From NCBI GenBank assembly GCA_963835065.1, contig CAWIEK010000016.1, positions 64,001-128,000 on the forward strand: a stretch of 64,000 nucleotides of DNA, given 5' to 3'. Shown piece by piece: positions 1 to 64,000 of this stretch (its first letter is position 1; every line of letters begins with the position of its first letter). The stretch comes from an uncultured Chthonomonadaceae bacterium. Lineage in GTDB: Bacteria > Armatimonadota > Chthonomonadetes > Chthonomonadales > Chthonomonadaceae. The notes under the pieces were generated by a model that was not told the origin of the DNA, did no database searches, and worked only from the letters and a program-made list of their open reading frames with translations. Position numbers and translations under genes: made by a program.

Positions 1-378
1 TTTGATGTTCCCGTTGCCCTGATTTCACTGATTGACGCCAACAGGCAATGGTTCAAATCCACATGCGGCATTGATACCCTGGAGACATCTCGAGACCTCG
101 CCTTCTGCGCGCACGTCATCTACAATCGCGCGCCACTCATTGTACCGGACACCCTCGCGGACGCTCGTTTTGCGGACCATCCTCTCGTTCAAGGGCCACC
201 GCGCATACGTTTCTACGCCGGATACCCTCTTACTCTCGTGAATGGCGCTTGCGTCGGCACCCTCTGTTTAATTGACACGCGCCCCCATGATCTGGATGAT
301 AAACGCATGTCGCTGCTTGGCGACCTGGCGGTTTTGACCTTGCGCGAGTTCCAACGCGAGACAGACTCCATTGCTTAG
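1..378 (+). CDS. GAF domain protein, 3' part (truncated by window edge)
   Basis: Frame +1 is open from base 1 to TAG at 376-378: FDVPVALISLID..RQWFKS..SRDLAFCAH..VPDTLADARFADHPLVQGPPRIRFYAGYPL...VGTLCLID, a classic GAF signature. Missing from the ORF track because there is no start in the window. Confidence 0.85.
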   Translation, partial: FDVPVALISLIDANRQWFKSTCGIDTLETSRDLAFCAHVIYNRAPLIVPDTLADARFADHPLVQGPPRIRFYAGYPLTLVNGACVGTLCLIDTRPHDLDDKRMSLLGDLAVLTLREFQRETDSIA

Positions 379-389
379 TTGCTTTATAA

Positions 390-536
390 CTCTTCACCAC
401 CAAGCCTCCAAGAACACCAAGAAGAACGAAAAGAAGAACGTTATAAAATTGCAGAAGAAATTGAAAGAGTACCGCGTTCTGATCCTTTCGTATTGCCTGC
501 ATTACTTGGTGTTCTTGGCGTCTTGGTGGTGAAGAG
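390..536. repeat. Inverted-repeat element with 9-mer internal periodicity (MITE/hairpin-like)
   Basis: Terminal arms CTCTTCACCACCAAG ... CTTGGTGGTGAAGAG with internal CCAAG units at 9-nt spacing; lies between two convergent genes. Confidence 0.8.
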
Positions 537-1295
537 CTACGTTGTTTTCTGCAGGATGCGCGCGAGAAATTCTCTTGTGCGGGCGTGGGTGGGAGTTACC
601 AGCACCTGTTCGGGCGTTCCCTGCTCTACAATGACGCCTCCGTCTAAAAATAGAACGCGGTGCGCCACTTCGCGGCAAAAGCCCATTTCGTGCGTGGCGA
701 CCAGCATCGTGCGGCCCTGTTTCGCCAGATCGCGCATGACCGTCAGCACTTCGCCCACCAGTTCGGGGTCAAGCGCGGATGTGGGTTCATCGAAAAGCAG
801 GACGGCGGGCTTAAGCGCAAGGGCGCGGGCAATGGCGACGCGCTGCTGCTGCCCGCCCGACAGTTCGCCCGGAAAATTACGCGCTTTGGCCTGCAAATGT
901 ACCTGTTCCAGCAGTTCCAGCGCTTCCTTTTCTGCAATGGCCGGGGATTGGTTCAGCACCTTGCACGGCGCGAGCATCACGTTTTGCAGCGCGGTCAGGT
1001 GCGGAAACAGGTTGAAGCGCTGAAACACCATGCCGATCTCGCGCCGTACCTGGTTGAGATTAGCGGGCGAAATGGCCGCGTTCCGCAATTTGACGCTCCC
1101 GGATGTGGGCGTTTCCAGCCAGTTGATGCAGCGCAGCAGGGTTGACTTGCCGCTTCCCGACGCCCCGATCAGCCCGACCACTTCCCCTTCCAGCACGTCC
1201 AGCGAAATGCCTTTCAGCACCTCCAGCCGCCCAAAACTCTTCCGCAAGTCCGTTGTTGTCAGTATAGGTTGTCCATCCTGTTCACGCAAATTCAC
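537..1295 (-). CDS. Polar amino acid ABC transporter ATP-binding protein (GlnQ-like)
   Basis: GASGSGKST Walker [16 protein letters not shown] signature, [13 protein letters not shown]. Start placed at GTG 1295 behind GGAG; the longer ORF 5' end overlaps a REP. Confidence 0.93.
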
Positions 1296-1320
1296 TTCTC
1301 CATTTTCTATGTAAGGTTCT

Positions 1321-1398
1321 GTAGGGGGCGCTGCTTGCCGCGCCCCCGTTCGCGCAACGCCCAAAATGGCTGGTAGGGGCGCAATTTATTGCGCCCTC
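1321..1398. repeat. GTAG-family REP pair
   Basis: GTAGGGGGCGCTGCTTGCCGCGCCCCC and GTAGGGGCGCAATTTATTGCGCCCT: GTAG followed by a short palindrome. Confidence 0.7.
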
Positions 1399-1448
1399 AT
1401 TCGCGCAGGGTTCTGCAAGCAGAACCCCTACAACCTGATGCTTTCGTT

Positions 1449-3056
1449 TTACCTTGAAATTGGCTGCCATTGGCGTTCCAATCGGCGTACCAGAGCGGTT
1501 AGCGGCAGGGTCATCACCAGATAGCAGGCGGCTACGCCCAGATACAGGGTTGTGGCCGAACCCGTGTTGGCCGCGATTTCCTTGCCTGTCCGCATCAGTT
1601 CCACCACGCCGACGACGGATACCAGAGAGGAGTCTTTGAGCAGGGCGACGGCTTCATTGGTCAGGGGCGGCAGGACGCGGCGCAGGGTTTGCGGCAGAAT
1701 GATCCAGCGCATGGCGGCGGGATAATCCATGCCAAGCGCGCGGGCGGCTTCCATTTGTCCCGTATCTATACTTTCAATGCCCGCGCGGAAGATTTCGGAA
1801 ATGTACGCCGCAGCGTTCAAACTGAGCGCGACAACGCCCGACATCAGCGGGTTGAGCGACACATGCAGCGCGGGCAGCACAAAGTACAGAAAGTAAATCT
1901 GCATCAGCAGGGGCGTGCCGCGTACCAGTTCCACATAGGCAATGACCGCCGCGCGCAGGGGAACAAACGGCGACAGGCGCATCAGAGCCACGATCAGCCC
2001 GCCCGTCGCGCCGAACAGCAGCGTCAAAACCGTGATTTCCAGCGTGATTTCCGCCCCGCGCAGCAATTGCGGCCAGGCGTCGCGCAGCAGGTCCCAGCGA
2101 ATGGCTAAGGCAGAAGTTGAGGGTTGAGGGTTGAGGGTTGAGGGGTCTTGATTTTCAATTTTCGATTGCCGATTGCCGATTGCATCGGCCTTTTTTTGAA
2201 TGTCTGCGGGGATCGAGGAACCTTCGTTTTTTACTTTGTTGATGTTGGCGATTAGCGAAGTCGTTACGGGGTCGCCAATCCATTTTTCGTAGAGTTGGGT
2301 GTACGTGCCGTTTACCAGCAGCGTGTCTAAGGCGTGGTTGAGCTGCGCGGCCAGTTCCAGTTCGTTGCGGGCGGCGGCAATACCGAGATTTTCGGGCGGA
2401 AAGTCGGACGCGCCGGTCAATTCCAGGTCGGAGTAGCCGTTGGGCAGAATGTGTTTGAGGGCGGGCACATCGGCGACAGCCGCATCCGATTTGTGGTTCT
2501 TCACGTCCAGCAGGCCGTCTTGCAGCGTGTCGAACTTGCGGATTTGCGCGTCCGGCAGGCCGGCTTTTTGCAGCGCGGTCATGCCCGTCGTTTGATCCTG
2601 CACGGATACGATTTTGTCGCGCAGGTCGGCAAGTCCTTTAATGCGCGTATCATCGTGGCGTTTGGCGATCACCTGCCCGGACAAAAAATACGGGCGGGAA
2701 AACGTGTAGCCCTTCTGCTTGCGCTCTTCCGTTATGGTCATGCCGGACATAATCAGGTCGGCCTTGCGCGATTCCAGCGAACCCTGTACCGCCGTCCATT
2801 CCAGGGGCAGCCAGTTCACTTTCACGCCCAACGCCTTGCCAAGCGCGTCTCCCAATTCGATGTCGAAGCCGACAAGTTTGTCTTTTTCCTTGTACTCGAA
2901 GGGCGGGTACGTGGCGTCGGTGGCAATTGTAAGCGAACCCCGCTGCCGTATCTCCTGCCAGGCGTTCTGCGCCCGTCCCGGCAATGCCCAAATCAGAGTA
3001 AGACAGATTAGAGTCAACAACTGCCAGTGTTTCACATACTTCCGATGGTGGATCAA
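1449..3056 (-). CDS. Amino acid ABC transporter substrate-binding/permease fusion
   Basis: Signal peptide, ATDATYPPFE and GFDIEL (SBP family 3), then permease RGTPLL and EIFRAGIESIDTGQMEAARALG. Start uncertain (3035 or 3056). Confidence 0.92.
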   Translation of the reverse strand: MIHHRKYVKHWQLLTLICLTLIWALPGRAQNAWQEIRQRGSLTIATDATYPPFEYKEKDKLVGFDIELGDALGKALGVKVNWLPLEWTAVQGSLESRKADLIMSGMTITEERKQKGYTFSRPYFLSGQVIAKRHDDTRIKGLADLRDKIVSVQDQTTGMTALQKAGLPDAQIRKFDTLQDGLLDVKNHKSDAAVADVPALKHILPNGYSDLELTGASDFPPENLGIAAARNELELAAQLNHALDTLLVNGTYTQLYEKWIGDPVTTSLIANINKVKNEGSSIPADIQKKADAIGNRQSKIENQDPSTLNPQPSTSALAIRWDLLRDAWPQLLRGAEITLEITVLTLLFGATGGLIVALMRLSPFVPLRAAVIAYVELVRGTPLLMQIYFLYFVLPALHVSLNPLMSGVVALSLNAAAYISEIFRAGIESIDTGQMEAARALGMDYPAAMRWIILPQTLRRVLPPLTNEAVALLKDSSLVSVVGVVELMRTGKEIAANTGSATTLYLGVAACYLVMTLPLTALVRRLERQWQPISR

Positions 3057-3115
3057 TCCTGCCCCCTCTTGAAAATGCCTCTTTTGTCCTGAAATAAAAA
3101 GTGCTGTATCACGCG

Positions 3116-3390
3116 AAAAAATGAACCCTTTGCTCCCCACAGCCGTCTAAACAGTAGAACAACGTCTGCTATACAAACAAGAAGGCTGAACGTTGCTAGT
3201 TCCTATCAACTATCAACTATCAACTATCAACTGAGAAGGGAGGTGCAAAGCCTATGTTTCACCCCTCCCGCTCGCCCTGACGCTGCTGAGGCCACGACGC
3301 CTCTCTCCTACAACTTGACACAACGAGACATCGGGCTGGAAGCGCTGCATTGCCAAGATTTCGACGATGACTCTACATATCCTTTTTTCT
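3116..3390. repeat. Dispersed ~275 bp non-coding element, copy 1 (copy 2 at 48674-48953)
   Basis: Long near-identical stretch including (TATCAAC)4 and AAGGGAGGTG...ATGTTTCACCCCTCCCG...GATGACTCTACATA. Confidence 0.9.
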
Positions 3391-3428
3391 ACAGACCTTC
3401 ATCCTTCATCCTTTGCTTGCCCACGCGC

Positions 3429-5382
3429 TTACGGTTTTACGGTTCCGAAGAGGATGCGGGAGGGATAAGCGGCGGTGTGGTAGAGCCGGTTGGTCGCCGC
3501 GCGGTAATCGGATTCGCGGGCGGCGTAGATGTCGCAAAACGTCTGCGGGTTGCGGTCTACAAGCGGGAACCAACTGCTTTGCACCTGCACCATCAGGCGG
3601 TGTCCCTTTCTGAACGTATGGCACACGTCCGGCAGATTAAATTTCAGTTTCGTGGGTTTGTCCGGCGTGAACGGCTCCGGCTTTTCAAAACTGTTGCGGA
3701 ACTTGCCGCGCATCACGTCGGCGCGTACCAGCATTTGGTAGCCTCCCATCTTCACGGTTCCCGTTGCGGACTCGGTATCGGGCGCGTCGTCGGGGTACAC
3801 GTCTATGATTTTCACAACCCAATCGGAATCCGTGCCGGATGTGGACACAAACAGGTCGGCGGTAATCGGCCCGGCAACGGTCATGTCCTGCGCCATCGGC
3901 TCGGTTTTGTAGGTGAGAACATCGGCGCGTTCGGCGGCAAAACGCTGGTCGGCAATCATGTAATTGTTGTTGCGGCGGATGCTTTGCGACGCGGTAGCGA
4001 CATACGGCACGGGTTTGGCCGGGTCGCTGACATAGCTGTCGGCGCTTTCCGGCGTTACTGTCGCGGACGCGCCCGTTTGCAGCGCTGATGGTGGATTTGA
4101 TTGTGGATTTGATTGCAGATTTGCCGGCTTGTGAGGGTGAAGACGCAAGACGATGCTCCGCGCCGAAGTAAAGCGATTGCGCTTGCAGGGCGCGGGGCGG
4201 CCAGGCGTCGAAGGACAGCCATTGATTGGAACCGGTAGCGAACACGCGCGCTTTGGATTCCTTCCAGTCACCCTCATCTTTGAGATAATGGTTGAAGAAC
4301 GGAAACTCGATCTCGTTGCGGTAGGTGGCGGCGGTTGCGCTGCCAAATGGAATATCGCCGAACGAACTGCGATCCCCTCCCGCCCAGCCGCCGTGCGGCC
4401 AGGGACCGACAACAAGGTAGTTTGGAGTAGTGGGACTCGCTTTTTCAATGGTCTTGAAGATGTGCAGCGGGCCGTAAAAGTCTTCGGCGTCGAACCAGCC
4501 GCCCACAAGGAGCATGGCGGGCCGAACGTCTTTGAAATGCGGCAGCAGGTTCCGCGCTTTCCAATAAGCGTCATACGTGCCGTGCTGCATCATCTCGTTC
4601 CAAAACGGAACCTGATTGTGAAAATAGCGGGCGTTGGCGTTGGAAAGCGGGCCGAGGTCGAGATAGAATTGGTACGAATCGTTGGAGTCGTAGCGCAGGC
4701 CGGTGGGCAATTGGACGCGGGAAGGGCCGGTACGGGGCCAGTCGAAGCGCGAGTTGAAGTCCCACGCGAAGTTATCCAGCAGATAGAACGCGCCGTTGTG
4801 GTGTTCATCGTCGCCCAAAAACCAGTCGGCGATGGGAGCCTGCGGCGAAACGGCTTTCAGGGCGGGATGGGCATTGATGGCTCCGGCTGCGGCATAAAAG
4901 CCCGGATAGGAGATGCCCCACATCCCCACCCGCCCGTTGTTGTGCGGGACGTTGCGAACCAGCCAGTCTATCGTGTCGTAGGTATCGGTGCTTTCGTCAA
5001 TGTCCGCTTTGCCGTGTTTGCCCGTAAGCTGCGGGCGCACATTGACATAATCGCCTTCCGACATATACCTGCCGCGCACGTCCTGATACGCGACAATATA
5101 GCCGTTTTCCGCGAAATGGGACGAGGGGCCGAGCGAGTTAGGAAACGCATCAGGGCCGTAGGGAACGCTGTAGGGGGTGCGCTCCAGCAGCATGGGATGG
5201 TTCTGCGACGTATCTTTAGGCGCGAAAATGACGGTATACAGCTTCGTGCCGTCCCGCATGGCGATGGCAACATCGGTTTTCGTATAATTAGCGCGAACGT
5301 CAAACCGCCCCTGCGCCCCGGCCAGACATGGCAGCAGGCAAAGCAGCAAAATACAAATCAACTTCCAATGGCGCTTGTTCAA
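3429..5382 (-). CDS. CocE/NonD family hydrolase (alpha-amino acid ester hydrolase-like), apparent frameshift near 4072
   Basis: MRDGTKL, ERTPY, QDVRGR and WGISYPG in ORF 3685-5382. C-terminal domain SYVSDPAKPVP ... QVQSSWFP continues in ORF 3429-4574. Confidence 0.9.
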
Positions 5383-5400
5383 CGCTTCGTCCTTTCAAAA

Positions 5401-6844
5401 TCAAGCGAGACAGGTTTGCAGCAGTTGCCATGCGCGCGCAATGTGGCGCTCCTGCGTGTGCATATTGCCGATGGCGAGGCGCAGGGTATAGCGCCCGTTC
5501 AGTTTGGTATGGGAAATGAAAATCTCTCCCGTTGCGTTGACGGCTTCCATCAGGCGGGCGTTCAGGGTTTCCAATTCGGTTTCGCTATCTATATGTGAGG
5601 GATGGGCGCGAAAGCATACGGCGCTGAGGGGCGCGGGAGCCATGCGCTCGAAATCGGGAGAAGCGTCTACCCAACCGGCGAATACTTGCGCCAGCCGTAT
5701 GTGTTCAGCCGATCATTTCGGCCATGCGCTCGCGCCCGAACGAACGGAAAATCATCCACAGTTTCAGGGCGCGGAACCGCCTGCCAAGCTGTACGCCATA
5801 GTCCATAAAGTTCGTGGCGTCGCTGTCGGTCATCAGGTAATCGGGAACCAGACTGAACGCGCGGCGCAGGGCGTTCATATCGCGGGCAAACAAAACGGAG
5901 CAATCCATCGGCGTAAAAAGCCACTTGTGCGGATTGATCACCAGGCTGTCGGCGCGTTCGCACCCGGCAAGCACATATCGGTATTCGGGTACAAGGGCCG
6001 CCGCGCCGCCATACGCCGCGTCTACGTGCAGCCACAGATTTTGTTCTTCGCACACATCGGCAATAGCGGGAACCGGGTCAATAGCCGTTGTGGACGTGGT
6101 TCCCGCCGTCGCCACCACGCAGAACGGCAGCCAGCCCGCGCTCCGGTCATGGGCAAGGGCGGTACGCAGGGCGCCTATATCCATTTGAAACGCCGCGTCC
6201 GTCGGTATTTTTCTGACGCCATGCTGCCCGATACCGAGTGTCATAGCCGCGCGCTCAATGGACGAATGGGCCTGTTCGGAGCAGTACAGGCGCAGGCGCG
6301 GCACGTTGGGCCTGCCGCTCATGCCTTCCTGCCGGATGTGGAGGTTGGGAATGGCTTCGCGGGCGGCGCAAATGGCAAGCAGGCTGGAAATGGAAGCCGT
6401 GTCGGTAATCAGGCCGCGCAGTCCCGTTGGCAAACCAAGCATTTGCGCCAGCCAGCCAAGTACGACTTCTTCCAGTTCCGTCGCAGCCGGGGACGTGCGC
6501 CACAGCATCGCGTTCTGGTTGAGGGCGGCGCACAGCATTTCAGCGACGACGCCGGGCGCGGGGCTGCTGTTGGCGAAATAGGCCATAAAACCGGGATGGT
6601 TCCAGTGCGTCATACCGGGCAATAGAATACGCTCGAAGTCGTTGAGAATGGCGTCCATGCTTTCGGGCGCATCGGGCGGCGAAACCGGCAATTGCGCTTT
6701 GATATCGCCCGGTTTCACCTGCGCCAGTACAGGGTACGCTTCCGGGTCACGCAGATAGCCGCTTATCCACGCCAACGCCCACCGCCCCGCGCCCTCAAAT
6801 TCGTCCACCTGTTGTTTGACTGCACTTGCTTCGTACTCCGACAT
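5401..6844 (-). CDS. PLP-dependent aromatic amino acid decarboxylase (group II), apparent frameshift near 5710
   Basis: THWNHPGFMAYF, SPAATELE, LHVDAAYGG, NPHKW (PLP lysine), LGRRFRALKLW. C-terminus VCFR...LRLAIGN lies in the next frame. Confidence 0.92.
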
Positions 6845-7065
6845 GCCGCTTCTTCCCGCCTCTTTTTATAGGTGAATTCTTGTATGTGTCTATTCGTTAT
6901 GGAAGCGGCAAGAATCCTGCTTGAATGTAGGCAGAGGAGGGATTGCCAGGGATCGAAAATCCGTGACTTGAAATTGATAGAGCTTGATCGGATGTCGATT
7001 CTCTCTCCTTCCGCCCGAAGTACACGCAGGGCGAAATGGTGTTCCTGCGCGTCAGTTTTGGCTCC

Positions 7066-7386
7066 TTATTCACTTACTCGCCTCTCATATCCTGCGTGAA
7101 TAGTTGACAAGTCGTCCTCTGGATAATCGTAAGTCCCGGCACCCACATGGTCCACAGCGAAAGTTAGTGAACTGGTGCTATAACCTACTCGATTACACCA
7201 GAAGGTCACACTTCCCCAATAAGAAGTTGAGTTTGTGAGAGTTACGGTGATCTCTTCTGTGATGATCCCGTTAATGTTTTGCATGCTGAGCGTTGCTGTG
7301 GCGGCATGACATCTCGGATTAAGCATTGTCAGCCCAGCCAACAGCAGCAATCCGATGAATGCATTTGCTCTTGACTTCTTTGTCAT
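7066..7386 (-). CDS. Small secreted hypothetical protein (lower GC)
   Basis: MTKKSRANAFIGLLLLAGL signal peptide preceded by AAGGAGG. Confidence 0.55.
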   Translation of the reverse strand: MTKKSRANAFIGLLLLAGLTMLNPRCHAATATLSMQNINGIITEEITVTLTNSTSYWGSVTFWCNRVGYSTSSLTFAVDHVGAGTYDYPEDDLSTIHAGYERRVSE

Positions 7387-7748
7387 CGTTTCTGCCTCCT
7401 TACCGTTGAGAATATGCACGTGCATGATTGAATTGAACAGATGTGGAATCAATATAACACAAAAAGGGGGGTAACAGCGAGACATTTGTATCATTTTCAA
7501 AATTATTCCGCTTATCCCCTTTATCATCTTTACAGACCTACTTCAGCGGCGGCATTTTCGCGGAACAGAGAGCCTTTGCGAATGTAGCGGCGTACCGTAT
7601 TGACGTCACATTAAACAAAGCGCCTGTGCATATTCTGCGGCAGTCAAAGAAAAATACCGGTTCTCAAAGCATTTGTACTGCTTTTGAGAACCGGTGTTTT
7701 GAAATAGAGGCTTGTGGTGATGCGCAACGAATGGGATCACGAGGAGCG

Positions 7749-8441
7749 TTACGACAGCGCGAAATCGGCCAGCGCGCGGGCATGGAGCGTTGTGGTGTCC
7801 ACCAGCGGCAGGACGGAATGTTCCTGATCCAGCAGCAGCATCAGTTCTGTGCAGCCTAAAATGATGGCGTCCACGCCGCGCTCCGCCTGCTCCGCAATGA
7901 GGGTTCTCAGCGCCTGCCGCGATGTGGGACAAACGACGCCCTGACACAGTTCTTCAAAAATAATGGCGTGAACGGCTTGCCGCGCCGGTTCGTTGGGAAT
8001 GACGACCTCAATCCCCCACTCCTGCTGCAAGGGGCCGCGAAAAAACGCTTGTTCCATTGTATAGCGCGTACCAAGCAGGCATGCTTTGCGCGCGTTATGC
8101 GCTTGCAGGGCGCTTCCGGTCACGGCGCGAATGTCAATGAGAGGAACATCAAGGCCCGCCTGTATCTCTGCGGCAACCTTGTGCATGGTGTTGGAGCAGA
8201 TCGCCACGCAGTCGGCTCCCGCTCGCTCCAAAGCCTGCGCCGCCTGCGTCAATCGGTCGGCAAGCGCGTCCCAGGCATCCTGCCGCTGCAATTCGGCAAT
8301 GGCGGCAAAATCACACGAATGGAGTATGATTTGAGCCGAGTGCAGGCCGCCCAACCGCTCCCTCACGGCGCGGTTGATCTGCTGGTAGTAGATAATCGAA
8401 CTTTCCCAGCTCATGCCGCCAATCAATCCAAGCGTTCTCAT
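7749..8441 (-). CDS. Aspartate/glutamate racemase family protein (YgeA/RacX-like)
   Basis: LGLIGGMSWES, ICSNTMH and ILGCTEL two-cysteine racemase motifs. Confidence 0.93.
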   Translation of the reverse strand: MRTLGLIGGMSWESSIIYYQQINRAVRERLGGLHSAQIILHSCDFAAIAELQRQDAWDALADRLTQAAQALERAGADCVAICSNTMHKVAAEIQAGLDVPLIDIRAVTGSALQAHNARKACLLGTRYTMEQAFFRGPLQQEWGIEVVIPNEPARQAVHAIIFEELCQGVVCPTSRQALRTLIAEQAERGVDAIILGCTELMLLLDQEHSVLPLVDTTTLHARALADFALS

Positions 8442-8453
8442 GCGCGTTTCCTT

Positions 8454-8576
8454 TTAGATATTAGGCATTAGGCATGTAGGCATTAGGCATCAGAAAAGAC
8501 ACAAAGCCAGGAAGTTCGTTCTTGCTTGTCCTTGCATCTAATGCCTAATGCCTACATGCCTAATGCCTACATGCCT
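8454..8576. repeat. (GGCATTA)n ... (TAATGCC)n inverted heptamer element
   Basis: Heptamer arrays in inverted orientation around a ~50 nt spacer; intergenic. Confidence 0.9.
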
Positions 8577-8577
8577 C

Positions 8578-9792
8578 TCAAAAATCCACATGCAGCTTTT
8601 TCAGCGCATCTTCCAGGCTGTGGCTTCCTTCTTCATACCCGACAAAGGCGGCAGCGATCTTGCCGTCTTTGTCAATTACGTACTGCGTGGGGATGCTGTT
8701 GACGAGATAGAGTTTTTTGGCGATGTTGTTGTCGGCGCGGCCTGCCGGGTCGAAGGCGGTGGGAAAGGTATACGCGCTTTTCTTGGCCGCAACCCATTTG
8801 TCATACTCCTTGCGCTCGTCCCAGACGCACAATCCCAACACTGCAACGCCTTTGTCTTTCACTTCAGTATACACTTTTTGCAGGTGCGGCAGGGAGCGCT
8901 GGCAGGGAACGCACCAGGTTGCCCAAAAATCGAGGACAACCACTTTACCCTTGAAGTCGGACAAATGCACGGTTGTTCCGTTGGCTGTCACGGCGGAAAA
9001 GTCCGGCGCAGGCGAACCGATCCGCAGCAGGTCATCGGCGGTGTTCGCGGCTCCGGGCGGAACTTTCCAGGCGAAAGTTTGCCGCGGAATAGGGGCGTCG
9101 AATGTCCAGCCGGTAAAATCCATTTGCAGTTGGGGCGCTGTGACGCCGTTGCGCAGGGAAATGTCGCAGACGCGAACAGGCAATCCCGTCGAGGCATCGC
9201 GCCATGTTTTCACGCCTGCCGCGTAGGAACCGCCGTCCTGCATTTTGCGAGGTGGTTCCAAATCGGTTGTCGCCACCATCTTGCGCCCGTCCAGCGTTTC
9301 TTCGCGGACGGTTCGCGTCATGTTGGGGCGCGGGGGCGCATCCGGCGTTAAAATCAGCGCCACGCCCGCCATCGTGTACAGTTGGCTTTTGGCGCGTTCC
9401 CCGGCTTTTGGCGCGTCGGCAATGCTGTATTTACCGAGCAGGCTGTTGTACTCGTAGGCTTTGCTGCCGTCCGTTAAGTAGAACGAGGGCTGTTTCGCCT
9501 GCCCGGCAAGCGGCGCCGCGTCAATACGGTAGCGCGTCAGGCTTGCCACCGTAACCGTCACGCCGAAAAACGGCTTCGCCTGCCCATTCGGGCTGACGAG
9601 GGAAAACGTTCCGTTCATTTTGATGGTTTTTGCGCTTGTCAGGCGGCTGCCCGGAATGGTCACGGCGGGAGCAGGCACACCGGGAGCCGTCGCGTCCTGC
9701 GCGGTCACAGGCACAGCCATAAGCCCGCCGCATACCATCAGGGCGCTATGCCATCCCCTACTGATTGTTTGCATGGAAGCTTCTCTTTTCAT
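8578..9792 (-). CDS. Secreted TlpA/redoxin family protein with LolA-like N-terminal domain
   Basis: Signal peptide; C-terminal APDF...LSDFKGKVVVLDFWATWCVPC and SIPTQYVIDKDG. Confidence 0.85.
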   Translation of the reverse strand: MKREASMQTISRGWHSALMVCGGLMAVPVTAQDATAPGVPAPAVTIPGSRLTSAKTIKMNGTFSLVSPNGQAKPFFGVTVTVASLTRYRIDAAPLAGQAKQPSFYLTDGSKAYEYNSLLGKYSIADAPKAGERAKSQLYTMAGVALILTPDAPPRPNMTRTVREETLDGRKMVATTDLEPPRKMQDGGSYAAGVKTWRDASTGLPVRVCDISLRNGVTAPQLQMDFTGWTFDAPIPRQTFAWKVPPGAANTADDLLRIGSPAPDFSAVTANGTTVHLSDFKGKVVVLDFWATWCVPCQRSLPHLQKVYTEVKDKGVAVLGLCVWDERKEYDKWVAAKKSAYTFPTAFDPAGRADNNIAKKLYLVNSIPTQYVIDKDGKIAAAFVGYEEGSHSLEDALKKLHVDF

Positions 9793-9887
9793 TTACAAAT
9801 CAGACGAATCGCGTTCAGATTATTGCCTCTGAATATCTCGCCTGCTCCCAATGTTGAGAGCAGGGGTCGAGAGATGAGAGCTTTTCA

Positions 9888-10802
9888 TCACAAAGCCGGG
9901 TTGCCGGCGTCTTTGTTGGGCACGAAGTAGTAGTTGGAGCCGGGTACGGTTGCCGAGCCGGCATTGGGGCCGATGAGATGGCCTACATTTGCCGCAATGT
10001 AGCTGGCCTTCAACCCGTTCTGGTTCAGGCGCATGGCTTTGGCATGGGCGTCCAGAAACACCACGTTTGCGGCAAGGCCGGGATGTCGGCCCGCCAGGTA
10101 GGGAGTTGCGATAGCGTTTGTCGCGGGATTACGGGGCGGATTGACGCCGTTGAAGGTGGAACTGGTCCCGCCCGCATCTCCCATCAGCAGGCTTTCCGCC
10201 GTGTTGTCCCAGGCCGCCAGCGTGGTAAAGGGGCCATAGCCGCCATAAGAATAGACGAGAAGAACGTTTTTATCGTAGCCCAGGGGCGCGTCGCCCGGAT
10301 CAATCGTAAAGGGCGCTCCGCCGGTACTGGGCTTGAGATTGGCGGCGGAAAGGCAGGACTGCACCTGCCCGTTTTTAAGATAGGGCTGCAAGATGCCCTG
10401 CGACGCGATCAGTTTGGCCGCGCCACTGTTTTGCAGAATCAGGCCGAAGAACCAATAGTAGGTATTGGAGTACGTAAAGCCGGACGGAGCGGTGTAGGAG
10501 TTGATTGGGTAGGTTTCGTCGTAATCCTGCACGTACATCACGGTCGCCAATCCCATTTGCTTCAAGTTGGACAGACAGGATGTTTGACGGGCTTTTTCCC
10601 GCGCCTGCGCGAAGACCGGAAACAGAATGGCGGCAAGAATGGCGATGATGGCGATCACCACGAGCAGTTCGATCAGGGTAAACGCCCGGTTGAGGATTGA
10701 GGGATTTCCGATTGAGTTTCTTCTGTTCCCTGTGTTGGGCGTTGAATGTTGGGCGTTGACGGCTTTGGAGCGACGCGCAGTTGAAGCAAAAATGGATCGC
10801 AT
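9888..10802 (-). CDS. Prepilin-type N-terminal cleavage/methylation, DUF1559 domain protein
   Basis: [44 protein letters not shown]-terminal RH-x9-DAH variant of the H-X9-DG motif. Confidence 0.9.
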
Positions 10803-11080
10803 TGAGTGTAACCTCCCGGATGGAAAATACCAACGGCAACATCGCGCGTGGTGTCGAAAAACGAAGCAGCAGGAGTGCAGGGGCGCGCTCTTGACTGAAT
10901 TGTATCCATTATATCACTGCCTACAACATAAACAGGGGAAGGTGGGAAGGTTCTGTCGGCGCGTTTGTCAAAACGGGTATAATGTGACAAATGGCGGGGG
11001 CACACTGTCTTCAGAACCGCTTTGAGTCAGCATCCTTGCAGACTGCCGCTGCGCGCCTGCAAACTTGCGGAACAAAAATC

Positions 11081-11794
11081 ATGAACACTCTTGTACCGGA
11101 GGAATTCGATTTTCAGCGTATTGGCCGCCGTATCCGCCACCGGCGACTGCAAATGGGATTGTCGGCGGCGGAAGTGGCGCGGCAGGCGGGCGTGACGCGG
11201 CAAACCCTGGTGCGCCTGGAAAGCGGCAAGCCCTGCAAATTGCATACCTTGAACCGCCTGCGCAGTGTTTTGCGCCTGTTCTTCGATTACCTGCTGCGGG
11301 ACGATCCGCTGTTTGATTTTTGCGCGCAGCACAAGCCGGACGAAGCGCATTGGGTGGCATCCCGCAAGAAATCCGAGTACCAGAAGCACGGGGAGATTAC
11401 CGTTCCCGGCTTTGAGGACGACGCTGCCGAGCGGCTGCGGCTGGGGCGGCTGGGGTTTCAGCCTTTTTTTACCTGCCTGCTCACGTCCGAACTGCCCGAC
11501 GGCATTCTCAATCAGGGCATTATGGAAATCTATCGCGAAACGTGGGTAGACAGCCATCCGGGTGAGGAATTTGTGTACTGCCTCCGGGGGAAGGCGCGGC
11601 TTCGGGTACGAGGCGAAACGTTCCTGCTGGAGGAGGGCGGCGCGCTCACATTCAATGCGGTGGAACCGCATCAATATGCGCCTGCCGAACCCGTCGGACC
11701 GGAGGAGCCGCCCGTGCTATTGCTGATCGTGCTGGCGCTGCCGCCCTTGAGCGCGCGAGGCAAGCCAAAAACAGGCGCGACAAATGAGCCGTAA
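11081..11794 (+). CDS. XRE-family HTH transcriptional regulator with cupin domain
   Basis: IGRRIRHRR..GLSAAEVARQAGVTRQTLVRLESG; HPGEEFVYCLRG...PHQY cupin motif. Confidence 0.9.
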   Translation: MNTLVPEEFDFQRIGRRIRHRRLQMGLSAAEVARQAGVTRQTLVRLESGKPCKLHTLNRLRSVLRLFFDYLLRDDPLFDFCAQHKPDEAHWVASRKKSEYQKHGEITVPGFEDDAAERLRLGRLGFQPFFTCLLTSELPDGILNQGIMEIYRETWVDSHPGEEFVYCLRGKARLRVRGETFLLEEGGALTFNAVEPHQYAPAEPVGPEEPPVLLLIVLALPPLSARGKPKTGATNEP

Positions 11795-11931
11795 CGCAGG
11801 CATCTCCTGACCCGCAAGTGGAAACTCCGGGACACAATGCGATGATACGCATTCGTGTCCCGGAGTTTGTTGGCTGCTTCACGTTGTTTTTGGCTTCACA
11901 CTGGCGGCAGGCGTACCCGCCGAACTTGCCC

Positions 11932-12765
11932 TCAGCTTTTCTTTGTCATTTGATAATAATAATTATCCTGGTCGGCCTTGCCCGTCCAGCCTTCGCGCAG
12001 CAGGTCGCCGAGATTGTTGTCTCGAAACAGAACCGGCGTGACGCCGAAAATTGTCTTCGTGGGAGTCGCCGGACGCGCGGCTTTCACATGTCCATCGAAC
12101 CACAGCACGTTGGAAAAACCATGATGGCGGCCATGTACGCCGGGACGCTTCAAGGACGGCCAGCCGAGCATGGCATCGCGGTACAGACTTCCATCCGAGG
12201 AAATGCCTGCTGCATCCGCGACGAGAATGGTTTCTGTAGGGGCGGTAAACGCCGACAGGGTTGGTATGGTCGGCTGAAATCCGGGCAGATCGTAATACAG
12301 CAGGAAGTTCAGGCCGTAAGCGAACTTTGTAGGCGCGAAATCCCCCAGAGGAATTCCGCCTGCGGAGGGACAGTCCATAACGGCCCCGTTCTTCAGATAG
12401 GGTTCCAGAAAGCCCCGCGCCGGGTCGAACAAGACCGGGAATTGCGAAAAATCGTAGCGGCCGTTCCAGGTAATCACGGCTGTTCCGTCATCGTCGTCAT
12501 ACTCAAAAGGAAAAAGCTCCTCGTCGTAGTCCTGCATATACAGTTGCGCGGACAGGCCGATCTGCTTGAGGTTGGACATGCACGAGGCTTGCCGCGCTTT
12601 TTCGCGCGCTTGGGCAAAAACGGGAAACAAAATGGCGGCAAGAATGGCAATCACGGCAATGACGACAAGCAGTTCAATGAGCGTAAACGCGGCAGGACGC
12701 GCAGAGTCCTGGCATCGCAGCGAGGATGAAATGCGTTGGCGCTGCTTGGTTGCTTTATGTCGCAT
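11932..12765 (-). CDS. Prepilin-type N-terminal, DUF1559 / H-X9-DG domain protein
   Basis: [49 protein letters not shown]. Confidence 0.92.
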
Positions 12766-12924
12766 GGTATACCACGAACTTTCTCAAAACACCGTGTCAC
12801 CCCAATGGGCGGAGCGAAGAAAGGAGCCATCAGGTTCTAGAATCAACTTCATATACAAAAACAAGTGTTGAGTTCTTAACTCGTGTTCTCTGACTGCCAA
12901 AATTGCGGGGAAGTTCCCTATTTT

Positions 12925-13914
12925 TCACAAACCTACTTCGGATGCGGCGTTTTCGCGGAACAGCGAGCCTTCGCGGATGTAGCGGCGTACCATGTTGACA
13001 TTCGCGTGTCCTGTCTGCTGCATGATGGCGCGTTCCGAAACGCCCGCCTGCGCCGCGCTGGTTGCCAGTCCCGCCCGCAGACTGTGGCCGGCATATTGCG
13101 CCGCGTCCAAGCCTGCCGCCCGCGCCGTCTTTTGTACAATCAGCGCAACCGAGCGGTCCGACAGGGCGCGGGGCAGGATATGGCCGTGCTTGTTGATGGG
13201 GCGAAACAAGGGCCCGGCCTCGATGTTCGCCACATTCAGCCAGGCTTGCAGGGAACGCACGGGGCAGGTATGCGGCTTGGAGCCATACGGTATCCCGATC
13301 TTGCGCCCCTGCCCCTCCTGATCGGTCTTGCTCCGCCGCAGCGTGACGGTAATGCCTTCGGTTGCAATAATAATATCTGAGCGCGTCAGGCTGACAAGTT
13401 CGGAGCGGCGAAACGCGCCCGCGAAGCCGAGCAGCAGCAGGGCGCGATCCCGGATTCCCGTCGGCGTGGGCGGCAGGGTGTCCACCATGCGGCGAATGTC
13501 GGCGGTGAGCGTGGGCGCTTTGCCTTCATACGCGGTTCCCTTGACGCGCCGGATGCCCGCCCACGTCGCCCGCACAATGGCTTCCTGTGTCGGCGTCGCG
13601 TGTCCCGCTGCCTGATGCGCCTGCGAAATAGAACTTAATCGCCGCTGCAAGGTGCTGCATTTGTGGGTATCGGCCAGCATGGTCAAGTACAGCGCGACGG
13701 TTTCCGGCGCGGCGGGTAAGGGAACAAGATCGTGCTGCGCGCACCAGGCGGTAAAATGGTTCCAATCTGCCCGGTAGCCGCGCAGGGTATTGGCCGCCCG
13801 CGCCTGCTCCACATACGCCCGCGCCTGCTTCCCCGCCTGCTTGAGTTCTTCCGAAATGGCAGGCAGGTGGTTTTCCGCTTCAACAACTTCAACAATGGTA
13901 ATTTCCGTACTCAT
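12925..13914 (-). CDS. Cre-like tyrosine recombinase / site-specific integrase
   Basis: SAM-like N-terminus (NTLRGYRADW); catalytic residues RRSEL, SKTDQ, HSLRAG, QTGH, RRY. Confidence 0.93.
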   Translation of the reverse strand: MSTEITIVEVVEAENHLPAISEELKQAGKQARAYVEQARAANTLRGYRADWNHFTAWCAQHDLVPLPAAPETVALYLTMLADTHKCSTLQRRLSSISQAHQAAGHATPTQEAIVRATWAGIRRVKGTAYEGKAPTLTADIRRMVDTLPPTPTGIRDRALLLLGFAGAFRRSELVSLTRSDIIIATEGITVTLRRSKTDQEGQGRKIGIPYGSKPHTCPVRSLQAWLNVANIEAGPLFRPINKHGHILPRALSDRSVALIVQKTARAAGLDAAQYAGHSLRAGLATSAAQAGVSERAIMQQTGHANVNMVRRYIREGSLFRENAASEVGL

Positions 13915-13947
13915 AAATCACTTGCTTTCTCAACCCGATGGCGGTTT

Positions 13948-14094
13948 TGTCTGAACCATGATTTATGTGATTTTCAGGATTACCATGATGATGTGCAGCC
14001 TGAACTACGAATCGTTCAATTATAGGCCGACTATGAGGAACGCGCCTCCTTCAATCATGGCAATCATCGTAATCACATAAATCATGGTTCAGAC
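13948..14094. repeat. MITE-like element with 24 bp terminal inverted repeats, copy 1
   Basis: GTCTGAACCATGATTTATGTGATT ... AATCACATAAATCATGGTTCAGAC; related copy at 21877-22048. Confidence 0.85.
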
Positions 14095-14209
14095 AACCCC
14101 GAAACGTCAATTTTCAGGCTATAATCAAGGAAGATACTGCATATGGCATGGAGCCTGTTGTTCCTTCGCGGCACTGCGCTGTGTACAGGAACGACTTTGG
14201 AGGAATACA

Positions 14210-15097
14210 ATGACAGCAACTGCATCAACTCGATTTGAAATGAACAATGCCGAAGTACTGCCAATTAGCGCCGAACAACAGGCGTTTTATACGACAAATG
14301 GCTACCTGATTGTGCCGCAGGTGTTCGCGCCGGACGAAGTTGCCATGTACCGCGACCACTTCATGCGGCTGCGGGCGGAAGGCGCGCGTCCGGGCGATTT
14401 CGCGGGCGCGGACCTGACCAGCGAAGACCCTTTGAAGCGCTACCCGCGCATGATTCACATGCACCGATGGGATGAGGTAAGCCTGCAATGGCTGCTTGAC
14501 TCGCGCCTGAACGCCTGCCTCTTGTCCCTGCTTGGCGTGGAGCCGTATGCCGTACAAACCATGCTGTACTTCAAGCCGGCGGGCGCGCGTGGGCAGGCAT
14601 TGCATCAGGATCAGTATTATTTGCGCGTCCAGCCCGGAACGTGCATGGCCGCATGGCTGGCGCTGGATCGCTGCGACGAAGAAAACGGCTGTATGCGCGT
14701 CGTGCCGGGCAGCCATACATGGCCCGTCCTCTGCCCCATTACGGCGGACACAACTCAAAGTTTTACCGACATTACGGTTCCCATTCCTTCCGACCAGGAA
14801 GTGCGCCCCGTTTTGATGGAAGCGGGCGACGTGCTGTTTTTCAACGGGCAATTGGTACATGGCAGCTACCCGAATACCTCGCCGGATCGCTTTCGCCGCG
14901 CCCTGATCGGCCACTACATTGTCGGCAACGCGGAAAAAGTGGGCGGCTACTACCATCCCGCGCTGCGCATGGACGGTTCCGTTGTCGAAATCCCCTCCAA
15001 CGACTCCGCCGGGCCGTGTGGCGTGTGGGTAGACCGCGACGGCAGGCGCGAAATTGATGTAGAAAACGTTCTCGCCACGTCGGACGCCCACGAATAA
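14210..15097 (+). CDS. Phytanoyl-CoA dioxygenase (PhyH) family 2OG-Fe(II) oxygenase
   Basis: NGYLIVPQVF, LHQD (HxD), AWLALD..ENGC, HGSYPN..DRFR; GGAGG before the ATG. Confidence 0.92.
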   Translation: MTATASTRFEMNNAEVLPISAEQQAFYTTNGYLIVPQVFAPDEVAMYRDHFMRLRAEGARPGDFAGADLTSEDPLKRYPRMIHMHRWDEVSLQWLLDSRLNACLLSLLGVEPYAVQTMLYFKPAGARGQALHQDQYYLRVQPGTCMAAWLALDRCDEENGCMRVVPGSHTWPVLCPITADTTQSFTDITVPIPSDQEVRPVLMEAGDVLFFNGQLVHGSYPNTSPDRFRRALIGHYIVGNAEKVGGYYHPALRMDGSVVEIPSNDSAGPCGVWVDRDGRREIDVENVLATSDAHE

Positions 15098-15224
15098 GCC
15101 ACCGCGCGAACAGGCAATTGCGCGAACAGGCAACGGAATGGCAGGCACAACCATGAACAAACGACAGCGCTTTTTTCGCTCCGGCATTATCGTCTTGATT
15201 GCGTTGCTGTGCTTATTCCAAATC

Positions 15225-15353
15225 ACCGTTCAAATAAAACGTTTCTCACCTCAAAAAGAACGTTGTAGGGGCACAACATGTTGTGCCCGCCCGCCGCGTT
15301 ATCAGGAAGAGGGCACAACATGTTGTGCCCCTACAAACTTTTATTTGAACGGT
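15225..15353. repeat. REPIN-like dimer of GTAG REPs within ACCGTTCAAATAAAA terminal inverted repeats
   Basis: GTAGGGGCACAACATGTTGTGCCC ... GGGCACAACATGTTGTGCCCCTAC, bracketed by ACCGTTCAAATAAAA / TTTTATTTGAACGGT. Confidence 0.85.
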
Positions 15354-15394
15354 ATTGGTGCTAGTTCTACTCCCTACTGCCCACTCCCTACTGC

Positions 15395-16402
15395 CTATCT
15401 CCACCTTGCCGTTTGTCCGAAGTCGGCGTTGTAATAGTTGCTGACATGGGTTCCGGGCGGGACGATGGCGTCTATTTGCTGGCTGTCTTCGTCCGTTACT
15501 TTCACGTCTGCCGCTTTCAGGTAGTCTTCCAACTGCTCCAGGGAGCGCGGGCCGATGATGGGACTGGTCACGCCGGGCTGCGCCATGCACCAGGCGAGGG
15601 CGAAATGCGCCAGGGGTATATTGCGTTGCTCGGCGAACGTCAGCAGTTTTTCCACGACGGCAAGCGCGGTATCGTTGTCGCGGTTGGCGAATGCGCCTTT
15701 TTCGTAGCGGGAACCTTCGGGGCGCGGCTGTCCTAATCGGTACTTGCCCGTGAGCAGGCCACCGGCGATGGGCGCCCAGGGAATGACGCCGAAGCCATAC
15801 GCGCGGCAAAACGGCAGCAGTTCCCGCTCAATGCGCCGGTCCAGCAGGTTGTACGGCGGCTGTTCGCAGACGAAGCGATTCAGGTGCAGGGCGTCGGACG
15901 CCCACAGGGATTCGACCAATTGCCAGGCGGCGAAGGTGCTTGTGCCGATGTAGCGCACTTTGCCCTGCCGGATAAGATCGTCCAGGGCGCGCAGGGTTTC
16001 GTCAACGGGTACGGACGGCTGCGGGCGGTGCAGTTGGTACAGGTCAATGTAATCCGTTTGCAGGCGGCGCAGGCTGTCCTCGCAGCCCTGAATGATGTGA
16101 CGGCGGTGGCTGCCCCAGGCGTTTGGGTCGGTATCGTCCATGCGGTTGTACACTTTGGTTGCGAGTACCACTTTGTCGCGCCGATTGTCCATTGCCAGCG
16201 CTTTGCCCGTAATGGTTTCCGACACGCCCCGGCTGTACACGTCAGCGGTATCGAAGAAGTTAATTCCCGCTTCCATTGCCCGGTGCATGATGGCAATGGA
16301 GTCTTCCTCACCGGTTCCGCTCTTGCCATCGCCCCAGTTCATGCACCCCAGACACAGCGTACTGACTTGAACGCCCGTTCTGCCCAATGCTCGGTATTCC
16401 AT
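15395..16402 (-). CDS. Aldo/keto reductase
   Basis: YRALGRTGVQVSTLCLG, FFDTADVY, SLRRLQTDYIDLYQLH, GKVRYIG, PIIGPR. Confidence 0.95.
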   Translation of the reverse strand: MEYRALGRTGVQVSTLCLGCMNWGDGKSGTGEEDSIAIMHRAMEAGINFFDTADVYSRGVSETITGKALAMDNRRDKVVLATKVYNRMDDTDPNAWGSHRRHIIQGCEDSLRRLQTDYIDLYQLHRPQPSVPVDETLRALDDLIRQGKVRYIGTSTFAAWQLVESLWASDALHLNRFVCEQPPYNLLDRRIERELLPFCRAYGFGVIPWAPIAGGLLTGKYRLGQPRPEGSRYEKGAFANRDNDTALAVVEKLLTFAEQRNIPLAHFALAWCMAQPGVTSPIIGPRSLEQLEDYLKAADVKVTDEDSQQIDAIVPPGTHVSNYYNADFGQTARWR

Positions 16403-16466
16403 ACTAAACTTCTCCCGAAATATGTAGCCGTTTGCAAGATGCGATTGCCACCTCAAAAACAACATC

Positions 16467-16535
16467 GTAGGGACACAACATGTTGTGTCCGCGCTCCTAC
16501 GTTACAAGCGCGGACACAACATGTTGTGTCCCTAC
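16467..16535. repeat. REPIN-like GTAG REP dimer
   Basis: GTAGGGACACAACATGTTGTGTCC ... GGACACAACATGTTGTGTCCCTAC. Confidence 0.85.
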
Positions 16536-16577
16536 GAACGTCTATCCAGGTGGGTGTTGATCTTCTTACTTTCAGAG

Positions 16578-16605
16578 AAAAGTGTCCATTCAAATGGACA
16601 CTTTT
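16578..16605. promoter_or_regulatory. Candidate parS palindrome 1
   Basis: AAAAGTGTCCATT-CA-AATGGACACTTTT, downstream of parB. Confidence 0.65.
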
Positions 16606-16682
16606 AGCGCTCCACAAGGTATTTTGACCTTAAATCGCGTTCGTCACGCTTACTACCCTGCTTACAAAGCCGGTTACGTTGC

Positions 16683-16714
16683 GCAAAAGTGTCCATTTGA
16701 ATGGACACTTTTGC
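16683..16714. promoter_or_regulatory. Candidate parS palindrome 2
   Basis: GCAAAAGTGTCCATT-TG-AATGGACACTTTTGC, a few nt past the parB stop. Confidence 0.65.
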
Positions 16715-16720
16715 TGATTA

Positions 16721-17809
16721 TTACGCTTTCATCTCCACGACTTTCGCTTGTTCTATGGCGTCGGCGAGTACGGATTTTTCCTCTTCCGTCAGCGTGTTGG
16801 ATACCAGAGCCTCTACGATCCAGCGCACTTCCGGGCGAAGCTGCGGGGATTGCGAGAAGGTGACGGAGGTGGATTGACGTGGGCGCGTGGTGCGCAGTCG
16901 CTCGCCTTTTGGCGCGGAAAAGGGATGCGGGCGCTCTTCGGCTACGGACAAATCCGTATTCGCGCCCAACGCCTGCCTTGCCAGCAAATGCTGTCGCACC
17001 TGTGACACGGACAGGCCGTAGCTTCCCGTGCGGCGCTCACTGGGGCGAGCGGCCTGCTCCGCAAGCGTGAGCAGTTCCTCCTTTTGCAGCAGGCCCTGCG
17101 CGCGCTGGAGCATGATGCCGTGACTGCCGGACAAGCGCCCCGCTTCGATCAGATCGGCAATGGACTCCGGCAGTTCGGCCAGATGGAACAGGTCGTGGAT
17201 GCGCGAGCGGCCCAGGCCCACTTCCGAGGCAATGTCTTCCCACGTCGTTTTCGGGTTTTGGGATTTACGCAGTTCGTACAGGCGGCGCAGGGCGCGGCCT
17301 TTTTCGATGTCGGTCAGTTCCGCGCGCAGCACGTTTTCGGCAAGCTGCGCGGCCTGCACTTCATCATCCGTGAGGGCGCGAATACGAGCGGGAATCCGCA
17401 CTTTGCCCGCAAGCCGCGCGGCCCGCCAGCGCCGCTCCCCTGCTACCAGCCGGTACGCTTCGCCGGGCTGAATGGGCGGGCGCACCAGAATGGGCTGCAG
17501 TACGCCGCGCCGGGCAATGTCATCGGCAAGCGCCTGCAAATCGGACGTGTCGAAGTGGCGGCGAGGCTGCGCGGGATCGGGCATGATTTCGTCGAGCAAT
17601 AGGTCGCGGGCATCGGTTGCCACGCCCGCATGCGCAAGGTCGCCCTCGTTGAGCAGATTGGCCGCAGCCGCAACCGTTTGCGACATTCCTTCCCGGCTGC
17701 GGGTTCTCGCCCGCGTCGCAGTGGTGGCCGGGGCGCGCTCCGGCGTGGCGGGCGCGTTAGTTTCCGCAGATTTCGGTAACACTGTGTACCACCTCCTCGG
17801 CAAGCGCAT
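16721..17809 (-). CDS. parB: ParB/RepB/Spo0J partition protein
   Basis: PDPAQPRRHF, GVLQPILVR, LVAGERRWRAA, ENVLRAELTDIE, then an HTH. Start uncertain. Confidence 0.93.
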   Translation of the reverse strand: MRLPRRWYTVLPKSAETNAPATPERAPATTATRARTRSREGMSQTVAAAANLLNEGDLAHAGVATDARDLLLDEIMPDPAQPRRHFDTSDLQALADDIARRGVLQPILVRPPIQPGEAYRLVAGERRWRAARLAGKVRIPARIRALTDDEVQAAQLAENVLRAELTDIEKGRALRRLYELRKSQNPKTTWEDIASEVGLGRSRIHDLFHLAELPESIADLIEAGRLSGSHGIMLQRAQGLLQKEELLTLAEQAARPSERRTGSYGLSVSQVRQHLLARQALGANTDLSVAEERPHPFSAPKGERLRTTRPRQSTSVTFSQSPQLRPEVRWIVEALVSNTLTEEEKSVLADAIEQAKVVEMKA

Positions 17810-18740
17810 AAAAGTGTTCGGCTTCCGGCAGGCCGGAAAACACGACCGGGTGACGCGCAGCGGTAGACCCGTCCACAGCCGTGCGTTCGGGAATAATCGT
17901 CTGGAACATGCGCCGCCCGAAAATCGAAGTGGTCATTTCGATAATCGCGCTGGCGTTGGCGGTTGTTAATCGCTGCCGGTTGAGGACGCCACCCAAAACG
18001 TGGATCGGATGCCGCGACAGTTCCGCGCAGCCCTTGCGGGTGTTGAGCAATTGCCGGACGCCTTCGAGGGAAAACGCGCCGTCTATGGGAATTAGAATCG
18101 CATCCGAAGCCACCATCGCGTTGATGGACAGCAGGCCGAGCGAGGGCGGCGCGTCAATCAGCACAAAGTCAAATTCGCTGCGCATAGATTCGAGCGCCTT
18201 ATCCAGTTTCATTTCCCGGCCAAGCGCGTTGTGCAGCATCATTTCCGCGGCGGCTAAATTCAGGTGGGAGGGCGCAAGGCGCAGGTTGGGATGGTATGTC
18301 ACCGTCCGCACCACCTCGGCAAGCGCGCGGGTCGGGCCTGTCGCTTCGTAGCCGATCACGTCCGCAATGGAACTTTCCACGTCGTTCCACAGCACGTCCA
18401 GCCCGAAGGAGCAGTTGGCCTGCGGGTCGAAGTCCACGATCAACACGCGATATCCGTTCATGGCAAGCGCGCCGGCAAGGTTGATGGTGATGGTGGTTTT
18501 GCCCACGCCCCCCTTCTGGTTTACGAGGGCGATAGTCGTGGTTCCCTTGCGCTTTTTCCCGCCCAGCATTTCGCGGATGCGGTCTATGTCCTCCTGCGTG
18601 TACAGGCGGCGATTTCCGGCGCGACGCGATGCCCCGCCGTCGCCGCGTCGTTCCAGTCGCCGCAGCGTGTCGGGCGTCACGCCCAGAACGTCGGCGGCTT
18701 GCGTGACCGTAAGATTTTCTACCGGACGGCGTAGTGTCAT
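17757..18740 (-). CDS. parA: ParA/Soj ATPase with N-terminal MerR-type HTH
   Basis: TVTQAADVLGVTPDTLRRLE...GNRRLY (MerR HTH); NQKGGVGKTT, DFDPQAN, IDAPPSLG. Confidence 0.93.
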   Translation of the reverse strand: MTLRRPVENLTVTQAADVLGVTPDTLRRLERRGDGGASRRAGNRRLYTQEDIDRIREMLGGKKRKGTTTIALVNQKGGVGKTTITINLAGALAMNGYRVLIVDFDPQANCSFGLDVLWNDVESSIADVIGYEATGPTRALAEVVRTVTYHPNLRLAPSHLNLAAAEMMLHNALGREMKLDKALESMRSEFDFVLIDAPPSLGLLSINAMVASDAILIPIDGAFSLEGVRQLLNTRKGCAELSRHPIHVLGGVLNRQRLTTANASAIIEMTTSIFGRRMFQTIIPERTAVDGSTAARHPVVFSGLPEAEHFYALAEEVVHSVTEICGN

Positions 18741-19273
18741 GGGCTTCCTTTCTCAAATTCAGGGTTTATAGGGTTTTAGGGTTCCAGTGTTTTAGGTGTT
18801 CGGTGTTCAGGTATTCGGGTGTTCGGGAACAGCATTGGCGCGGTTGGCAGAATTGGTGTTTCGTTCTGCGGGGTATGTTGCTGTGTTCTGGCTACTGTGT
18901 TCGCGGAGCGCAGGGAAATCTCCTGCTATTTTCTTGGAAAAATATCGTGAGATGAACGCAATCGCATTTCCACGCCTTCACGCCAAAGTTTCAGACCGTT
19001 TTTGCCCTTGAGATGCGTTATTTTGCGGCATGTTTACAGCATGGAACTCGCAAAATATGGCGTTTGGTGTCGTGATGCTGTAATGTCCGCTTGCTCCGCC
19101 ATGCAGATTCTTCCTCATTTTTTCGATGCTGGAAAAGCGTTGTCAGGCCAAAGAACGCGAATTAAGGCATTGAGTTAGTGGCTGGTATGGCTGCAGGTAT
19201 TTGCAGGCAAAGTGTAAATGGCTATGTTTTTCAACCAACCACCAACCACCAATCACCAATTACCAGCCACCAA

Positions 19274-21235
19274 CTACTCCTCCCGAAGCGGCGTGGAATT
19301 GTGCGCGGCGTCCCATTGCCAGAAGTCGGGAACGCCGGGCAGTTTGTTGTCGCGCACGAACGCCAGGAACCGCTCCACGCGCTGTTCGGGCAGGTCGAAA
19401 CCGCGAAAAATCTCCGCCGACTGCTCGGATTTGGACGCCCGATCCTGCCAGAATTTGCGCATCTTCTGCTCGTAAACCAAAAATGCGCTGTAAGCCGCTG
19501 GGAAGGCCGTTTCACCCCCCTGAACCAGTAAGTTACCCAAGAACGCGGTATATGCCCCGTAAAACGCCTCCTGATGGCCTTTACGGGCATTGCTGCGCCG
19601 CGCCTTGCCCGACTTTTGCGCTGATTTGGCGTATTCCGCGCCCGCCGCCGCTTCGTACTGCAAAATTCCGCCGAAGGTCTGGATGTCGAAACGGGTCTTT
19701 TGCGCCTGCCGGTGGGCGAACGCGATCAGGTACTGCGCCCCTTCCAGGCCGAGCCGCTCCAGCACATCCTGCGCCTGCGCCAATTCGCGGGGCGTGGGGC
19801 GGGCGGTCGTGCCGGTGTGGTGGAACGTCTCGTAAAACCGCCGCGCCAATTCCAGCGCGGGAGTTTCCGCGGACGGGTCCAGGAGGGAGGAGGGAGGCAC
19901 TGTCTCAGCCATAGGTTCGGCGGCAGTGGTTTCAGCCGCAGGAGTTTCCCCGGCGGTAACTGCATCGGCAACGGTTGCATCCGCTGTGATTGCGTCCGCT
20001 GTGATTGCGTTGGCAGGGGTTGGCGCAATGACCGGCTGCGCGTCGGGGGCCGGTTCCGTCCATGCGTCCATTTCGGCGGGGGGTGACAGGAACACAGGTT
20101 CTTCTACCATCAAGGGCAATGTGATTTGATCGCCCGCTTGTTGTCCCAATGTTTGCTCAGTTGCCTGTCCGTCCGCTGAAGGCGTTGCCGTCAACTGCGC
20201 GGACGCTGCGTTTTGCGCGGATGTGGATTTTGCCGATTGCCGTTCCGTCGTGGCTGTTTCCGCCGCAAGCCGCTGTGACGCTTCCAGCGCGCTGCGCTCG
20301 GCTTCGCGCCGTTTGCGGGCATTGACGCCGGGAAACGCGAACGCAAGCTGCTCGTTGCGGGCTTTGGAGCCGGGAGTGCAAAGCATGATCCAGTCGGGGC
20401 TGCCGTCGCTGTCAGTCGTGGCCTCGTACTCCACGCCCGTGATGTACCCGGAGCGCAAATGGGGACGCAGAACTTTGTACATCTGTTTTTTCATGTGGTC
20501 AAAATCCGTGCAGCGAACCTGCGTGGAGAGGGCGCAGTATTCCGAATATACCAATCTTGCGCGTTGATTATATTTTAACGCGGGCAAAATCTGATAACTG
20601 ATAATTTCATAAAAACGCTGCTCGGAAGGCGCTAGGTCGCGCAGGTAGTCGTAATCCAGCGGACGCAGCAGGGCGTTGTTAAGAACATCTACGTAGATGT
20701 CGTTGAGCAGCAGGTACACGGCGTCGGCTTTATGGCCGTCCGGCAGCAGTTCGCCGGTGAAGATCACGCTGTAGCGGGAAAACGCGGCTTCCAGCGACCG
20801 CTCGGCCTTATCCGTCGTTCGGTAGGTGATGCGGGCGTTGATAAACGCGCTGGCGTTTTGCAGCAGAGCCTTCTTGACCGAGTGCGTATTTTTCTCGCCG
20901 GCCAGAACCTGCGTGGCGACTTCGCGCAGGCTGCCCAGCCGAATCAGTTTGGGCACGGGCTTGCCGGCTTCTTCAATGCGGCGGTTGATGATGATGGTGT
21001 CCAGCTTGTAGGCCAATCGTCCGGGCGGGCCGTAGCGGCTGTTGTACGAAACCTCCCAACTCAGCACCGTCGCGCCATGTTCGTCCTTGCGCTTGATTTC
21101 GATGCGAACGCCGTCTTTGGTGGACAGGTTGTGGATAGGATAGCGCGACAAAGCGGTTTCGCTGCGAATGATTTCCAGCGGAACCAATTCGGCTTCCAAT
21201 TCCGGGGTTTCCGTGCCAAAAAGAGCCAGATCCAT
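19274..21235 (-). CDS. Plasmid-type replication initiator protein (putative)
   Basis: SETALSRYPIHNLS, YGPPGRLAYKLD, RPLDYDYLRDL..QRFYE resemble Rep initiators; the gene lies between iterons and parAB. Confidence 0.72.
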   Translation of the reverse strand: MDLALFGTETPELEAELVPLEIIRSETALSRYPIHNLSTKDGVRIEIKRKDEHGATVLSWEVSYNSRYGPPGRLAYKLDTIIINRRIEEAGKPVPKLIRLGSLREVATQVLAGEKNTHSVKKALLQNASAFINARITYRTTDKAERSLEAAFSRYSVIFTGELLPDGHKADAVYLLLNDIYVDVLNNALLRPLDYDYLRDLAPSEQRFYEIISYQILPALKYNQRARLVYSEYCALSTQVRCTDFDHMKKQMYKVLRPHLRSGYITGVEYEATTDSDGSPDWIMLCTPGSKARNEQLAFAFPGVNARKRREAERSALEASQRLAAETATTERQSAKSTSAQNAASAQLTATPSADGQATEQTLGQQAGDQITLPLMVEEPVFLSPPAEMDAWTEPAPDAQPVIAPTPANAITADAITADATVADAVTAGETPAAETTAAEPMAETVPPSSLLDPSAETPALELARRFYETFHHTGTTARPTPRELAQAQDVLERLGLEGAQYLIAFAHRQAQKTRFDIQTFGGILQYEAAAGAEYAKSAQKSGKARRSNARKGHQEAFYGAYTAFLGNLLVQGGETAFPAAYSAFLVYEQKMRKFWQDRASKSEQSAEIFRGFDLPEQRVERFLAFVRDNKLPGVPDFWQWDAAHNSTPLREE

Positions 21236-21412
21236 GGGGTTAATCCTCAGCAAAAATTTCAACACACACACTCTGCCCTCGCGCGCGCATACGCGAAGTG
21301 TGTGTGTATTTAGAGTCTAAGAGTCGTATTAAGAGTCTAATAGTTAACGGAATTTTCAAAGGCGATTTTATATGCTTTCCGAGAAGGAAATGGTGATTTT
21401 AGATACAAGTGG

Positions 21413-21602
21413 TCGTCTCCCGAATTAAGGCGATTCGTCTCCCGAATTAAGGCGCCTCGTCTCCCGAATTAAGGCGATTCGTCTCCCGAATTAAGGCACC
21501 CCTCCAAAATGAGGGGCTGCGTCTCCCGAATTAAGGCGCCTTAATTCGAGTTCAAAACCGCCTTAATTCGGGAGACGATTGCCAAATATCCCGAATTAAG
21601 GC
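21413..21602. repeat. Iteron array / putative replication origin
   Basis: CGTCTCCCGAATTAAGGC four times in tandem at exact 22 bp period (units at 21413, 21435, 21457, 21479), a fifth at ~21520, an inverted copy at 21559-21578 and a partial one at 21589; AT-rich flanks. Confidence 0.88.
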
Positions 21603-21876
21603 AGGTAAATGTGCTTGCAAATTTCCGCGCAACATCAGGCATTACAGATTAATTTTTCATGCCTGATAACACTAATCTAACCATAACTATAGGGCGTTCG
21701 GAATGGCTGTGAACGTACACAATTGTACATCTTTTTGGCTGTTTTTCCGCCACTTGCCGCTACGATTTTTCCGGCATGGTTTTGCAACGCTTAACGGCGA
21801 AGATTACCTGCCTTAACGTTTGCTGAAATGATGTACAAGCGGGCGTTCATTACATCTGCAAGGATGAGTCCGTCAT

Positions 21877-22048
21877 GTCTTGAACCATGATTTATGTGAT
21901 TAGGATGATTATCATGATTCCTGAATGTTGCCTGTGCTTGAATGATAAAGTTGTATGATGAACAAGAGTGTGATTACAGGAAGGCTGTCAGGAACGCGCC
22001 TGCTTCATCATGGTAATCGGCCTAATCCTGTAAATCATGGTTCAAGAC
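21877..22048. repeat. MITE-like element, copy 2 (same family as 13948-14094)
   Basis: GTCTTGAACCATGATTTA ... TAAATCATGGTTCAAGAC termini. Confidence 0.82.
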
Positions 22049-22106
22049 AAGCAACGCCCCGTTATTTGAAGCGCAGGATGGTATCTGTTTGCTTATACAG
22101 TTACAT

Positions 22107-22138
22107 GAGAAAGTGTCCATTCAAATGGACACTTTCTC
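22107..22138. promoter_or_regulatory. Candidate parS palindrome 3
   Basis: GAGAAAGTGTCCATT-CA-AATGGACACTTTCTC on the far side of the origin. Confidence 0.65.
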
Positions 22139-22366
22139 TTCATAAACGAATAAAACGGCATCCTGACTGCAAGAGCAGGAAACCTACCTGCTCTAAGGAC
22201 GGATGTTTAATTGGGCGTACCTGATGTATCCTATACCACACTAAGCAACGATTGGGCGGCGAGTGAATGAGGGTACATTCGCCGCTTTCTGCTAAAACAA
22301 CAACCTTTCCGGCAGGTAGCGCGTGTTTGCCTGGGAGGGATTTTGAGAAATCAAGGGGCATCAGCA

Positions 22367-23302
22367 ATGACGGCGGAAACACAACATGAGGGCAGTACCA
22401 ACGGTGCAAACACAAACTTGCAGCAGTTTTCTTCGCAACTCGCGGCTATCGCGGCACAGGCGGCGAACAGCATTGTGCGGGTGGATGACGGCAGTCGCTT
22501 GACGGCGACGGGCTTGATCTGGTCTGCCGACGGCCTGATCGTCACCACGTCGCATGGCGTGGAGCGGGATGAAAACGTCACCATTGAGCAGGCAGATGGA
22601 ACCACGCTGCCGGCCACAATCATCGGGCGCGACAATGAAAGCGACATTGCCCTGTTGCGCGTCACGTCGCAAAACCTGACCGCCATACAGCCCGCTTTTG
22701 AGGAAGAGACGCAGATCGGAAACCTCGTTCTGGCATTGGCGCGGCCCGGACAGGCGGGGTTGCAGGCCACATTGGGCATCATCAGTTCGCGGCAGGACTC
22801 GCAAAGGAACGGCAAAGCAGAGTATATTCTCCATACGGACGCTGTCCTGTATCCGGGTTCTTCGGGCGGGGCGCTTGTCACTATGAGCGGGCGCGTGGCC
22901 GGCATGACGAACCTGCTTTTCGGACGAGGCAAGGGCATTGCGGTGGGAACGTCTGTTGCGGCGAACGTCGTGGAAGCCCTGCTTGCGGGCGGCAAGACAC
23001 AGCGCGGCTATCTCGGCATCAGCACACAGCAGGCTCCCCTCCCGGCCAATCTGCGAACAAGCCTTTCTCTGGCGCAGGAAAACGGCCTGCTGGTCGTGCA
23101 GGTGGAACCGGGAACCGGCGCGGAAAAGGGCGGCTTGTTCTTAGGTGACGTTCTGCTGTCCATCAACGGCCAAACCGTCTCGGACGTAGACACCCTGCGC
23201 CAACACCTGCGCCCCCTGCAAGCCGGGCAAACCATAGACCTTCAAATCCTGCGGGGCGGGGAGTTGCGGGACATGCAGGTGGAACTAGGCATTAGGCATT
23301 AG
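22367..23302 (+). CDS. S1C (HtrA-like) serine protease with PDZ domain
   Basis: Catalytic triad TTSHGV, DIALL, PGSSGG; PDZ RGYLGI...GDVLLSING. Confidence 0.92.
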   Translation: MTAETQHEGSTNGANTNLQQFSSQLAAIAAQAANSIVRVDDGSRLTATGLIWSADGLIVTTSHGVERDENVTIEQADGTTLPATIIGRDNESDIALLRVTSQNLTAIQPAFEEETQIGNLVLALARPGQAGLQATLGIISSRQDSQRNGKAEYILHTDAVLYPGSSGGALVTMSGRVAGMTNLLFGRGKGIAVGTSVAANVVEALLAGGKTQRGYLGISTQQAPLPANLRTSLSLAQENGLLVVQVEPGTGAEKGGLFLGDVLLSINGQTVSDVDTLRQHLRPLQAGQTIDLQILRGGELRDMQVELGIRH

Positions 23303-23395
23303 GCATTAGGCATTAGGGAAGAAGACAGAAGACATCTTGTGATGCGGAGTAGCCTCTATTCAAACCTCCTCTCTAATGCCTAATGCCTAATGCCT
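23286..23395. repeat. (GGCATTA)n ... (TAATGCC)n element supplying the protease stop codon
   Basis: The protease ends ELGIRH* inside the left arm. Confidence 0.9.
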
Positions 23396-23414
23396 GAATT
23401 TGAGGAGGCCATCC

Positions 23415-24062
23415 GTGATCCGTGTACTGATTGTCGCGCCGTATGCGTTTCTGCGCGCGGGGCTGGAAGCGCTGCTGGCGGAAGAAGCGGAATGTCAGGT
23501 GGTGGGCGCAGCAAGCGGCAGCGGGGAACTGGAAAGTCTGCTTGCGAACGCGCGCCCGGATGTGGTTTTAGTGGATGGTGAGGAGGAAAAAGACGAGTTT
23601 GCGCGTATTTTGGGGCTTGCGGTCGGGGCGGAAGTGGGATTGGCGCTGCTGGGCGAGGAACCGGAATTCGCTGCCCGTCTGCTTTCCAGTGAACTTACGG
23701 CATGGGCGTATCTGCGCCGGGAAGCGGAAGGCGCGGAAATCGCCACCGCATTGCGGGCAGTCGCTTCAGGATTGGTTGTGCTTGACCGCGCCTTTACGGA
23801 ACACCTGCGCGTTGATTCTGTTCCAGAAACGAACCCCATTGTTCCCGCATCCCTGCTGTCCAGAGAAACGCTGACGAGCCGGGAACGGCAGGTATTGGAA
23901 CTGATGGCCGAAGGGTTGGCGAACAAACAAATCGCCGCGCGTCTGGCAATCAGCCTGCATACGGTAAAGTTCCACGTCGCCTCTATCCTTGCCAAACTGG
24001 GCGCGGCCAGTCGCACGGAAGCGGTCACATTAGGAGCGCGTAACGGCATGGTAACGCTTTAA
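23415..24062 (+). CDS. NarL/LuxR family response regulator
   Basis: Receiver-like IRVLIV...PDVVLVD with atypical acidic pocket; [34 protein letters not shown]. Confidence 0.92.
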
Positions 24063-24218
24063 GCGCAAAACATTCGCTTGAACCAGAACAAAGCGCAGGA
24101 AAATAAGGAACGAATGTGGAAAAGGAGGGCGCAGCGACAGAAACCATCTGCTGCTGTGCCCTCCCTTGTCGTTGAAGGATGAGGGAACGCATTTACCACA
24201 GAGCAAAGGAACGAGAAT

Positions 24219-25565
24219 TTGAATGTAACGGATCAGCCGATTGGGGCCGGGGTGGGGGAGCAAGTCATAAATGCGCCGACGATTGTGCCTGCCAGCGCGT
24301 TGGGGCGTGAAGGGCATGTGTCGCCTGCCAATCGCATTACGATGGGCTTCATCGGCACGGGCAATCAGGGTACGGGCGATATGCGCCACTTTTTGCGCGA
24401 CGAGCGCGTTCAGGTCGTAGCCGTGTGCGATGTGAACCGCGAAAGCGGCGGCTACTGGGATGGGCGCGTCGCGGGGCGCGAACCGGCGCGGCGCATGGTA
24501 AATGCGTTTTATGCGGAAAAGATGCCCTCCGGCGGCTACAAGGGCTGCGACGCTTATGTGGATTTTCGGGAACTGCTGGCGCGGGAAGACATTGACGCCG
24601 TTGAAATCGCCACGCCGGATCACTGGCATGCCATTCCGGTTGTGGAAGCCTGTAAGGTGAAAAAAGATATATACTGCCAGAAGCCGCTCGGCCTGACGAT
24701 TGCGGAAGGGCGCATCATGAGCGATGCCGTCCGCGCATCGGGCGTGGTGTTCCAGACGGGAAGCCAGCAGCGCTCCGACCCGCATTTCCGCCGCGCCTGC
24801 GAACTGGTACGCAACGGGCGTATCGGAAGGCTGCATACGGTACGCTGCGGCCTGCCGGGTGGACGCCCCGATCTGGGCAAAAGTGGCGAACATAAGAAAC
24901 CTGAACCCGTGCCGGAAGGGTTTGATTATGCGATGTGGCTTGGTCCCGCGCCGGACGCGCCGTATTCGCCCGCGCGCTGCCACGTCAATTTTCGCTGGAA
25001 TCTGGACTATTCGGGCGGGCAGGTGACGGACTGGGGCGGGCATCATCCCGACTGCGCCCAATGGGGCATGGGAACGGATCATACGGGACCAATTGAAATT
25101 CGCAACGCAAAAGGCGTGTTTCCGCCCGATGAAGTTTGGAATACGGCAACGGAATTCACCTTTGAAGCCGTATATGCCAGTGGAGTGACGCTGATTGTGT
25201 CCAGCAAGGAGCGCAGTGGCGTGACGTGGGAGGGGGAAGACGGCTGGGTATGGGCGGATCGGGACAGGCACGAGGCCAGTTCTCCCGAAATTCTCAACGC
25301 GGTAATCGGCCCGGATGAAATCCATTTGTACCGCAGCGACAACCATTTCCGCAACTTTCTCGACTGCGTTGTGGAACGCCGGGAACCTGTCGCGCCCGCC
25401 GAAACAGCGCACCGCTCGCTGACCATCTGCCATTTGGGAAACATCGCCATGCGGCTCGGACGCGCAAACCTCAAATGGGACCCGAACACGGAACAAATTT
25501 TGGACGACGCGGAAGCCTCTGCCATGCTGCGCCGCTCGTACCATCATGGCTGGCAGCACCCGTGA
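24219..25565 (+). CDS. Gfo/Idh/MocA family oxidoreductase
   Basis: GFIGTGNQG, VVAVCDV, DAVEIATPDHWH, YCQKPL, QTGSQQRS, DWGGHHPD. Confidence 0.93.
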   Translation: MNVTDQPIGAGVGEQVINAPTIVPASALGREGHVSPANRITMGFIGTGNQGTGDMRHFLRDERVQVVAVCDVNRESGGYWDGRVAGREPARRMVNAFYAEKMPSGGYKGCDAYVDFRELLAREDIDAVEIATPDHWHAIPVVEACKVKKDIYCQKPLGLTIAEGRIMSDAVRASGVVFQTGSQQRSDPHFRRACELVRNGRIGRLHTVRCGLPGGRPDLGKSGEHKKPEPVPEGFDYAMWLGPAPDAPYSPARCHVNFRWNLDYSGGQVTDWGGHHPDCAQWGMGTDHTGPIEIRNAKGVFPPDEVWNTATEFTFEAVYASGVTLIVSSKERSGVTWEGEDGWVWADRDRHEASSPEILNAVIGPDEIHLYRSDNHFRNFLDCVVERREPVAPAETAHRSLTICHLGNIAMRLGRANLKWDPNTEQILDDAEASAMLRRSYHHGWQHP

Positions 25566-26311
25566 AAGTTGAAAAATTAATGGAAGCGGAACGAACGCGC
25601 GTCAGGCTGCTGATGGAAGCCCTGGCCGATGAGAAGGTGTCGGTACGCTGGAACGCGACGCGGGAATTGGGACGATTGGGCGACGCGGGACGGGACGCGC
25701 TGCCGCTTCTGACCGCGCTGCTTGACAACCGGGACGGCACGACGGCTTTGTGGGCGCGGGTGGCGATTGCGCGGATCACGGGCGACTTTGGCAGTCATTT
25801 GCCGGTTTTAATTGACGTGCTGCAAACCAAGACGCGCGTGTTTCCCGGCATGGCGGCGGCGGCGTTGGGGGAATTGGGCGCGGCAAGCGCTCCGGCTGTG
25901 CCGGCGTTGATACAGGAACTCTCCGCGCCCAATGCGGATGACCGATGGAGCGCGGCGGGCGCGTTGGCGGCCATCGGAAGCGAAGCGCGGCAGGCCGTTC
26001 CAACACTCGCGGATACGCTGGTACGCGATACGGACGAAAAAGTACGCTGGTACGCTGTCTACGCCCTGTCGGAAATCGGCCCGGACAGCGCTCCCGCCAC
26101 GCCTGCCCTGATACAAGCGCTCGACGATGTAGATGAGGATGTAAGGGGCTACGCGGCCCGCGCACTCGGCAACATCGGGCCGTCCCTGCTATCGCAGCAA
26201 ACCGACGTAACCGCGCTCATTGCCCGCTTGCAAGAACTGCTGCCCCGCGAAGAAGGAACCGTCCGCGAAGAGATGGAGCGGACGGTGGAGGCATTAGGCA
26301 TTAGGTATTAG
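25562..26311 (+). CDS. HEAT/PBS lyase repeat protein
   Basis: Repeated VR..AA.ALG.IG...AVPAL...L.D units. Start GTG 25562 or ATG 25580. Confidence 0.88.
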   Translation: MKVEKLMEAERTRVRLLMEALADEKVSVRWNATRELGRLGDAGRDALPLLTALLDNRDGTTALWARVAIARITGDFGSHLPVLIDVLQTKTRVFPGMAAAALGELGAASAPAVPALIQELSAPNADDRWSAAGALAAIGSEARQAVPTLADTLVRDTDEKVRWYAVYALSEIGPDSAPATPALIQALDDVDEDVRGYAARALGNIGPSLLSQQTDVTALIARLQELLPREEGTVREEMERTVEALGIRY

Positions 26312-26410
26312 GCATTAGAGAAGAAGGTAAAAGACAGAAGATAACAAGATGCAGAAAAGCCTGTGCGCTAAATCCCTTTACTAATGCCTAATGCCTAATG
26401 CCTAATGCCT
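26290..26410. repeat. (GGCATTA)n ... (TAATGCC)n element supplying the HEAT gene stop codon
   Basis: The HEAT protein ends EALGIRY* inside the left arm. Confidence 0.9.
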
Positions 26411-26425
26411 CCAAAGGAACCTGCC

Positions 26426-27004
26426 ATGACCTGGATAAAAACCATTCGCCCGAGGGACGGCGACGCGAAACTGCGCGAAGCGTTTAGTTGGCAGAAGATG
26501 TATCCGCCGGAGTATGCGGTGGAAGTGCCGTCGCTGAAAGAAGTGGCCGCGCCGGAAACGGGGGGCGGTATCAGCCAGTCGCATACGCTGATACCCGACG
26601 CGCTCAACCATGCCTTTGCCCTTTTGGGAGGCTTGCTGCAGCCGGAACTGCCCCTGTCACGGACGCAGCACGAGATGATCGCGACAACGGTTTCCGTTCT
26701 CAACCACTGCTTCTATTGAACGGAATCTCACGCGGAGTTTCTGCGTGTCGCTTCCGGCAATGACGCCCTGGCCGCCGCAATTAAAATCGATTACACTCGT
26801 GCCGACATTCCGCCCGCAGATCGCGCCATGCTCGATTACGCGGCCAAACTGACGCTCACGCCTGCCGATATGGGACGCGAAGACGTGGAGAGCCTGCGGT
26901 CACACGGTTTCGACGATCAGGCTATTTTGCAGATAAACCTCATCGCGTCTTACTTCAATTATATCAACAGGGTGGCGGATGGGTTGGGGGTTGGCAGACC
27001 GTAG
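26426..27004 (+). CDS. AhpD/CMD-like peroxidase-related selenoprotein (CxxU; Sec at TGA 26717-26719)
   Basis: LSRTQHEMIATTVSVLNHCFY-TGA-TESH. The frame continues AMLDYAAKLTLTP...LRSHGFDDQAIL...YFNYINRVADGLG to TAG 27002-27004. Confidence 0.88.
26720..26757 (+). promoter_or_regulatory. Bacterial SECIS-like hairpin
   Basis: Directly after UGA: lower stem CGGAA/UUCCG, upper stem CACGCG/UGCGUG, apical region GAGUUUC. Confidence 0.7.
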
Positions 27005-27264
27005 GGTAGGGTTTTAAGGTTTTGGGGTTTTAAGTTGTTAGGGAAAGCAAGGGTTGTAATTTGGTTTTCGGGATGGTGAGGAACAAGGGAGTTTGGCAGG
27101 GGCGTAGTGGATGTGTGGTATAGTGTAGACAGTGGATAGCATTGTTTGAAAACGCTTTATCTCTTGTTTGCTGAGTTATTATCCAATTGATATTGTCGTG
27201 AGAACGTATTCCGCCTGCCGTTTTCGCGCTTATTTTATAACACTTTGTTTGTGGAGGAACGAGA

Positions 27265-27681
27265 ATGGATTGTCATCGCTGCGGAACCACGCTGCCGACA
27301 AACGCCACTAGTTGCCCTCGTTGTGACGGCGCTCCCGCAAGAACCAAAAAGCTGTCTCAGACGGATTTGCACAAAACGCGCGCTCTTGTTCCGGTAGAAC
27401 GGTGCGAGAATTGTGGCTGGCTTGTCTACGCCAATGACAACGAGTGTACGGCCTGTGGCGCGTGGATCAATCGTCCGTGGAAGCAAAATGCTGTTGCCGC
27501 TGCCAAGCCCAAGCGTGGTCAAAAAGTCAAGGTCAGTGAGGTCAAGAACAATGACAATGCTTATTCGAACGAGGGTAGGAGCGGCGGCAATCGCGTACTC
27601 ATTGGCATCGTGGTCAGTCTGGCCGTTTTGATTTTGAGCGGGCTTGCCTACCACTTCCTCTTTGCGTCGCGCTTGCAGTAG
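27265..27681 (+). CDS. Zinc-ribbon membrane protein
   Basis: Four CxxC pairs (CHRC, CPRC, CENC, CTAC) and a C-terminal TM helix; GGAGG upstream. Confidence 0.75.
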   Translation: MDCHRCGTTLPTNATSCPRCDGAPARTKKLSQTDLHKTRALVPVERCENCGWLVYANDNECTACGAWINRPWKQNAVAAAKPKRGQKVKVSEVKNNDNAYSNEGRSGGNRVLIGIVVSLAVLILSGLAYHFLFASRLQ

Positions 27682-27686
27682 AAGCC

Positions 27687-27849
27687 ATACCGTTCAAATA
27701 AAACTTCGTAGGGACACAACATGTTGTGTCCGCATTGCCAATGTTGTGTCGCGCTCTTCTTATCAGAGGACACGCCGCCGGACACGCCGCCGGAGGACAC
27801 GCCGCCGCCGGAGGACACAACATGTTGTGTCCCTACGAAGTTTTATTTT
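27687..27849. repeat. REPIN-like GTAG REP dimer with internal GGACACGCCGCC tandem repeats
   Basis: ATACCGTTCAAATAAAACTTCGTAGGGACACAACATGTTGTGTCC ... GGACACAACATGTTGTGTCCCTACGAAGTTTTATTT. Confidence 0.85.
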
Positions 27850-27967
27850 GGCGTTGAAAACGTTTTCTTTACAAGAATGTCAAAATAACAGAAACGCGCT
27901 GCATGGAACCATTTCCATGCAGCGCGTTTTCGTGAGTGATATTCGCGTGAAGCGGGATAGGTTTGCG

Positions 27968-28933
27968 TTACTTCGGTACGGTTTTAGGTTTGGAGCGGTC
28001 GCGCAGGATTTCCAGCAGGTTGGCGCTTGGTCCCATGATGGTCAGGGCGAAGTAGGGCGCGTGGGAGGATACGATTTCGCCGAGCGAACCGGGCGCGGGC
28101 GAGGCGTAGGAGCCGTACATGCGCAGCACGTTTTCCATGCTTGCCACCAGGAAGGCTACGAGCATCTGCCCCCGTTTGGAATGTACCGTTGTCTTCGGAT
28201 CGGTAATCATAAAGAAGATAAAGAGCTGGTACATCGGGCCGGTGATAGGCGCGACTTCGGACAGGAAGCGGGCGGAAAACGGCGCGGTATCGTGCGACAA
28301 CGCGCCCCGCAAAGCCGCGTACCCGATGAAGCACAGGGCATACGTCAGACAAATATGGAACCGCTTCAAGCGATAAATGATAAACGAGCCGAGCGCCCAG
28401 ATAGCGGCCATAGCCCAAAGCCGGTTATCCCATTGGATTGTGAGCGTGGAAACGACGTTGGGGGCCAGCAGCAGCATGGCGACAATGCCCAAATTCGATG
28501 GATTCCACAGATGCCGCCCTTTGTAGCGTATCACGTATTTCGACGCGATTGAAATGGCGGCGCAAAGCGCGAACGGCCACGAATCCGTACAGCGCAGCAA
28601 AATGCCGACGCTGATTCCCGACACGTATGCGCTTGCCAGATGCGGCGTTTTCCCCGTAAACAGCCGTCCGAGAACGATTTCGGTAAGTATGCTCGTGGCA
28701 ATCGCAAGCGCCGTCGTCTTGTAAAAGTTGTCAAAATTGTGGGCGGACAATTGCCCGACCAGCAGGACGCATGTGACCAGAAACGGCGCGATATAGCGCG
28801 GGTCAATCTGGAATTTTCGCCGCGCCGCCATGTCTATCGGCTGATCCGTAGCAGGCGTAGCCCCGTTTCCCGCAACGGCTGTGCCTGCCATTGTGGGAGC
28901 CGAAACGGTCATATTGGGTTTGATAACGTTCAT
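27968..28933 (-). CDS. RnfD/NQR2-like membrane protein (UnbU-like)
   Basis: Polytopic; SKYVIRYKGRHLWNPSNLG and LFIFFMITDPKT motifs. Confidence 0.8.
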   Translation of the reverse strand: MNVIKPNMTVSAPTMAGTAVAGNGATPATDQPIDMAARRKFQIDPRYIAPFLVTCVLLVGQLSAHNFDNFYKTTALAIATSILTEIVLGRLFTGKTPHLASAYVSGISVGILLRCTDSWPFALCAAISIASKYVIRYKGRHLWNPSNLGIVAMLLLAPNVVSTLTIQWDNRLWAMAAIWALGSFIIYRLKRFHICLTYALCFIGYAALRGALSHDTAPFSARFLSEVAPITGPMYQLFIFFMITDPKTTVHSKRGQMLVAFLVASMENVLRMYGSYASPAPGSLGEIVSSHAPYFALTIMGPSANLLEILRDRSKPKTVPK

Positions 28934-29028
28934 GAGTGCAGCTCCATAAGGGAGTGACCAGACAGTTCATAGTTGATAGTTGATAGTTGATAGTAATGCA
29001 GGAACTACGAACTTTTAGCGCCTAGCCA

Positions 29029-31055
<2,027 letters not shown>

Positions 31056-31059
<4 letters not shown>

Positions 31060-31346
31060 TGTCTTAAGTTTCTTTGCGTCTGAACTCTGTTCAGGGACGT
31101 CTGCTCTGGACGCCACTCAGCGAAGGCTACTAGACCGCTGGTTATCAGCAACCCTGTTAAGAGCAGGGCCACGTCAACAACAACAGTGCGCAGTCGCATA
31201 TTCTCATAAAGGGAAGAAGATGGCGAGAAAGTGCTAAGATAGGCAACGCTGCCTACAAGTGCTACCACACCGCTCCACACTAACGCCCAAAGAAAAAACC
31301 GGATGGTAACAGGCAATGTCGAGGCTGTCTCAGGCTTATTATTCAT
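31056..31346 (-). CDS. Small two-TM hypothetical protein (lower GC)
   Basis: Two hydrophobic helices; AAGGAGG upstream; ATGA overlap with the next gene. Confidence 0.65.
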
Positions 31347-31360
31347 TCGTTCAACCCTCC

Positions 31361-32075
31361 TTACTTGTCACTCTTGCCGCTTTCAGACGGTTTCGCTGGA
31401 GCCTTCAAAAGTACCGGAATCAATCCCAACGCACCGCCTACAAAAATATATCCCAACGAATTCGCCAGCCCTAACAAAATCACTCCGGCAATCAGCATTG
31501 TCAAGGTGATAGCGGTGAAGGCTTGTTTGGTAAACAGGTCGTTCTTTCGCTCTGCCAGTTCGATTTCAAGCTGTTTCAGTAACTTCTGGAGTTTCCGCTA
31601 CTGTCTTGGCGTCATTGATTTGCGCCGCGCGTTTCTTTAGCTCGAACTCAAGAGATTCCAGATGCAGTTTTGCTTCCTTGATCTGGATATCCGCGATTTT
31701 GTTCCGGGTTTCAACATCCGTTTCCTGTGCTTTGCGCGTTTGCTCCAGCCTTTGTACATCAAGAGTAAGACGTTGAATTTCGATGGCGAGTTGCTTTGTC
31801 TCAACATCAAGCTGCCTCGATTTATAATCAAGTTCCAGCGCTTTTGCGGGAACCTCCATGTTTTGTACGGATTGCGCCGAATGTGGGTTTTCCAGTGTTC
31901 TTGCAATTTCCGCATCGAAAGTTTCGATGTTTGCTTCATTCTGAGCATTAGCGCTTATATCGGATGTTTTTTGATCTGTAAACGTTTCGGGAACAGCCTC
32001 TTGACGCTCTTTTACTTCCAAGTTGCCTGTCAGAGTTGCTTGCTCAACGTCTGTTTGCTGCTCATTTTTAAGCAT
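31361..32075 (-). CDS. Coiled-coil protein with C-terminal TM helices (lower GC), apparent frameshift near 31590
   Basis: Heptad-rich ORF 31566-32108 continues after a +1 shift as LQKLLKQLEIELAE...AITLTMLIAGVILLG...GKSDK* ending at 31361. Confidence 0.65.
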
Positions 32076-32108
32076 GAATCCAGGCTCCCATACAAGCGTA
32101 AAATCCAA

Positions 32109-35100
32109 TCACCCGGAAATGTTTACAGATAGGGAGGAACCCTCCTGTTCGGATAGCGCTTTATCATTCGGCAAAATACTACAAGTTTGCCGAAGCGGAC
32201 GGATGCCGCGCTCGAATAAGGCGGGCGTGACGTAGCGCGTATGGTAGATTTGCCAGTCTTCGGCATGGCGGCAATAGACCGGATCGTCTTCCAGATTTCC
32301 CGGCGGCGTGTCATAATCGGGCAGGTCGTGGGCGGGAAGCGGCAGCACGGTTTTGCTGAAGGTCGTGTTGATGTTGCCGTCCTTGACCCAACCGTCGCCT
32401 ATCAGGACAAAATCGCGCGTCCAGCCGTCGCGGGGCGGGGGAAGCGCGGCAAAGGTCAGGCGCATCTCGTCACCCGCGTTCATAATCACGTACCGGTCGT
32501 CTACGGTTTGCAGCAGTTCGCGCACATCGCCGAAGCGCGTGTGAAAGCCCGTCAGGTCGCGCCAGGGTTGCCCCTGTCGTTCTACGGGTTCATAGGCGCA
32601 TGGAAGTTCCGGGGAACTGGCGTCGGCAGCCTCAATTTTGGAAAAGCCGCGATATTGCAAATCCGCCGTTAATGCGGGCAGGCGCGTGGTTTCGGTTTCC
32701 ACATCCGGTAGCTCCAGCGCCCATTGCAGCGCGTCCCAATACACTTCCAGATTGGTGCACAGTCGCAAACGCCGGGGCGCATCCGCTTGAAAACATCATC
32801 AATGCGTAATACGATGGTCTTTAGTTTCCCTTCCGGGAAGCCTAAATCCTGCTTGCGCGTTACCCAATTTCCGTCCGCGTCCTGCGTTTCGATGGAAAGG
32901 CCGACCGGAACCGGATGATTACCCTGTGACAAGGCGACATTGATGCTGCTGTTTGTCGGCATCACCCACCCATGCGCGATCAGGTACAGCGTTCCTTCAC
33001 GGGGAACTTCGTCTCCAAATTCCAGTTCTACCCAGTGGTCGCGGGTCACGCCCCGATACGCGCCGGGAGGGAAATTGCACACATGCCTGCCATCGCGTTC
33101 GCGTACAATGTCGGTCACATCATTGCCGTCATCGTCCCACGCCCGCGTCACCGGCAGGGGCGGCGTGGTCACATACACGCGCAGGGGCGGAGCCGGAACC
33201 GCAAACCGCTCATCACAAAAAATGTCTGTGCCAACCGGATGGTCTACCGCCATCAGCGACAAATGATCAAAGAAATGCGTTTCCCACAATTCGGCGGTAA
33301 TACGCAAGTCATAGATCAGAGGGAACAGGGAACAGGAAACAGGGAACAGGGAAGAATGTTGCGTACTGTTCCCTGTTTCCTGTTCCCTGTTCCCTACTCG
33401 TGGTACAAGCTGCTCCCCCCGTATCTTGACCCAATCTTCCGTCATTTGGATGCCCGCTGTCTCCTGCGCGTTGATTTTCAGGCCCAGGGGCGAGCGCCAG
33501 ATGCAGTCGGTGACGAACTCCATCTCCTCGCCGTTCCAGGTGAACAGGAAGGGACAGGAGTTGTTGAGGCGGTGGTTGAGGCTGAGAATGGCATTGGCTT
33601 TCAATTCAAATTCGCCACGAACGTCGCCGTTGGGCCACAGGATGCGAACCGCGTCCAGGTTGGGATACGCGCCCAGGCCGAAATGAACGGAAGGACTTGT
33701 AATCAGTTGTTTCTGGTAGATCAAGCCGGCGCGGGCTTCCAATTCGCCGCCGATGCCGAAACTGTTGATGCGCTTGTTAAGTTCCGCCGCGATTTTACCG
33801 GCGCGATGCTGAGAAGCGAAGACTTCCTTTATTTCGTCGGCGCGGGGGCGCAGGGTTTGCCAGAAATAGTTTTGCGTTCCCTTGTTGGTCAGGATGACAG
33901 CCTGCCCCTGCGCGTTGACGCCGAGCAGATCGAGCCGTCCATTCCCGTCCACATCCGCAACCGCGCCAATACCGGCGGGGATAGGGGAGGGGAGGGGCGT
34001 AAACGAGCGGCCATCGCCCATCCACACCTGCGCAATTGTGGGCGAGGAAGCGATCAGATCGGGAGCGCCGTTATTGTCCACATCGGCCACGAACAGGGCC
34101 GCTCTGCCGGGTGTTAGATCGTGGGGCGGATTGCTCCATGCGGCCAGGGGCGCGATTTCCCACTGGCCGCTGTTCTTAGGGTCGCCGCTCCGCTTGTCGG
34201 ACAGGCGTACAAGGCTGCCGTCCTGCCGCAGCAGCAGGAAATCCAGCCTGCCGTCGTGGTCGGGATCGCCAACAGCAAGCGCGGCCACCGTTCCGACTTC
34301 GGACGGAAGTTTTCTTTCCGTGAACTTGCCCCAACGCTCGTTCCTGAAAATGCGCAATTTGCCCTTATCATCCACAAGGGCGGCATCGGGAGCGCCGTCG
34401 CCGTTCACGTCCGCCCACGCGAACGCGCGCAGATTGTGAACGGTGGAAAACAGTTCCACGGGCTTGAACGTGCCGTCGCCATTGCAGCGTAAAATCAGGG
34501 GCGGGCCGGATACGCGGGCGAGCAGTATATCCAAATCGCCGTCCCCGTCATAATCCAATCCCCACGCGCCGCTATACGCGCCATTCAGTACAACGGCAGG
34601 CAGTTTCATTTGCGCGGTAGCGTCCGTAAACTTGCCATCTGCGCCCTGCGTGTAGTAGCGCATGCCGCCCGCGCCCGCCATAAAAATGTCGGAGCGCAAA
34701 TCATAGTTAAAATCCAGCGCGAGTACGCCATTCGAGCCTGGAGCAATCGAAATCGCGCCCCCGGTAATCGAAATCGCGCTGCCGGGAAACGGCAGCGTAA
34801 CCCCCGCATACGCCGGAGCCTCAATATGCAATGCCCGCCCATCCGCCCACATCGGAAACGGAGCCATCAGGGTCGTCGGCGTACCTTCGTTGGACAGCCA
34901 TAAAGCGCCTGTGTAGATTGAGGGTTGAGGGTTGAGGGTTGAGGGATCTCACTTGTGGATTGTGTCTCCTTTTCTCCTTTTCTCCTTTTCTCCTTTTCTT
35001 CTGTTCCCTGTTGCTCCGCGAACGTGACCGTCATATCCGGGGGAGCGGGGGTGTCGGCGATGTTGGGGAGGACGAGAAACTGTTCCAGGGGCGTACCGAC

Positions 35101-35940
35101 GACAGCGTTTCCATTTTTGTCCTCTGGGGGCGTCAGAAGGGCGTGGCTTTGGCGATATGCGGAATCCTGCTTCAGCACATTGGTGAGATACTGCGCGGTG
35201 ATGGCGGCGCGTTGCACTTTGCCGCTTTGCGCGGCGGCTTTCATTTGGACAAGATAATCTTTCGCCTGAGCAGACCAGGCGCTGCTAAACGATTTTAAAC
35301 TGGTAAGTGCGGCGGTAAATACGGCAACATTGTTCTGCTTGGCGGCCATGCGGGCGGTTTGCAGCAGGGCTTCGATGTTATCCGGGTGATCGTGGACAAT
35401 GGCCTGCATGGTTGCCAGCGCGCCGGGGTCGTCCTGCGCTTTTTCCTGCTGCAAGGACAGCGCGTACCGATTGAGCAAATCTTCGGGATTGAGGCTAACC
35501 GCCGTTTTGAGATGCGTGGCCGCGCCCGCCACATCGCCCTTGCTGTCGGCGACAAGGGCCAGCATAGACTCGATAGAAGCGCGGGCGGCAGGCGGCGTAT
35601 TGGGCGGCAGCAGGGAGTTGGCCTTGTCCAGATCAGTGGCGGCTTCGTCATTCTGCCCCGCGCGCAAGTGCAGCAGTCCCAGATTGGCCCAAATCGCCGG
35701 TTCCTGCGGCGCAAGCCGGACGGCTTCGTTCAGTTTGTCCAGCGCGCGCGGGTCGGTGGTTTGCAGCGCAATCGTGCCGACGGTGAAAACAGACGCGATC
35801 TGCGCCGGAGTCGCGGCGGGCGGCGGCTGCGAGGCAGGGCGCGGGCAGCCGGCAAGCCCCAGCGCGGTGGCAAGGCTAATGCCCGCAATGGCAGCGCGGG
35901 CTGCAAATATACGCGAATAGGGTGATAGTCGTGGTGGCAT
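32109..35940 (-). CDS. Large lipoprotein: TPR + FG-GAP + ASPIC-UnbV domains, apparent frameshifts near 34895 and 32785
   Basis: LAGC lipobox and TPRs (ORF 34867-35991); DYDGDGDLD repeats, VHFGLG, SCPFLFTWNG (32669-34867); DGWVKDG...PLP tail (32109-32768). Confidence 0.85.
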
Positions 35941-36107
35941 GTCAGGACAATTATACATTGTTTTGCCGTTTCCGACAAGAGGCAAGAGCAAGAGGAAGTG
36001 ATGAGTGATGAATCAGAATCCCATTCATCACTCATCACTCATCACTCATCATTTTCCTACCCCTCCATAGATTGATTTCTGCTTGAAAAGTATGTTATAC
36101 TGCTCGC

Positions 36108-36881
36108 ATGACTGAGGAGAATTCGCGCGGCAGAGCCGTATTGTATCCTTTTGGGCTGGCAATCGTGTTGCTGGTGGTGTGGCATACGCTTTCGGGAAGC
36201 GGCAGGCTGCCGCAAACGATTTTCCCCACGCCGTTTCAAGTGTGGCAGGGGTTTGTGGCGCAGTGCCGCAATGGGCTTTTGTTTGAAGACATTACCACGT
36301 CGCTGTTTCGCGTTGCGATGGGGTTTGTGCTGGCCGTTACGCTTGGCGTCCCGCTCGGCCTGCTGATGGGAAACGTTGTCGGCGCGCGTCTGACCCTGCT
36401 GCCGTATGTCAACTTTTTCCGCAGCATTTCGGCTATTGCCTGGCTGGGATTTGCCATTGCCTGGTTTCCTCTTGGCGACCCGGCGACCATTTTCCTGATT
36501 TTCCAATCCGCGTTCTGGCCGCTGGCGTTGGGAACTCTGGCGGCGGCATCCGGCGTTCCCTCCATTTATTACCGCGTCGCCCGCGATTACGGGTTTACGC
36601 CCTTCCAGAAGGTGACGCGCATTACCTTTCCCGCCATTCTGCCGCAACTCCTTTCCAACCTGCGCATTACGATGGGATTGGTATGGACAGTAATAGTTCC
36701 CGCTGAAATGGTGGCCGGGCGAAGCGGGCTTGGCTTCCGCATACAGGATGACCGCAACGGCCTGCGCGTGGATTTGCTCGTGGTTCACATGATTGTCATT
36801 GGCATTATCGGCGTGATTTTGGATCGCCTGCTGGTACGCCTGACGCGCCTGCCGAACGTGAGGTGGGGCTATGAGCGCTAA
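36108..36881 (+). CDS. Nitrate/sulfonate/taurine ABC transporter permease
   Basis: [31 protein letters not shown] (SsuC/TauC-like). Confidence 0.9.
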
Positions 36882-37702
36882 GGCATTGCGCGTAGAACAG
36901 GTATCCCGCGTTTTCGGCAAACTGTCCGTGCTGGAAGACATCTCCCTGACCGTCGCGCCCGGCGAGTTCGTGGCTCTCGTCGGTCCGTCCGGCTGCGGCA
37001 AAACCACGCTGCTCAACCTGCTGTCGGGCTACGACCTGCCCTCTTCCGGCAAAATCGAACGCCCGCCCAACGTCCGCATGGTCTACCAACAGGACGGCCT
37101 TCTCCCCTGGCTGACCGTGCGGCAGAATGTGGAGCTAGGGGAGGGGGAAGAAAAGAAGAAGAGAAGAAGAGAAGAAGAGAAGACGGAGAAGCAGGGAACA
37201 GAAAGAAATGCTGAACGCGGAATGATGAATGATGAATACAATGCAGCATCCCATTCATCACTCATCACTCATCACTCATCATTATCTGTCCCCCCAACAC
37301 CCAACACCCTCCTTTCCCTTGTCGGCCTGGAGGAGTTTGCGGACTCGTATCCGTATCAGCTTTCGGGGGGGATGCGGCAGCGGGCGGAACTGGCGCGGGC
37401 ATTGGGCGGGTGATACCGACCTGCTGCTGCTGGACGAGCCGTTTTCCGCGCTGGATTACCTGAACCGGCTGCGCCTGCGGCATGAACTCGCCCTGATTTT
37501 GCAGCAGCGTCCTACCCAAACCGTTCTGGTGACGCACGATATTGAGGAAGCCTGCCAACTCGCGGATCGCGTGTTGGTGTTGTCCGCGCGCCCCGCCCGT
37601 ATCCAATGTGAAATACCGATTGGATTGCCCCGCCCGCGCCCGCCTCTGCATCCTTTAGTAGTGGAGGCCAATCAGCGCGTGTTGGTGGAAATGGGGTTGT
37701 GA
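36871..37702 (+). CDS. Nitrate/sulfonate ABC transporter ATP-binding protein, apparent frameshift near 37405
   Basis: [21 protein letters not shown], then [11 protein letters not shown] and VTHDIEEA in the next frame; carries a repeat-derived in-frame insertion. Confidence 0.9.
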
Positions 37703-37704
37703 AG

Positions 37705-37817
37705 ATATGAGATATAGAGATAAGAGATAAGAGGCACAGGCTTGTCAAGACGCCAGCCATTCGCACTAGCGCAACTCTTATCTCTTATATCTTATCTCTT
37801 GTATCTCTATATCTATC
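37705..37817. repeat. (AGATATG/AGATAAG)n ... (CTTATCT/TATCTCT)n inverted heptamer element
   Basis: Inverted degenerate heptamer arrays between the ABC ATPase and the tnpB-like gene. Confidence 0.8.
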
Positions 37818-38325
37818 ATGAAACAAGTAATCGTGCTGAAATTAGAACCGACAGCGGCGCAGCAGCAGTCGTTATTGACGACGATGCAGGCGTTCAATCA
37901 GGGCTGTCAGTATGTGGGCGAACTGGCCTTTGCGCATCGGCTCGCCAACAAAATCGCGCTTCAGCCGATGGTGTACCACGAACTGCGCGACCGTTTTGGA
38001 CTGTCTTCGCAAATGGCCGTGCGGGCGATCAGCAGCGCGTGTGAAGCGTACAAGACGGATCGAGACGCCGCGCCGCAGTTCGATGCCTATGCGCCCATGA
38101 TTCTGGATGCCCGCCTGCTGTCCATCAAAGGCTTGACGGATGTATCGCTGTTGTGTTTGACCGGGACGGCAATTGATTCCCTTTCGATTTGTGCGCTATG
38201 CGCCTGCCCGCCCGGATCGTATCGCGGGGCAGGCGGATTTAGAGGCTGTGGAAGGCGCGTTTTATCTGTACGTGCATATTGATTTGCCGTCCGCGCCGCC
38301 GGTAAGCGATGCGGAAATTATATAG
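37818..38325 (+). CDS. tnpB: N-terminal half of TnpB-like (IS200/IS605/IS607) protein, lacking RuvC; apparent frameshift near 38163
   Basis: LKLEPT..Q...L..TM.AFN..C, YHELRDRFGLSSQMAVRAI, and after the shift GQADL...GAFYLYVHIDLP, then a stop at 38323-38325 before any GVDxG motif. Confidence 0.75.
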
Positions 38326-38336
38326 AAGGAAAAAAT

Positions 38337-39708
38337 ATGCGAATCAAGAAGAGGCTGTCAGCGCTGCTGCTGTGCGGACTTTGCATCGGCGTGACGCGGG
38401 CACAGGGGCAATCCGCGTTGAAGACAACAGAAGCCGATGCGAACCGCGTGGCTGCCGATGTTCAGGCGGAGGCGATTTGGGACGGGCGCAAGATGGTTCC
38501 ATTTCACGCGCTGGACAATCCCAAAATGGTGAAAGCGGAACAGGCCGACTTTCTGGACGATGGCGAGTACGTGCTTGCCATGACCATCAATGGCGAAGCG
38601 AGGGCGTATCCCACGCGCTTTGTCTGGTGGCATCATTTCGTCAACGACCATACGGACAAAACCGGGCTGGACTATCCCGCGTTTGTCGTGACCTATTGCA
38701 GCGTGTGCAATACGGGCGTTCGCTTCGATCCCCGCGTGGACGGGAAGCCGCTCCTGTTCGACTTCTATGGCCTGTACAACGGCGTGGCCGTGATGAGTGA
38801 CCGCGATACGGGAAGCGTGTGGACGATTGTGGAAGGCCGGGCGATAAAGGGCGCTCGCGCCAATCAGCGTATGAAGACGGCTCCTTTACTCGATACGACA
38901 TGGGGCGAGTGGAAGCGCCTGCACCCGGATACTCTCGTGATGTCGCCGGACAACGAGTACAAGCGCTGTTTATCGCGGCAAAGACAAGCCGGAGCCGCGC
39001 GACTACGATCAGTTTCCCGCGCCCTTTTTCGAGCCGACCCTGACGCGCCGCGACAAGCGCCTGCCTCCCTTTGAAAAAGTGCTGGCGGTTCGACTGGCGC
39101 AGACGGAACCAACAACGGATCAGAAACCGGTTCCGAACGGGGATGCCGCCGCTAAAGACACTGCCAACAAAGATACGGACGCTGCCGACAAGAACGCGGG
39201 CGTGAAGGATACCAGTGGCAAAGATGCCAATGCCGCCGGTAAGGATGCCCTTGCCAAAGATGCCGGCGACAAGAACCAGTCGGCGCAGTCCACAGCCCCG
39301 CCGGAAAAATGGCTAACTCGCGCCTATCCCATTGCCGCGCTGAAAGCCGCCAAAAGCGTTGTCAACGATATGCTGGGAAACACGCCCGTTGCCGTCTTTC
39401 TGGAACCCAATTCCACAACCGCAAACGCGGTATCAAGAGTTTTGGACGGCAAAACGCTGACGTTCGAGTCCCGCGAAGAAAACGGCAAAACATTTATCGT
39501 GGATAAAGAAACGGGAACGCGCTGGAGCATCGAAGGGGTGGGGGAAACCGGCCCACTCGCCGGCAAGTCCCTGCCGCGCCTCGACTGCCACCTCAGCCAG
39601 TGGTACGGCTGGGCCGCCTACTATCCTGACACCACCATCTTCGGGCGTACCGACCCGCCGCAAACGGAGAAGGCAGGAAGACAGAAGACAGAAGGAAATG
39701 ATGAGTGA
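38337..39708 (+). CDS. Secreted DUF3179 domain protein, apparent frameshift near 38970
   Basis: NGEARAYP, HHFVND, VTYCSVCNTG, GLYNG...DRDTGSVW, TWGEWKRLHPDT; C-terminal WYGWAAYYPDT. Confidence 0.85.
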
Positions 39709-39795
39709 TGAGTGATGAATGATGAACAGAATCCTCATTCATCACTCATCACTCATCACTCATCATTATCTGTTCCCCCAACACCCATCACCCAT
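39675..39795. repeat. (ATGAGTG/ATGAATG)n ... (CATCACT)n inverted heptamer element
   Basis: Supplies the stop of the DUF3179 gene (…KTEGNDE*). The right half closely matches 37253-37305. Confidence 0.88.
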
Positions 39796-39810
39796 TTATG
39801 GAGCCGCCGC

Positions 39811-40110
39811 ATGTCCGACGAACTCGCCATTCTTAACCAGCAGATGGCTATCAGCAACCAGCAGACTATTCTTGCCAACCAGCAGACCATTTTCGCCACC
39901 CAGCAGAACATCATCGGGACGCTGGAACAAATCCAGTCTACGCAGGCGACCCTGGAAGTGGTGCTGTCCAATCAGGATCGCATCATTACCAACCAGGAGC
40001 GCATCGTTGCCAATCAGGAAACGATTCAGGCCAATCAGGAGCATATCCTGTCCAACCAGGAGAAGTTGCTGGAAGGCCAGGAGCAACTGCTGGCAGGCAA
40101 AGGAACATAA
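39811..40110 (+). CDS. Small heptad-repeat coiled-coil protein
   Basis: Repeated I-x-x-N-Q heptads; GGAG upstream of the ATG. Confidence 0.75.
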   Translation: MSDELAILNQQMAISNQQTILANQQTIFATQQNIIGTLEQIQSTQATLEVVLSNQDRIITNQERIVANQETIQANQEHILSNQEKLLEGQEQLLAGKGT

Positions 40111-40150
40111 CCGTTCCGAATGATTCGGAAATGGGGAGAGGAGAAGACCT

Positions 40151-40801
40151 ATGCCGGAGATTTCCTTCCTTGCAGGAGAAAACACTCGAACAGGCTATCT
40201 CGCGGTGCCCGAAGGGGGCAGCGGAGCGGGCGTTCTGATGCTGCACGCCTGGTGGGGGCTGACGCCCTTCTTTACACAGGTCTGCGACCGCATGGCGGAA
40301 GCAGGCTTTGTCGCTTTCGCGCCGGACTTGCATCACGGCAAAACCGCCGCCACCATAGAAGAAGCAAAGCAGATTCTTGCCCGGAGCGACTCTCAATCCG
40401 TTCATGCGACCGCTCTGGCCGCCCTTGACTTCCTGCGCCGGCATCCCACTGTGAGCAGCAGCCGGTTGGGAGCCATTGGGTTTTCCATGGGAGCCGCTTT
40501 TGCTTTAGATCTCCACTCCGATGTTCCCGATGCCTTTGCCGCAGTCGTCCTGTTTTACGGACTGCCGGATGCCGATCTCACCCACCTCCCGACACCCGTT
40601 TTAGGACATTTCGGCGAAGAGGATGAATGGGAACCGATAGAGCAGGTAAAGCAAATACAGGGCGACAACGTGACCATCCACCTCTACTCCGGGGCAGGGC
40701 ATTGGTTTTTTGAAGAGGATCGCCCGGAACACTTCCGCCCGGAAGCCGCTGCGCTTGCCTGGGAGCGCACCCTGTCTTTTCTTCACGCGAAGGTGAGTTA
40801 A
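40151..40801 (+). CDS. Dienelactone hydrolase family protein
   Basis: HAWWGL, GFVAFAPDL, GFSMG nucleophile motif, YSGAGHWF. Confidence 0.93.
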   Translation: MPEISFLAGENTRTGYLAVPEGGSGAGVLMLHAWWGLTPFFTQVCDRMAEAGFVAFAPDLHHGKTAATIEEAKQILARSDSQSVHATALAALDFLRRHPTVSSSRLGAIGFSMGAAFALDLHSDVPDAFAAVVLFYGLPDADLTHLPTPVLGHFGEEDEWEPIEQVKQIQGDNVTIHLYSGAGHWFFEEDRPEHFRPEAAALAWERTLSFLHAKVS

Positions 40802-40817
40802 TCTTCGGCTGAAAGCG

Positions 40818-40927
40818 TCTCCCAACAGGCGCAGCATTTGCGTCTTGCGGATGCGGCAATCTTCCTACAGAGTTGCGTCCGCAGGATGCTTGTACTTTCC
40901 TGCCGGGTACTTTCAGTACCCGGCCAA
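40818..40927. repeat. CGTC-type palindromic repeat element, copy 1 (copy 2 at ~48963-49100)
   Basis: TCTCCCAACAGGCGCAGCATTTGCGTCTTGCGGAYGCGGC...GTTGCGTCCGCAGGAYGC plus a GCCGGG..CCCGGC hairpin. Confidence 0.85.
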
Positions 40928-40962
40928 TTGGAATTTAAGTGGCATGGACAGGCTCCTACGAG

Positions 40963-41316
40963 TTATGTTTGTCCCGTATAAAACCGCAGGATGGCGGCGC
41001 GTATCATTTCCGGGTCGGCCAGTACTGGCTTTATGGTGCAGCGGCTGGCGAGACGAACCTCATCCATTGCTGCTGTGTCACCGGGGTCGGCTACTGCGAG
41101 CCAAAGTATGGTGGCCTGGCGGCGCAGAGGCAGCACGTTATGGCGGGCGGCGATGTCATGTGGAATGCTCGCCAACGCCGCCGCTTCCGGCTTGAACTTG
41201 GTCAGATTGGCAAAGGGAACACCTAATTCCTTCGCCTTTTCCTCATAATAGGCTGTACCATATTCCTCGCGCGCGCGTTTCAGAAAATTGTCGTAGTTGT
41301 TGTCTTCATCGTCCAT
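40963..41316 (-). CDS. Stand-alone GspE/PilB N-terminal (T2SSE_N) domain protein
   Basis: LGVPFANL...IPHDIAARHNVLPL...LWLAVADPGD...IRAAILRFY. Confidence 0.8.
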   Translation of the reverse strand: MDDEDNNYDNFLKRAREEYGTAYYEEKAKELGVPFANLTKFKPEAAALASIPHDIAARHNVLPLRRQATILWLAVADPGDTAAMDEVRLASRCTIKPVLADPEMIRAAILRFYTGQT

Positions 41317-41380
41317 GATATGGCCTCCGCGCCGCCCGCTTCCACGCCGTTTTTTGCCGACACTTCAGACTAACTACCGA

Positions 41381-43519
41381 TTACGCGCCGAAAAAGTTGT
41401 AGGTGGGCGTGTTGAAAATCAGGCCGAACAACGCCCATACGCTGCCCATGACGCAATCGCCCAGGATCAAGCCTAAAAAGAACGGCAGAAACCACTTGTA
41501 CAGGCGCAGTCCACCGTAGCGCATGGTGACGCCCTTGACAACCCACGCAATCAACAGGGGCAGCCACACCAGATGAATCGCCCACGAGGACGCAAGCGCG
41601 TATCCAATGGGATGGAACGGAAAGCCGTAAAAGCGCACGCGCATGGCGAACAGTCCTAATGTGGTTGCCAGGCCGACGCCCATTGCCGCAGCCGCGCCGG
41701 TGTTAGGACGGCTGTCCAGAGTTCCGCCGGTCCAGCTTGCGGTTCGGGTAAACGCCTGCTGCGCGTGTCCGAACCCCTGCGCGAACTTGGCCGAAGTTCC
41801 CAGCGCGTACGCCTGATGCTCGAACGCCCAAAACGCGCTGAAACTTCCAATCACGGTTGCCAGCATAATCGCCACAAGCATCCGGCGCGAGTTCATGCGC
41901 TTTAGATGCGCCATTTGCAGAGCTTCCAGATCAACGGGCATCGTATCGCTGCGATGGGCGCGCGTCAGCGCGAAACTGAACGTAAAGAACGCCAAATCCG
42001 GCTGCCGAAAACTGTTTGCCGACAGCAGGCGCGGCAGCATGGCATCCGGCCCCATAAAGTGAAAATCGTGCAGGGGAGCGCCCAATTCCGCCCGGATGCG
42101 CGTAATCACCGTGATGGTAGGCAGGTAAATGGCAAAAAACAAACACGCCACCCACCACGCCACCTGCGCCGCCAAACAAAACGCCACCAGCCCCAAAAGC
42201 CCTCCGAACAACCCCAGCAGCGCGGCGCGATCCGTAAGGGCTTCAGTTGATAGTTGATAGTTGATAGTTGATAGATGGCTGTCTTCTGTCTTCTCTTCTT
42301 CTCTTCTCCTTTTCTCCTTTTCTTCCCCTCTCCATGCCCTGCGCCAGATCGCCGCATACGTGCGCCTGCCCGTGTACAGGTAGAAGGCGAACAGGCCCAA
42401 AATACTGCCGAAACCCTGCTCCTTGATATACGGAAAATCGGGTGTGGCGTCCCAGGCCATTGCGCTGGAAATGACCACCTGCGCCTTCCAGAACAGGAAG
42501 AAGAACCAGCAGGAAAACAGCAGGTCGAGCGGCAGCAGGTAGCCTAATCCAATGACGAGCGGGTAGAACGTGACGGGGAACCAGTCAATCGCGCTCCAGG
42601 GCTTGGCGGTGAACAGCGGTTTCAAGTCGGTCACGCCCAGGGGAAGCATGGGCAGGGAGGGGTACAGGTACGCCAAACCGTTCCACAGGCTGAGAAGGGC
42701 GGAAATGGCAAACCCGGCCCACATCAGGCGATTGGCAAAGAAGGCAGGTTCGCGTGGAGTGTTTGCGGCGTTCGATGCGAGCGCGTTCGATGCGAGCGCG
42801 TTAGAAGCGGGCGAGTTGGAAGCGGGCGCGTTGGAAGAGGATGATTTGGAAGCGGGAAGAGTAGGGGAGGAATGGAACGCGGGTGGTGGATCGGTCATTT
42901 GCAGGGGAAGCCAGATGATGGGAAACGTGAGGCGCTCCTGATCCGCCCATTGACGCCGCACCAGAACGTTGATGCAGTTAGCCGTCCACAACAGCAGCGT
43001 GAGAAACCCCGTCCACGCCAGCATGGGAACGATCCAGGCGCGCAGAACAGCGGCCTGATAGAACGTGGAATTGCCCAAATAATGCCCGCGCAGAATGTCC
43101 CGATCCCGCACTACAAGCCAGCCGGGAAAAGCGTCGAGAAAATCCGTCCAATGGTTTGTTTTGCCGAACCACGCGCCATGCGGAATAATCTGGCTGAGAA
43201 TGCCCGCGCCGTCCAGCCCCGCCAATCCCGTCGAAATGGCAAGCATGGTATAAACAGTGAGAAGTTCGGCCTGTACCAACGCCCATTTCGGCGCGACCTT
43301 GCGGCAAATGGCGTTCAATCCGATAAGCACGAACAGCGCGAAAACTACGTTTGCGAACAACGAAAGGGTGGATGGATACGGCCCGAACATCACGCGCTCC
43401 TGCCGCACCATCCAAAACGCATTGAACGGAATCATTACCGCGCCAAGCAAAACGGCGCGAAACGTGATTTGCCCGCTTGAGTGTTCTGCTACATTTTCTA
43501 ATGAAGATGTTGCCGTCAA
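41381..43519 (-). CDS. Polytopic membrane protein, DUF6785/DUF6784-like (putative peptide transporter)
   Basis: RRQWADQERLTFPI, IGLGYLLP, TRIRAELG, PFHPIGY, RYGG.RLY...PFFLGLILG. Confidence 0.75.
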   Translation of the reverse strand: MTATSSLENVAEHSSGQITFRAVLLGAVMIPFNAFWMVRQERVMFGPYPSTLSLFANVVFALFVLIGLNAICRKVAPKWALVQAELLTVYTMLAISTGLAGLDGAGILSQIIPHGAWFGKTNHWTDFLDAFPGWLVVRDRDILRGHYLGNSTFYQAAVLRAWIVPMLAWTGFLTLLLWTANCINVLVRRQWADQERLTFPIIWLPLQMTDPPPAFHSSPTLPASKSSSSNAPASNSPASNALASNALASNAANTPREPAFFANRLMWAGFAISALLSLWNGLAYLYPSLPMLPLGVTDLKPLFTAKPWSAIDWFPVTFYPLVIGLGYLLPLDLLFSCWFFFLFWKAQVVISSAMAWDATPDFPYIKEQGFGSILGLFAFYLYTGRRTYAAIWRRAWRGEEKEKRRREEEKTEDSHLSTINYQLSTEALTDRAALLGLFGGLLGLVAFCLAAQVAWWVACLFFAIYLPTITVITRIRAELGAPLHDFHFMGPDAMLPRLLSANSFRQPDLAFFTFSFALTRAHRSDTMPVDLEALQMAHLKRMNSRRMLVAIMLATVIGSFSAFWAFEHQAYALGTSAKFAQGFGHAQQAFTRTASWTGGTLDSRPNTGAAAAMGVGLATTLGLFAMRVRFYGFPFHPIGYALASSWAIHLVWLPLLIAWVVKGVTMRYGGLRLYKWFLPFFLGLILGDCVMGSVWALFGLIFNTPTYNFFGA

Positions 43520-43612
43520 TTGCTTCCGCCTTGTGGATTAACCGGCGCGAGTGTGTAACGTTGAGGTGATAGCAACGCGCTGACAAGTATCTTAACCCTC
43601 AACCCTCAACAA

Positions 43613-44305
43613 TTAAATTTCTGTCCAAACGCCGTCCGTTCCCAAAACTTCGCAGGGGTGAAAGCGGCGCTTGTAGTTCATGCTTGGGCAGTCGGCTACG
43701 TAATAGCCCAGGTAGCAGTAGGCTTTGCCCATTTGCTGCGCCAACAGCAGCGTTTGCAGAATTAAAAACGTTCCCAGGCTGCGTTCGCGGGCGTCGGGGT
43801 CGTGGTAATGGTAGATGCCCGAAACCACGTTGGGCGTAATGTCGCACAGCATCACGCCGCGCAGAATATCGCCCTCCCAAACCGAAATCTCCACGCCGGG
43901 AAGCGGCCCTTCCACAAACTGCATCGCATAATCTTCCAGGCTGCGCTCACCCTCCGGCCAGCCTTTGCGCTCGGCCTGCGCGTCGTGGTAGCGGTGGTAC
44001 AAATCAAGGTGGGCATTGTCGGCGGCAGGGAGTATATAGCGAACGGTCAGGTCAGCGTTTTGCTTCAAGGCGCGTTTCTGGCTTCTGTCCGGCGCGAAAG
44101 CGCGCGACGGGAATACGTATCGGGCGACACTCCCGGCAATCGGCGCAGACCGGATGAAACACAATGGCTCCAAATTTGCGCCAGCCCTGATTCATGCGCG
44201 TTTCGTATTCTTCGGGCGACAGCCGCGCCACGATCTCATAATCCAGCGTGGCCTGCTGCTCCGGCAGGTACATGCAGGGGTTCGGCCCTTCCGTAAAATG
44301 GTGAA
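43613..44305 (-). CDS. Arginyl-tRNA-protein transferase-like (Ate/Bpt), apparent frameshift near 44095
   Basis: PCMYLP, GWRKFG..VFHPVCADCREC; YHYHDPD..RSLGT, YLGYYV..C.SMNYK. Confidence 0.88.
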
Positions 44306-44465
44306 AAACAATCATGGTAATTTGATAATGACACAAAAATCGCGCTTTCACAAGGCGCGGCTAAACCTCCTGCGCGAAAAAAAATGCTTCTGTATAAAAG
44401 AAAGCAGGAATTTGTACGGGGGCATGGAAATTAAGGATGTAACTTGTTTGAAAGGGAGGATTGAC

Positions 44466-45056
44466 ATGACAACAACATCTCACACTGCCGCGCCGGCTCG
44501 CGTGACCGGCGCGCAACTCGCTCCGAAAGCGCTGGAAGTGGCGCATGGGTTTGCCGCCTCCGGGCTGCGCGAAGCCACCGGGCACAACGACGGGACGCAA
44601 ATTGACAAAATTGAGAAGTTTTTCGGCCTGCAGGGGGAACCGTACTGCGCGATGGGCGTGGCGTTCTGCTACATGAAAGCGTATGCATTCCTGAGCGGAA
44701 AGCCCACCGATGATGCCACGCTGCGCGCCATCTTGGAACACGACATTCCGAATTACTTCTTCCCCTCGCCGTCCTGCGGTTCCCTGATGGATCACGCCAA
44801 AGATCACGGCATCTGGAAGAAATTCACGAGCGCCTCCGGCATCCATCCGGGCGACCTCGTGCTGTTCGCGTTTAAGGAAGGCGCGACCCGCCCGCAGCAC
44901 GTCGGCATTTTCGACCATGCCGAAGACGGGCACGTTGTCTGCGTGGAATTCAACACGGGCGCGGGCGCGGAAGGCAACCAGGCCGACGGGCAGGGCTGCT
45001 TCGTGCGCAACCGCAGCGGGAGCGTGGTGTTGGGCAGCATCAGCGTGAATAAGTAG
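44466..45056 (+). CDS. CHAP-domain peptidoglycan amidase-like protein
   Basis: REATGHNDG, PYCAMGV (Cys), PGDLVLF, HVGI (His), VEFNT. Confidence 0.8.
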   Translation: MTTTSHTAAPARVTGAQLAPKALEVAHGFAASGLREATGHNDGTQIDKIEKFFGLQGEPYCAMGVAFCYMKAYAFLSGKPTDDATLRAILEHDIPNYFFPSPSCGSLMDHAKDHGIWKKFTSASGIHPGDLVLFAFKEGATRPQHVGIFDHAEDGHVVCVEFNTGAGAEGNQADGQGCFVRNRSGSVVLGSISVNK

Positions 45057-45207
45057 GTGTTCGGTGGTTGGGTGTCGGGTATCGGGTGTCGGGTGTTCTA
45101 GCAGTGGGGGAGCGGCGCATATTCCGGCAGGTTTTAATATGCCGCAAGCCTTCCCATACGAACACCCGACACCTGAAACCTGAAACCCGACACCTGAAAC
45201 CTACTTA

Positions 45208-46903
45208 TTAACGCACCGCAATGCTTTCGGGCCCCTGGAATTGTCCGGGGCCACCGCCGGCGGTTCCAAAGGCGATAAAGTTGGTTCCGGCCATATCATC
45301 TATGCGGACAACTCGAAAATTCAGGTCGTCCACAATGTAAATGCGGTTCTGAGCGTCAACAGCAATGCCTTCGGGCGAATTGAATTGCCCGACGCCGTTC
45401 CCGGAAGTGCCATAGGCGATAAAGTTGGTTCCGCTCATGTCATCTATGCGAACGATGCGGTTGTTGAATTCATCCGCAATATAGATGCGGTCTTGAGAAT
45501 CCAGCGCGATGGCGTAGGGCCGGTTAAACTGTCCCACGCCACTGCCTGCCGTGCCATAAGTGGTGATGTTAGCGCCGGTGATGTTGTCTACGCGCACTAT
45601 TCGGTTGTTGAGTGCGTCCGTGATATAAATACGGTTGCGAGAGTCCAGCGTAACGGTGTTGGGTACGTTGAATTGCCCGCTGCCGCTGCCTGTACTTCCA
45701 AACGATTGGAAGTTGCTCCCGGTCAGATCGTCAATACGCGCCACGCGATTGTTGCCGCTGTCCGCAATATAGATTTGATTCAGCGCATCCACTCCCACGC
45801 CGGAGGGTTGGTTCAATTGCCCGCTTCCACTGCCTGGCGTTCCAAACGTAGTGAAATTGGTTCCACTGATATCGTCCATACGCGCAATGCGGGCGTTGAC
45901 ATTGTCCGCGACATAGATGCGGTTCTGGCTGTCAACGGCAATCTGGCGGGGGAACTGAAATTGTCCGGGTCCGCTGCCCTGCGTTCCAAAGGCAGTGAAG
46001 CTGGTTCCCGTCATATCGTCCATGCGTACAATCGCGGTGATTGAACACATCGGTAATGTAAATAGCGGGCAGAAAGGTGAGGGAGAAACTCTGCGCGACG
46101 CCCGATTCCGGCTCTTTGACAGTGACGGTGACGGTTCCCAACTTACCCGCATTGCGCACTCCAAAGGTACTGCCCGTCTGCGCAAGGGCGGCAATGGCAC
46201 TGTCGGAAACGGTGATTTGCAGGGAATCCAAAGGATAAAGCACAAAATTGCCATCTTTATCCCGCACAGCCGGAGTACCGAAGTATTGCGCAAAACGCCC
46301 GATGGTTCGGTTACTGCCTGGTGGCACATCGAGAGGCAGCACCTGCGTGATGGTGGTTCCCATCGTCAGGCTGCTTTGCGTGGTTTGTCCGTCGGCAATG
46401 GTGAGCGGCACAGTGGCCGTTGCCTGCGCAGGCGTTTGCACGGGCAGGCTCTCGTTGGGCGTGTTCTGCGGTGGAATGTAGTCGGGGTACGCGCTTGCCG
46501 TCGCGTTGTACTGGCCGGGCGGCAGGTTGGCAAACGTCAGCGTGGTCAGCAGCGGGCCGGTGCCAGGGCGTACCGTGTCGCGCGTTGCATACAGGGTCGC
46601 ATTAACATCCGTTCCCCGTATCTGGATGCGGATCACGTTGGCAGCGGCAGGGATCAGGCGCGTACTCTTGCGGGCGGACGGCCACTTGATCGTGAACACG
46701 GCTGCGCCCTTGCCGCTCTTCTTGCTCACAGGCGGCGAACCGCCCCCGCACCCGCACAACAGCAACGACAGCAATAAAGCGATAAGTATACTGACCAGAA
46801 GTCGCGCCTCAACGGAAGACGCCCCCTGCATTTCAACAGACTGCGCCCTCCCTTTGCCTGTTTGTCTCAGCCCCAACATTCTACAACCAATTCTCAAGCG
46901 CAT
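45208..46903 (-). CDS. Lipoprotein with pilin-like N-terminal domain and NHL-repeat propeller (paralog 1), apparent frameshift near 46035
   Basis: LCGC lipobox, WP..RLIP motif; about six G.G.GQF..P..IA.D..NRIY.AD..N.RI repeats. Start uncertain. Confidence 0.85.
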
Positions 46904-47005
46904 TATCTTCTCCAGGCAAAAGCCCATAAGACAAGGAATAAGGGTTAAGGGATAAGGAAAGAAAAAAGAAGAGAATAATTCATCGTTCATCCTTGCTTTT
47001 CAACC

Positions 47006-48613
47006 TTAGCGTACTGCAACGTATTCAGGACCGTTGAACTGCCCGCTTCCGAAGGCGATGAAGCCCGTTCCCGTCATATCATCTATGCGGACAATCCGAT
47101 TGTTGTTGAAATCGGCAATGTAAATGCGGTTTTGGGCGTCGAAAGCAATGCCTACAGGAGTATTCAAGCGTCCTGCGCCGCTGCCGGAAGCGTCGTAGCT
47201 GGTAAAGTTCGTGCCGTTCATATCGTCTATACGCACAATCCGATTGTTACTGCTATCCCCGATGTAGATACGATCCAGAGCATCCACTGCCACTCCGAAC
47301 GGCGCGTTAAACTGTCCCCTGCCACTGCCGGAAGCATCGTAACTGGTAAAATTGGCGCCGGTGATGTTGTCAATGCGGACAATTCGGTTGTTAGCATAAT
47401 CCGCAATATAAATGCGATTCAGAGAATCCAGAGCGACGTCAACGGGATCGTGAAACTGTCCACTCATGCTGCCCCCGGAGCCGAATGTCTGGAAGTTAAT
47501 CCCGGTGAAATCGTCAATTCGTACCATGCGACTGTTGCTGGTATCCCCAATGTAGATGTGGTTCTGCGGGTCTACGGCGACGCCGTAGGGATTGCGAAGC
47601 TGTCCTGGCGCGCTGCCTAGCGTTCCATACGTGGTGAAATTGGTTCCACTGATGTTGTCCATGCGGACGATGCGGTTGCTGTCATTGTCCGCAACATAAA
47701 TGCGGTTCTGGCCGTCAATGGCAAGCTGTCGCGGGGTTTGGATTTGTCCGGTCCCGCTGCCGACATTTTGATACGCGGTGAAGTTGGTTCCAATCATGTC
47801 GTCCATGCGGACAAGGCGGTGGTTGTTCCTGTCGGAGATATAAATGGCGGACAGAAAGGTGAGGGAGAAACTCTGTGTTACGCCCGACTCCGGCTCTTTG
47901 ACAGTGACGGTGACGGTTCCGAGTTTACCCGCATTGCTGATGGCGAACGTTCCGCTGCCGCTGACACTGGCGATGTTGCTGTCGGATACGGTGACTTGCA
48001 GCGAACCGACAAGCACCATATTGCCGACGTTGTCTCTGGCAATCGGCGTCAGGCTAAACGGCGTAAAACGCCCGATTGTCTGGCTGCTGTTGGCCGGTAT
48101 GGCAGAAGGAAGCACCTGCGTGATGGTGGTTCCCATTGTCAGGCTGCTTTGCGTGGTCTGTCCGTCGGCAATGGTGAGCGGCACAGTGGCCGTTGCCTGC
48201 GCAGGCGTTTGCACGGGCAGGCTCTCGTTGGGCGTGTTCTGCGGTGGAATGTAGTCGGGGTACGCGCTTGCCGTCGCGTTGTACTGGCCGGGCGGCAGGT
48301 TGGCAAACGTCAGCGTGGTCAGCAGCGGGCCGGTGCCAGGGCGTACCGTGTCGCGCGTTGCATACAGGGTCGCATTAACATCCGTTCCCCGTATCTGGAT
48401 GCGGATCACGTTGGCAGCGGCAGGGATCAGGCGCGTACTCTTGCGGGCGGACGGCCACTTGATCGTGAACACGGCTGCGCCCTTGCCGCTCTTCTTGCTC
48501 ACAGGCGGCGAACCGCCCCCGCACCCGCACAACAGCAACGACACCAGCAACAGCAGCGTCAGCGGTACGCCCAAAAACAGTCGCGCCCGCATGTAAATTG
48601 TACAAAGACGCAT
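47006..48613 (-). CDS. Lipoprotein with pilin-like N-terminal domain and NHL-repeat propeller (paralog 2)
   Basis: LCGC lipobox, WPSARKSTRLIP, NHL repeats; 48111-48543 is near-identical to 46338-46770. Confidence 0.88.
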   Translation of the reverse strand: MRLCTIYMRARLFLGVPLTLLLLVSLLLCGCGGGSPPVSKKSGKGAAVFTIKWPSARKSTRLIPAAANVIRIQIRGTDVNATLYATRDTVRPGTGPLLTTLTFANLPPGQYNATASAYPDYIPPQNTPNESLPVQTPAQATATVPLTIADGQTTQSSLTMGTTITQVLPSAIPANSSQTIGRFTPFSLTPIARDNVGNMVLVGSLQVTVSDSNIASVSGSGTFAISNAGKLGTVTVTVKEPESGVTQSFSLTFLSAIYISDRNNHRLVRMDDMIGTNFTAYQNVGSGTGQIQTPRQLAIDGQNRIYVADNDSNRIVRMDNISGTNFTTYGTLGSAPGQLRNPYGVAVDPQNHIYIGDTSNSRMVRIDDFTGINFQTFGSGGSMSGQFHDPVDVALDSLNRIYIADYANNRIVRIDNITGANFTSYDASGSGRGQFNAPFGVAVDALDRIYIGDSSNNRIVRIDDMNGTNFTSYDASGSGAGRLNTPVGIAFDAQNRIYIADFNNNRIVRIDDMTGTGFIAFGSGQFNGPEYVAVR

Positions 48614-48673
48614 GATCTCCTCCAGAAAGCTGCTTTAGAAAAAAAGAGACAGAAAAAAGAGCAAAACAACGCC

Positions 48674-49122
48674 AAAAACGTGAACCTTTTGCCCAACTGG
48701 CGCTGTCTAAACAGTAATACAAACGTCTACTATACAGAGACGAAGGTTGAACGTTGGTAGTTCCTATCAACTATCAACTATCAACTATCAACTCAGGAAG
48801 GGAGGTGCCAGTCCTATGTTTCACCCCTCCCGTTCGCCTTGATGCTGCTGAGGCCACGACGCCTCACTCCTACAACCTGACACAACGAGACATCGGGCTG
48901 GAAGCGCTGCATTGCCAAGATTTCGACGATGACTCTACATACTCTTTTTCTACCTGAGAGCCTCTCCCAACAGGCGCAGCATTTGCGTCTTGCGGACGCG
49001 GCAATCTTCCTACAGAGTTGCGTCCGCAGGACGCTTGTACTTTCCTGCCGGGGATTGAAAATCCCCGGCCAACAGGTGTACTTCCTGCCGGGAATTTCAA
49101 TCACCAACCACCAGCCACCAAT
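48674..49122. repeat. Composite repeat block: ~275 bp element copy 2 + CGTC element copy 2 + heptamer tail
   Basis: 48674-48953 matches 3116-3390; ~48963-49070 matches 40818-40927. Confidence 0.88.
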
Positions 49123-49123
49123 C

Positions 49124-50257
49124 CTAGTTCACGTTGATACTCGCGTTGCCGCCCAGCACCTGTATGGTTGCGTCGGCATGTTGCGTACTGTCAAATTTGC
49201 TCGAGACGCGCACATGAAACGTGCCGCGCGCAGTCGGCGGCGTATAAAGGCCGCCGTATCGGCCTGTAGAGGGATCGCTCAAAACTTGCGTAATGGTTCC
49301 TCCGTCAGCGCTCCATGTCACGCCTCCAGCGCTGCCGGCGGCGTCGCCTTGCAGCTGTACCGCAAAGTTAATCTGGGGCGGGGGGTTGGGGGGCGAATAT
49401 ACCGGAGTGGTCGCAGATGTTGGACTCAAGGTAATACCTGGAACCACGTGAACCAATCCCGTGATACTAAAAGTCGGATCACTGCTGTTGGTGGAGAGTG
49501 TTAGCAGCGCAGTAATGGTAACATCCCCGGCATGAACAGGAACGAGAGTAGCCACATTATGGAGCGTGGTGACATTGACAGCATCACTGCCGGACGGGGT
49601 GAAGGTAAAAGCGCCATCCGCTACCGGAACCACGCTCGTGCCTGCCGCGTCGCTATACGCGGCTGCCGTGACACTCCCGTTGCTTCCCCCCACAACCAGG
49701 CCCGGCTGGTTCGAAAATGATTTAATTTGGACAATGTTGGTTTGCGGCGTAATGGAGAACTTTGTGTCCATGTCTGCCTGGATTGTCTTTTTAAGTTGGG
49801 CCTGCAGCGTCACCGGGGAGTTACCGTCGTATTCCGTTACAAACACCATTGTATCCCCCGTAGGCAGTACAAAGGTGTGGGCAGGATTTTGCCGGGTCAC
49901 GCTGAACATTTGCTGACCGCCCTGTGAGTCCTGAACGGCAATATCAATGTGGGTGGCATTGACCGGGATCAAGCGCCCGCCGGACGCCCCTGCTTGTTTG
50001 GAGGCGGCGCTGCTGCCGACGCCAACGGAGGGTTGGTAAGCGGGCCAATTCACCACCACTTGCAGCCTGCCGGTTTGCCGCGTGGAACTGGCGGCAGAGT
50101 TCGCGCCCCCGCCGCAGCCGCTCACAAGCGTCATCGGCAGCAGCAGCAGTCCGCAGCGCGGCAAAATGGAAGCGCGGGAACGGCGAACGCGGCGGAACCT
50201 GCCCGCAGGGATGGAAGGCAAAAACCGGGCAGACGAAAGAACAGCATTGAAGTTCAT
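49124..50257 (-). CDS. Ig-like lipoprotein (candidate stalk/minor pilin)
   Basis: VSGC lipobox, TGRLQVVVNWP...GGRLIP, GLYTPP Ig motif, C-terminus GGNASINVN. Start uncertain. Confidence 0.8.
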   Translation of the reverse strand: MNFNAVLSSARFLPSIPAGRFRRVRRSRASILPRCGLLLLPMTLVSGCGGGANSAASSTRQTGRLQVVVNWPAYQPSVGVGSSAASKQAGASGGRLIPVNATHIDIAVQDSQGGQQMFSVTRQNPAHTFVLPTGDTMVFVTEYDGNSPVTLQAQLKKTIQADMDTKFSITPQTNIVQIKSFSNQPGLVVGGSNGSVTAAAYSDAAGTSVVPVADGAFTFTPSGSDAVNVTTLHNVATLVPVHAGDVTITALLTLSTNSSDPTFSITGLVHVVPGITLSPTSATTPVYSPPNPPPQINFAVQLQGDAAGSAGGVTWSADGGTITQVLSDPSTGRYGGLYTPPTARGTFHVRVSSKFDSTQHADATIQVLGGNASINVN

Positions 50258-50536
50258 GGCGATCAGGACACCCTTCCGGCATTGACATGCCCACAAACAT
50301 TTCGGAAGACAAAAAATCGCAGGACGAAAAAAAGAGGGAACCGGAAAATAATTCACCTGTATTTTATACCGTTTTCCTCGTTTTTACGCTATAATGGAAA
50401 AAATTATTTTCTGATGTCTACCCAATGCCTCCTGTTTTTTACTGCGTCGTTGCGGTTTTTGACGCAGTACGACAGTTTTGACCCATTTCCGCACTGCTTT
50501 CGCCCTCCCATCCATCCGGCGAGGCTGGAGAACAAG

Positions 50537-51598
50537 ATGCGCCCTGCGTTTCGACTTCTGCTTTTGTTAAACATGATTTGCTTCGGCGTCGCAGCGCTGT
50601 CGGGCTGCACCAACGACACCAGTTCGTCCGCCGGGCTTGTGACCCGCGCCGTCACCTTTCGAATCCAGTGGGGAGCCACGCCTTCCCTTGATCAGACCGG
50701 TCCGGCTGGCGTTCTGACCGCTCCCTCGCAAGCGCGTTCCGCCTCGCTGAAGTTGCTGCAAGCCAACCCCGATCTTTCGGATCTCACTTTTTCCGCCGAG
50801 CGCGACCTGACGCCGGCGACGCTGAATCAAACCCCCCCACAAAATTATCAGGTTCCTTCGGCTGTTCGGGTCGGGTCGCTGGTGTTGGTTGCCACTTTCT
50901 ACGAAAAGCCTGACCCCACCGCGCCCGGCAATACGCCCATCGGCATGCTGACCACCACGCATACCGTGATGGCAAACACGTCCAACACCATTGTCATCAA
51001 TACGATCAATCCGCCTGCCAGCATTGTAATCGCGAAAAACCAGAGCGTCCTTGCCAATGGCAAGCCGAACGCGCTGATGTTCACCCCATTTAATATGGAC
51101 GGTGAACCCGCTCCCCTGAACCTGCTTTCGGATGCGGTCAATATCGCGGTCACGGCGGGCAATGGCTATCTGAGCGTGGACTCGAACAATATGATTTTAG
51201 GGCTGTCTTCCGGCGTCGCCACCGTGGTTGTCACCGTGACAACCACGACGGCATCGGGGAAAGTTCCCTTGTCCAGTACGCCTGAACTCGTGACGGTCAA
51301 CCCGAACATTGTCGTCAGCATTGACCCGCCGCCCGGACCGATTCCCGTGAAAATCGGCACTTACCAGTTCACAGCCCACGTAACCACAGTGGATAAAACC
51401 CCTCCCTCCAAAACCAATGTGACCTGGTCGGTGCAAGGGGGATCGCTCGGCACGATTGACCTGAATTCCGGCTTGTATACGGCCCCGGCCACAGCGGGCA
51501 AATATACTGTCATCGCCACAAGCCAGGCCGATACGGGGCAGACCGCAACGGCAGCCATTACAGTCGAGGGAGGAAGCGGCAATGTCATCATTCAGTAA
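50537..51598 (+). CDS. Ig-like lipoprotein (candidate anchor pilin)
   Basis: LSGC lipobox, AVTFRIQWG, no R-x-IP motif, VTWSV..GTID..SGLYTAP, C-terminus GGSGNVIIQ. Confidence 0.8.
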   Translation: MRPAFRLLLLLNMICFGVAALSGCTNDTSSSAGLVTRAVTFRIQWGATPSLDQTGPAGVLTAPSQARSASLKLLQANPDLSDLTFSAERDLTPATLNQTPPQNYQVPSAVRVGSLVLVATFYEKPDPTAPGNTPIGMLTTTHTVMANTSNTIVINTINPPASIVIAKNQSVLANGKPNALMFTPFNMDGEPAPLNLLSDAVNIAVTAGNGYLSVDSNNMILGLSSGVATVVVTVTTTTASGKVPLSSTPELVTVNPNIVVSIDPPPGPIPVKIGTYQFTAHVTTVDKTPPSKTNVTWSVQGGSLGTIDLNSGLYTAPATAGKYTVIATSQADTGQTATAAITVEGGSGNVIIQ

Positions 51599-53189
51599 AA
51601 CACTCAGGGCGCTGGGGCTTTTCCTTCCGGCCCTGCTGGCGCTTGCTCTGCTGGCGCTGTCAGGCTGTGGCGGGGGTGGGGGAGTCGGCGTCAAAAACAC
51701 GAAGGGCAGCGGCAAAGTGACCTTTACCGTGACCTGGCCGCAAACGGGAGCCGACAGAAACACCCGCGTGATCCCCATAGACACCCAGAGCATTGTCGTT
51801 TCGCTGAAGACAACCGGCAGTTCGCCGGTGGAGGTTGGAAACGTCGCAATCACAAGGCCGGCGCAGGGCTATTCCACAACCACCACTACCTCGCTGAGCG
51901 ATTTGCCGGCAGGAAAACTGGACGTCACCGTGAAAGCCTATGCGGCAGCCAAGCCGCAGCCGGATGCGGTTCCCCTGGCTGTCAATGCGCCCTTTCAAAT
52001 TGAAATCACCGCCAATGCCAGCAAAGACATTCCGATTACTCTGAACAGTACGGTCACGGAAGTGGATATCAACGCGGTTGCGTCCGCCTCCTTAATCCCC
52101 GGCCAGACCCTCCAACTGAGCGCCACCGCCTACGATAAAAGCGGCGGCGGCAGCAGCATTGTTCCGGTCGGTTCCTTTGCCTGGTCTTCCAGTAACTCCA
52201 ACGTCGTTACCATAGACGCCGCCACCGGGCTTGCCACCGCCGTCGGCCTGGGACAAGCCACCATCACCGTTACCGAAAGCGCTTCGGGGCAAACCAATCC
52301 GCTGACCCTGACAATCACGACGGGCGACATTTTCAGTATCGCCATTCACGGCGCTTCGCCCCTGCGGTTGTCCGCGAACCAGGCGGTCACTCTCACCGCG
52401 GACGTCCTTGACAAGAACAAGTATCCCATTCAGCTGAATAACCTGCAATGGAGTTCCGACACGCCGGGCGTGGTGGACGTTCAAAGCGATACCAGCACGA
52501 CAAATACGCATAGCATCCGAGGACTGAATCCGGGAACCGCCCGCATTACGGTGTCCGTCACGACGGGAACGGGAGTACACAACAGCCTGCCCCTGGTCAT
52601 CAACGTCGGACCGGGCGGACTGGCAACATTGTCCATTGCCCCTGCCGCGCCAAATCAGTCCGGCACTATCAATGCCAATACCAATCTCACCTTAACGGCA
52701 ACAGGGGCGGACGCGGGCGGCAATCCGGTCGTCCTGTCACCGGGCAATCTGACCTGGGATTCTACCAATAAGAGCGTGGCGACGGTGACAACAGATGCCA
52801 ACGGCAATGGAGTGGTTCATGCGCTGCTGAAAGGGCAAACCAATATCACGGTGACGGAAACGAGTTCCCAGATTACATCAAAGAACCCGTTTACGGTAAC
52901 GGTGCGCCTGGTGGTCAGCGTCAATCCCATTGCGGCCATTACTTTCGGCCAAACGGTTCAATGCAAGGCTGTGGTGACGGGAAGCAGCGTACAGGACGTA
53001 ACGTGGGCGCTGCAGCCGGGGTCGCTTGGAACCATTAACGCCACTACCGGCGTGTACCAGGCTCCGAGTACGCCGACGAGTTCCGTAACCTACTATGTGA
53101 TCGCAACGAGCAAGGACGATCCCAATCAAAAATCTGATCCTGCGCCAATCGTCGTGCAGGGGGGAACAGGCACAATTACGGTTCAGTAA
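51582..53189 (+). CDS. Big_2 Ig-repeat lipoprotein (candidate stalk pilin)
   Basis: LSGC lipobox, GSGKVTFTVTWP...TRVIP, WSSSNSNVVTID Big_2 repeats, C-terminus GGTGTITVQ. Confidence 0.85.
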   Translation: MSSFSKTLRALGLFLPALLALALLALSGCGGGGGVGVKNTKGSGKVTFTVTWPQTGADRNTRVIPIDTQSIVVSLKTTGSSPVEVGNVAITRPAQGYSTTTTTSLSDLPAGKLDVTVKAYAAAKPQPDAVPLAVNAPFQIEITANASKDIPITLNSTVTEVDINAVASASLIPGQTLQLSATAYDKSGGGSSIVPVGSFAWSSSNSNVVTIDAATGLATAVGLGQATITVTESASGQTNPLTLTITTGDIFSIAIHGASPLRLSANQAVTLTADVLDKNKYPIQLNNLQWSSDTPGVVDVQSDTSTTNTHSIRGLNPGTARITVSVTTGTGVHNSLPLVINVGPGGLATLSIAPAAPNQSGTINANTNLTLTATGADAGGNPVVLSPGNLTWDSTNKSVATVTTDANGNGVVHALLKGQTNITVTETSSQITSKNPFTVTVRLVVSVNPIAAITFGQTVQCKAVVTGSSVQDVTWALQPGSLGTINATTGVYQAPSTPTSSVTYYVIATSKDDPNQKSDPAPIVVQGGTGTITVQ

Positions 53190-53204
53190 ACAAAGGAGCC
53201 ACAC

Positions 53205-53888
53205 GTGAAGTTTTCGCATGGAGCCGCTCCCCTGCTGCTGCTGACGGCAGGGGTGACTTCGATTTCTCCAGCACGGGCGCAATTCGCAGGCTTCACCGGC
53301 AATGCGCGCTACGATGCTTCCGCAAAACAGGGCGCGGTTCCTTATGGCTCCCTTTCCATCTACCCGGTCGCCATTTTTGCAACCGCGGGACGCAACATCG
53401 TCAGTAACGCCAACGGCAATGATGTTTCGGGCGCGGTTTCCGTAGGTGGTACGCTGATTTCGGGCGACGTGGGCGTGAAACTGCCCCGCTCGCGCAGCGC
53501 GCTGGAACTCGGCGGCTGGTATTGGGCCAATGGCGACACAGGACTGTATCAGGCGCAGGGACGTTTTTTCTTCACGCCGCAATTGGGCGTACAGCTGGCC
53601 TATCTCGGCGCGACGCGGGTAGCCGGGAGCGCCTACAGCGGCTTTGTGGTCTACGATCTGACGTCGCGGCAGTTTGCGCGCCGCTTACGTCCGCGCTGGT
53701 CTGCGGAACTCGGTCTGGGGCTGCTGCGCGATACGAGCGGCGGGCAGGACACGACGGATTTCTCGCTGTTCCTGTCAGCCTCGGTGGAAATCGCCCCGCG
53801 CATCAGTATCAACGCCAGCCAATGGTTCTTGCGCGACCGCTCCTCCGACCTGAACCGCTTCGCGCTAGGCGTCGGCTTTTCGTTTTAG
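53205..53888 (+). CDS. Putative outer-membrane beta-barrel protein
   Basis: Signal peptide ending ARA/Q, amphipathic strands, C-terminal ALGVGFSF (BAM-type Phe). Confidence 0.7.
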   Translation: MKFSHGAAPLLLLTAGVTSISPARAQFAGFTGNARYDASAKQGAVPYGSLSIYPVAIFATAGRNIVSNANGNDVSGAVSVGGTLISGDVGVKLPRSRSALELGGWYWANGDTGLYQAQGRFFFTPQLGVQLAYLGATRVAGSAYSGFVVYDLTSRQFARRLRPRWSAELGLGLLRDTSGGQDTTDFSLFLSASVEIAPRISINASQWFLRDRSSDLNRFALGVGFSF

Positions 53889-53893
53889 ATTCA

Positions 53894-54073
53894 ATACCGT
53901 TCAAATAAGACGCTACTCACCTCAAAAAAGTTTGTAGGGGCACAACATGTTGTGCCCTCTTCCGGCGGTGTTGTGCCCTCTTCCGGCGGTGTTGTGCCCT
54001 CTTCCGGTATTGCGGCGGGAGGGCACGGCTTGGAAGCGCGGGCACAACATGTTGTGCCCCTACAAACTTTTTT
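53894..54073. repeat. REPIN-like GTAG REP dimer with internal 21 bp tandem repeats
   Basis: ATACCGTTCAAATAA...GTAGGGGCACAACATGTTGTGCCC, (TGTTGTGCCCTCTTCCGGCGG) about three times, then GGGCACAACATGTTGTGCCCCTAC. Confidence 0.85.
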
Positions 54074-54133
54074 GATTGATATTGGTTTCAGAGTTGGTTT
54101 GTGTATGGAATTTGGAAAGAAGGAGAGGTCAGG

Positions 54134-57100
54134 ATGTTGTACGCTGACAAAAGGCTTTGGAATGTGGCGCGGAAGACCATTCTTGGCGGGGTTCTTGCAA
54201 TCCTTGCCGGACGCGGGGGGGCGCAGATACCTGCGCAGCCGCCGCTGACAACGATGGAAACGCCCCGCCTGCGCATGGAAACGGGCGGGCATATCGGCGC
54301 GGTTCACAGCCTGCTGTTTACGCCTGCCGATGCCGCGCATCCTGAAAACGTGAAGTTGATTTCCTGCGGCGCAGATAAGGTGGCGCGCGTTCATAAGCCG
54401 GCGCAGGACGATGCCGACGCGCTGCGCTTCCAGATCGGGGAAGGGACCGGCGGGCAGTTTTATGCGGCTGCGCTTAATCCCATGCAGCCCAACCAACTCG
54501 CGTTGGGTTCCAGCGGCGGGGACATCAAAGCTGACAGCGACATTCTGCTCACGGATATCAACACGGGCAAGCTCCTCGTGGATGGCGCAACGGGCAAGAC
54601 CATCGGGCGGCTGACAGGACACAAGGACACAATCACCGGCCTGGCATACTCCCCGGACGGCAGCCTGCTCGCGTCATGCGGCGCGGACGGCAGGCTCCTG
54701 CTGTGGAACTTCAACATCCCCGTTAAAACGGCGGGGAAAACGACAGGCAAAACCGCCGCCAGAACAAAGGTCCCTGCATCCGCCGGAACCTTCTCGCCCA
54801 CTGCCGCCCTGATGTTCGGCAAGCCCACGTCGCAGCCTCTCCTAGAGAAGGGCGAGTACATGTCGGGCGTGGCGTTTGCCTCTAATGGCGGTTATCTTGC
54901 CGCCACGAGCTGGCGCCTGGAAGACGACGAGCATCGTGGAGTCCTGCGCATCTGGCAAGTGGATGCCGCCCATCATCTGACGCTTTCCCACACGTTTGAA
55001 TGGGGCAGCGATGTGTTGTGCGTGGCCTGGGCGCGGCCTTCCAGCCGCTATCCGCAGGGACTGCTGGCGTATGGCTCGGAAGACGGTGTGATCCACCTGC
55101 GCGACCCCGGACAAAAATTCGCCGAACAGCCGCCGCTCACAATCCCGAACGACAGCATCACTTGCCTTGCCTTCAACTACGACGGCACGCGCCTGTTGAG
55201 CGGCAGCGGCAGCCGGGGCCATGATGTGACGGTCAGGGTCTGGTCGCTGGAAAACAACAGCCAGATTCAAGCCTTTGACCGGCACGTCACGACGGTTCAC
55301 AGCGTGGCGTTCGCGCCGGACGGCAAAACGGCGGCAAGCGGCGATGCGTTCGGCATGGTGTACCTGTGGAACGCGGAAACCGGCAAGCAGATACGCGCGT
55401 TCAAAGGACCGGGCAATCCCGTTTTCACGGTGGCGTGGCTGGACGGCAACCACGTGGCGTGGGGCAACACTTACGGGCGCGAAAGGCTGGAACATGCGTT
55501 TGATTTGAGCGCGGGCAATCCGATTCCGCGTTTCAAGCCACAGGGGTATGGAGGAACCAGAGCGCAGTCTACGTGGATGGCAGCCGCTCATCCCACTCCC
55601 GGCAAAAACAAGCCGATGCCGTTTATGGCTTTGTCCGCCCTGCCCGATGATTCCGGCGTGATTGTCCGGGATAGCAAGGGGCGCGAAACGCAGCGCATCA
55701 AACTGGGGATTACGGATCACCTGCGCTGTTTCAGTTTCCTGCCGAACGGCAAGGTGGCTGTCGGCTCCGATCTCGATCTGGCCGTGTACAACGTCAGCGG
55801 CAGATACGTCCACAGGGAAGTGAGTTTTGAGGGGCACGAAGGCCCGGTTCTCGCCCTTGCCGTAGACCCGACAGGACAGTATCTCCTGTCAGGGGGCGTG
55901 GATCAAACGGTTCGGCTGTGGAGCCTCAAAGACGCCGAACGCGCCCGCTCCACGAGGCCCGAAGACATGGGCGCGGCGAGTCCGAACGGCGCAAGCGGCA
56001 GCCGCGTGACCGCAAACGCCGCAAATGCCGCAAATGGAAATGGCGCGGACGCGAACAAGCCCCGCCTGACTGCCCAAAGCCGCGCCATTCAACAGTTGGA
56101 CGAGTCCAACCTGGCAATGCCGCGCCCGCAGCCAAAACCCGCGCCTGCCATCACATCTCTGCTTGGCGTTTTCGAGGGCGACGGCGGCGTGTGGGTGGCG
56201 TGGGCGCAAAACGGCTACTATGCCGCGTCCCCGTCGGGCGAAGACGTGCTGGGCTGGCACATCAATCAGGGCGCGGACATGCCCGCCGAGTTTCTGACCT
56301 CGTACCGGTGTCCGCAGTTTTATCAGCCCGAAGTGATCGCGCAGGTATGGCAAAAGGGCGACTTAAACCGCGCGCTGGCCGCCGTGTTTCCCAACAACAG
56401 CCGCCCCGACCTGAACACGCCCCTGCCGCAGCAAATCGCTGGCGTTCCTATTCTGGAGTCCGCGACGGTATGGGTGGGCGACAACCGATTGGAACCTGAC
56501 GCCACCGGCGTGTATCACACCGACGCCAAGCAGGTCAGTCTGAAATGCGCCTTCCGCCCGTCGAGTTCGCCAATCACCGCGCAGGCAGCGCTTAACCATG
56601 CCAATGGCAAGCCGTTTGCGCTTGTTATCAGAAAAAGTTTAGAGCAGGGACTCATCCCCCGGCAATCTACGGAACAGACGCTGGATGTTCCCAGTCTGGA
56701 TGCCGGCCTGAACACCATTCGCATCTATGCGCAGAACGACAGCGGCATCAGCGATAATTCAGTGCGCGTGGAGCGCATCGCTTCTGCGCAACCGCAAACC
56801 CTGCGCGTACTGGCGGTAGGCATCAGCGAGTACAACGACCCCGGTCTGCGCCTGCAGTACGCCCATAAGGACGCGGAGGCAATACGGGACTTTTTCCAAA
56901 GCAATGCGCAAGCCGGCGGCAAAAAGCTGTTCGATGACGTGAAAACCGTTCTGGTAACAAATCAGGACGCCACGCGGAAAAACATCGAAAGCAAAATGGA
57001 AGATTTGCTGAAAGATGAGAAGCCGGAGGATACCGTTCTGCTGTACTTTTCCTGTCATGGCTTTGACGCGGAGGGCAGGGAGGGCAAGACCTACTACCTG

Positions 57101-57604
57101 GCTCCCGCCGATGTCGCGGTCAAGCATACGCAGGGCGGCAGGAACACGATTCAAAACGGCTACGCCTGGAAGGACATTCTGGCGCGGCTGGCGAATGTGA
57201 AGGCGAAGCACATCATTGTGATGGTGGACCATTGCTTTGCCGGCGGCGTCAGCGAAACCCTGAATGACCCGCGCTTCCTCCTGGACAATGAGGACTTCAA
57301 GGATCAGAACGAAACCTTGCGCGAACTGCGGCAAAACAACATCCTGGTTTTCACCGCGTCTGCGGCCACAGAGTACAGTTACGAAGACAAAAATCGCGAA
57401 CACGGCGCGTTCACGGCTTCCGTTCTGGACGCCCTGCAAGGCAAGATGGATGCGGTTCTGTACCCAGACAATCTAGCACAGTTGAACGCGCTGGACTTCT
57501 GGGTTCCGCAGCAGGTGTCCGCCAACTTCAGTTCGCAGCATCCCGGCCTGTTCGCCCTGCCGAATGCCGACAAAGCGGTTCCACTGGCAGTGATTAGGCA
57601 TTAG
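54134..57604 (+). CDS. Secreted WD40-repeat protein with C-terminal caspase-like (peptidase C14) domain
   Basis: Signal-like N-terminus, many GH...DG..LAS...D..VRLW repeats, VLAVGISEY..LQYAHKDA, catalytic dyad YFSCHG and VDHCFAG, HGAFT. Confidence 0.9.
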   Translation: MLYADKRLWNVARKTILGGVLAILAGRGGAQIPAQPPLTTMETPRLRMETGGHIGAVHSLLFTPADAAHPENVKLISCGADKVARVHKPAQDDADALRFQIGEGTGGQFYAAALNPMQPNQLALGSSGGDIKADSDILLTDINTGKLLVDGATGKTIGRLTGHKDTITGLAYSPDGSLLASCGADGRLLLWNFNIPVKTAGKTTGKTAARTKVPASAGTFSPTAALMFGKPTSQPLLEKGEYMSGVAFASNGGYLAATSWRLEDDEHRGVLRIWQVDAAHHLTLSHTFEWGSDVLCVAWARPSSRYPQGLLAYGSEDGVIHLRDPGQKFAEQPPLTIPNDSITCLAFNYDGTRLLSGSGSRGHDVTVRVWSLENNSQIQAFDRHVTTVHSVAFAPDGKTAASGDAFGMVYLWNAETGKQIRAFKGPGNPVFTVAWLDGNHVAWGNTYGRERLEHAFDLSAGNPIPRFKPQGYGGTRAQSTWMAAAHPTPGKNKPMPFMALSALPDDSGVIVRDSKGRETQRIKLGITDHLRCFSFLPNGKVAVGSDLDLAVYNVSGRYVHREVSFEGHEGPVLALAVDPTGQYLLSGGVDQTVRLWSLKDAERARSTRPEDMGAASPNGASGSRVTANAANAANGNGADANKPRLTAQSRAIQQLDESNLAMPRPQPKPAPAITSLLGVFEGDGGVWVAWAQNGYYAASPSGEDVLGWHINQGADMPAEFLTSYRCPQFYQPEVIAQVWQKGDLNRALAAVFPNNSRPDLNTPLPQQIAGVPILESATVWVGDNRLEPDATGVYHTDAKQVSLKCAFRPSSSPITAQAALNHANGKPFALVIRKSLEQGLIPRQSTEQTLDVPSLDAGLNTIRIYAQNDSGISDNSVRVERIASAQPQTLRVLAVGISEYNDPGLRLQYAHKDAEAIRDFFQSNAQAGGKKLFDDVKTVLVTNQDATRKNIESKMEDLLKDEKPEDTVLLYFSCHGFDAEGREGKTYYLAPADVAVKHTQGGRNTIQNGYAWKDILARLANVKAKHIIVMVDHCFAGGVSETLNDPRFLLDNEDFKDQNETLRELRQNNILVFTASAATEYSYEDKNREHGAFTASVLDALQGKMDAVLYPDNLAQLNALDFWVPQQVSANFSSQHPGLFALPNADKAVPLAVIRH

Positions 57605-57691
57605 GCATTAGGCATTAGGCATTAGAGAAGAGAGAAGAGATATTCAGCTAGGTATAAGGGTACATCACCTAATGCCTAATGCCTAATGCCT
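57594..57691. repeat. (GGCATTA)n ... (TAATGCC)n element supplying the caspase gene stop codon
   Basis: The protein ends AVIRH* inside the left arm. Confidence 0.9.
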
Positions 57692-57707
57692 TCCCGAAGG
57701 AGTACCA

Positions 57708-60326
57708 ATGGCATTTCCGGGCAAAGCGACCAAAGATTTTTTTATCAGTTACAACCAGAAAGATCAGCACTGGGCTGAATGGGTTGCCTGGGAACTGGAA
57801 GAAGCGGGCTATACGGCGATTGTGCAGGCGTGGGACTTTGGGGCGGGCAGCAACTTCGTCGTGGAAATGGATGAGGCCGCCAAAAACGCCGAACGGACGC
57901 TGGCGCTGTTGTCGCCGACGTATATCGCCTCCATTTTCACGCGCCCCGAATGGGCGGCGGCATTTGCGGACGACCCGACCAGCGTGAATCGCAAACTGAT
58001 CCCCATTCGCGTGGAAGAGTGCGAACTGACCGGGCTGCTGCGGCAGATCGTGTACATTGATCTTGTCGGCAAGGAGGAGCAGGACGCCCGCGAAATCCTA
58101 CTGGCGCAGATCAAGGTCACGGAACGCGCCAAGCCGGCCACGCGCCCCTCATTCATGGGCAGCCGCAAGCCGGAAGTACAGGCGGTTGTTGCCGTAACCC
58201 CGTCCGCGCCCGGCGCGGAAAGTTCCCGCCCCGGTTTCCCGACCGCCAATGCGCCGTTTCAAGTGCCGTATCCGCGCCTCGCCTTTTTCACGGGGCGAGA
58301 CGATCAACTGAATGCGCTGCATCAGGCGCTTATCGGGGGCGGGCGTACCACCGCGATACAGGCGCTTACCGGATTGGGTGGCATCGGCAAAACGCAAATG
58401 GCCGTTGAGTATGCGTACCAGTACCGGGAAGAATACAGCGCGATCTTATGGGCGCGGGCCGAAAACGAGCAGCAATTAAAGACGGACTTTGTTGGTATCG
58501 CCAAATTGCTGGACCTGCCGGAGCAGGACGCGCCGGATCAGGACGAAACCCGCGATGCGGTGAAGCAGTGGCTTGCCTGCAACGAAAAGTGGCTGCTGAT
58601 ACTGGATAACGTGGACGCGCCGGCTGCCGTGAAACCGTTTCTGCCCGTGATTCACAGTGGCTGCGTACTGCTGACAACGCGCTCACAGGACGTACGCGCG
58701 CTGGGGATCGCCATGCCGCTGACCTTGCCGGAACTGTCGCCGAACGAAGCGCAAGCCTTTCTGCTGAAAAGCACCGGGCGCGAAAACGCCGAGCCGCAAG
58801 AGTGCGCGGCGGCAAAACAATTAGGCGTGGAATTGGGCGGGCTGCCACTCGCGCTGGAACAGGCGGCGGCATACGTCGGGCAAAACGACACGCCGTTTCA
58901 AAGCTACCTCAAATCTTTTAAGAAGCGCCGCCTGGCCCTCCTTAATGCGCAGGACCCCGTACAGGGCGATTATGCCCATTCGGTCGCTACGACATGGGAC
59001 ATCAATTTTCAGGTCATACAGCGCAAATCCCCGGCATCGGTAGAACTGCTCAACCTGAGCGCGTTTCTTGCCCCGGAACGGATTCCGCTGGAACTGCTCA
59101 TCAAATCTGCTGCGCTGCTTGGGCCTAAACTGGAAGACGCGCTGGATGGAGCCGAAGAAGACGAACTGGTTCTGGACGATCTGCTGCTGCCCCTGACGCG
59201 CTACTCGTTGGCGCATCGTCAGCGTCAGTCCAACAGCTACGACGTTCACCGGCTGGTGCAGGCCGTGACGCGCCAGAATATGGACGACGCGCAGCGCGAA
59301 TTGTGGACGGAGCGGGCCGTGTGTGCGGTCAGCCAATCGTTCCCCGAAGCGACGGTTGAAAATTGGCCGGCTTGCGAGCGGCTGTTGTCCCACGCCCTGA
59401 TTTGCGCCGACCACATTGCGGCGGAAGGGTATGAATTTGAACCCGCTGTAGCGCTGCTGATTCAACTGGGCAATTATCTGTATGACCGCGCGCACTACGC
59501 CCTTGCCGAACCACTGATGGCGCGGGCGTTGGCCCTGCGGGAAAAAACGCTGCCCGCCAACGATCCCCAAATCGCCGAGCGCTGCATCAATCTGGCGGTG
59601 GTGTATTACCGTCAGCAGCGGTATGCGGAAGCGGAAGACTTGTACACTCGCGCGCTTCATATTTCGGAGGAGCATTACGGCCCAGAACATCCCGATGTTG
59701 CGTACTGCTTGAACAATCTGGCCGTGCTTTACATGGATCAGAATCGGTACGAGGAAGCGGAACCTTTATATCTTCGCGCCCTACACATACACGAAACCGC
59801 GCTCGGCCCCAATCATCAGCATACTGCCACAAGTCTGAATAATCTGGCGCTGCTGCTGCAGCATCAGGGACGCTTGCGGGAAATGGAGCCGCTGTACCGC
59901 CGCGCCTATCGCATCGTGGACAAGACGCTCGGCCCCGAACACCCGGATACCGCCATGATCCTGAATAATCTGGCCGAACTTTACGAGCAGTTGAACCGCT
60001 ATGTGGAAGCGGGGATGCTGTACCGCAGAGCGCTTGGCATTTTAGAAAAAGTATGTGGCGCGGAGCATCCCTTTGTCGCCTACGTGGTGGCGCATCTGGC
60101 CGGGCTGTATGATGAGCAGGGGAAGTACGATGAATCGGAAGCGCACTACTGCCGCGCCCTGTCCATTTTCACCAACATTCTGGGCTGTGACCACAAGGAA
60201 ACCTCGCAGTGCCGCGACAAGTACACGGCCCTGCTGCGCTCCCTGGGGCGCGACGACGAGGCCGACACGCTCACGCAAAACGCGCAAATCGTGGTGCAGA
60301 CGCGAGAAAGCGCAGTGCGGCGATAG
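57708..60326 (+). CDS. TIR - NB-ARC (STAND ATPase) - TPR protein (NLR-like)
   Basis: DFFISYN..D..WAEW, TRPEW (TIR Glu); FTGR, GLGGIGKT, LLILDNV, LGGLPLALEQAAAY, VHRLVQ; HP..A..LNNLA TPRs. Confidence 0.94.
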   Translation: MAFPGKATKDFFISYNQKDQHWAEWVAWELEEAGYTAIVQAWDFGAGSNFVVEMDEAAKNAERTLALLSPTYIASIFTRPEWAAAFADDPTSVNRKLIPIRVEECELTGLLRQIVYIDLVGKEEQDAREILLAQIKVTERAKPATRPSFMGSRKPEVQAVVAVTPSAPGAESSRPGFPTANAPFQVPYPRLAFFTGRDDQLNALHQALIGGGRTTAIQALTGLGGIGKTQMAVEYAYQYREEYSAILWARAENEQQLKTDFVGIAKLLDLPEQDAPDQDETRDAVKQWLACNEKWLLILDNVDAPAAVKPFLPVIHSGCVLLTTRSQDVRALGIAMPLTLPELSPNEAQAFLLKSTGRENAEPQECAAAKQLGVELGGLPLALEQAAAYVGQNDTPFQSYLKSFKKRRLALLNAQDPVQGDYAHSVATTWDINFQVIQRKSPASVELLNLSAFLAPERIPLELLIKSAALLGPKLEDALDGAEEDELVLDDLLLPLTRYSLAHRQRQSNSYDVHRLVQAVTRQNMDDAQRELWTERAVCAVSQSFPEATVENWPACERLLSHALICADHIAAEGYEFEPAVALLIQLGNYLYDRAHYALAEPLMARALALREKTLPANDPQIAERCINLAVVYYRQQRYAEAEDLYTRALHISEEHYGPEHPDVAYCLNNLAVLYMDQNRYEEAEPLYLRALHIHETALGPNHQHTATSLNNLALLLQHQGRLREMEPLYRRAYRIVDKTLGPEHPDTAMILNNLAELYEQLNRYVEAGMLYRRALGILEKVCGAEHPFVAYVVAHLAGLYDEQGKYDESEAHYCRALSIFTNILGCDHKETSQCRDKYTALLRSLGRDDEADTLTQNAQIVVQTRESAVRR

Positions 60327-60338
60327 GCAGGGAATTAG

Positions 60339-60367
60339 CCGCGAATGAACGCGAATGAACGCGAATG
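60339..60367. repeat. 11-mer tandem repeat
   Basis: CGCGAATGAA-type units repeated about three times right after the NLR stop. Confidence 0.7.
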
Positions 60368-60486
60368 GTTCATCATGAGGAAACCCCCGTAATGTGAGTA
60401 TCTCGTCACCGGTGAGTTGTCCTACGACGCTCACCGGAAAACCAGTCAAAGAATATAATTGGTTCAAGCGGGGTTTTAGAAAGATA

Positions 60487-61290
60487 ATGCGAATGGCGTT
60501 GATGGCGGCGCAGGCAATTGATTTTGGCGGGGAATGGCACACGCGTATGGTGGTTGCTTCCGATGCTGCCGATGCCGGGGCTATTCTGGATGCGCTTGGT
60601 TTGGAGTTGCCGGACGCCGTACTGATGATTTTTGGCGGCGCGGCCCACATGGAAACGGGATTGGAAACGGAGATTGCGGCGGCGTTTCGCAATTCTATTT
60701 TGCCCATTGTCGCCGCCTGCAACGCCCTGATTATAGATGGCGGGACGCAGGCGGGCATTATGGAGATCGTAGGCGCATTGGGCGCGGAAGGTACGCCGCG
60801 CCCGATTATGCTTGGCGTGGCTCCCCTGGGCGCGGTGACGTTTCCCGGCAAGGCGCAAATGGCGGACGTTCATGGTTTTGCCGCTGTGCCGGAAGCGGAA
60901 ATCGGTGGTCTTGCCCCACTCGATCCCAATCATTCCCACTTCGCGCTGACGCCCACAACCGAATGGGGCAGCGAAACGGCAACCATGTTCCAACTGGCCG
61001 TCGCGCTTTCAAAGCGGGAAGCCAAACCGCGCCCCCTCGCCGCGCTGCTGTTTAACGGCGGCATGATCGCCAAACAGGAAGCCCTGCAATGTATACGGCA
61101 GGGCTGGCCCCTCATCGCGCTGCAGGGAACCGGGCGGCTGGCCGACCAGATCGCGCAGGCCAAATCACAGCAACCCCTCACGCCCGAAGATACCGAACTG
61201 GCCGAAATCGTCACAAGCGATAGGCTGAAGGTGGTTTCCCTTGCCGATGTTGCCGACGCGCTGGGGGAGGCATTAGATATTAGATATTAG
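60487..61290 (+). CDS. SLOG domain protein of the TRPM-like (LSDAT_prok) family
   Basis: VLMIFGGA, IIDGGTQAGIM, LGVAP, LDPNHSHF, WGSE, NGG, QGTGRLAD. Start uncertain. Confidence 0.88.
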   Translation: MRMALMAAQAIDFGGEWHTRMVVASDAADAGAILDALGLELPDAVLMIFGGAAHMETGLETEIAAAFRNSILPIVAACNALIIDGGTQAGIMEIVGALGAEGTPRPIMLGVAPLGAVTFPGKAQMADVHGFAAVPEAEIGGLAPLDPNHSHFALTPTTEWGSETATMFQLAVALSKREAKPRPLAALLFNGGMIAKQEALQCIRQGWPLIALQGTGRLADQIAQAKSQQPLTPEDTELAEIVTSDRLKVVSLADVADALGEALDIRY

Positions 61291-61386
61291 GCAGAAGAGG
61301 GAACAGGGAACAGGAGAGGATGCCCTATCAACTATCATCTATCAACTATCAACTCCTGATTCATCCTTCATCCCTCATCCTCATCC
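61270..61386. repeat. Mosaic heptamer tract between the SLOG and SLATT ORFs
   Basis: (ATTAGAT), (GGGAACA), (TATCAAC) and (TCATCCY) blocks in series. Confidence 0.88.
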
Positions 61387-61401
61387 CGGAAGGTCACTGC
61401 G

Positions 61402-62431
61402 ATGCTCACGGACGCCTGGAAGCTGTATGCGAGTTATGATTACAACGCGCAGCTTCAACAGAAAAACTTTCGCCGCTATCAGGGTACGCTGCTGCTGCTT
61501 GGATTGGCGGCAACGCTGCTGGCAACGCTGCTGGCCGGACGGCAGATGGGCCAGATGAGCGGCTTTTGGAAGCTGTCGTTCGTGCCAAATGATAATATCT
61601 TTACGACGGCGATTGTGCTGATAACCGCCGCCACGTCCGGCCTGTTAAGCGCTCTGAGCCGCTACAAGCCGGGAGAAAAATGGCTGGCCCTGCGCGCGTC
61701 GGCGCAATCGGTGCAGCGGGAGATTTATGGCTATCTGATGCAGGCGGGCGAATACCGCGATCATCCTGAACCCGCGCTGTTGTACCACCGATTAAACGCG
61801 ATTTCTACGGGATTGGCCGACATCATTCTGCACGAGCCGATGGCGGCAAGCGCGCAGCCTGCCGATATGGAGCAAGCCGGTAGTTGAAACCTTTCCCATG
61901 ACGCCGGAGCATTATGTCGCGCTGCGCCTGACCGATCAGGCCGCGTACTATCACCGCAAGGTTGGCAAACTGAACCGGCAGGCGCAATGGCTGCACGGAG
62001 CCAGTATTGTGGCCGGCACGGCGGGAACCATCCTTGCCCTGCTCAACCACCCCCTGTGGGTTCCCTTTACGGCGGCGGTAACGACAGCCTGCATCAGCTA
62101 CCTGCAGCAGCGGCAAATCGAAGTGACGCTGGCGCAGTACAATCAAAGCGGCAACAGCCTGGAGCGTATTGATCGCTGGTGGCGCAACGAACTGACCGAG
62201 ACCGAGCGCGCGCTGCCGGAAAACCGGGATAAGCTCGTCAGCTTCACCGAAGACATTCTCGCGGCGGAACTGACCAGTTGGACGCAAAAACTCAGCGAAG
62301 CGATGGCGAAGATGGCGACTCCCCCGACGGGAGAGGCAAAAGGAACTTTGACCGCTCCCAATCCTGTCGCGCCTGCTCATGCTGCGCCCGGCCCCGCGCT
62401 CCCTCCCATTGTAAATCAAAAAATAATATGA
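61402..62431 (+). CDS. Tandem SLATT-type membrane effector (DUF4231 + SLATT_1-like), apparent frameshift near 61880
   Basis: Two 2TM units: KWLALRASAQSVQREIYGY..AGEY and YVALRLTDQ..YY...LV..TE.IL..E..SW. Removing one base joins ORFs 61402-61887 and 61898-62431. Confidence 0.82.
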
Positions 62432-62433
62432 CT

Positions 62434-62468
62434 CTCACTTCCGATACCGTTATAGTATCGGAAGTGAG
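62434..62468. other. Perfect 14 bp inverted repeat (terminator-like or recombinase site)
   Basis: CTCACTTCCGATAC-CGTTATA-GTATCGGAAGTGAG; no U-tract. Confidence 0.6.
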
Positions 62469-62499
62469 GTCCGTTATACCCTGTATGGAGGCAAGTTGG

Positions 62500-63531
62500 A
62501 TGCGCAAAGTTCGTTGTGCCTTTGTTTTGTTGCTGGCGGCGCTTCTCGCGCCTGTCGGTCTGCAGGCGCAGTCTGTTGCGCCGCCCAAACCCATTCGTTA
62601 CCACCTGGCGGACTGCCATCTGCATCTGGTGGACTTTTTGCAGCATACCGATGGCATCAAGGCGCTGCTGAAGGCAATGGATCGCAGCGGCGTAGACGAA
62701 GCCATGCTCTGCGGGATGCCTCTTGTTAAGGAGTGGTCGCTTTCGGAACCAACCCCGCCCCAGTATTATCTGGACGACGACAGCCGCTGCTACTGGTACT
62801 CCGCGACGGACATTCTGGTCGCTCGCCAGATCGAATCGCTGTCGCCCAACGAGCGGAAGCGCTTCCATCCCTTCATCTGTGGGTTCAACAGTCAGGATCG
62901 CAACGCCATCGAGCATGTAAAGCGTATGCTGGAATGGTATCCGAACGTGTGGCAGGGTATCGGCGAAGTGATGACCCGCCACGACGATCTGAGCGCCCTC
63001 ACGTATGGGGATGCGGCGCATGCGGACAGCGTTTCGCTGGACCCGCTCTACGAACTGGCGGCGCAGTACGACATGCCCGTATCGGTGCATAGCGATGTGA
63101 GTTCCGTGTGGAAGCGTGAGCCGCTTTATCTTCACGAAATCGAAAATGCGGTCAAGAAGCACCCGCATACGCGCATCATCTGGTGTCACGCGGGCGTGAG
63201 TCGGCGCATTGACGTGCCCACACTGGCCGGGGAAGTCCGCCGGCTTCTCGCCACCTATCCCAATGTGTATGTGGATCTGTCCTGGGTCGTCTTTGAAACG
63301 TACCTCACCAAAGATAATCAGCCCGTCAACGATTGGGTCAGCCTCATCGAAGCATTCCCGACACGCTTTATGATCGGTTCGGACAAGGTAGGCAAGTTCG
63401 ACGACTACCATAAGGAGATGCAGAAATACTACGTTTTACTCGACGCCCTCAAGCCTGACACAGCCCGCAAAGTGGCCCGCGACAACTTCCTGGCCCTCCT
63501 TCCGCGCGCGCAGCAAGCGGCGGGGCATTAA
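62500..63531 (+). CDS. Secreted amidohydrolase family protein
   Basis: Signal peptide, DCHLH, GIGE, VHSD, WCHAG, YVDLSW, RFMIGSD. Confidence 0.88.
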   Translation: MRKVRCAFVLLLAALLAPVGLQAQSVAPPKPIRYHLADCHLHLVDFLQHTDGIKALLKAMDRSGVDEAMLCGMPLVKEWSLSEPTPPQYYLDDDSRCYWYSATDILVARQIESLSPNERKRFHPFICGFNSQDRNAIEHVKRMLEWYPNVWQGIGEVMTRHDDLSALTYGDAAHADSVSLDPLYELAAQYDMPVSVHSDVSSVWKREPLYLHEIENAVKKHPHTRIIWCHAGVSRRIDVPTLAGEVRRLLATYPNVYVDLSWVVFETYLTKDNQPVNDWVSLIEAFPTRFMIGSDKVGKFDDYHKEMQKYYVLLDALKPDTARKVARDNFLALLPRAQQAAGH

Positions 63532-63556
63532 CGGCCCTTAAAGTCGCGCAGTTCCC

Positions 63557-64000
63557 TCACGGCGTCGCCTTTGCGAAGACGATAAACGGGACCAAACTGG
63601 AAATGTTGTTGATCGTCGGGACGATCTCGAAGAGGTCCGGTTTGATGAGCAGCACATTGCCCGACAGCAATACCTGCCCTTTGGAGGTTAAGGTCAGAAA
63701 GCCCTGCGGGTTGCTGAAGGGCTGGGGTTTCGTCGCTGGTCCCAGCGTCCAGCTGCCCTGCGTCGTTGTGGTCGTCGTTATCCCGGCGTTAGCGCTGCTG
63801 TCGGTTAACGTAAAGGAGCCGTTGGCACTCAATGTCATTTTGACAAACGTATTTGTCGTCGGACCCGCTTGCCAGATATCGGTTAGCAGGCCGGCAAGGG
63901 AAATGCCAGGGTTGCCTCCCCCGCCTCCATTACCGCCGCCCCCGCCGCCTCCATTACCTCCCCCGCCTCCCGGCCCTCCCTGAGCCAGTGCCGAGCCTGC
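63557..64000 (-). CDS. Gly-rich secreted hypothetical protein, 5' end outside window
   Basis: Frame is open to the window edge: ALAQGGPGGGGGNGGGG...DIWQAGP...MTLSANGSFTL. Confidence 0.6.
   Translation of the reverse strand, partial: AGSALAQGGPGGGGGNGGGGGGGNGGGGGNPGISLAGLLTDIWQAGPTTNTFVKMTLSANGSFTLTDSSANAGITTTTTTQGSWTLGPATKPQPFSNPQGFLTLTSKGQVLLSGNVLLIKPDLFEIVPTINNISSLVPFIVFAKATP

Follow-up and report, generated by a model that had tools for sequence, protein, structure and literature searches.

In-frame heptamer-repeat mosaics in proteins of an uncultured bacterium as probable arms of a dispersed palindromic element

The stretch of DNA analyzed here (64,000 nt, "the window") raises the question of how arrays of 7-nt units that are found between genes can also occur inside protein-coding genes without breaking the reading frame, and what becomes of them there. 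The DNA comes from an uncultured bacterium whose homologs carry Chthonomonadaceae or Armatimonadetes labels. We favor, with a probability of about 60%, the reading that the tracts represent arms of a palindromic repeat dispersed through the genome, an element that is likely translated where it lies in genes and likely derived from cassettes that carry a PF05635 (S23p, four-helix-bundle) gene. No Rfam families were found within the window.

Seven tracts and their host genes

All seven tracts singled out by the first-pass annotation were recovered at the coordinates and with the peptides that it gave. Its description of them as in frame held for sites 1, 2, 3, 4 and 7, which are in open frames flanked on either side by ortholog homology, and partly for site 6, where the frame is kept through the insert and the gene breaks ~95 nt downstream; site 5 is out of frame as assembled, with a junction offset of one base. 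Five of the seven tracts are thus stop-free and in frame. The units are 7 nt long as described, except that several tracts are partly made of octamers (AAAAGGAG, AAGAAGAG). It also proved correct that units containing stop codons are read on their stop-free strand; others are kept to a stretch shorter than 21 nt, as in the stop-free GAATGAT portion of site 6.

Site 1 (2116..2183, minus strand) lies in the linker between the domains of an amino-acid ABC substrate-binding protein-permease fusion (SBP_bac_3 + BPD_transp_1; 1449..3140, minus strand) and joins AATCGGC with CCCTCAA arrays. It is a replacement with no net insertion (87 aa versus 75-91 aa in seven family orthologs), and the ortholog in the congener G001 has an octamer-like tract at this position. 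Sites 2 and 3 share an FG-GAP/ASPIC (CRTAC1-like) gene (29029..31116, minus strand), in whose N-terminal part a pair of indels (30803, 30948) is likely an assembly error. Site 2 (29284..29393, minus strand), a mosaic of GGGAAAA, GGGAACA and AATCGGC, adds 34 aa to the usual family loop, where G001 has a GKGKKEKGE tract only (+13), and site 3 (29856..29922, minus strand), made up of GGGGTCA and CCCAACA, adds 17 aa relative to 11 of 11 orthologs (64 aa here, 45-47 aa there). Site 4 (33320..33395, minus strand) is an inverted GGGAACA/TGTTCCC pair that adds 25 aa, with 36 aa here and 11 aa in 84 of the 94 homologs measured; the RNA hairpin suggested for it is borne out by a predicted perfect 30-bp stem (z -11). 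Site 5 (34917-35011, minus strand), with AAAAGGAG octamer and CCCTCAA arrays at 34918..34999, is located at a TPR/FG-GAP junction, and the two ORFs separated in this assembly by the one-base frame offset correspond to one whole gene in G001.

Site 6 (37147..37309, plus strand) combines the AAGAAGAG octamer with GAATGAT, TCATCAC and CCCAACA and adds 40 aa to an ABC ATPase (36871..37702, plus strand), the segment concerned measuring 78 aa here versus 38 aa in 86 of the 100 homologs measured. Near 37405-37410, beyond the insert, a single additional base splits the gene; close relatives read straight through, and this base is likely an assembly error. Site 7 (42245..42325, minus strand), a mosaic of octamer, AAGACAG and TATCAAC units in a DUF6785/DUF6784 membrane protein (41381..43519, minus strand), lengthens a variable loop to 40 aa versus 20-25 aa in 44 of 97 measured homologs. 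In a structure model, this protein retains its fold (pTM 0.91), with the insert in the loop between helices. Alignment to orthologs defines clean net insertions of +17 to +40 aa at sites 2, 3, 4 and 6.

A palindromic element with one architecture

Exact period-7 arrays of at least 21 nt number 1330 in the genome and 0 in a triplet shuffle. The excess concerns tandem 7-nt units, at about four copies per array, and just 31 of the 1330 arrays exceed 34 nt. There are 1039 elements, with more than 20 arm families sharing one architecture. The intergenic form is a palindrome made up of a G-rich arm, a ~55-nt spacer and a C-rich arm, and it begins at stop codons: in 195 of 254 co-directional cases the upstream stop ends -20 to +10 nt from the element. 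Two-array elements (n=448) are inverted in 224 cases and direct in 6, and among multi-array elements (n=625) the G-arm comes first and the C-arm last in 478, with the opposite order in none. The arms are complementary in 208 of 250 co-directional or convergent elements versus only 34 of 143 multi-array in-gene elements. Long RNA stems are predicted for site 4 and for intergenic and rRNA copies; at sites 1 and 2 the predicted folding does not exceed that of shuffled sequence. Spacer homology is clear in the AGTAGTC family alone, the spacers of other families being mostly unrelated to each other.

Several of these elements are located between genes in the window. Palindromes with TAGGCAT arms are found at 8460..8576 (TAGGCAT/ATGCCTA, the two arms containing mirrored copies of an 8-nt variant unit), 23286..23395 (between co-directional neighbors, ending directly 5' of the RBS), 26289..26410 and 57593..57691 (between a stop codon and the next RBS). 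Another, with GATAAGA/TCTTATC arms (37703..37814), begins at the stop codon of the ABC ATPase gene, and the intergenic element at 45070..45202 has GGGTGTC/ACCTGAA-type arms. On the plus strand, a mosaic of AAGACAG, GAATGAT/GAGTGAT, TCATCAC and CCCAACA (39668..39795) runs from the end of a DUF3179 gene into the start of the next ORF, and an intergenic mosaic of GGGAACA, TATCAAC and CATCCTT (61294..61387) has junctions identical to those of in-gene inserts. We rejected junction sharing as proof of coding-specific modules: it is equally common between genes (714 of 2336) and within them (303 of 878) and therefore does not single out coding-adapted modules.

The cyanobacterial STRR, to which the tracts had been likened, belong to the bacterial heptamer tandem repeats; their hosts are filamentous cyanobacteria, whereas the host here is not a cyanobacterium. 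G-rich heptamer repeats have been described in Xanthomonas and Nostoc (PMC4692102) and TAACTGA repeats in Beggiatoaceae (PMC4679880). In the available text of these papers, they are alike in the preference for four units, the inverted pairs, the use of the stop-free strand in ORFs and the placement of the G-rich strand after stops and the C-rich one before starts, and one case lies in a surface loop of RNA polymerase beta'. However, they comprise one or few units, mostly intergenic, and within ORFs they are found at protein ends or in hypothetical proteins; the many families present here share their architecture and enter conserved domains at scale.

rRNA inserts, PF05635 genes and the probable origin of the arms

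Five elements lie inside rRNA genes. An AGTAGTC-armed stem with terminal inverted repeats is present in both 23S copies, at a position that, from the flanking landmarks, we take to be helix 45, and the two 16S copies differ in carrying an insert. The genome has three PF05635 genes, all of them outside rRNA and with inverted arms (3/3), and the AGTAGTC arms that form the 23S insert also flank one of these genes. Inverted arms also surround 16 of 17 PF05635 genes in relatives, and across phyla 46 of 80 PF05635 loci are above the 99th control percentile for such arms. A strict exact-repeat test gave matching arms at 27 of 80 loci versus a mean of 11.8 with shuffled partners, a weak comparison because the loci share one unit family. 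The S23p-type intervening sequences (IVS) of 23S rRNA in Coxiella and Leptospira are alike, in the available text of PMC4990558, in their terminal inverted repeats, ~28 bp stem, location at helix 45 and heptamers adjoining the PF05635 ORF, which in Coxiella precede it. Unlike them, the rRNA copies here have no PF05635 ORF inside the stem (nor do the in-gene copies), the cassettes that carry the ORF lie elsewhere than in rRNA, and operons and coding sequence hold most of the copies.

A search for remote or decayed PF05635 copies (100-sequence profile, ORFs of at least 80 aa) returned nothing beyond the three known genes. In this 92%-complete assembly, the abundant TATCAAC, TAGGCAT and GGATGAA families lack a cognate PF05635 gene, and no PF05635 gene was found in G001 or G015, though both carry arrays. 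Other candidate movers were rejected: four Y1 transposase matches have no element within 900 nt, and none of them is a cognate transposase with the same ends, as in MITE or REP-RAYT systems; two reverse transcriptases have no arms around either. A link between heptamers and four-helix-bundle genes does not appear in the available text of PMC4692102 and PMC4679880, and a literature search with most subscription journals outside its scope returned neither genome-scale in-frame heptamer mosaics nor PF05635 cassettes outside rRNA.

In the reading that we favor, gene-less copies of the cassettes would have spread to transcribed sites, where arm pairing would loop the insert out of the RNA. In coding DNA, the only survivors would be in-frame, stop-free events in tolerant loops. 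Arms with stops would disappear, be shortened or be exchanged through recombination or gene conversion between copies, leaving ordered mosaics of non-complementary arms, and a loop already holding an arm would become a landing pad for further ones. More speculatively, PF05635 (S23p/Avd-like) proteins might be the trans-acting factors of an undescribed class of mobile element, each protein clade recognizing heptamer arms of its own and driving the copying or rewriting of gene-less derivatives. If so, the PF05635 system would have come to produce loop sequence across the whole genome in this lineage, building peptide modules with a set order and repaired stops into some 200 proteins, and it would also account for rRNA intervening sequences and for the long-unexplained bacterial heptamer repeats. 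Because heptamer repeats, intervening sequences of rRNA and PF05635, a family without a function, are joined here in one genome, the origin of the first becomes testable.

A different origin, which we regard as possible if doubtful, would involve no dedicated mobile system but polymerase slippage and template switching from chance seeds in loose DNA, followed by homogenization through gene conversion, with PF05635 genes as passengers and the inserts still translated; slippage was proposed for heptamers by Mrazek et al. 2007, according to the summary in PMC4679880. It is consistent with the missing cognate gene and unrelated spacers of most families, and with the variant units mirrored in both arms of 38 of 242 elements, a count inflated because the register was picked for best match. 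It also fits the borders, since no target-site duplication is visible at 15 clean ones (with a comparator only ~70% identical in protein), and they resemble replacements of 0-8 codons. However, several features would not be expected from slippage: the cap at ~34 nt, the polarity in one direction only, the elements starting at stop codons, the few identical units at hundreds of unrelated sites, the homologous spacers of one family and the arms around PF05635 genes in many phyla.

Repeat arms inside genes

Roughly 200 protein genes host in-frame elements. Genome-wide, 78 of 89 elements within ortholog-defined genes are in frame (one-third expected) and none of the 78 contains a stop; intergenic elements are stop-free in just 91 of 618 frames. 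The reciprocal G001 cases are in frame and stop-free in 13 of 14, with no frameshift. Frameshifts affect 11 of the 89 in-gene elements versus 3 of 140 controls (p=0.003), an excess that may reflect assembly error or real breakage. Among deviant GGATGAA arrays, a single stop-removing variant makes up 13 of 15, and 11 of these 13 lie in open frames. The absence of TAGGCAT and AGTAGTC from open frames was rejected as evidence, since the class definition entails it. The hosts belong to many functionally unrelated Pfam families and include the single-copy MetRS, in which the insert takes the place of a ~9-residue stretch present in a solved homolog. Non-coding repeat DNA would be converted into protein sequence at genome scale, even in an aminoacyl-tRNA synthetase, following visible rules of frame, strand, order and stop repair. 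In practice, the inserts also give rise to spurious motifs in common between proteins that are not related, and they inflate both alignments and gene calls.

Among intragenic MITEs, the Rickettsia palindromic elements are likewise palindromic, ~100-150 bp long, and inserted both between genes and in frame in unrelated proteins; the available text of PMC10969869 gives them a conserved peptide per family and 44 copies in total. In contrast, the inserts described here are variable, ordered mosaics of tandem 7/8-mer arms, with no single conserved sequence and peptide per family and with the hairpin mostly lost inside genes, and neither a target duplication nor a transposase link was seen at the borders and Y1 matches mentioned above.

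The same loops are occupied in relatives. At 19 of 78 sites G001 carries an array of its own, compared with 2 of 149 controls, and in homologs of sites 4, 6 and 7 other repeat families fill the loop. Together with the net insertions and the strict module order, this supports the earlier suggestion that a mosaic repeat system writes loop sequence. Equally long ortholog linkers, named in advance as the observation that would speak against insertion, do occur at site 1, and genome-wide the G001 linker is similar or longer at 33 of 78 sites (no net gain); many tracts therefore overwrite loose loops and do not lengthen them. This repeated recolonization, the frameshift excess and the exact stop-to-RBS placement of intergenic stems might also indicate positive selection on the inserts, as charged or flexible loops, through regulation by RNA stems or through phase variation by unit slippage. 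We find this improbable: inserts vary freely in sequence and length among close relatives, most homologs have none, the hosts are functionally unrelated, and a single-copy MetRS would be a poor target for on/off switching.

Excision of the tracts from mRNA, or their bypass by the ribosome, which the first-pass annotation had offered as an alternative, is very unlikely. Precise removal would lift the constraints on frame and stops, yet both are strong, few in-gene elements retain complementary arms, and neither site 1 nor site 2 is predicted to fold better than shuffled RNA. RNase III, moreover, cuts without rejoining. Long stems such as that of site 4 would suit excision, an RNase III gene is present, and this enzyme excises rRNA IVS in other bacteria (available text of PMC4990558). 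Since the majority of copies inside genes are mosaics that combine non-complementary arms in a fixed order, translation, likely into new surface loops, is far likelier than removal at the RNA level. Least credible, and largely refuted, is an artefact of error-prone assembly: this assembly does differ from contigs of other runs by single-base indels and has duplicated stretches, but the arrays of sites 2, 3 and 4 were recovered beside their coding flanks in such contigs (none of those listed covers a whole insert), and similar modules fill the same loops in independent assemblies of relatives.

As for the system being active, as had been supposed, the signs are indirect: the difference between the two 16S copies and an intergenic array absent in related strains. 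The region 28956-29037, which contains a lone intergenic AGTTGAT arm (28964..28994), is missing in these strains; run X1 has 14 other bases and X3 the same joint. Two further lone arms in the window, both TATCAAC and on the plus strand, are a C-rich one at 3203..3232, directly followed by an RBS-like sequence and ATG, and one at 48764..48793.

Repeat elements in the genome

In-frame heptamer inserts are a real phenomenon, and what this genome contributes is scale, a non-circular frame test and an ordered grammar of modules, together with the same arms in proteins, in operons, in rRNA and round a PF05635 gene. The assembly (8.0 Mb, 57% GC, 71 contigs, 92% complete; the window is C16:64001-128000) does not come from a cyanobacterium, since the homologs of a window protein are labeled Chthonomonadaceae or Armatimonadetes. 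Compared with contigs of other runs it shows single-base indels, which bear on every frame count; within the window, such indels against other-run contigs or homologs lie at 30803, 30948, 31588, 32788 and near 37405-37410, and several split or truncated ORFs are likely assembly errors. Near-identical stretches on contig pairs C25/C37, C27/C29, C28/C53 and C1/C31 suggest duplicated assembly overlaps and were taken out before counting.

Exact heptamer arrays of at least 21 nt number 1330, in 68 families, versus none in a shuffled control; only 31 of the 1330 exceed 34 nt, and there are 123 octamer arrays besides. These arrays cluster into 1039 elements (130 per Mb), while the congener G001 has 16.5 per Mb, measured on 2.73 Mb (about 41% of that genome). 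One unit searched across 41 genomes gave 340 matches here, 7 to 51 in five others and 0 in 35. The basic form is a palindrome: same-family array pairs are inverted in 224 cases and direct in 6, and of 625 multi-array elements, 478 open with the G-rich arm and close with the C-rich one, the opposite order occurring in 0. Spacers are mostly 40 to 70 nt long, and AGTAGTC is the one family whose spacers are clearly homologous. Of 254 elements between co-directional genes, 195 have the upstream stop ending at -20 to +10 nt, and the intergenic copies fold into long stems. Units with the same traits, namely four copies, inverted pairing, this polarity relative to stops and starts and stop-free reading in ORFs, are described in two reports on heptamer repeats (PMC4692102, PMC4679880). 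Rickettsia palindromic elements work similarly, but their conserved peptide (PMC10969869) is missing here. We found no literature describing such mosaics at genome scale or a cassette of this kind outside rRNA, in a search whose full-text coverage was thin for subscription journals.

Armed genes, rRNA copies and likely origin

The genome has three PF05635 (four-helix-bundle) genes, each placed between a G-arm and a C-arm whose families also occur abundantly as gene-less elements. In relatives, 16 of 17 PF05635 genes are likewise armed, with many different units. Among 80 homologs from many phyla, 46 exceed the 99th percentile set by 600 control genes for such arms, and 27 pass a strict exact arm test; the arms round homologs of the C8 gene (L193-L272) are nearly all AGGAGTC/AGAAGTC-like across phyla, and in many of them the C-rich arm starts inside the last ORF codons. 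According to PMC4990558, the Coxiella 23S intervening sequence encodes a PF05635 protein, with heptamers preceding the ORF and a 28-bp stem at its termini that RNase III cuts. Because arms bracket PF05635 genes here, in relatives and in many phyla, and given the Coxiella case, the short elements are likely derivatives of armed cassettes. Gene-less copies would be tolerated where the arms pair and so hide them in RNA, while copies in genes would be filtered and reshuffled until read as harmless loops. A necessary role for PF05635 is disfavored, since no cognate gene was found for most arm families in this assembly, and none at all in G001 or G015, a further genome, both of which have arrays. 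The main rival to descent from cassettes is slippage with gene conversion, requiring no dedicated factor. Y1 transposases and reverse transcriptases were rejected as movers, as no arms bracket them.

The 16S and 23S genes (C51:114802-121114, stretch L190; C37:1-1340; C49:338082-341304) have five repeat inserts in all, two of them heptamer hairpins in 16S and three in 23S, one of the latter presumably at helix 45, a position we assigned from flanking landmarks. A second 16S copy is without most of the 3' insert present in the other. The G001 16S is empty at this 3' site, and the helix-45 site of its 23S holds another heptamer family.

The three PF13366 genes (C19:8329-8673, C39:76631-76981 and C3:174084-174431), which we take to be of the GxxExxY type with a nuclease fold, each have inverted arms of ~9-nt units and are a parallel cassette type, the arms being judged by eye. 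A gene-less element at 394-537 of the window has inverted ~9-nt-unit arms resembling those round the C19 gene.

Copies inside genes

Elements were called intragenic when both flanks matched the same G001 ORF, a criterion set to avoid circularity. This gave 117 of 1039: 87 in frame without a stop, 7 in frame with a stop and 23 frameshifted. We dropped 5 duplicates, and a coding-model filter on the flanks removed another 23 (4 in frame and stop-free, all 7 stop-bearing and 12 frameshifted), many of these rejects being intergenic hairpins matching shadow ORFs. Of the remaining 89, 78 are in frame, none of them with a stop, and 11 are frameshifted, an excess (P = 0.003) over random control sites (137 of 140 in frame, 3 frameshifted). 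Without constraint, one third would be in frame, and stop-free frames make up 91 of 618 in intergenic elements. In the reciprocal test, starting from G001, 13 of 14 were in frame and stop-free. Stop-containing heptamers are indeed mostly read on their stop-free strand, as the first-pass annotation stated, and stop-bearing units on the sense strand occur only below 21 nt. In 13 of 15 deviant GGATGAA arrays the stop is abolished by the same two-base change, 11 of the 13 being in open frames. Complementary arms are kept in 34 of 143 multi-array in-gene elements versus 208 of 250 between co-directional or convergent genes, and in all cross pairs listed the G-arm module comes before the C-arm module. 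Skipping or removal of the tracts at the RNA level, also proposed at first, would lift these constraints; translation is therefore the likelier reading, and we infer from sequence that the in-gene copies are likely translated. About 200 genes would be affected, since the coding model counts 188 in-gene elements as open, among them 68 of the 78 in the G001-defined set, both counts using that same model.

The idea that the inserts write new loop sequence has support from net gains of at least 7 aa over G001 at 45 of the 78 in-frame sites; 23 are neutral and 10 shorter. At 19 of the 78 an array of G001's own is present, versus 2 of 149 controls, and no target duplication was visible at 15 clean borders. 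Hosts, named via 67 G001 orthologs, include topoisomerase I, MetRS, DXP synthase, CarB, UvrD and 2-oxoglutarate dehydrogenase subunits. The MetRS gene (C49; L273:406-2745), single-copy and with an open frame, contains repeat-derived sequence in two places, the catalytic domain (+38 aa versus G001) and the linker preceding the C-terminal domain; its insert takes the place of roughly nine residues in a homolog of known structure.

The window tracts and neighboring genes

The seven tracts in window ORFs and their peptides match the earlier description, and all are in frame except site 5, which as assembled is out of frame by one base, the gene being unbroken in G001. Alignment to orthologs or homologs gave longer loops than usual at sites 2, 3, 4, 6 and 7. 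In the FG-GAP/ASPIC host, site 3 adds 17 aa relative to all 11 orthologs. Site 2 has 83 aa versus 49 to 53 in nine family orthologs and 62 in G001, which has the first module only; six extra bases are found in the site 2 spacer of a near-identical strain. Site 4 has 36 aa (11 in 84 of 94 measured homologs), site 6, in an ABC ATPase, 78 (38 in 86 of 100 measured) and site 7, in a DUF6785 protein, 40 (20 to 25 in 44 of 97 measured, of 120 listed); judging by eye from the peptides, other repeat families fill these three sites in homologs. Site 1, in an SBP-permease fusion, departs from the expected insertion: with 87 aa versus 75 to 91 across seven family orthologs, the sequences indicate that it is a replacement of a similar-length linker. 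At sites 2 to 4, arrays adjoin the coding flanks on contigs of other runs, none of those listed covering a whole insert. The ABC ATPase frame is broken ~95 nt past the insert, where listed relatives read through. In the DUF6785 model (pTM 0.91) the fold is preserved, with the charged half of the site 7 insert predicted as a helix and the remainder as a low-confidence loop. The same protein has a second insert of ~40 aa (42768-42856), from a 15-nt repeat (ASNALASN) and not a heptamer; G001 lacks this insert, and the model predicts it with low confidence. An array lying between genes at 28956-29037 is absent from related strains.

Directly after an armed element lies a 154-aa ORF (37818-38282) without a Pfam match, which in our view resembles a TnpB N terminus. 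The 22-bp direct repeats at 21413-21541, upstream of a 665-aa ORF (19274-21271), presumably resemble iterons, with the ORF as candidate replication initiator of an integrated element. Finally, a TIR, NB-ARC and TPR protein (57708-60326) is possibly a defense sensor.
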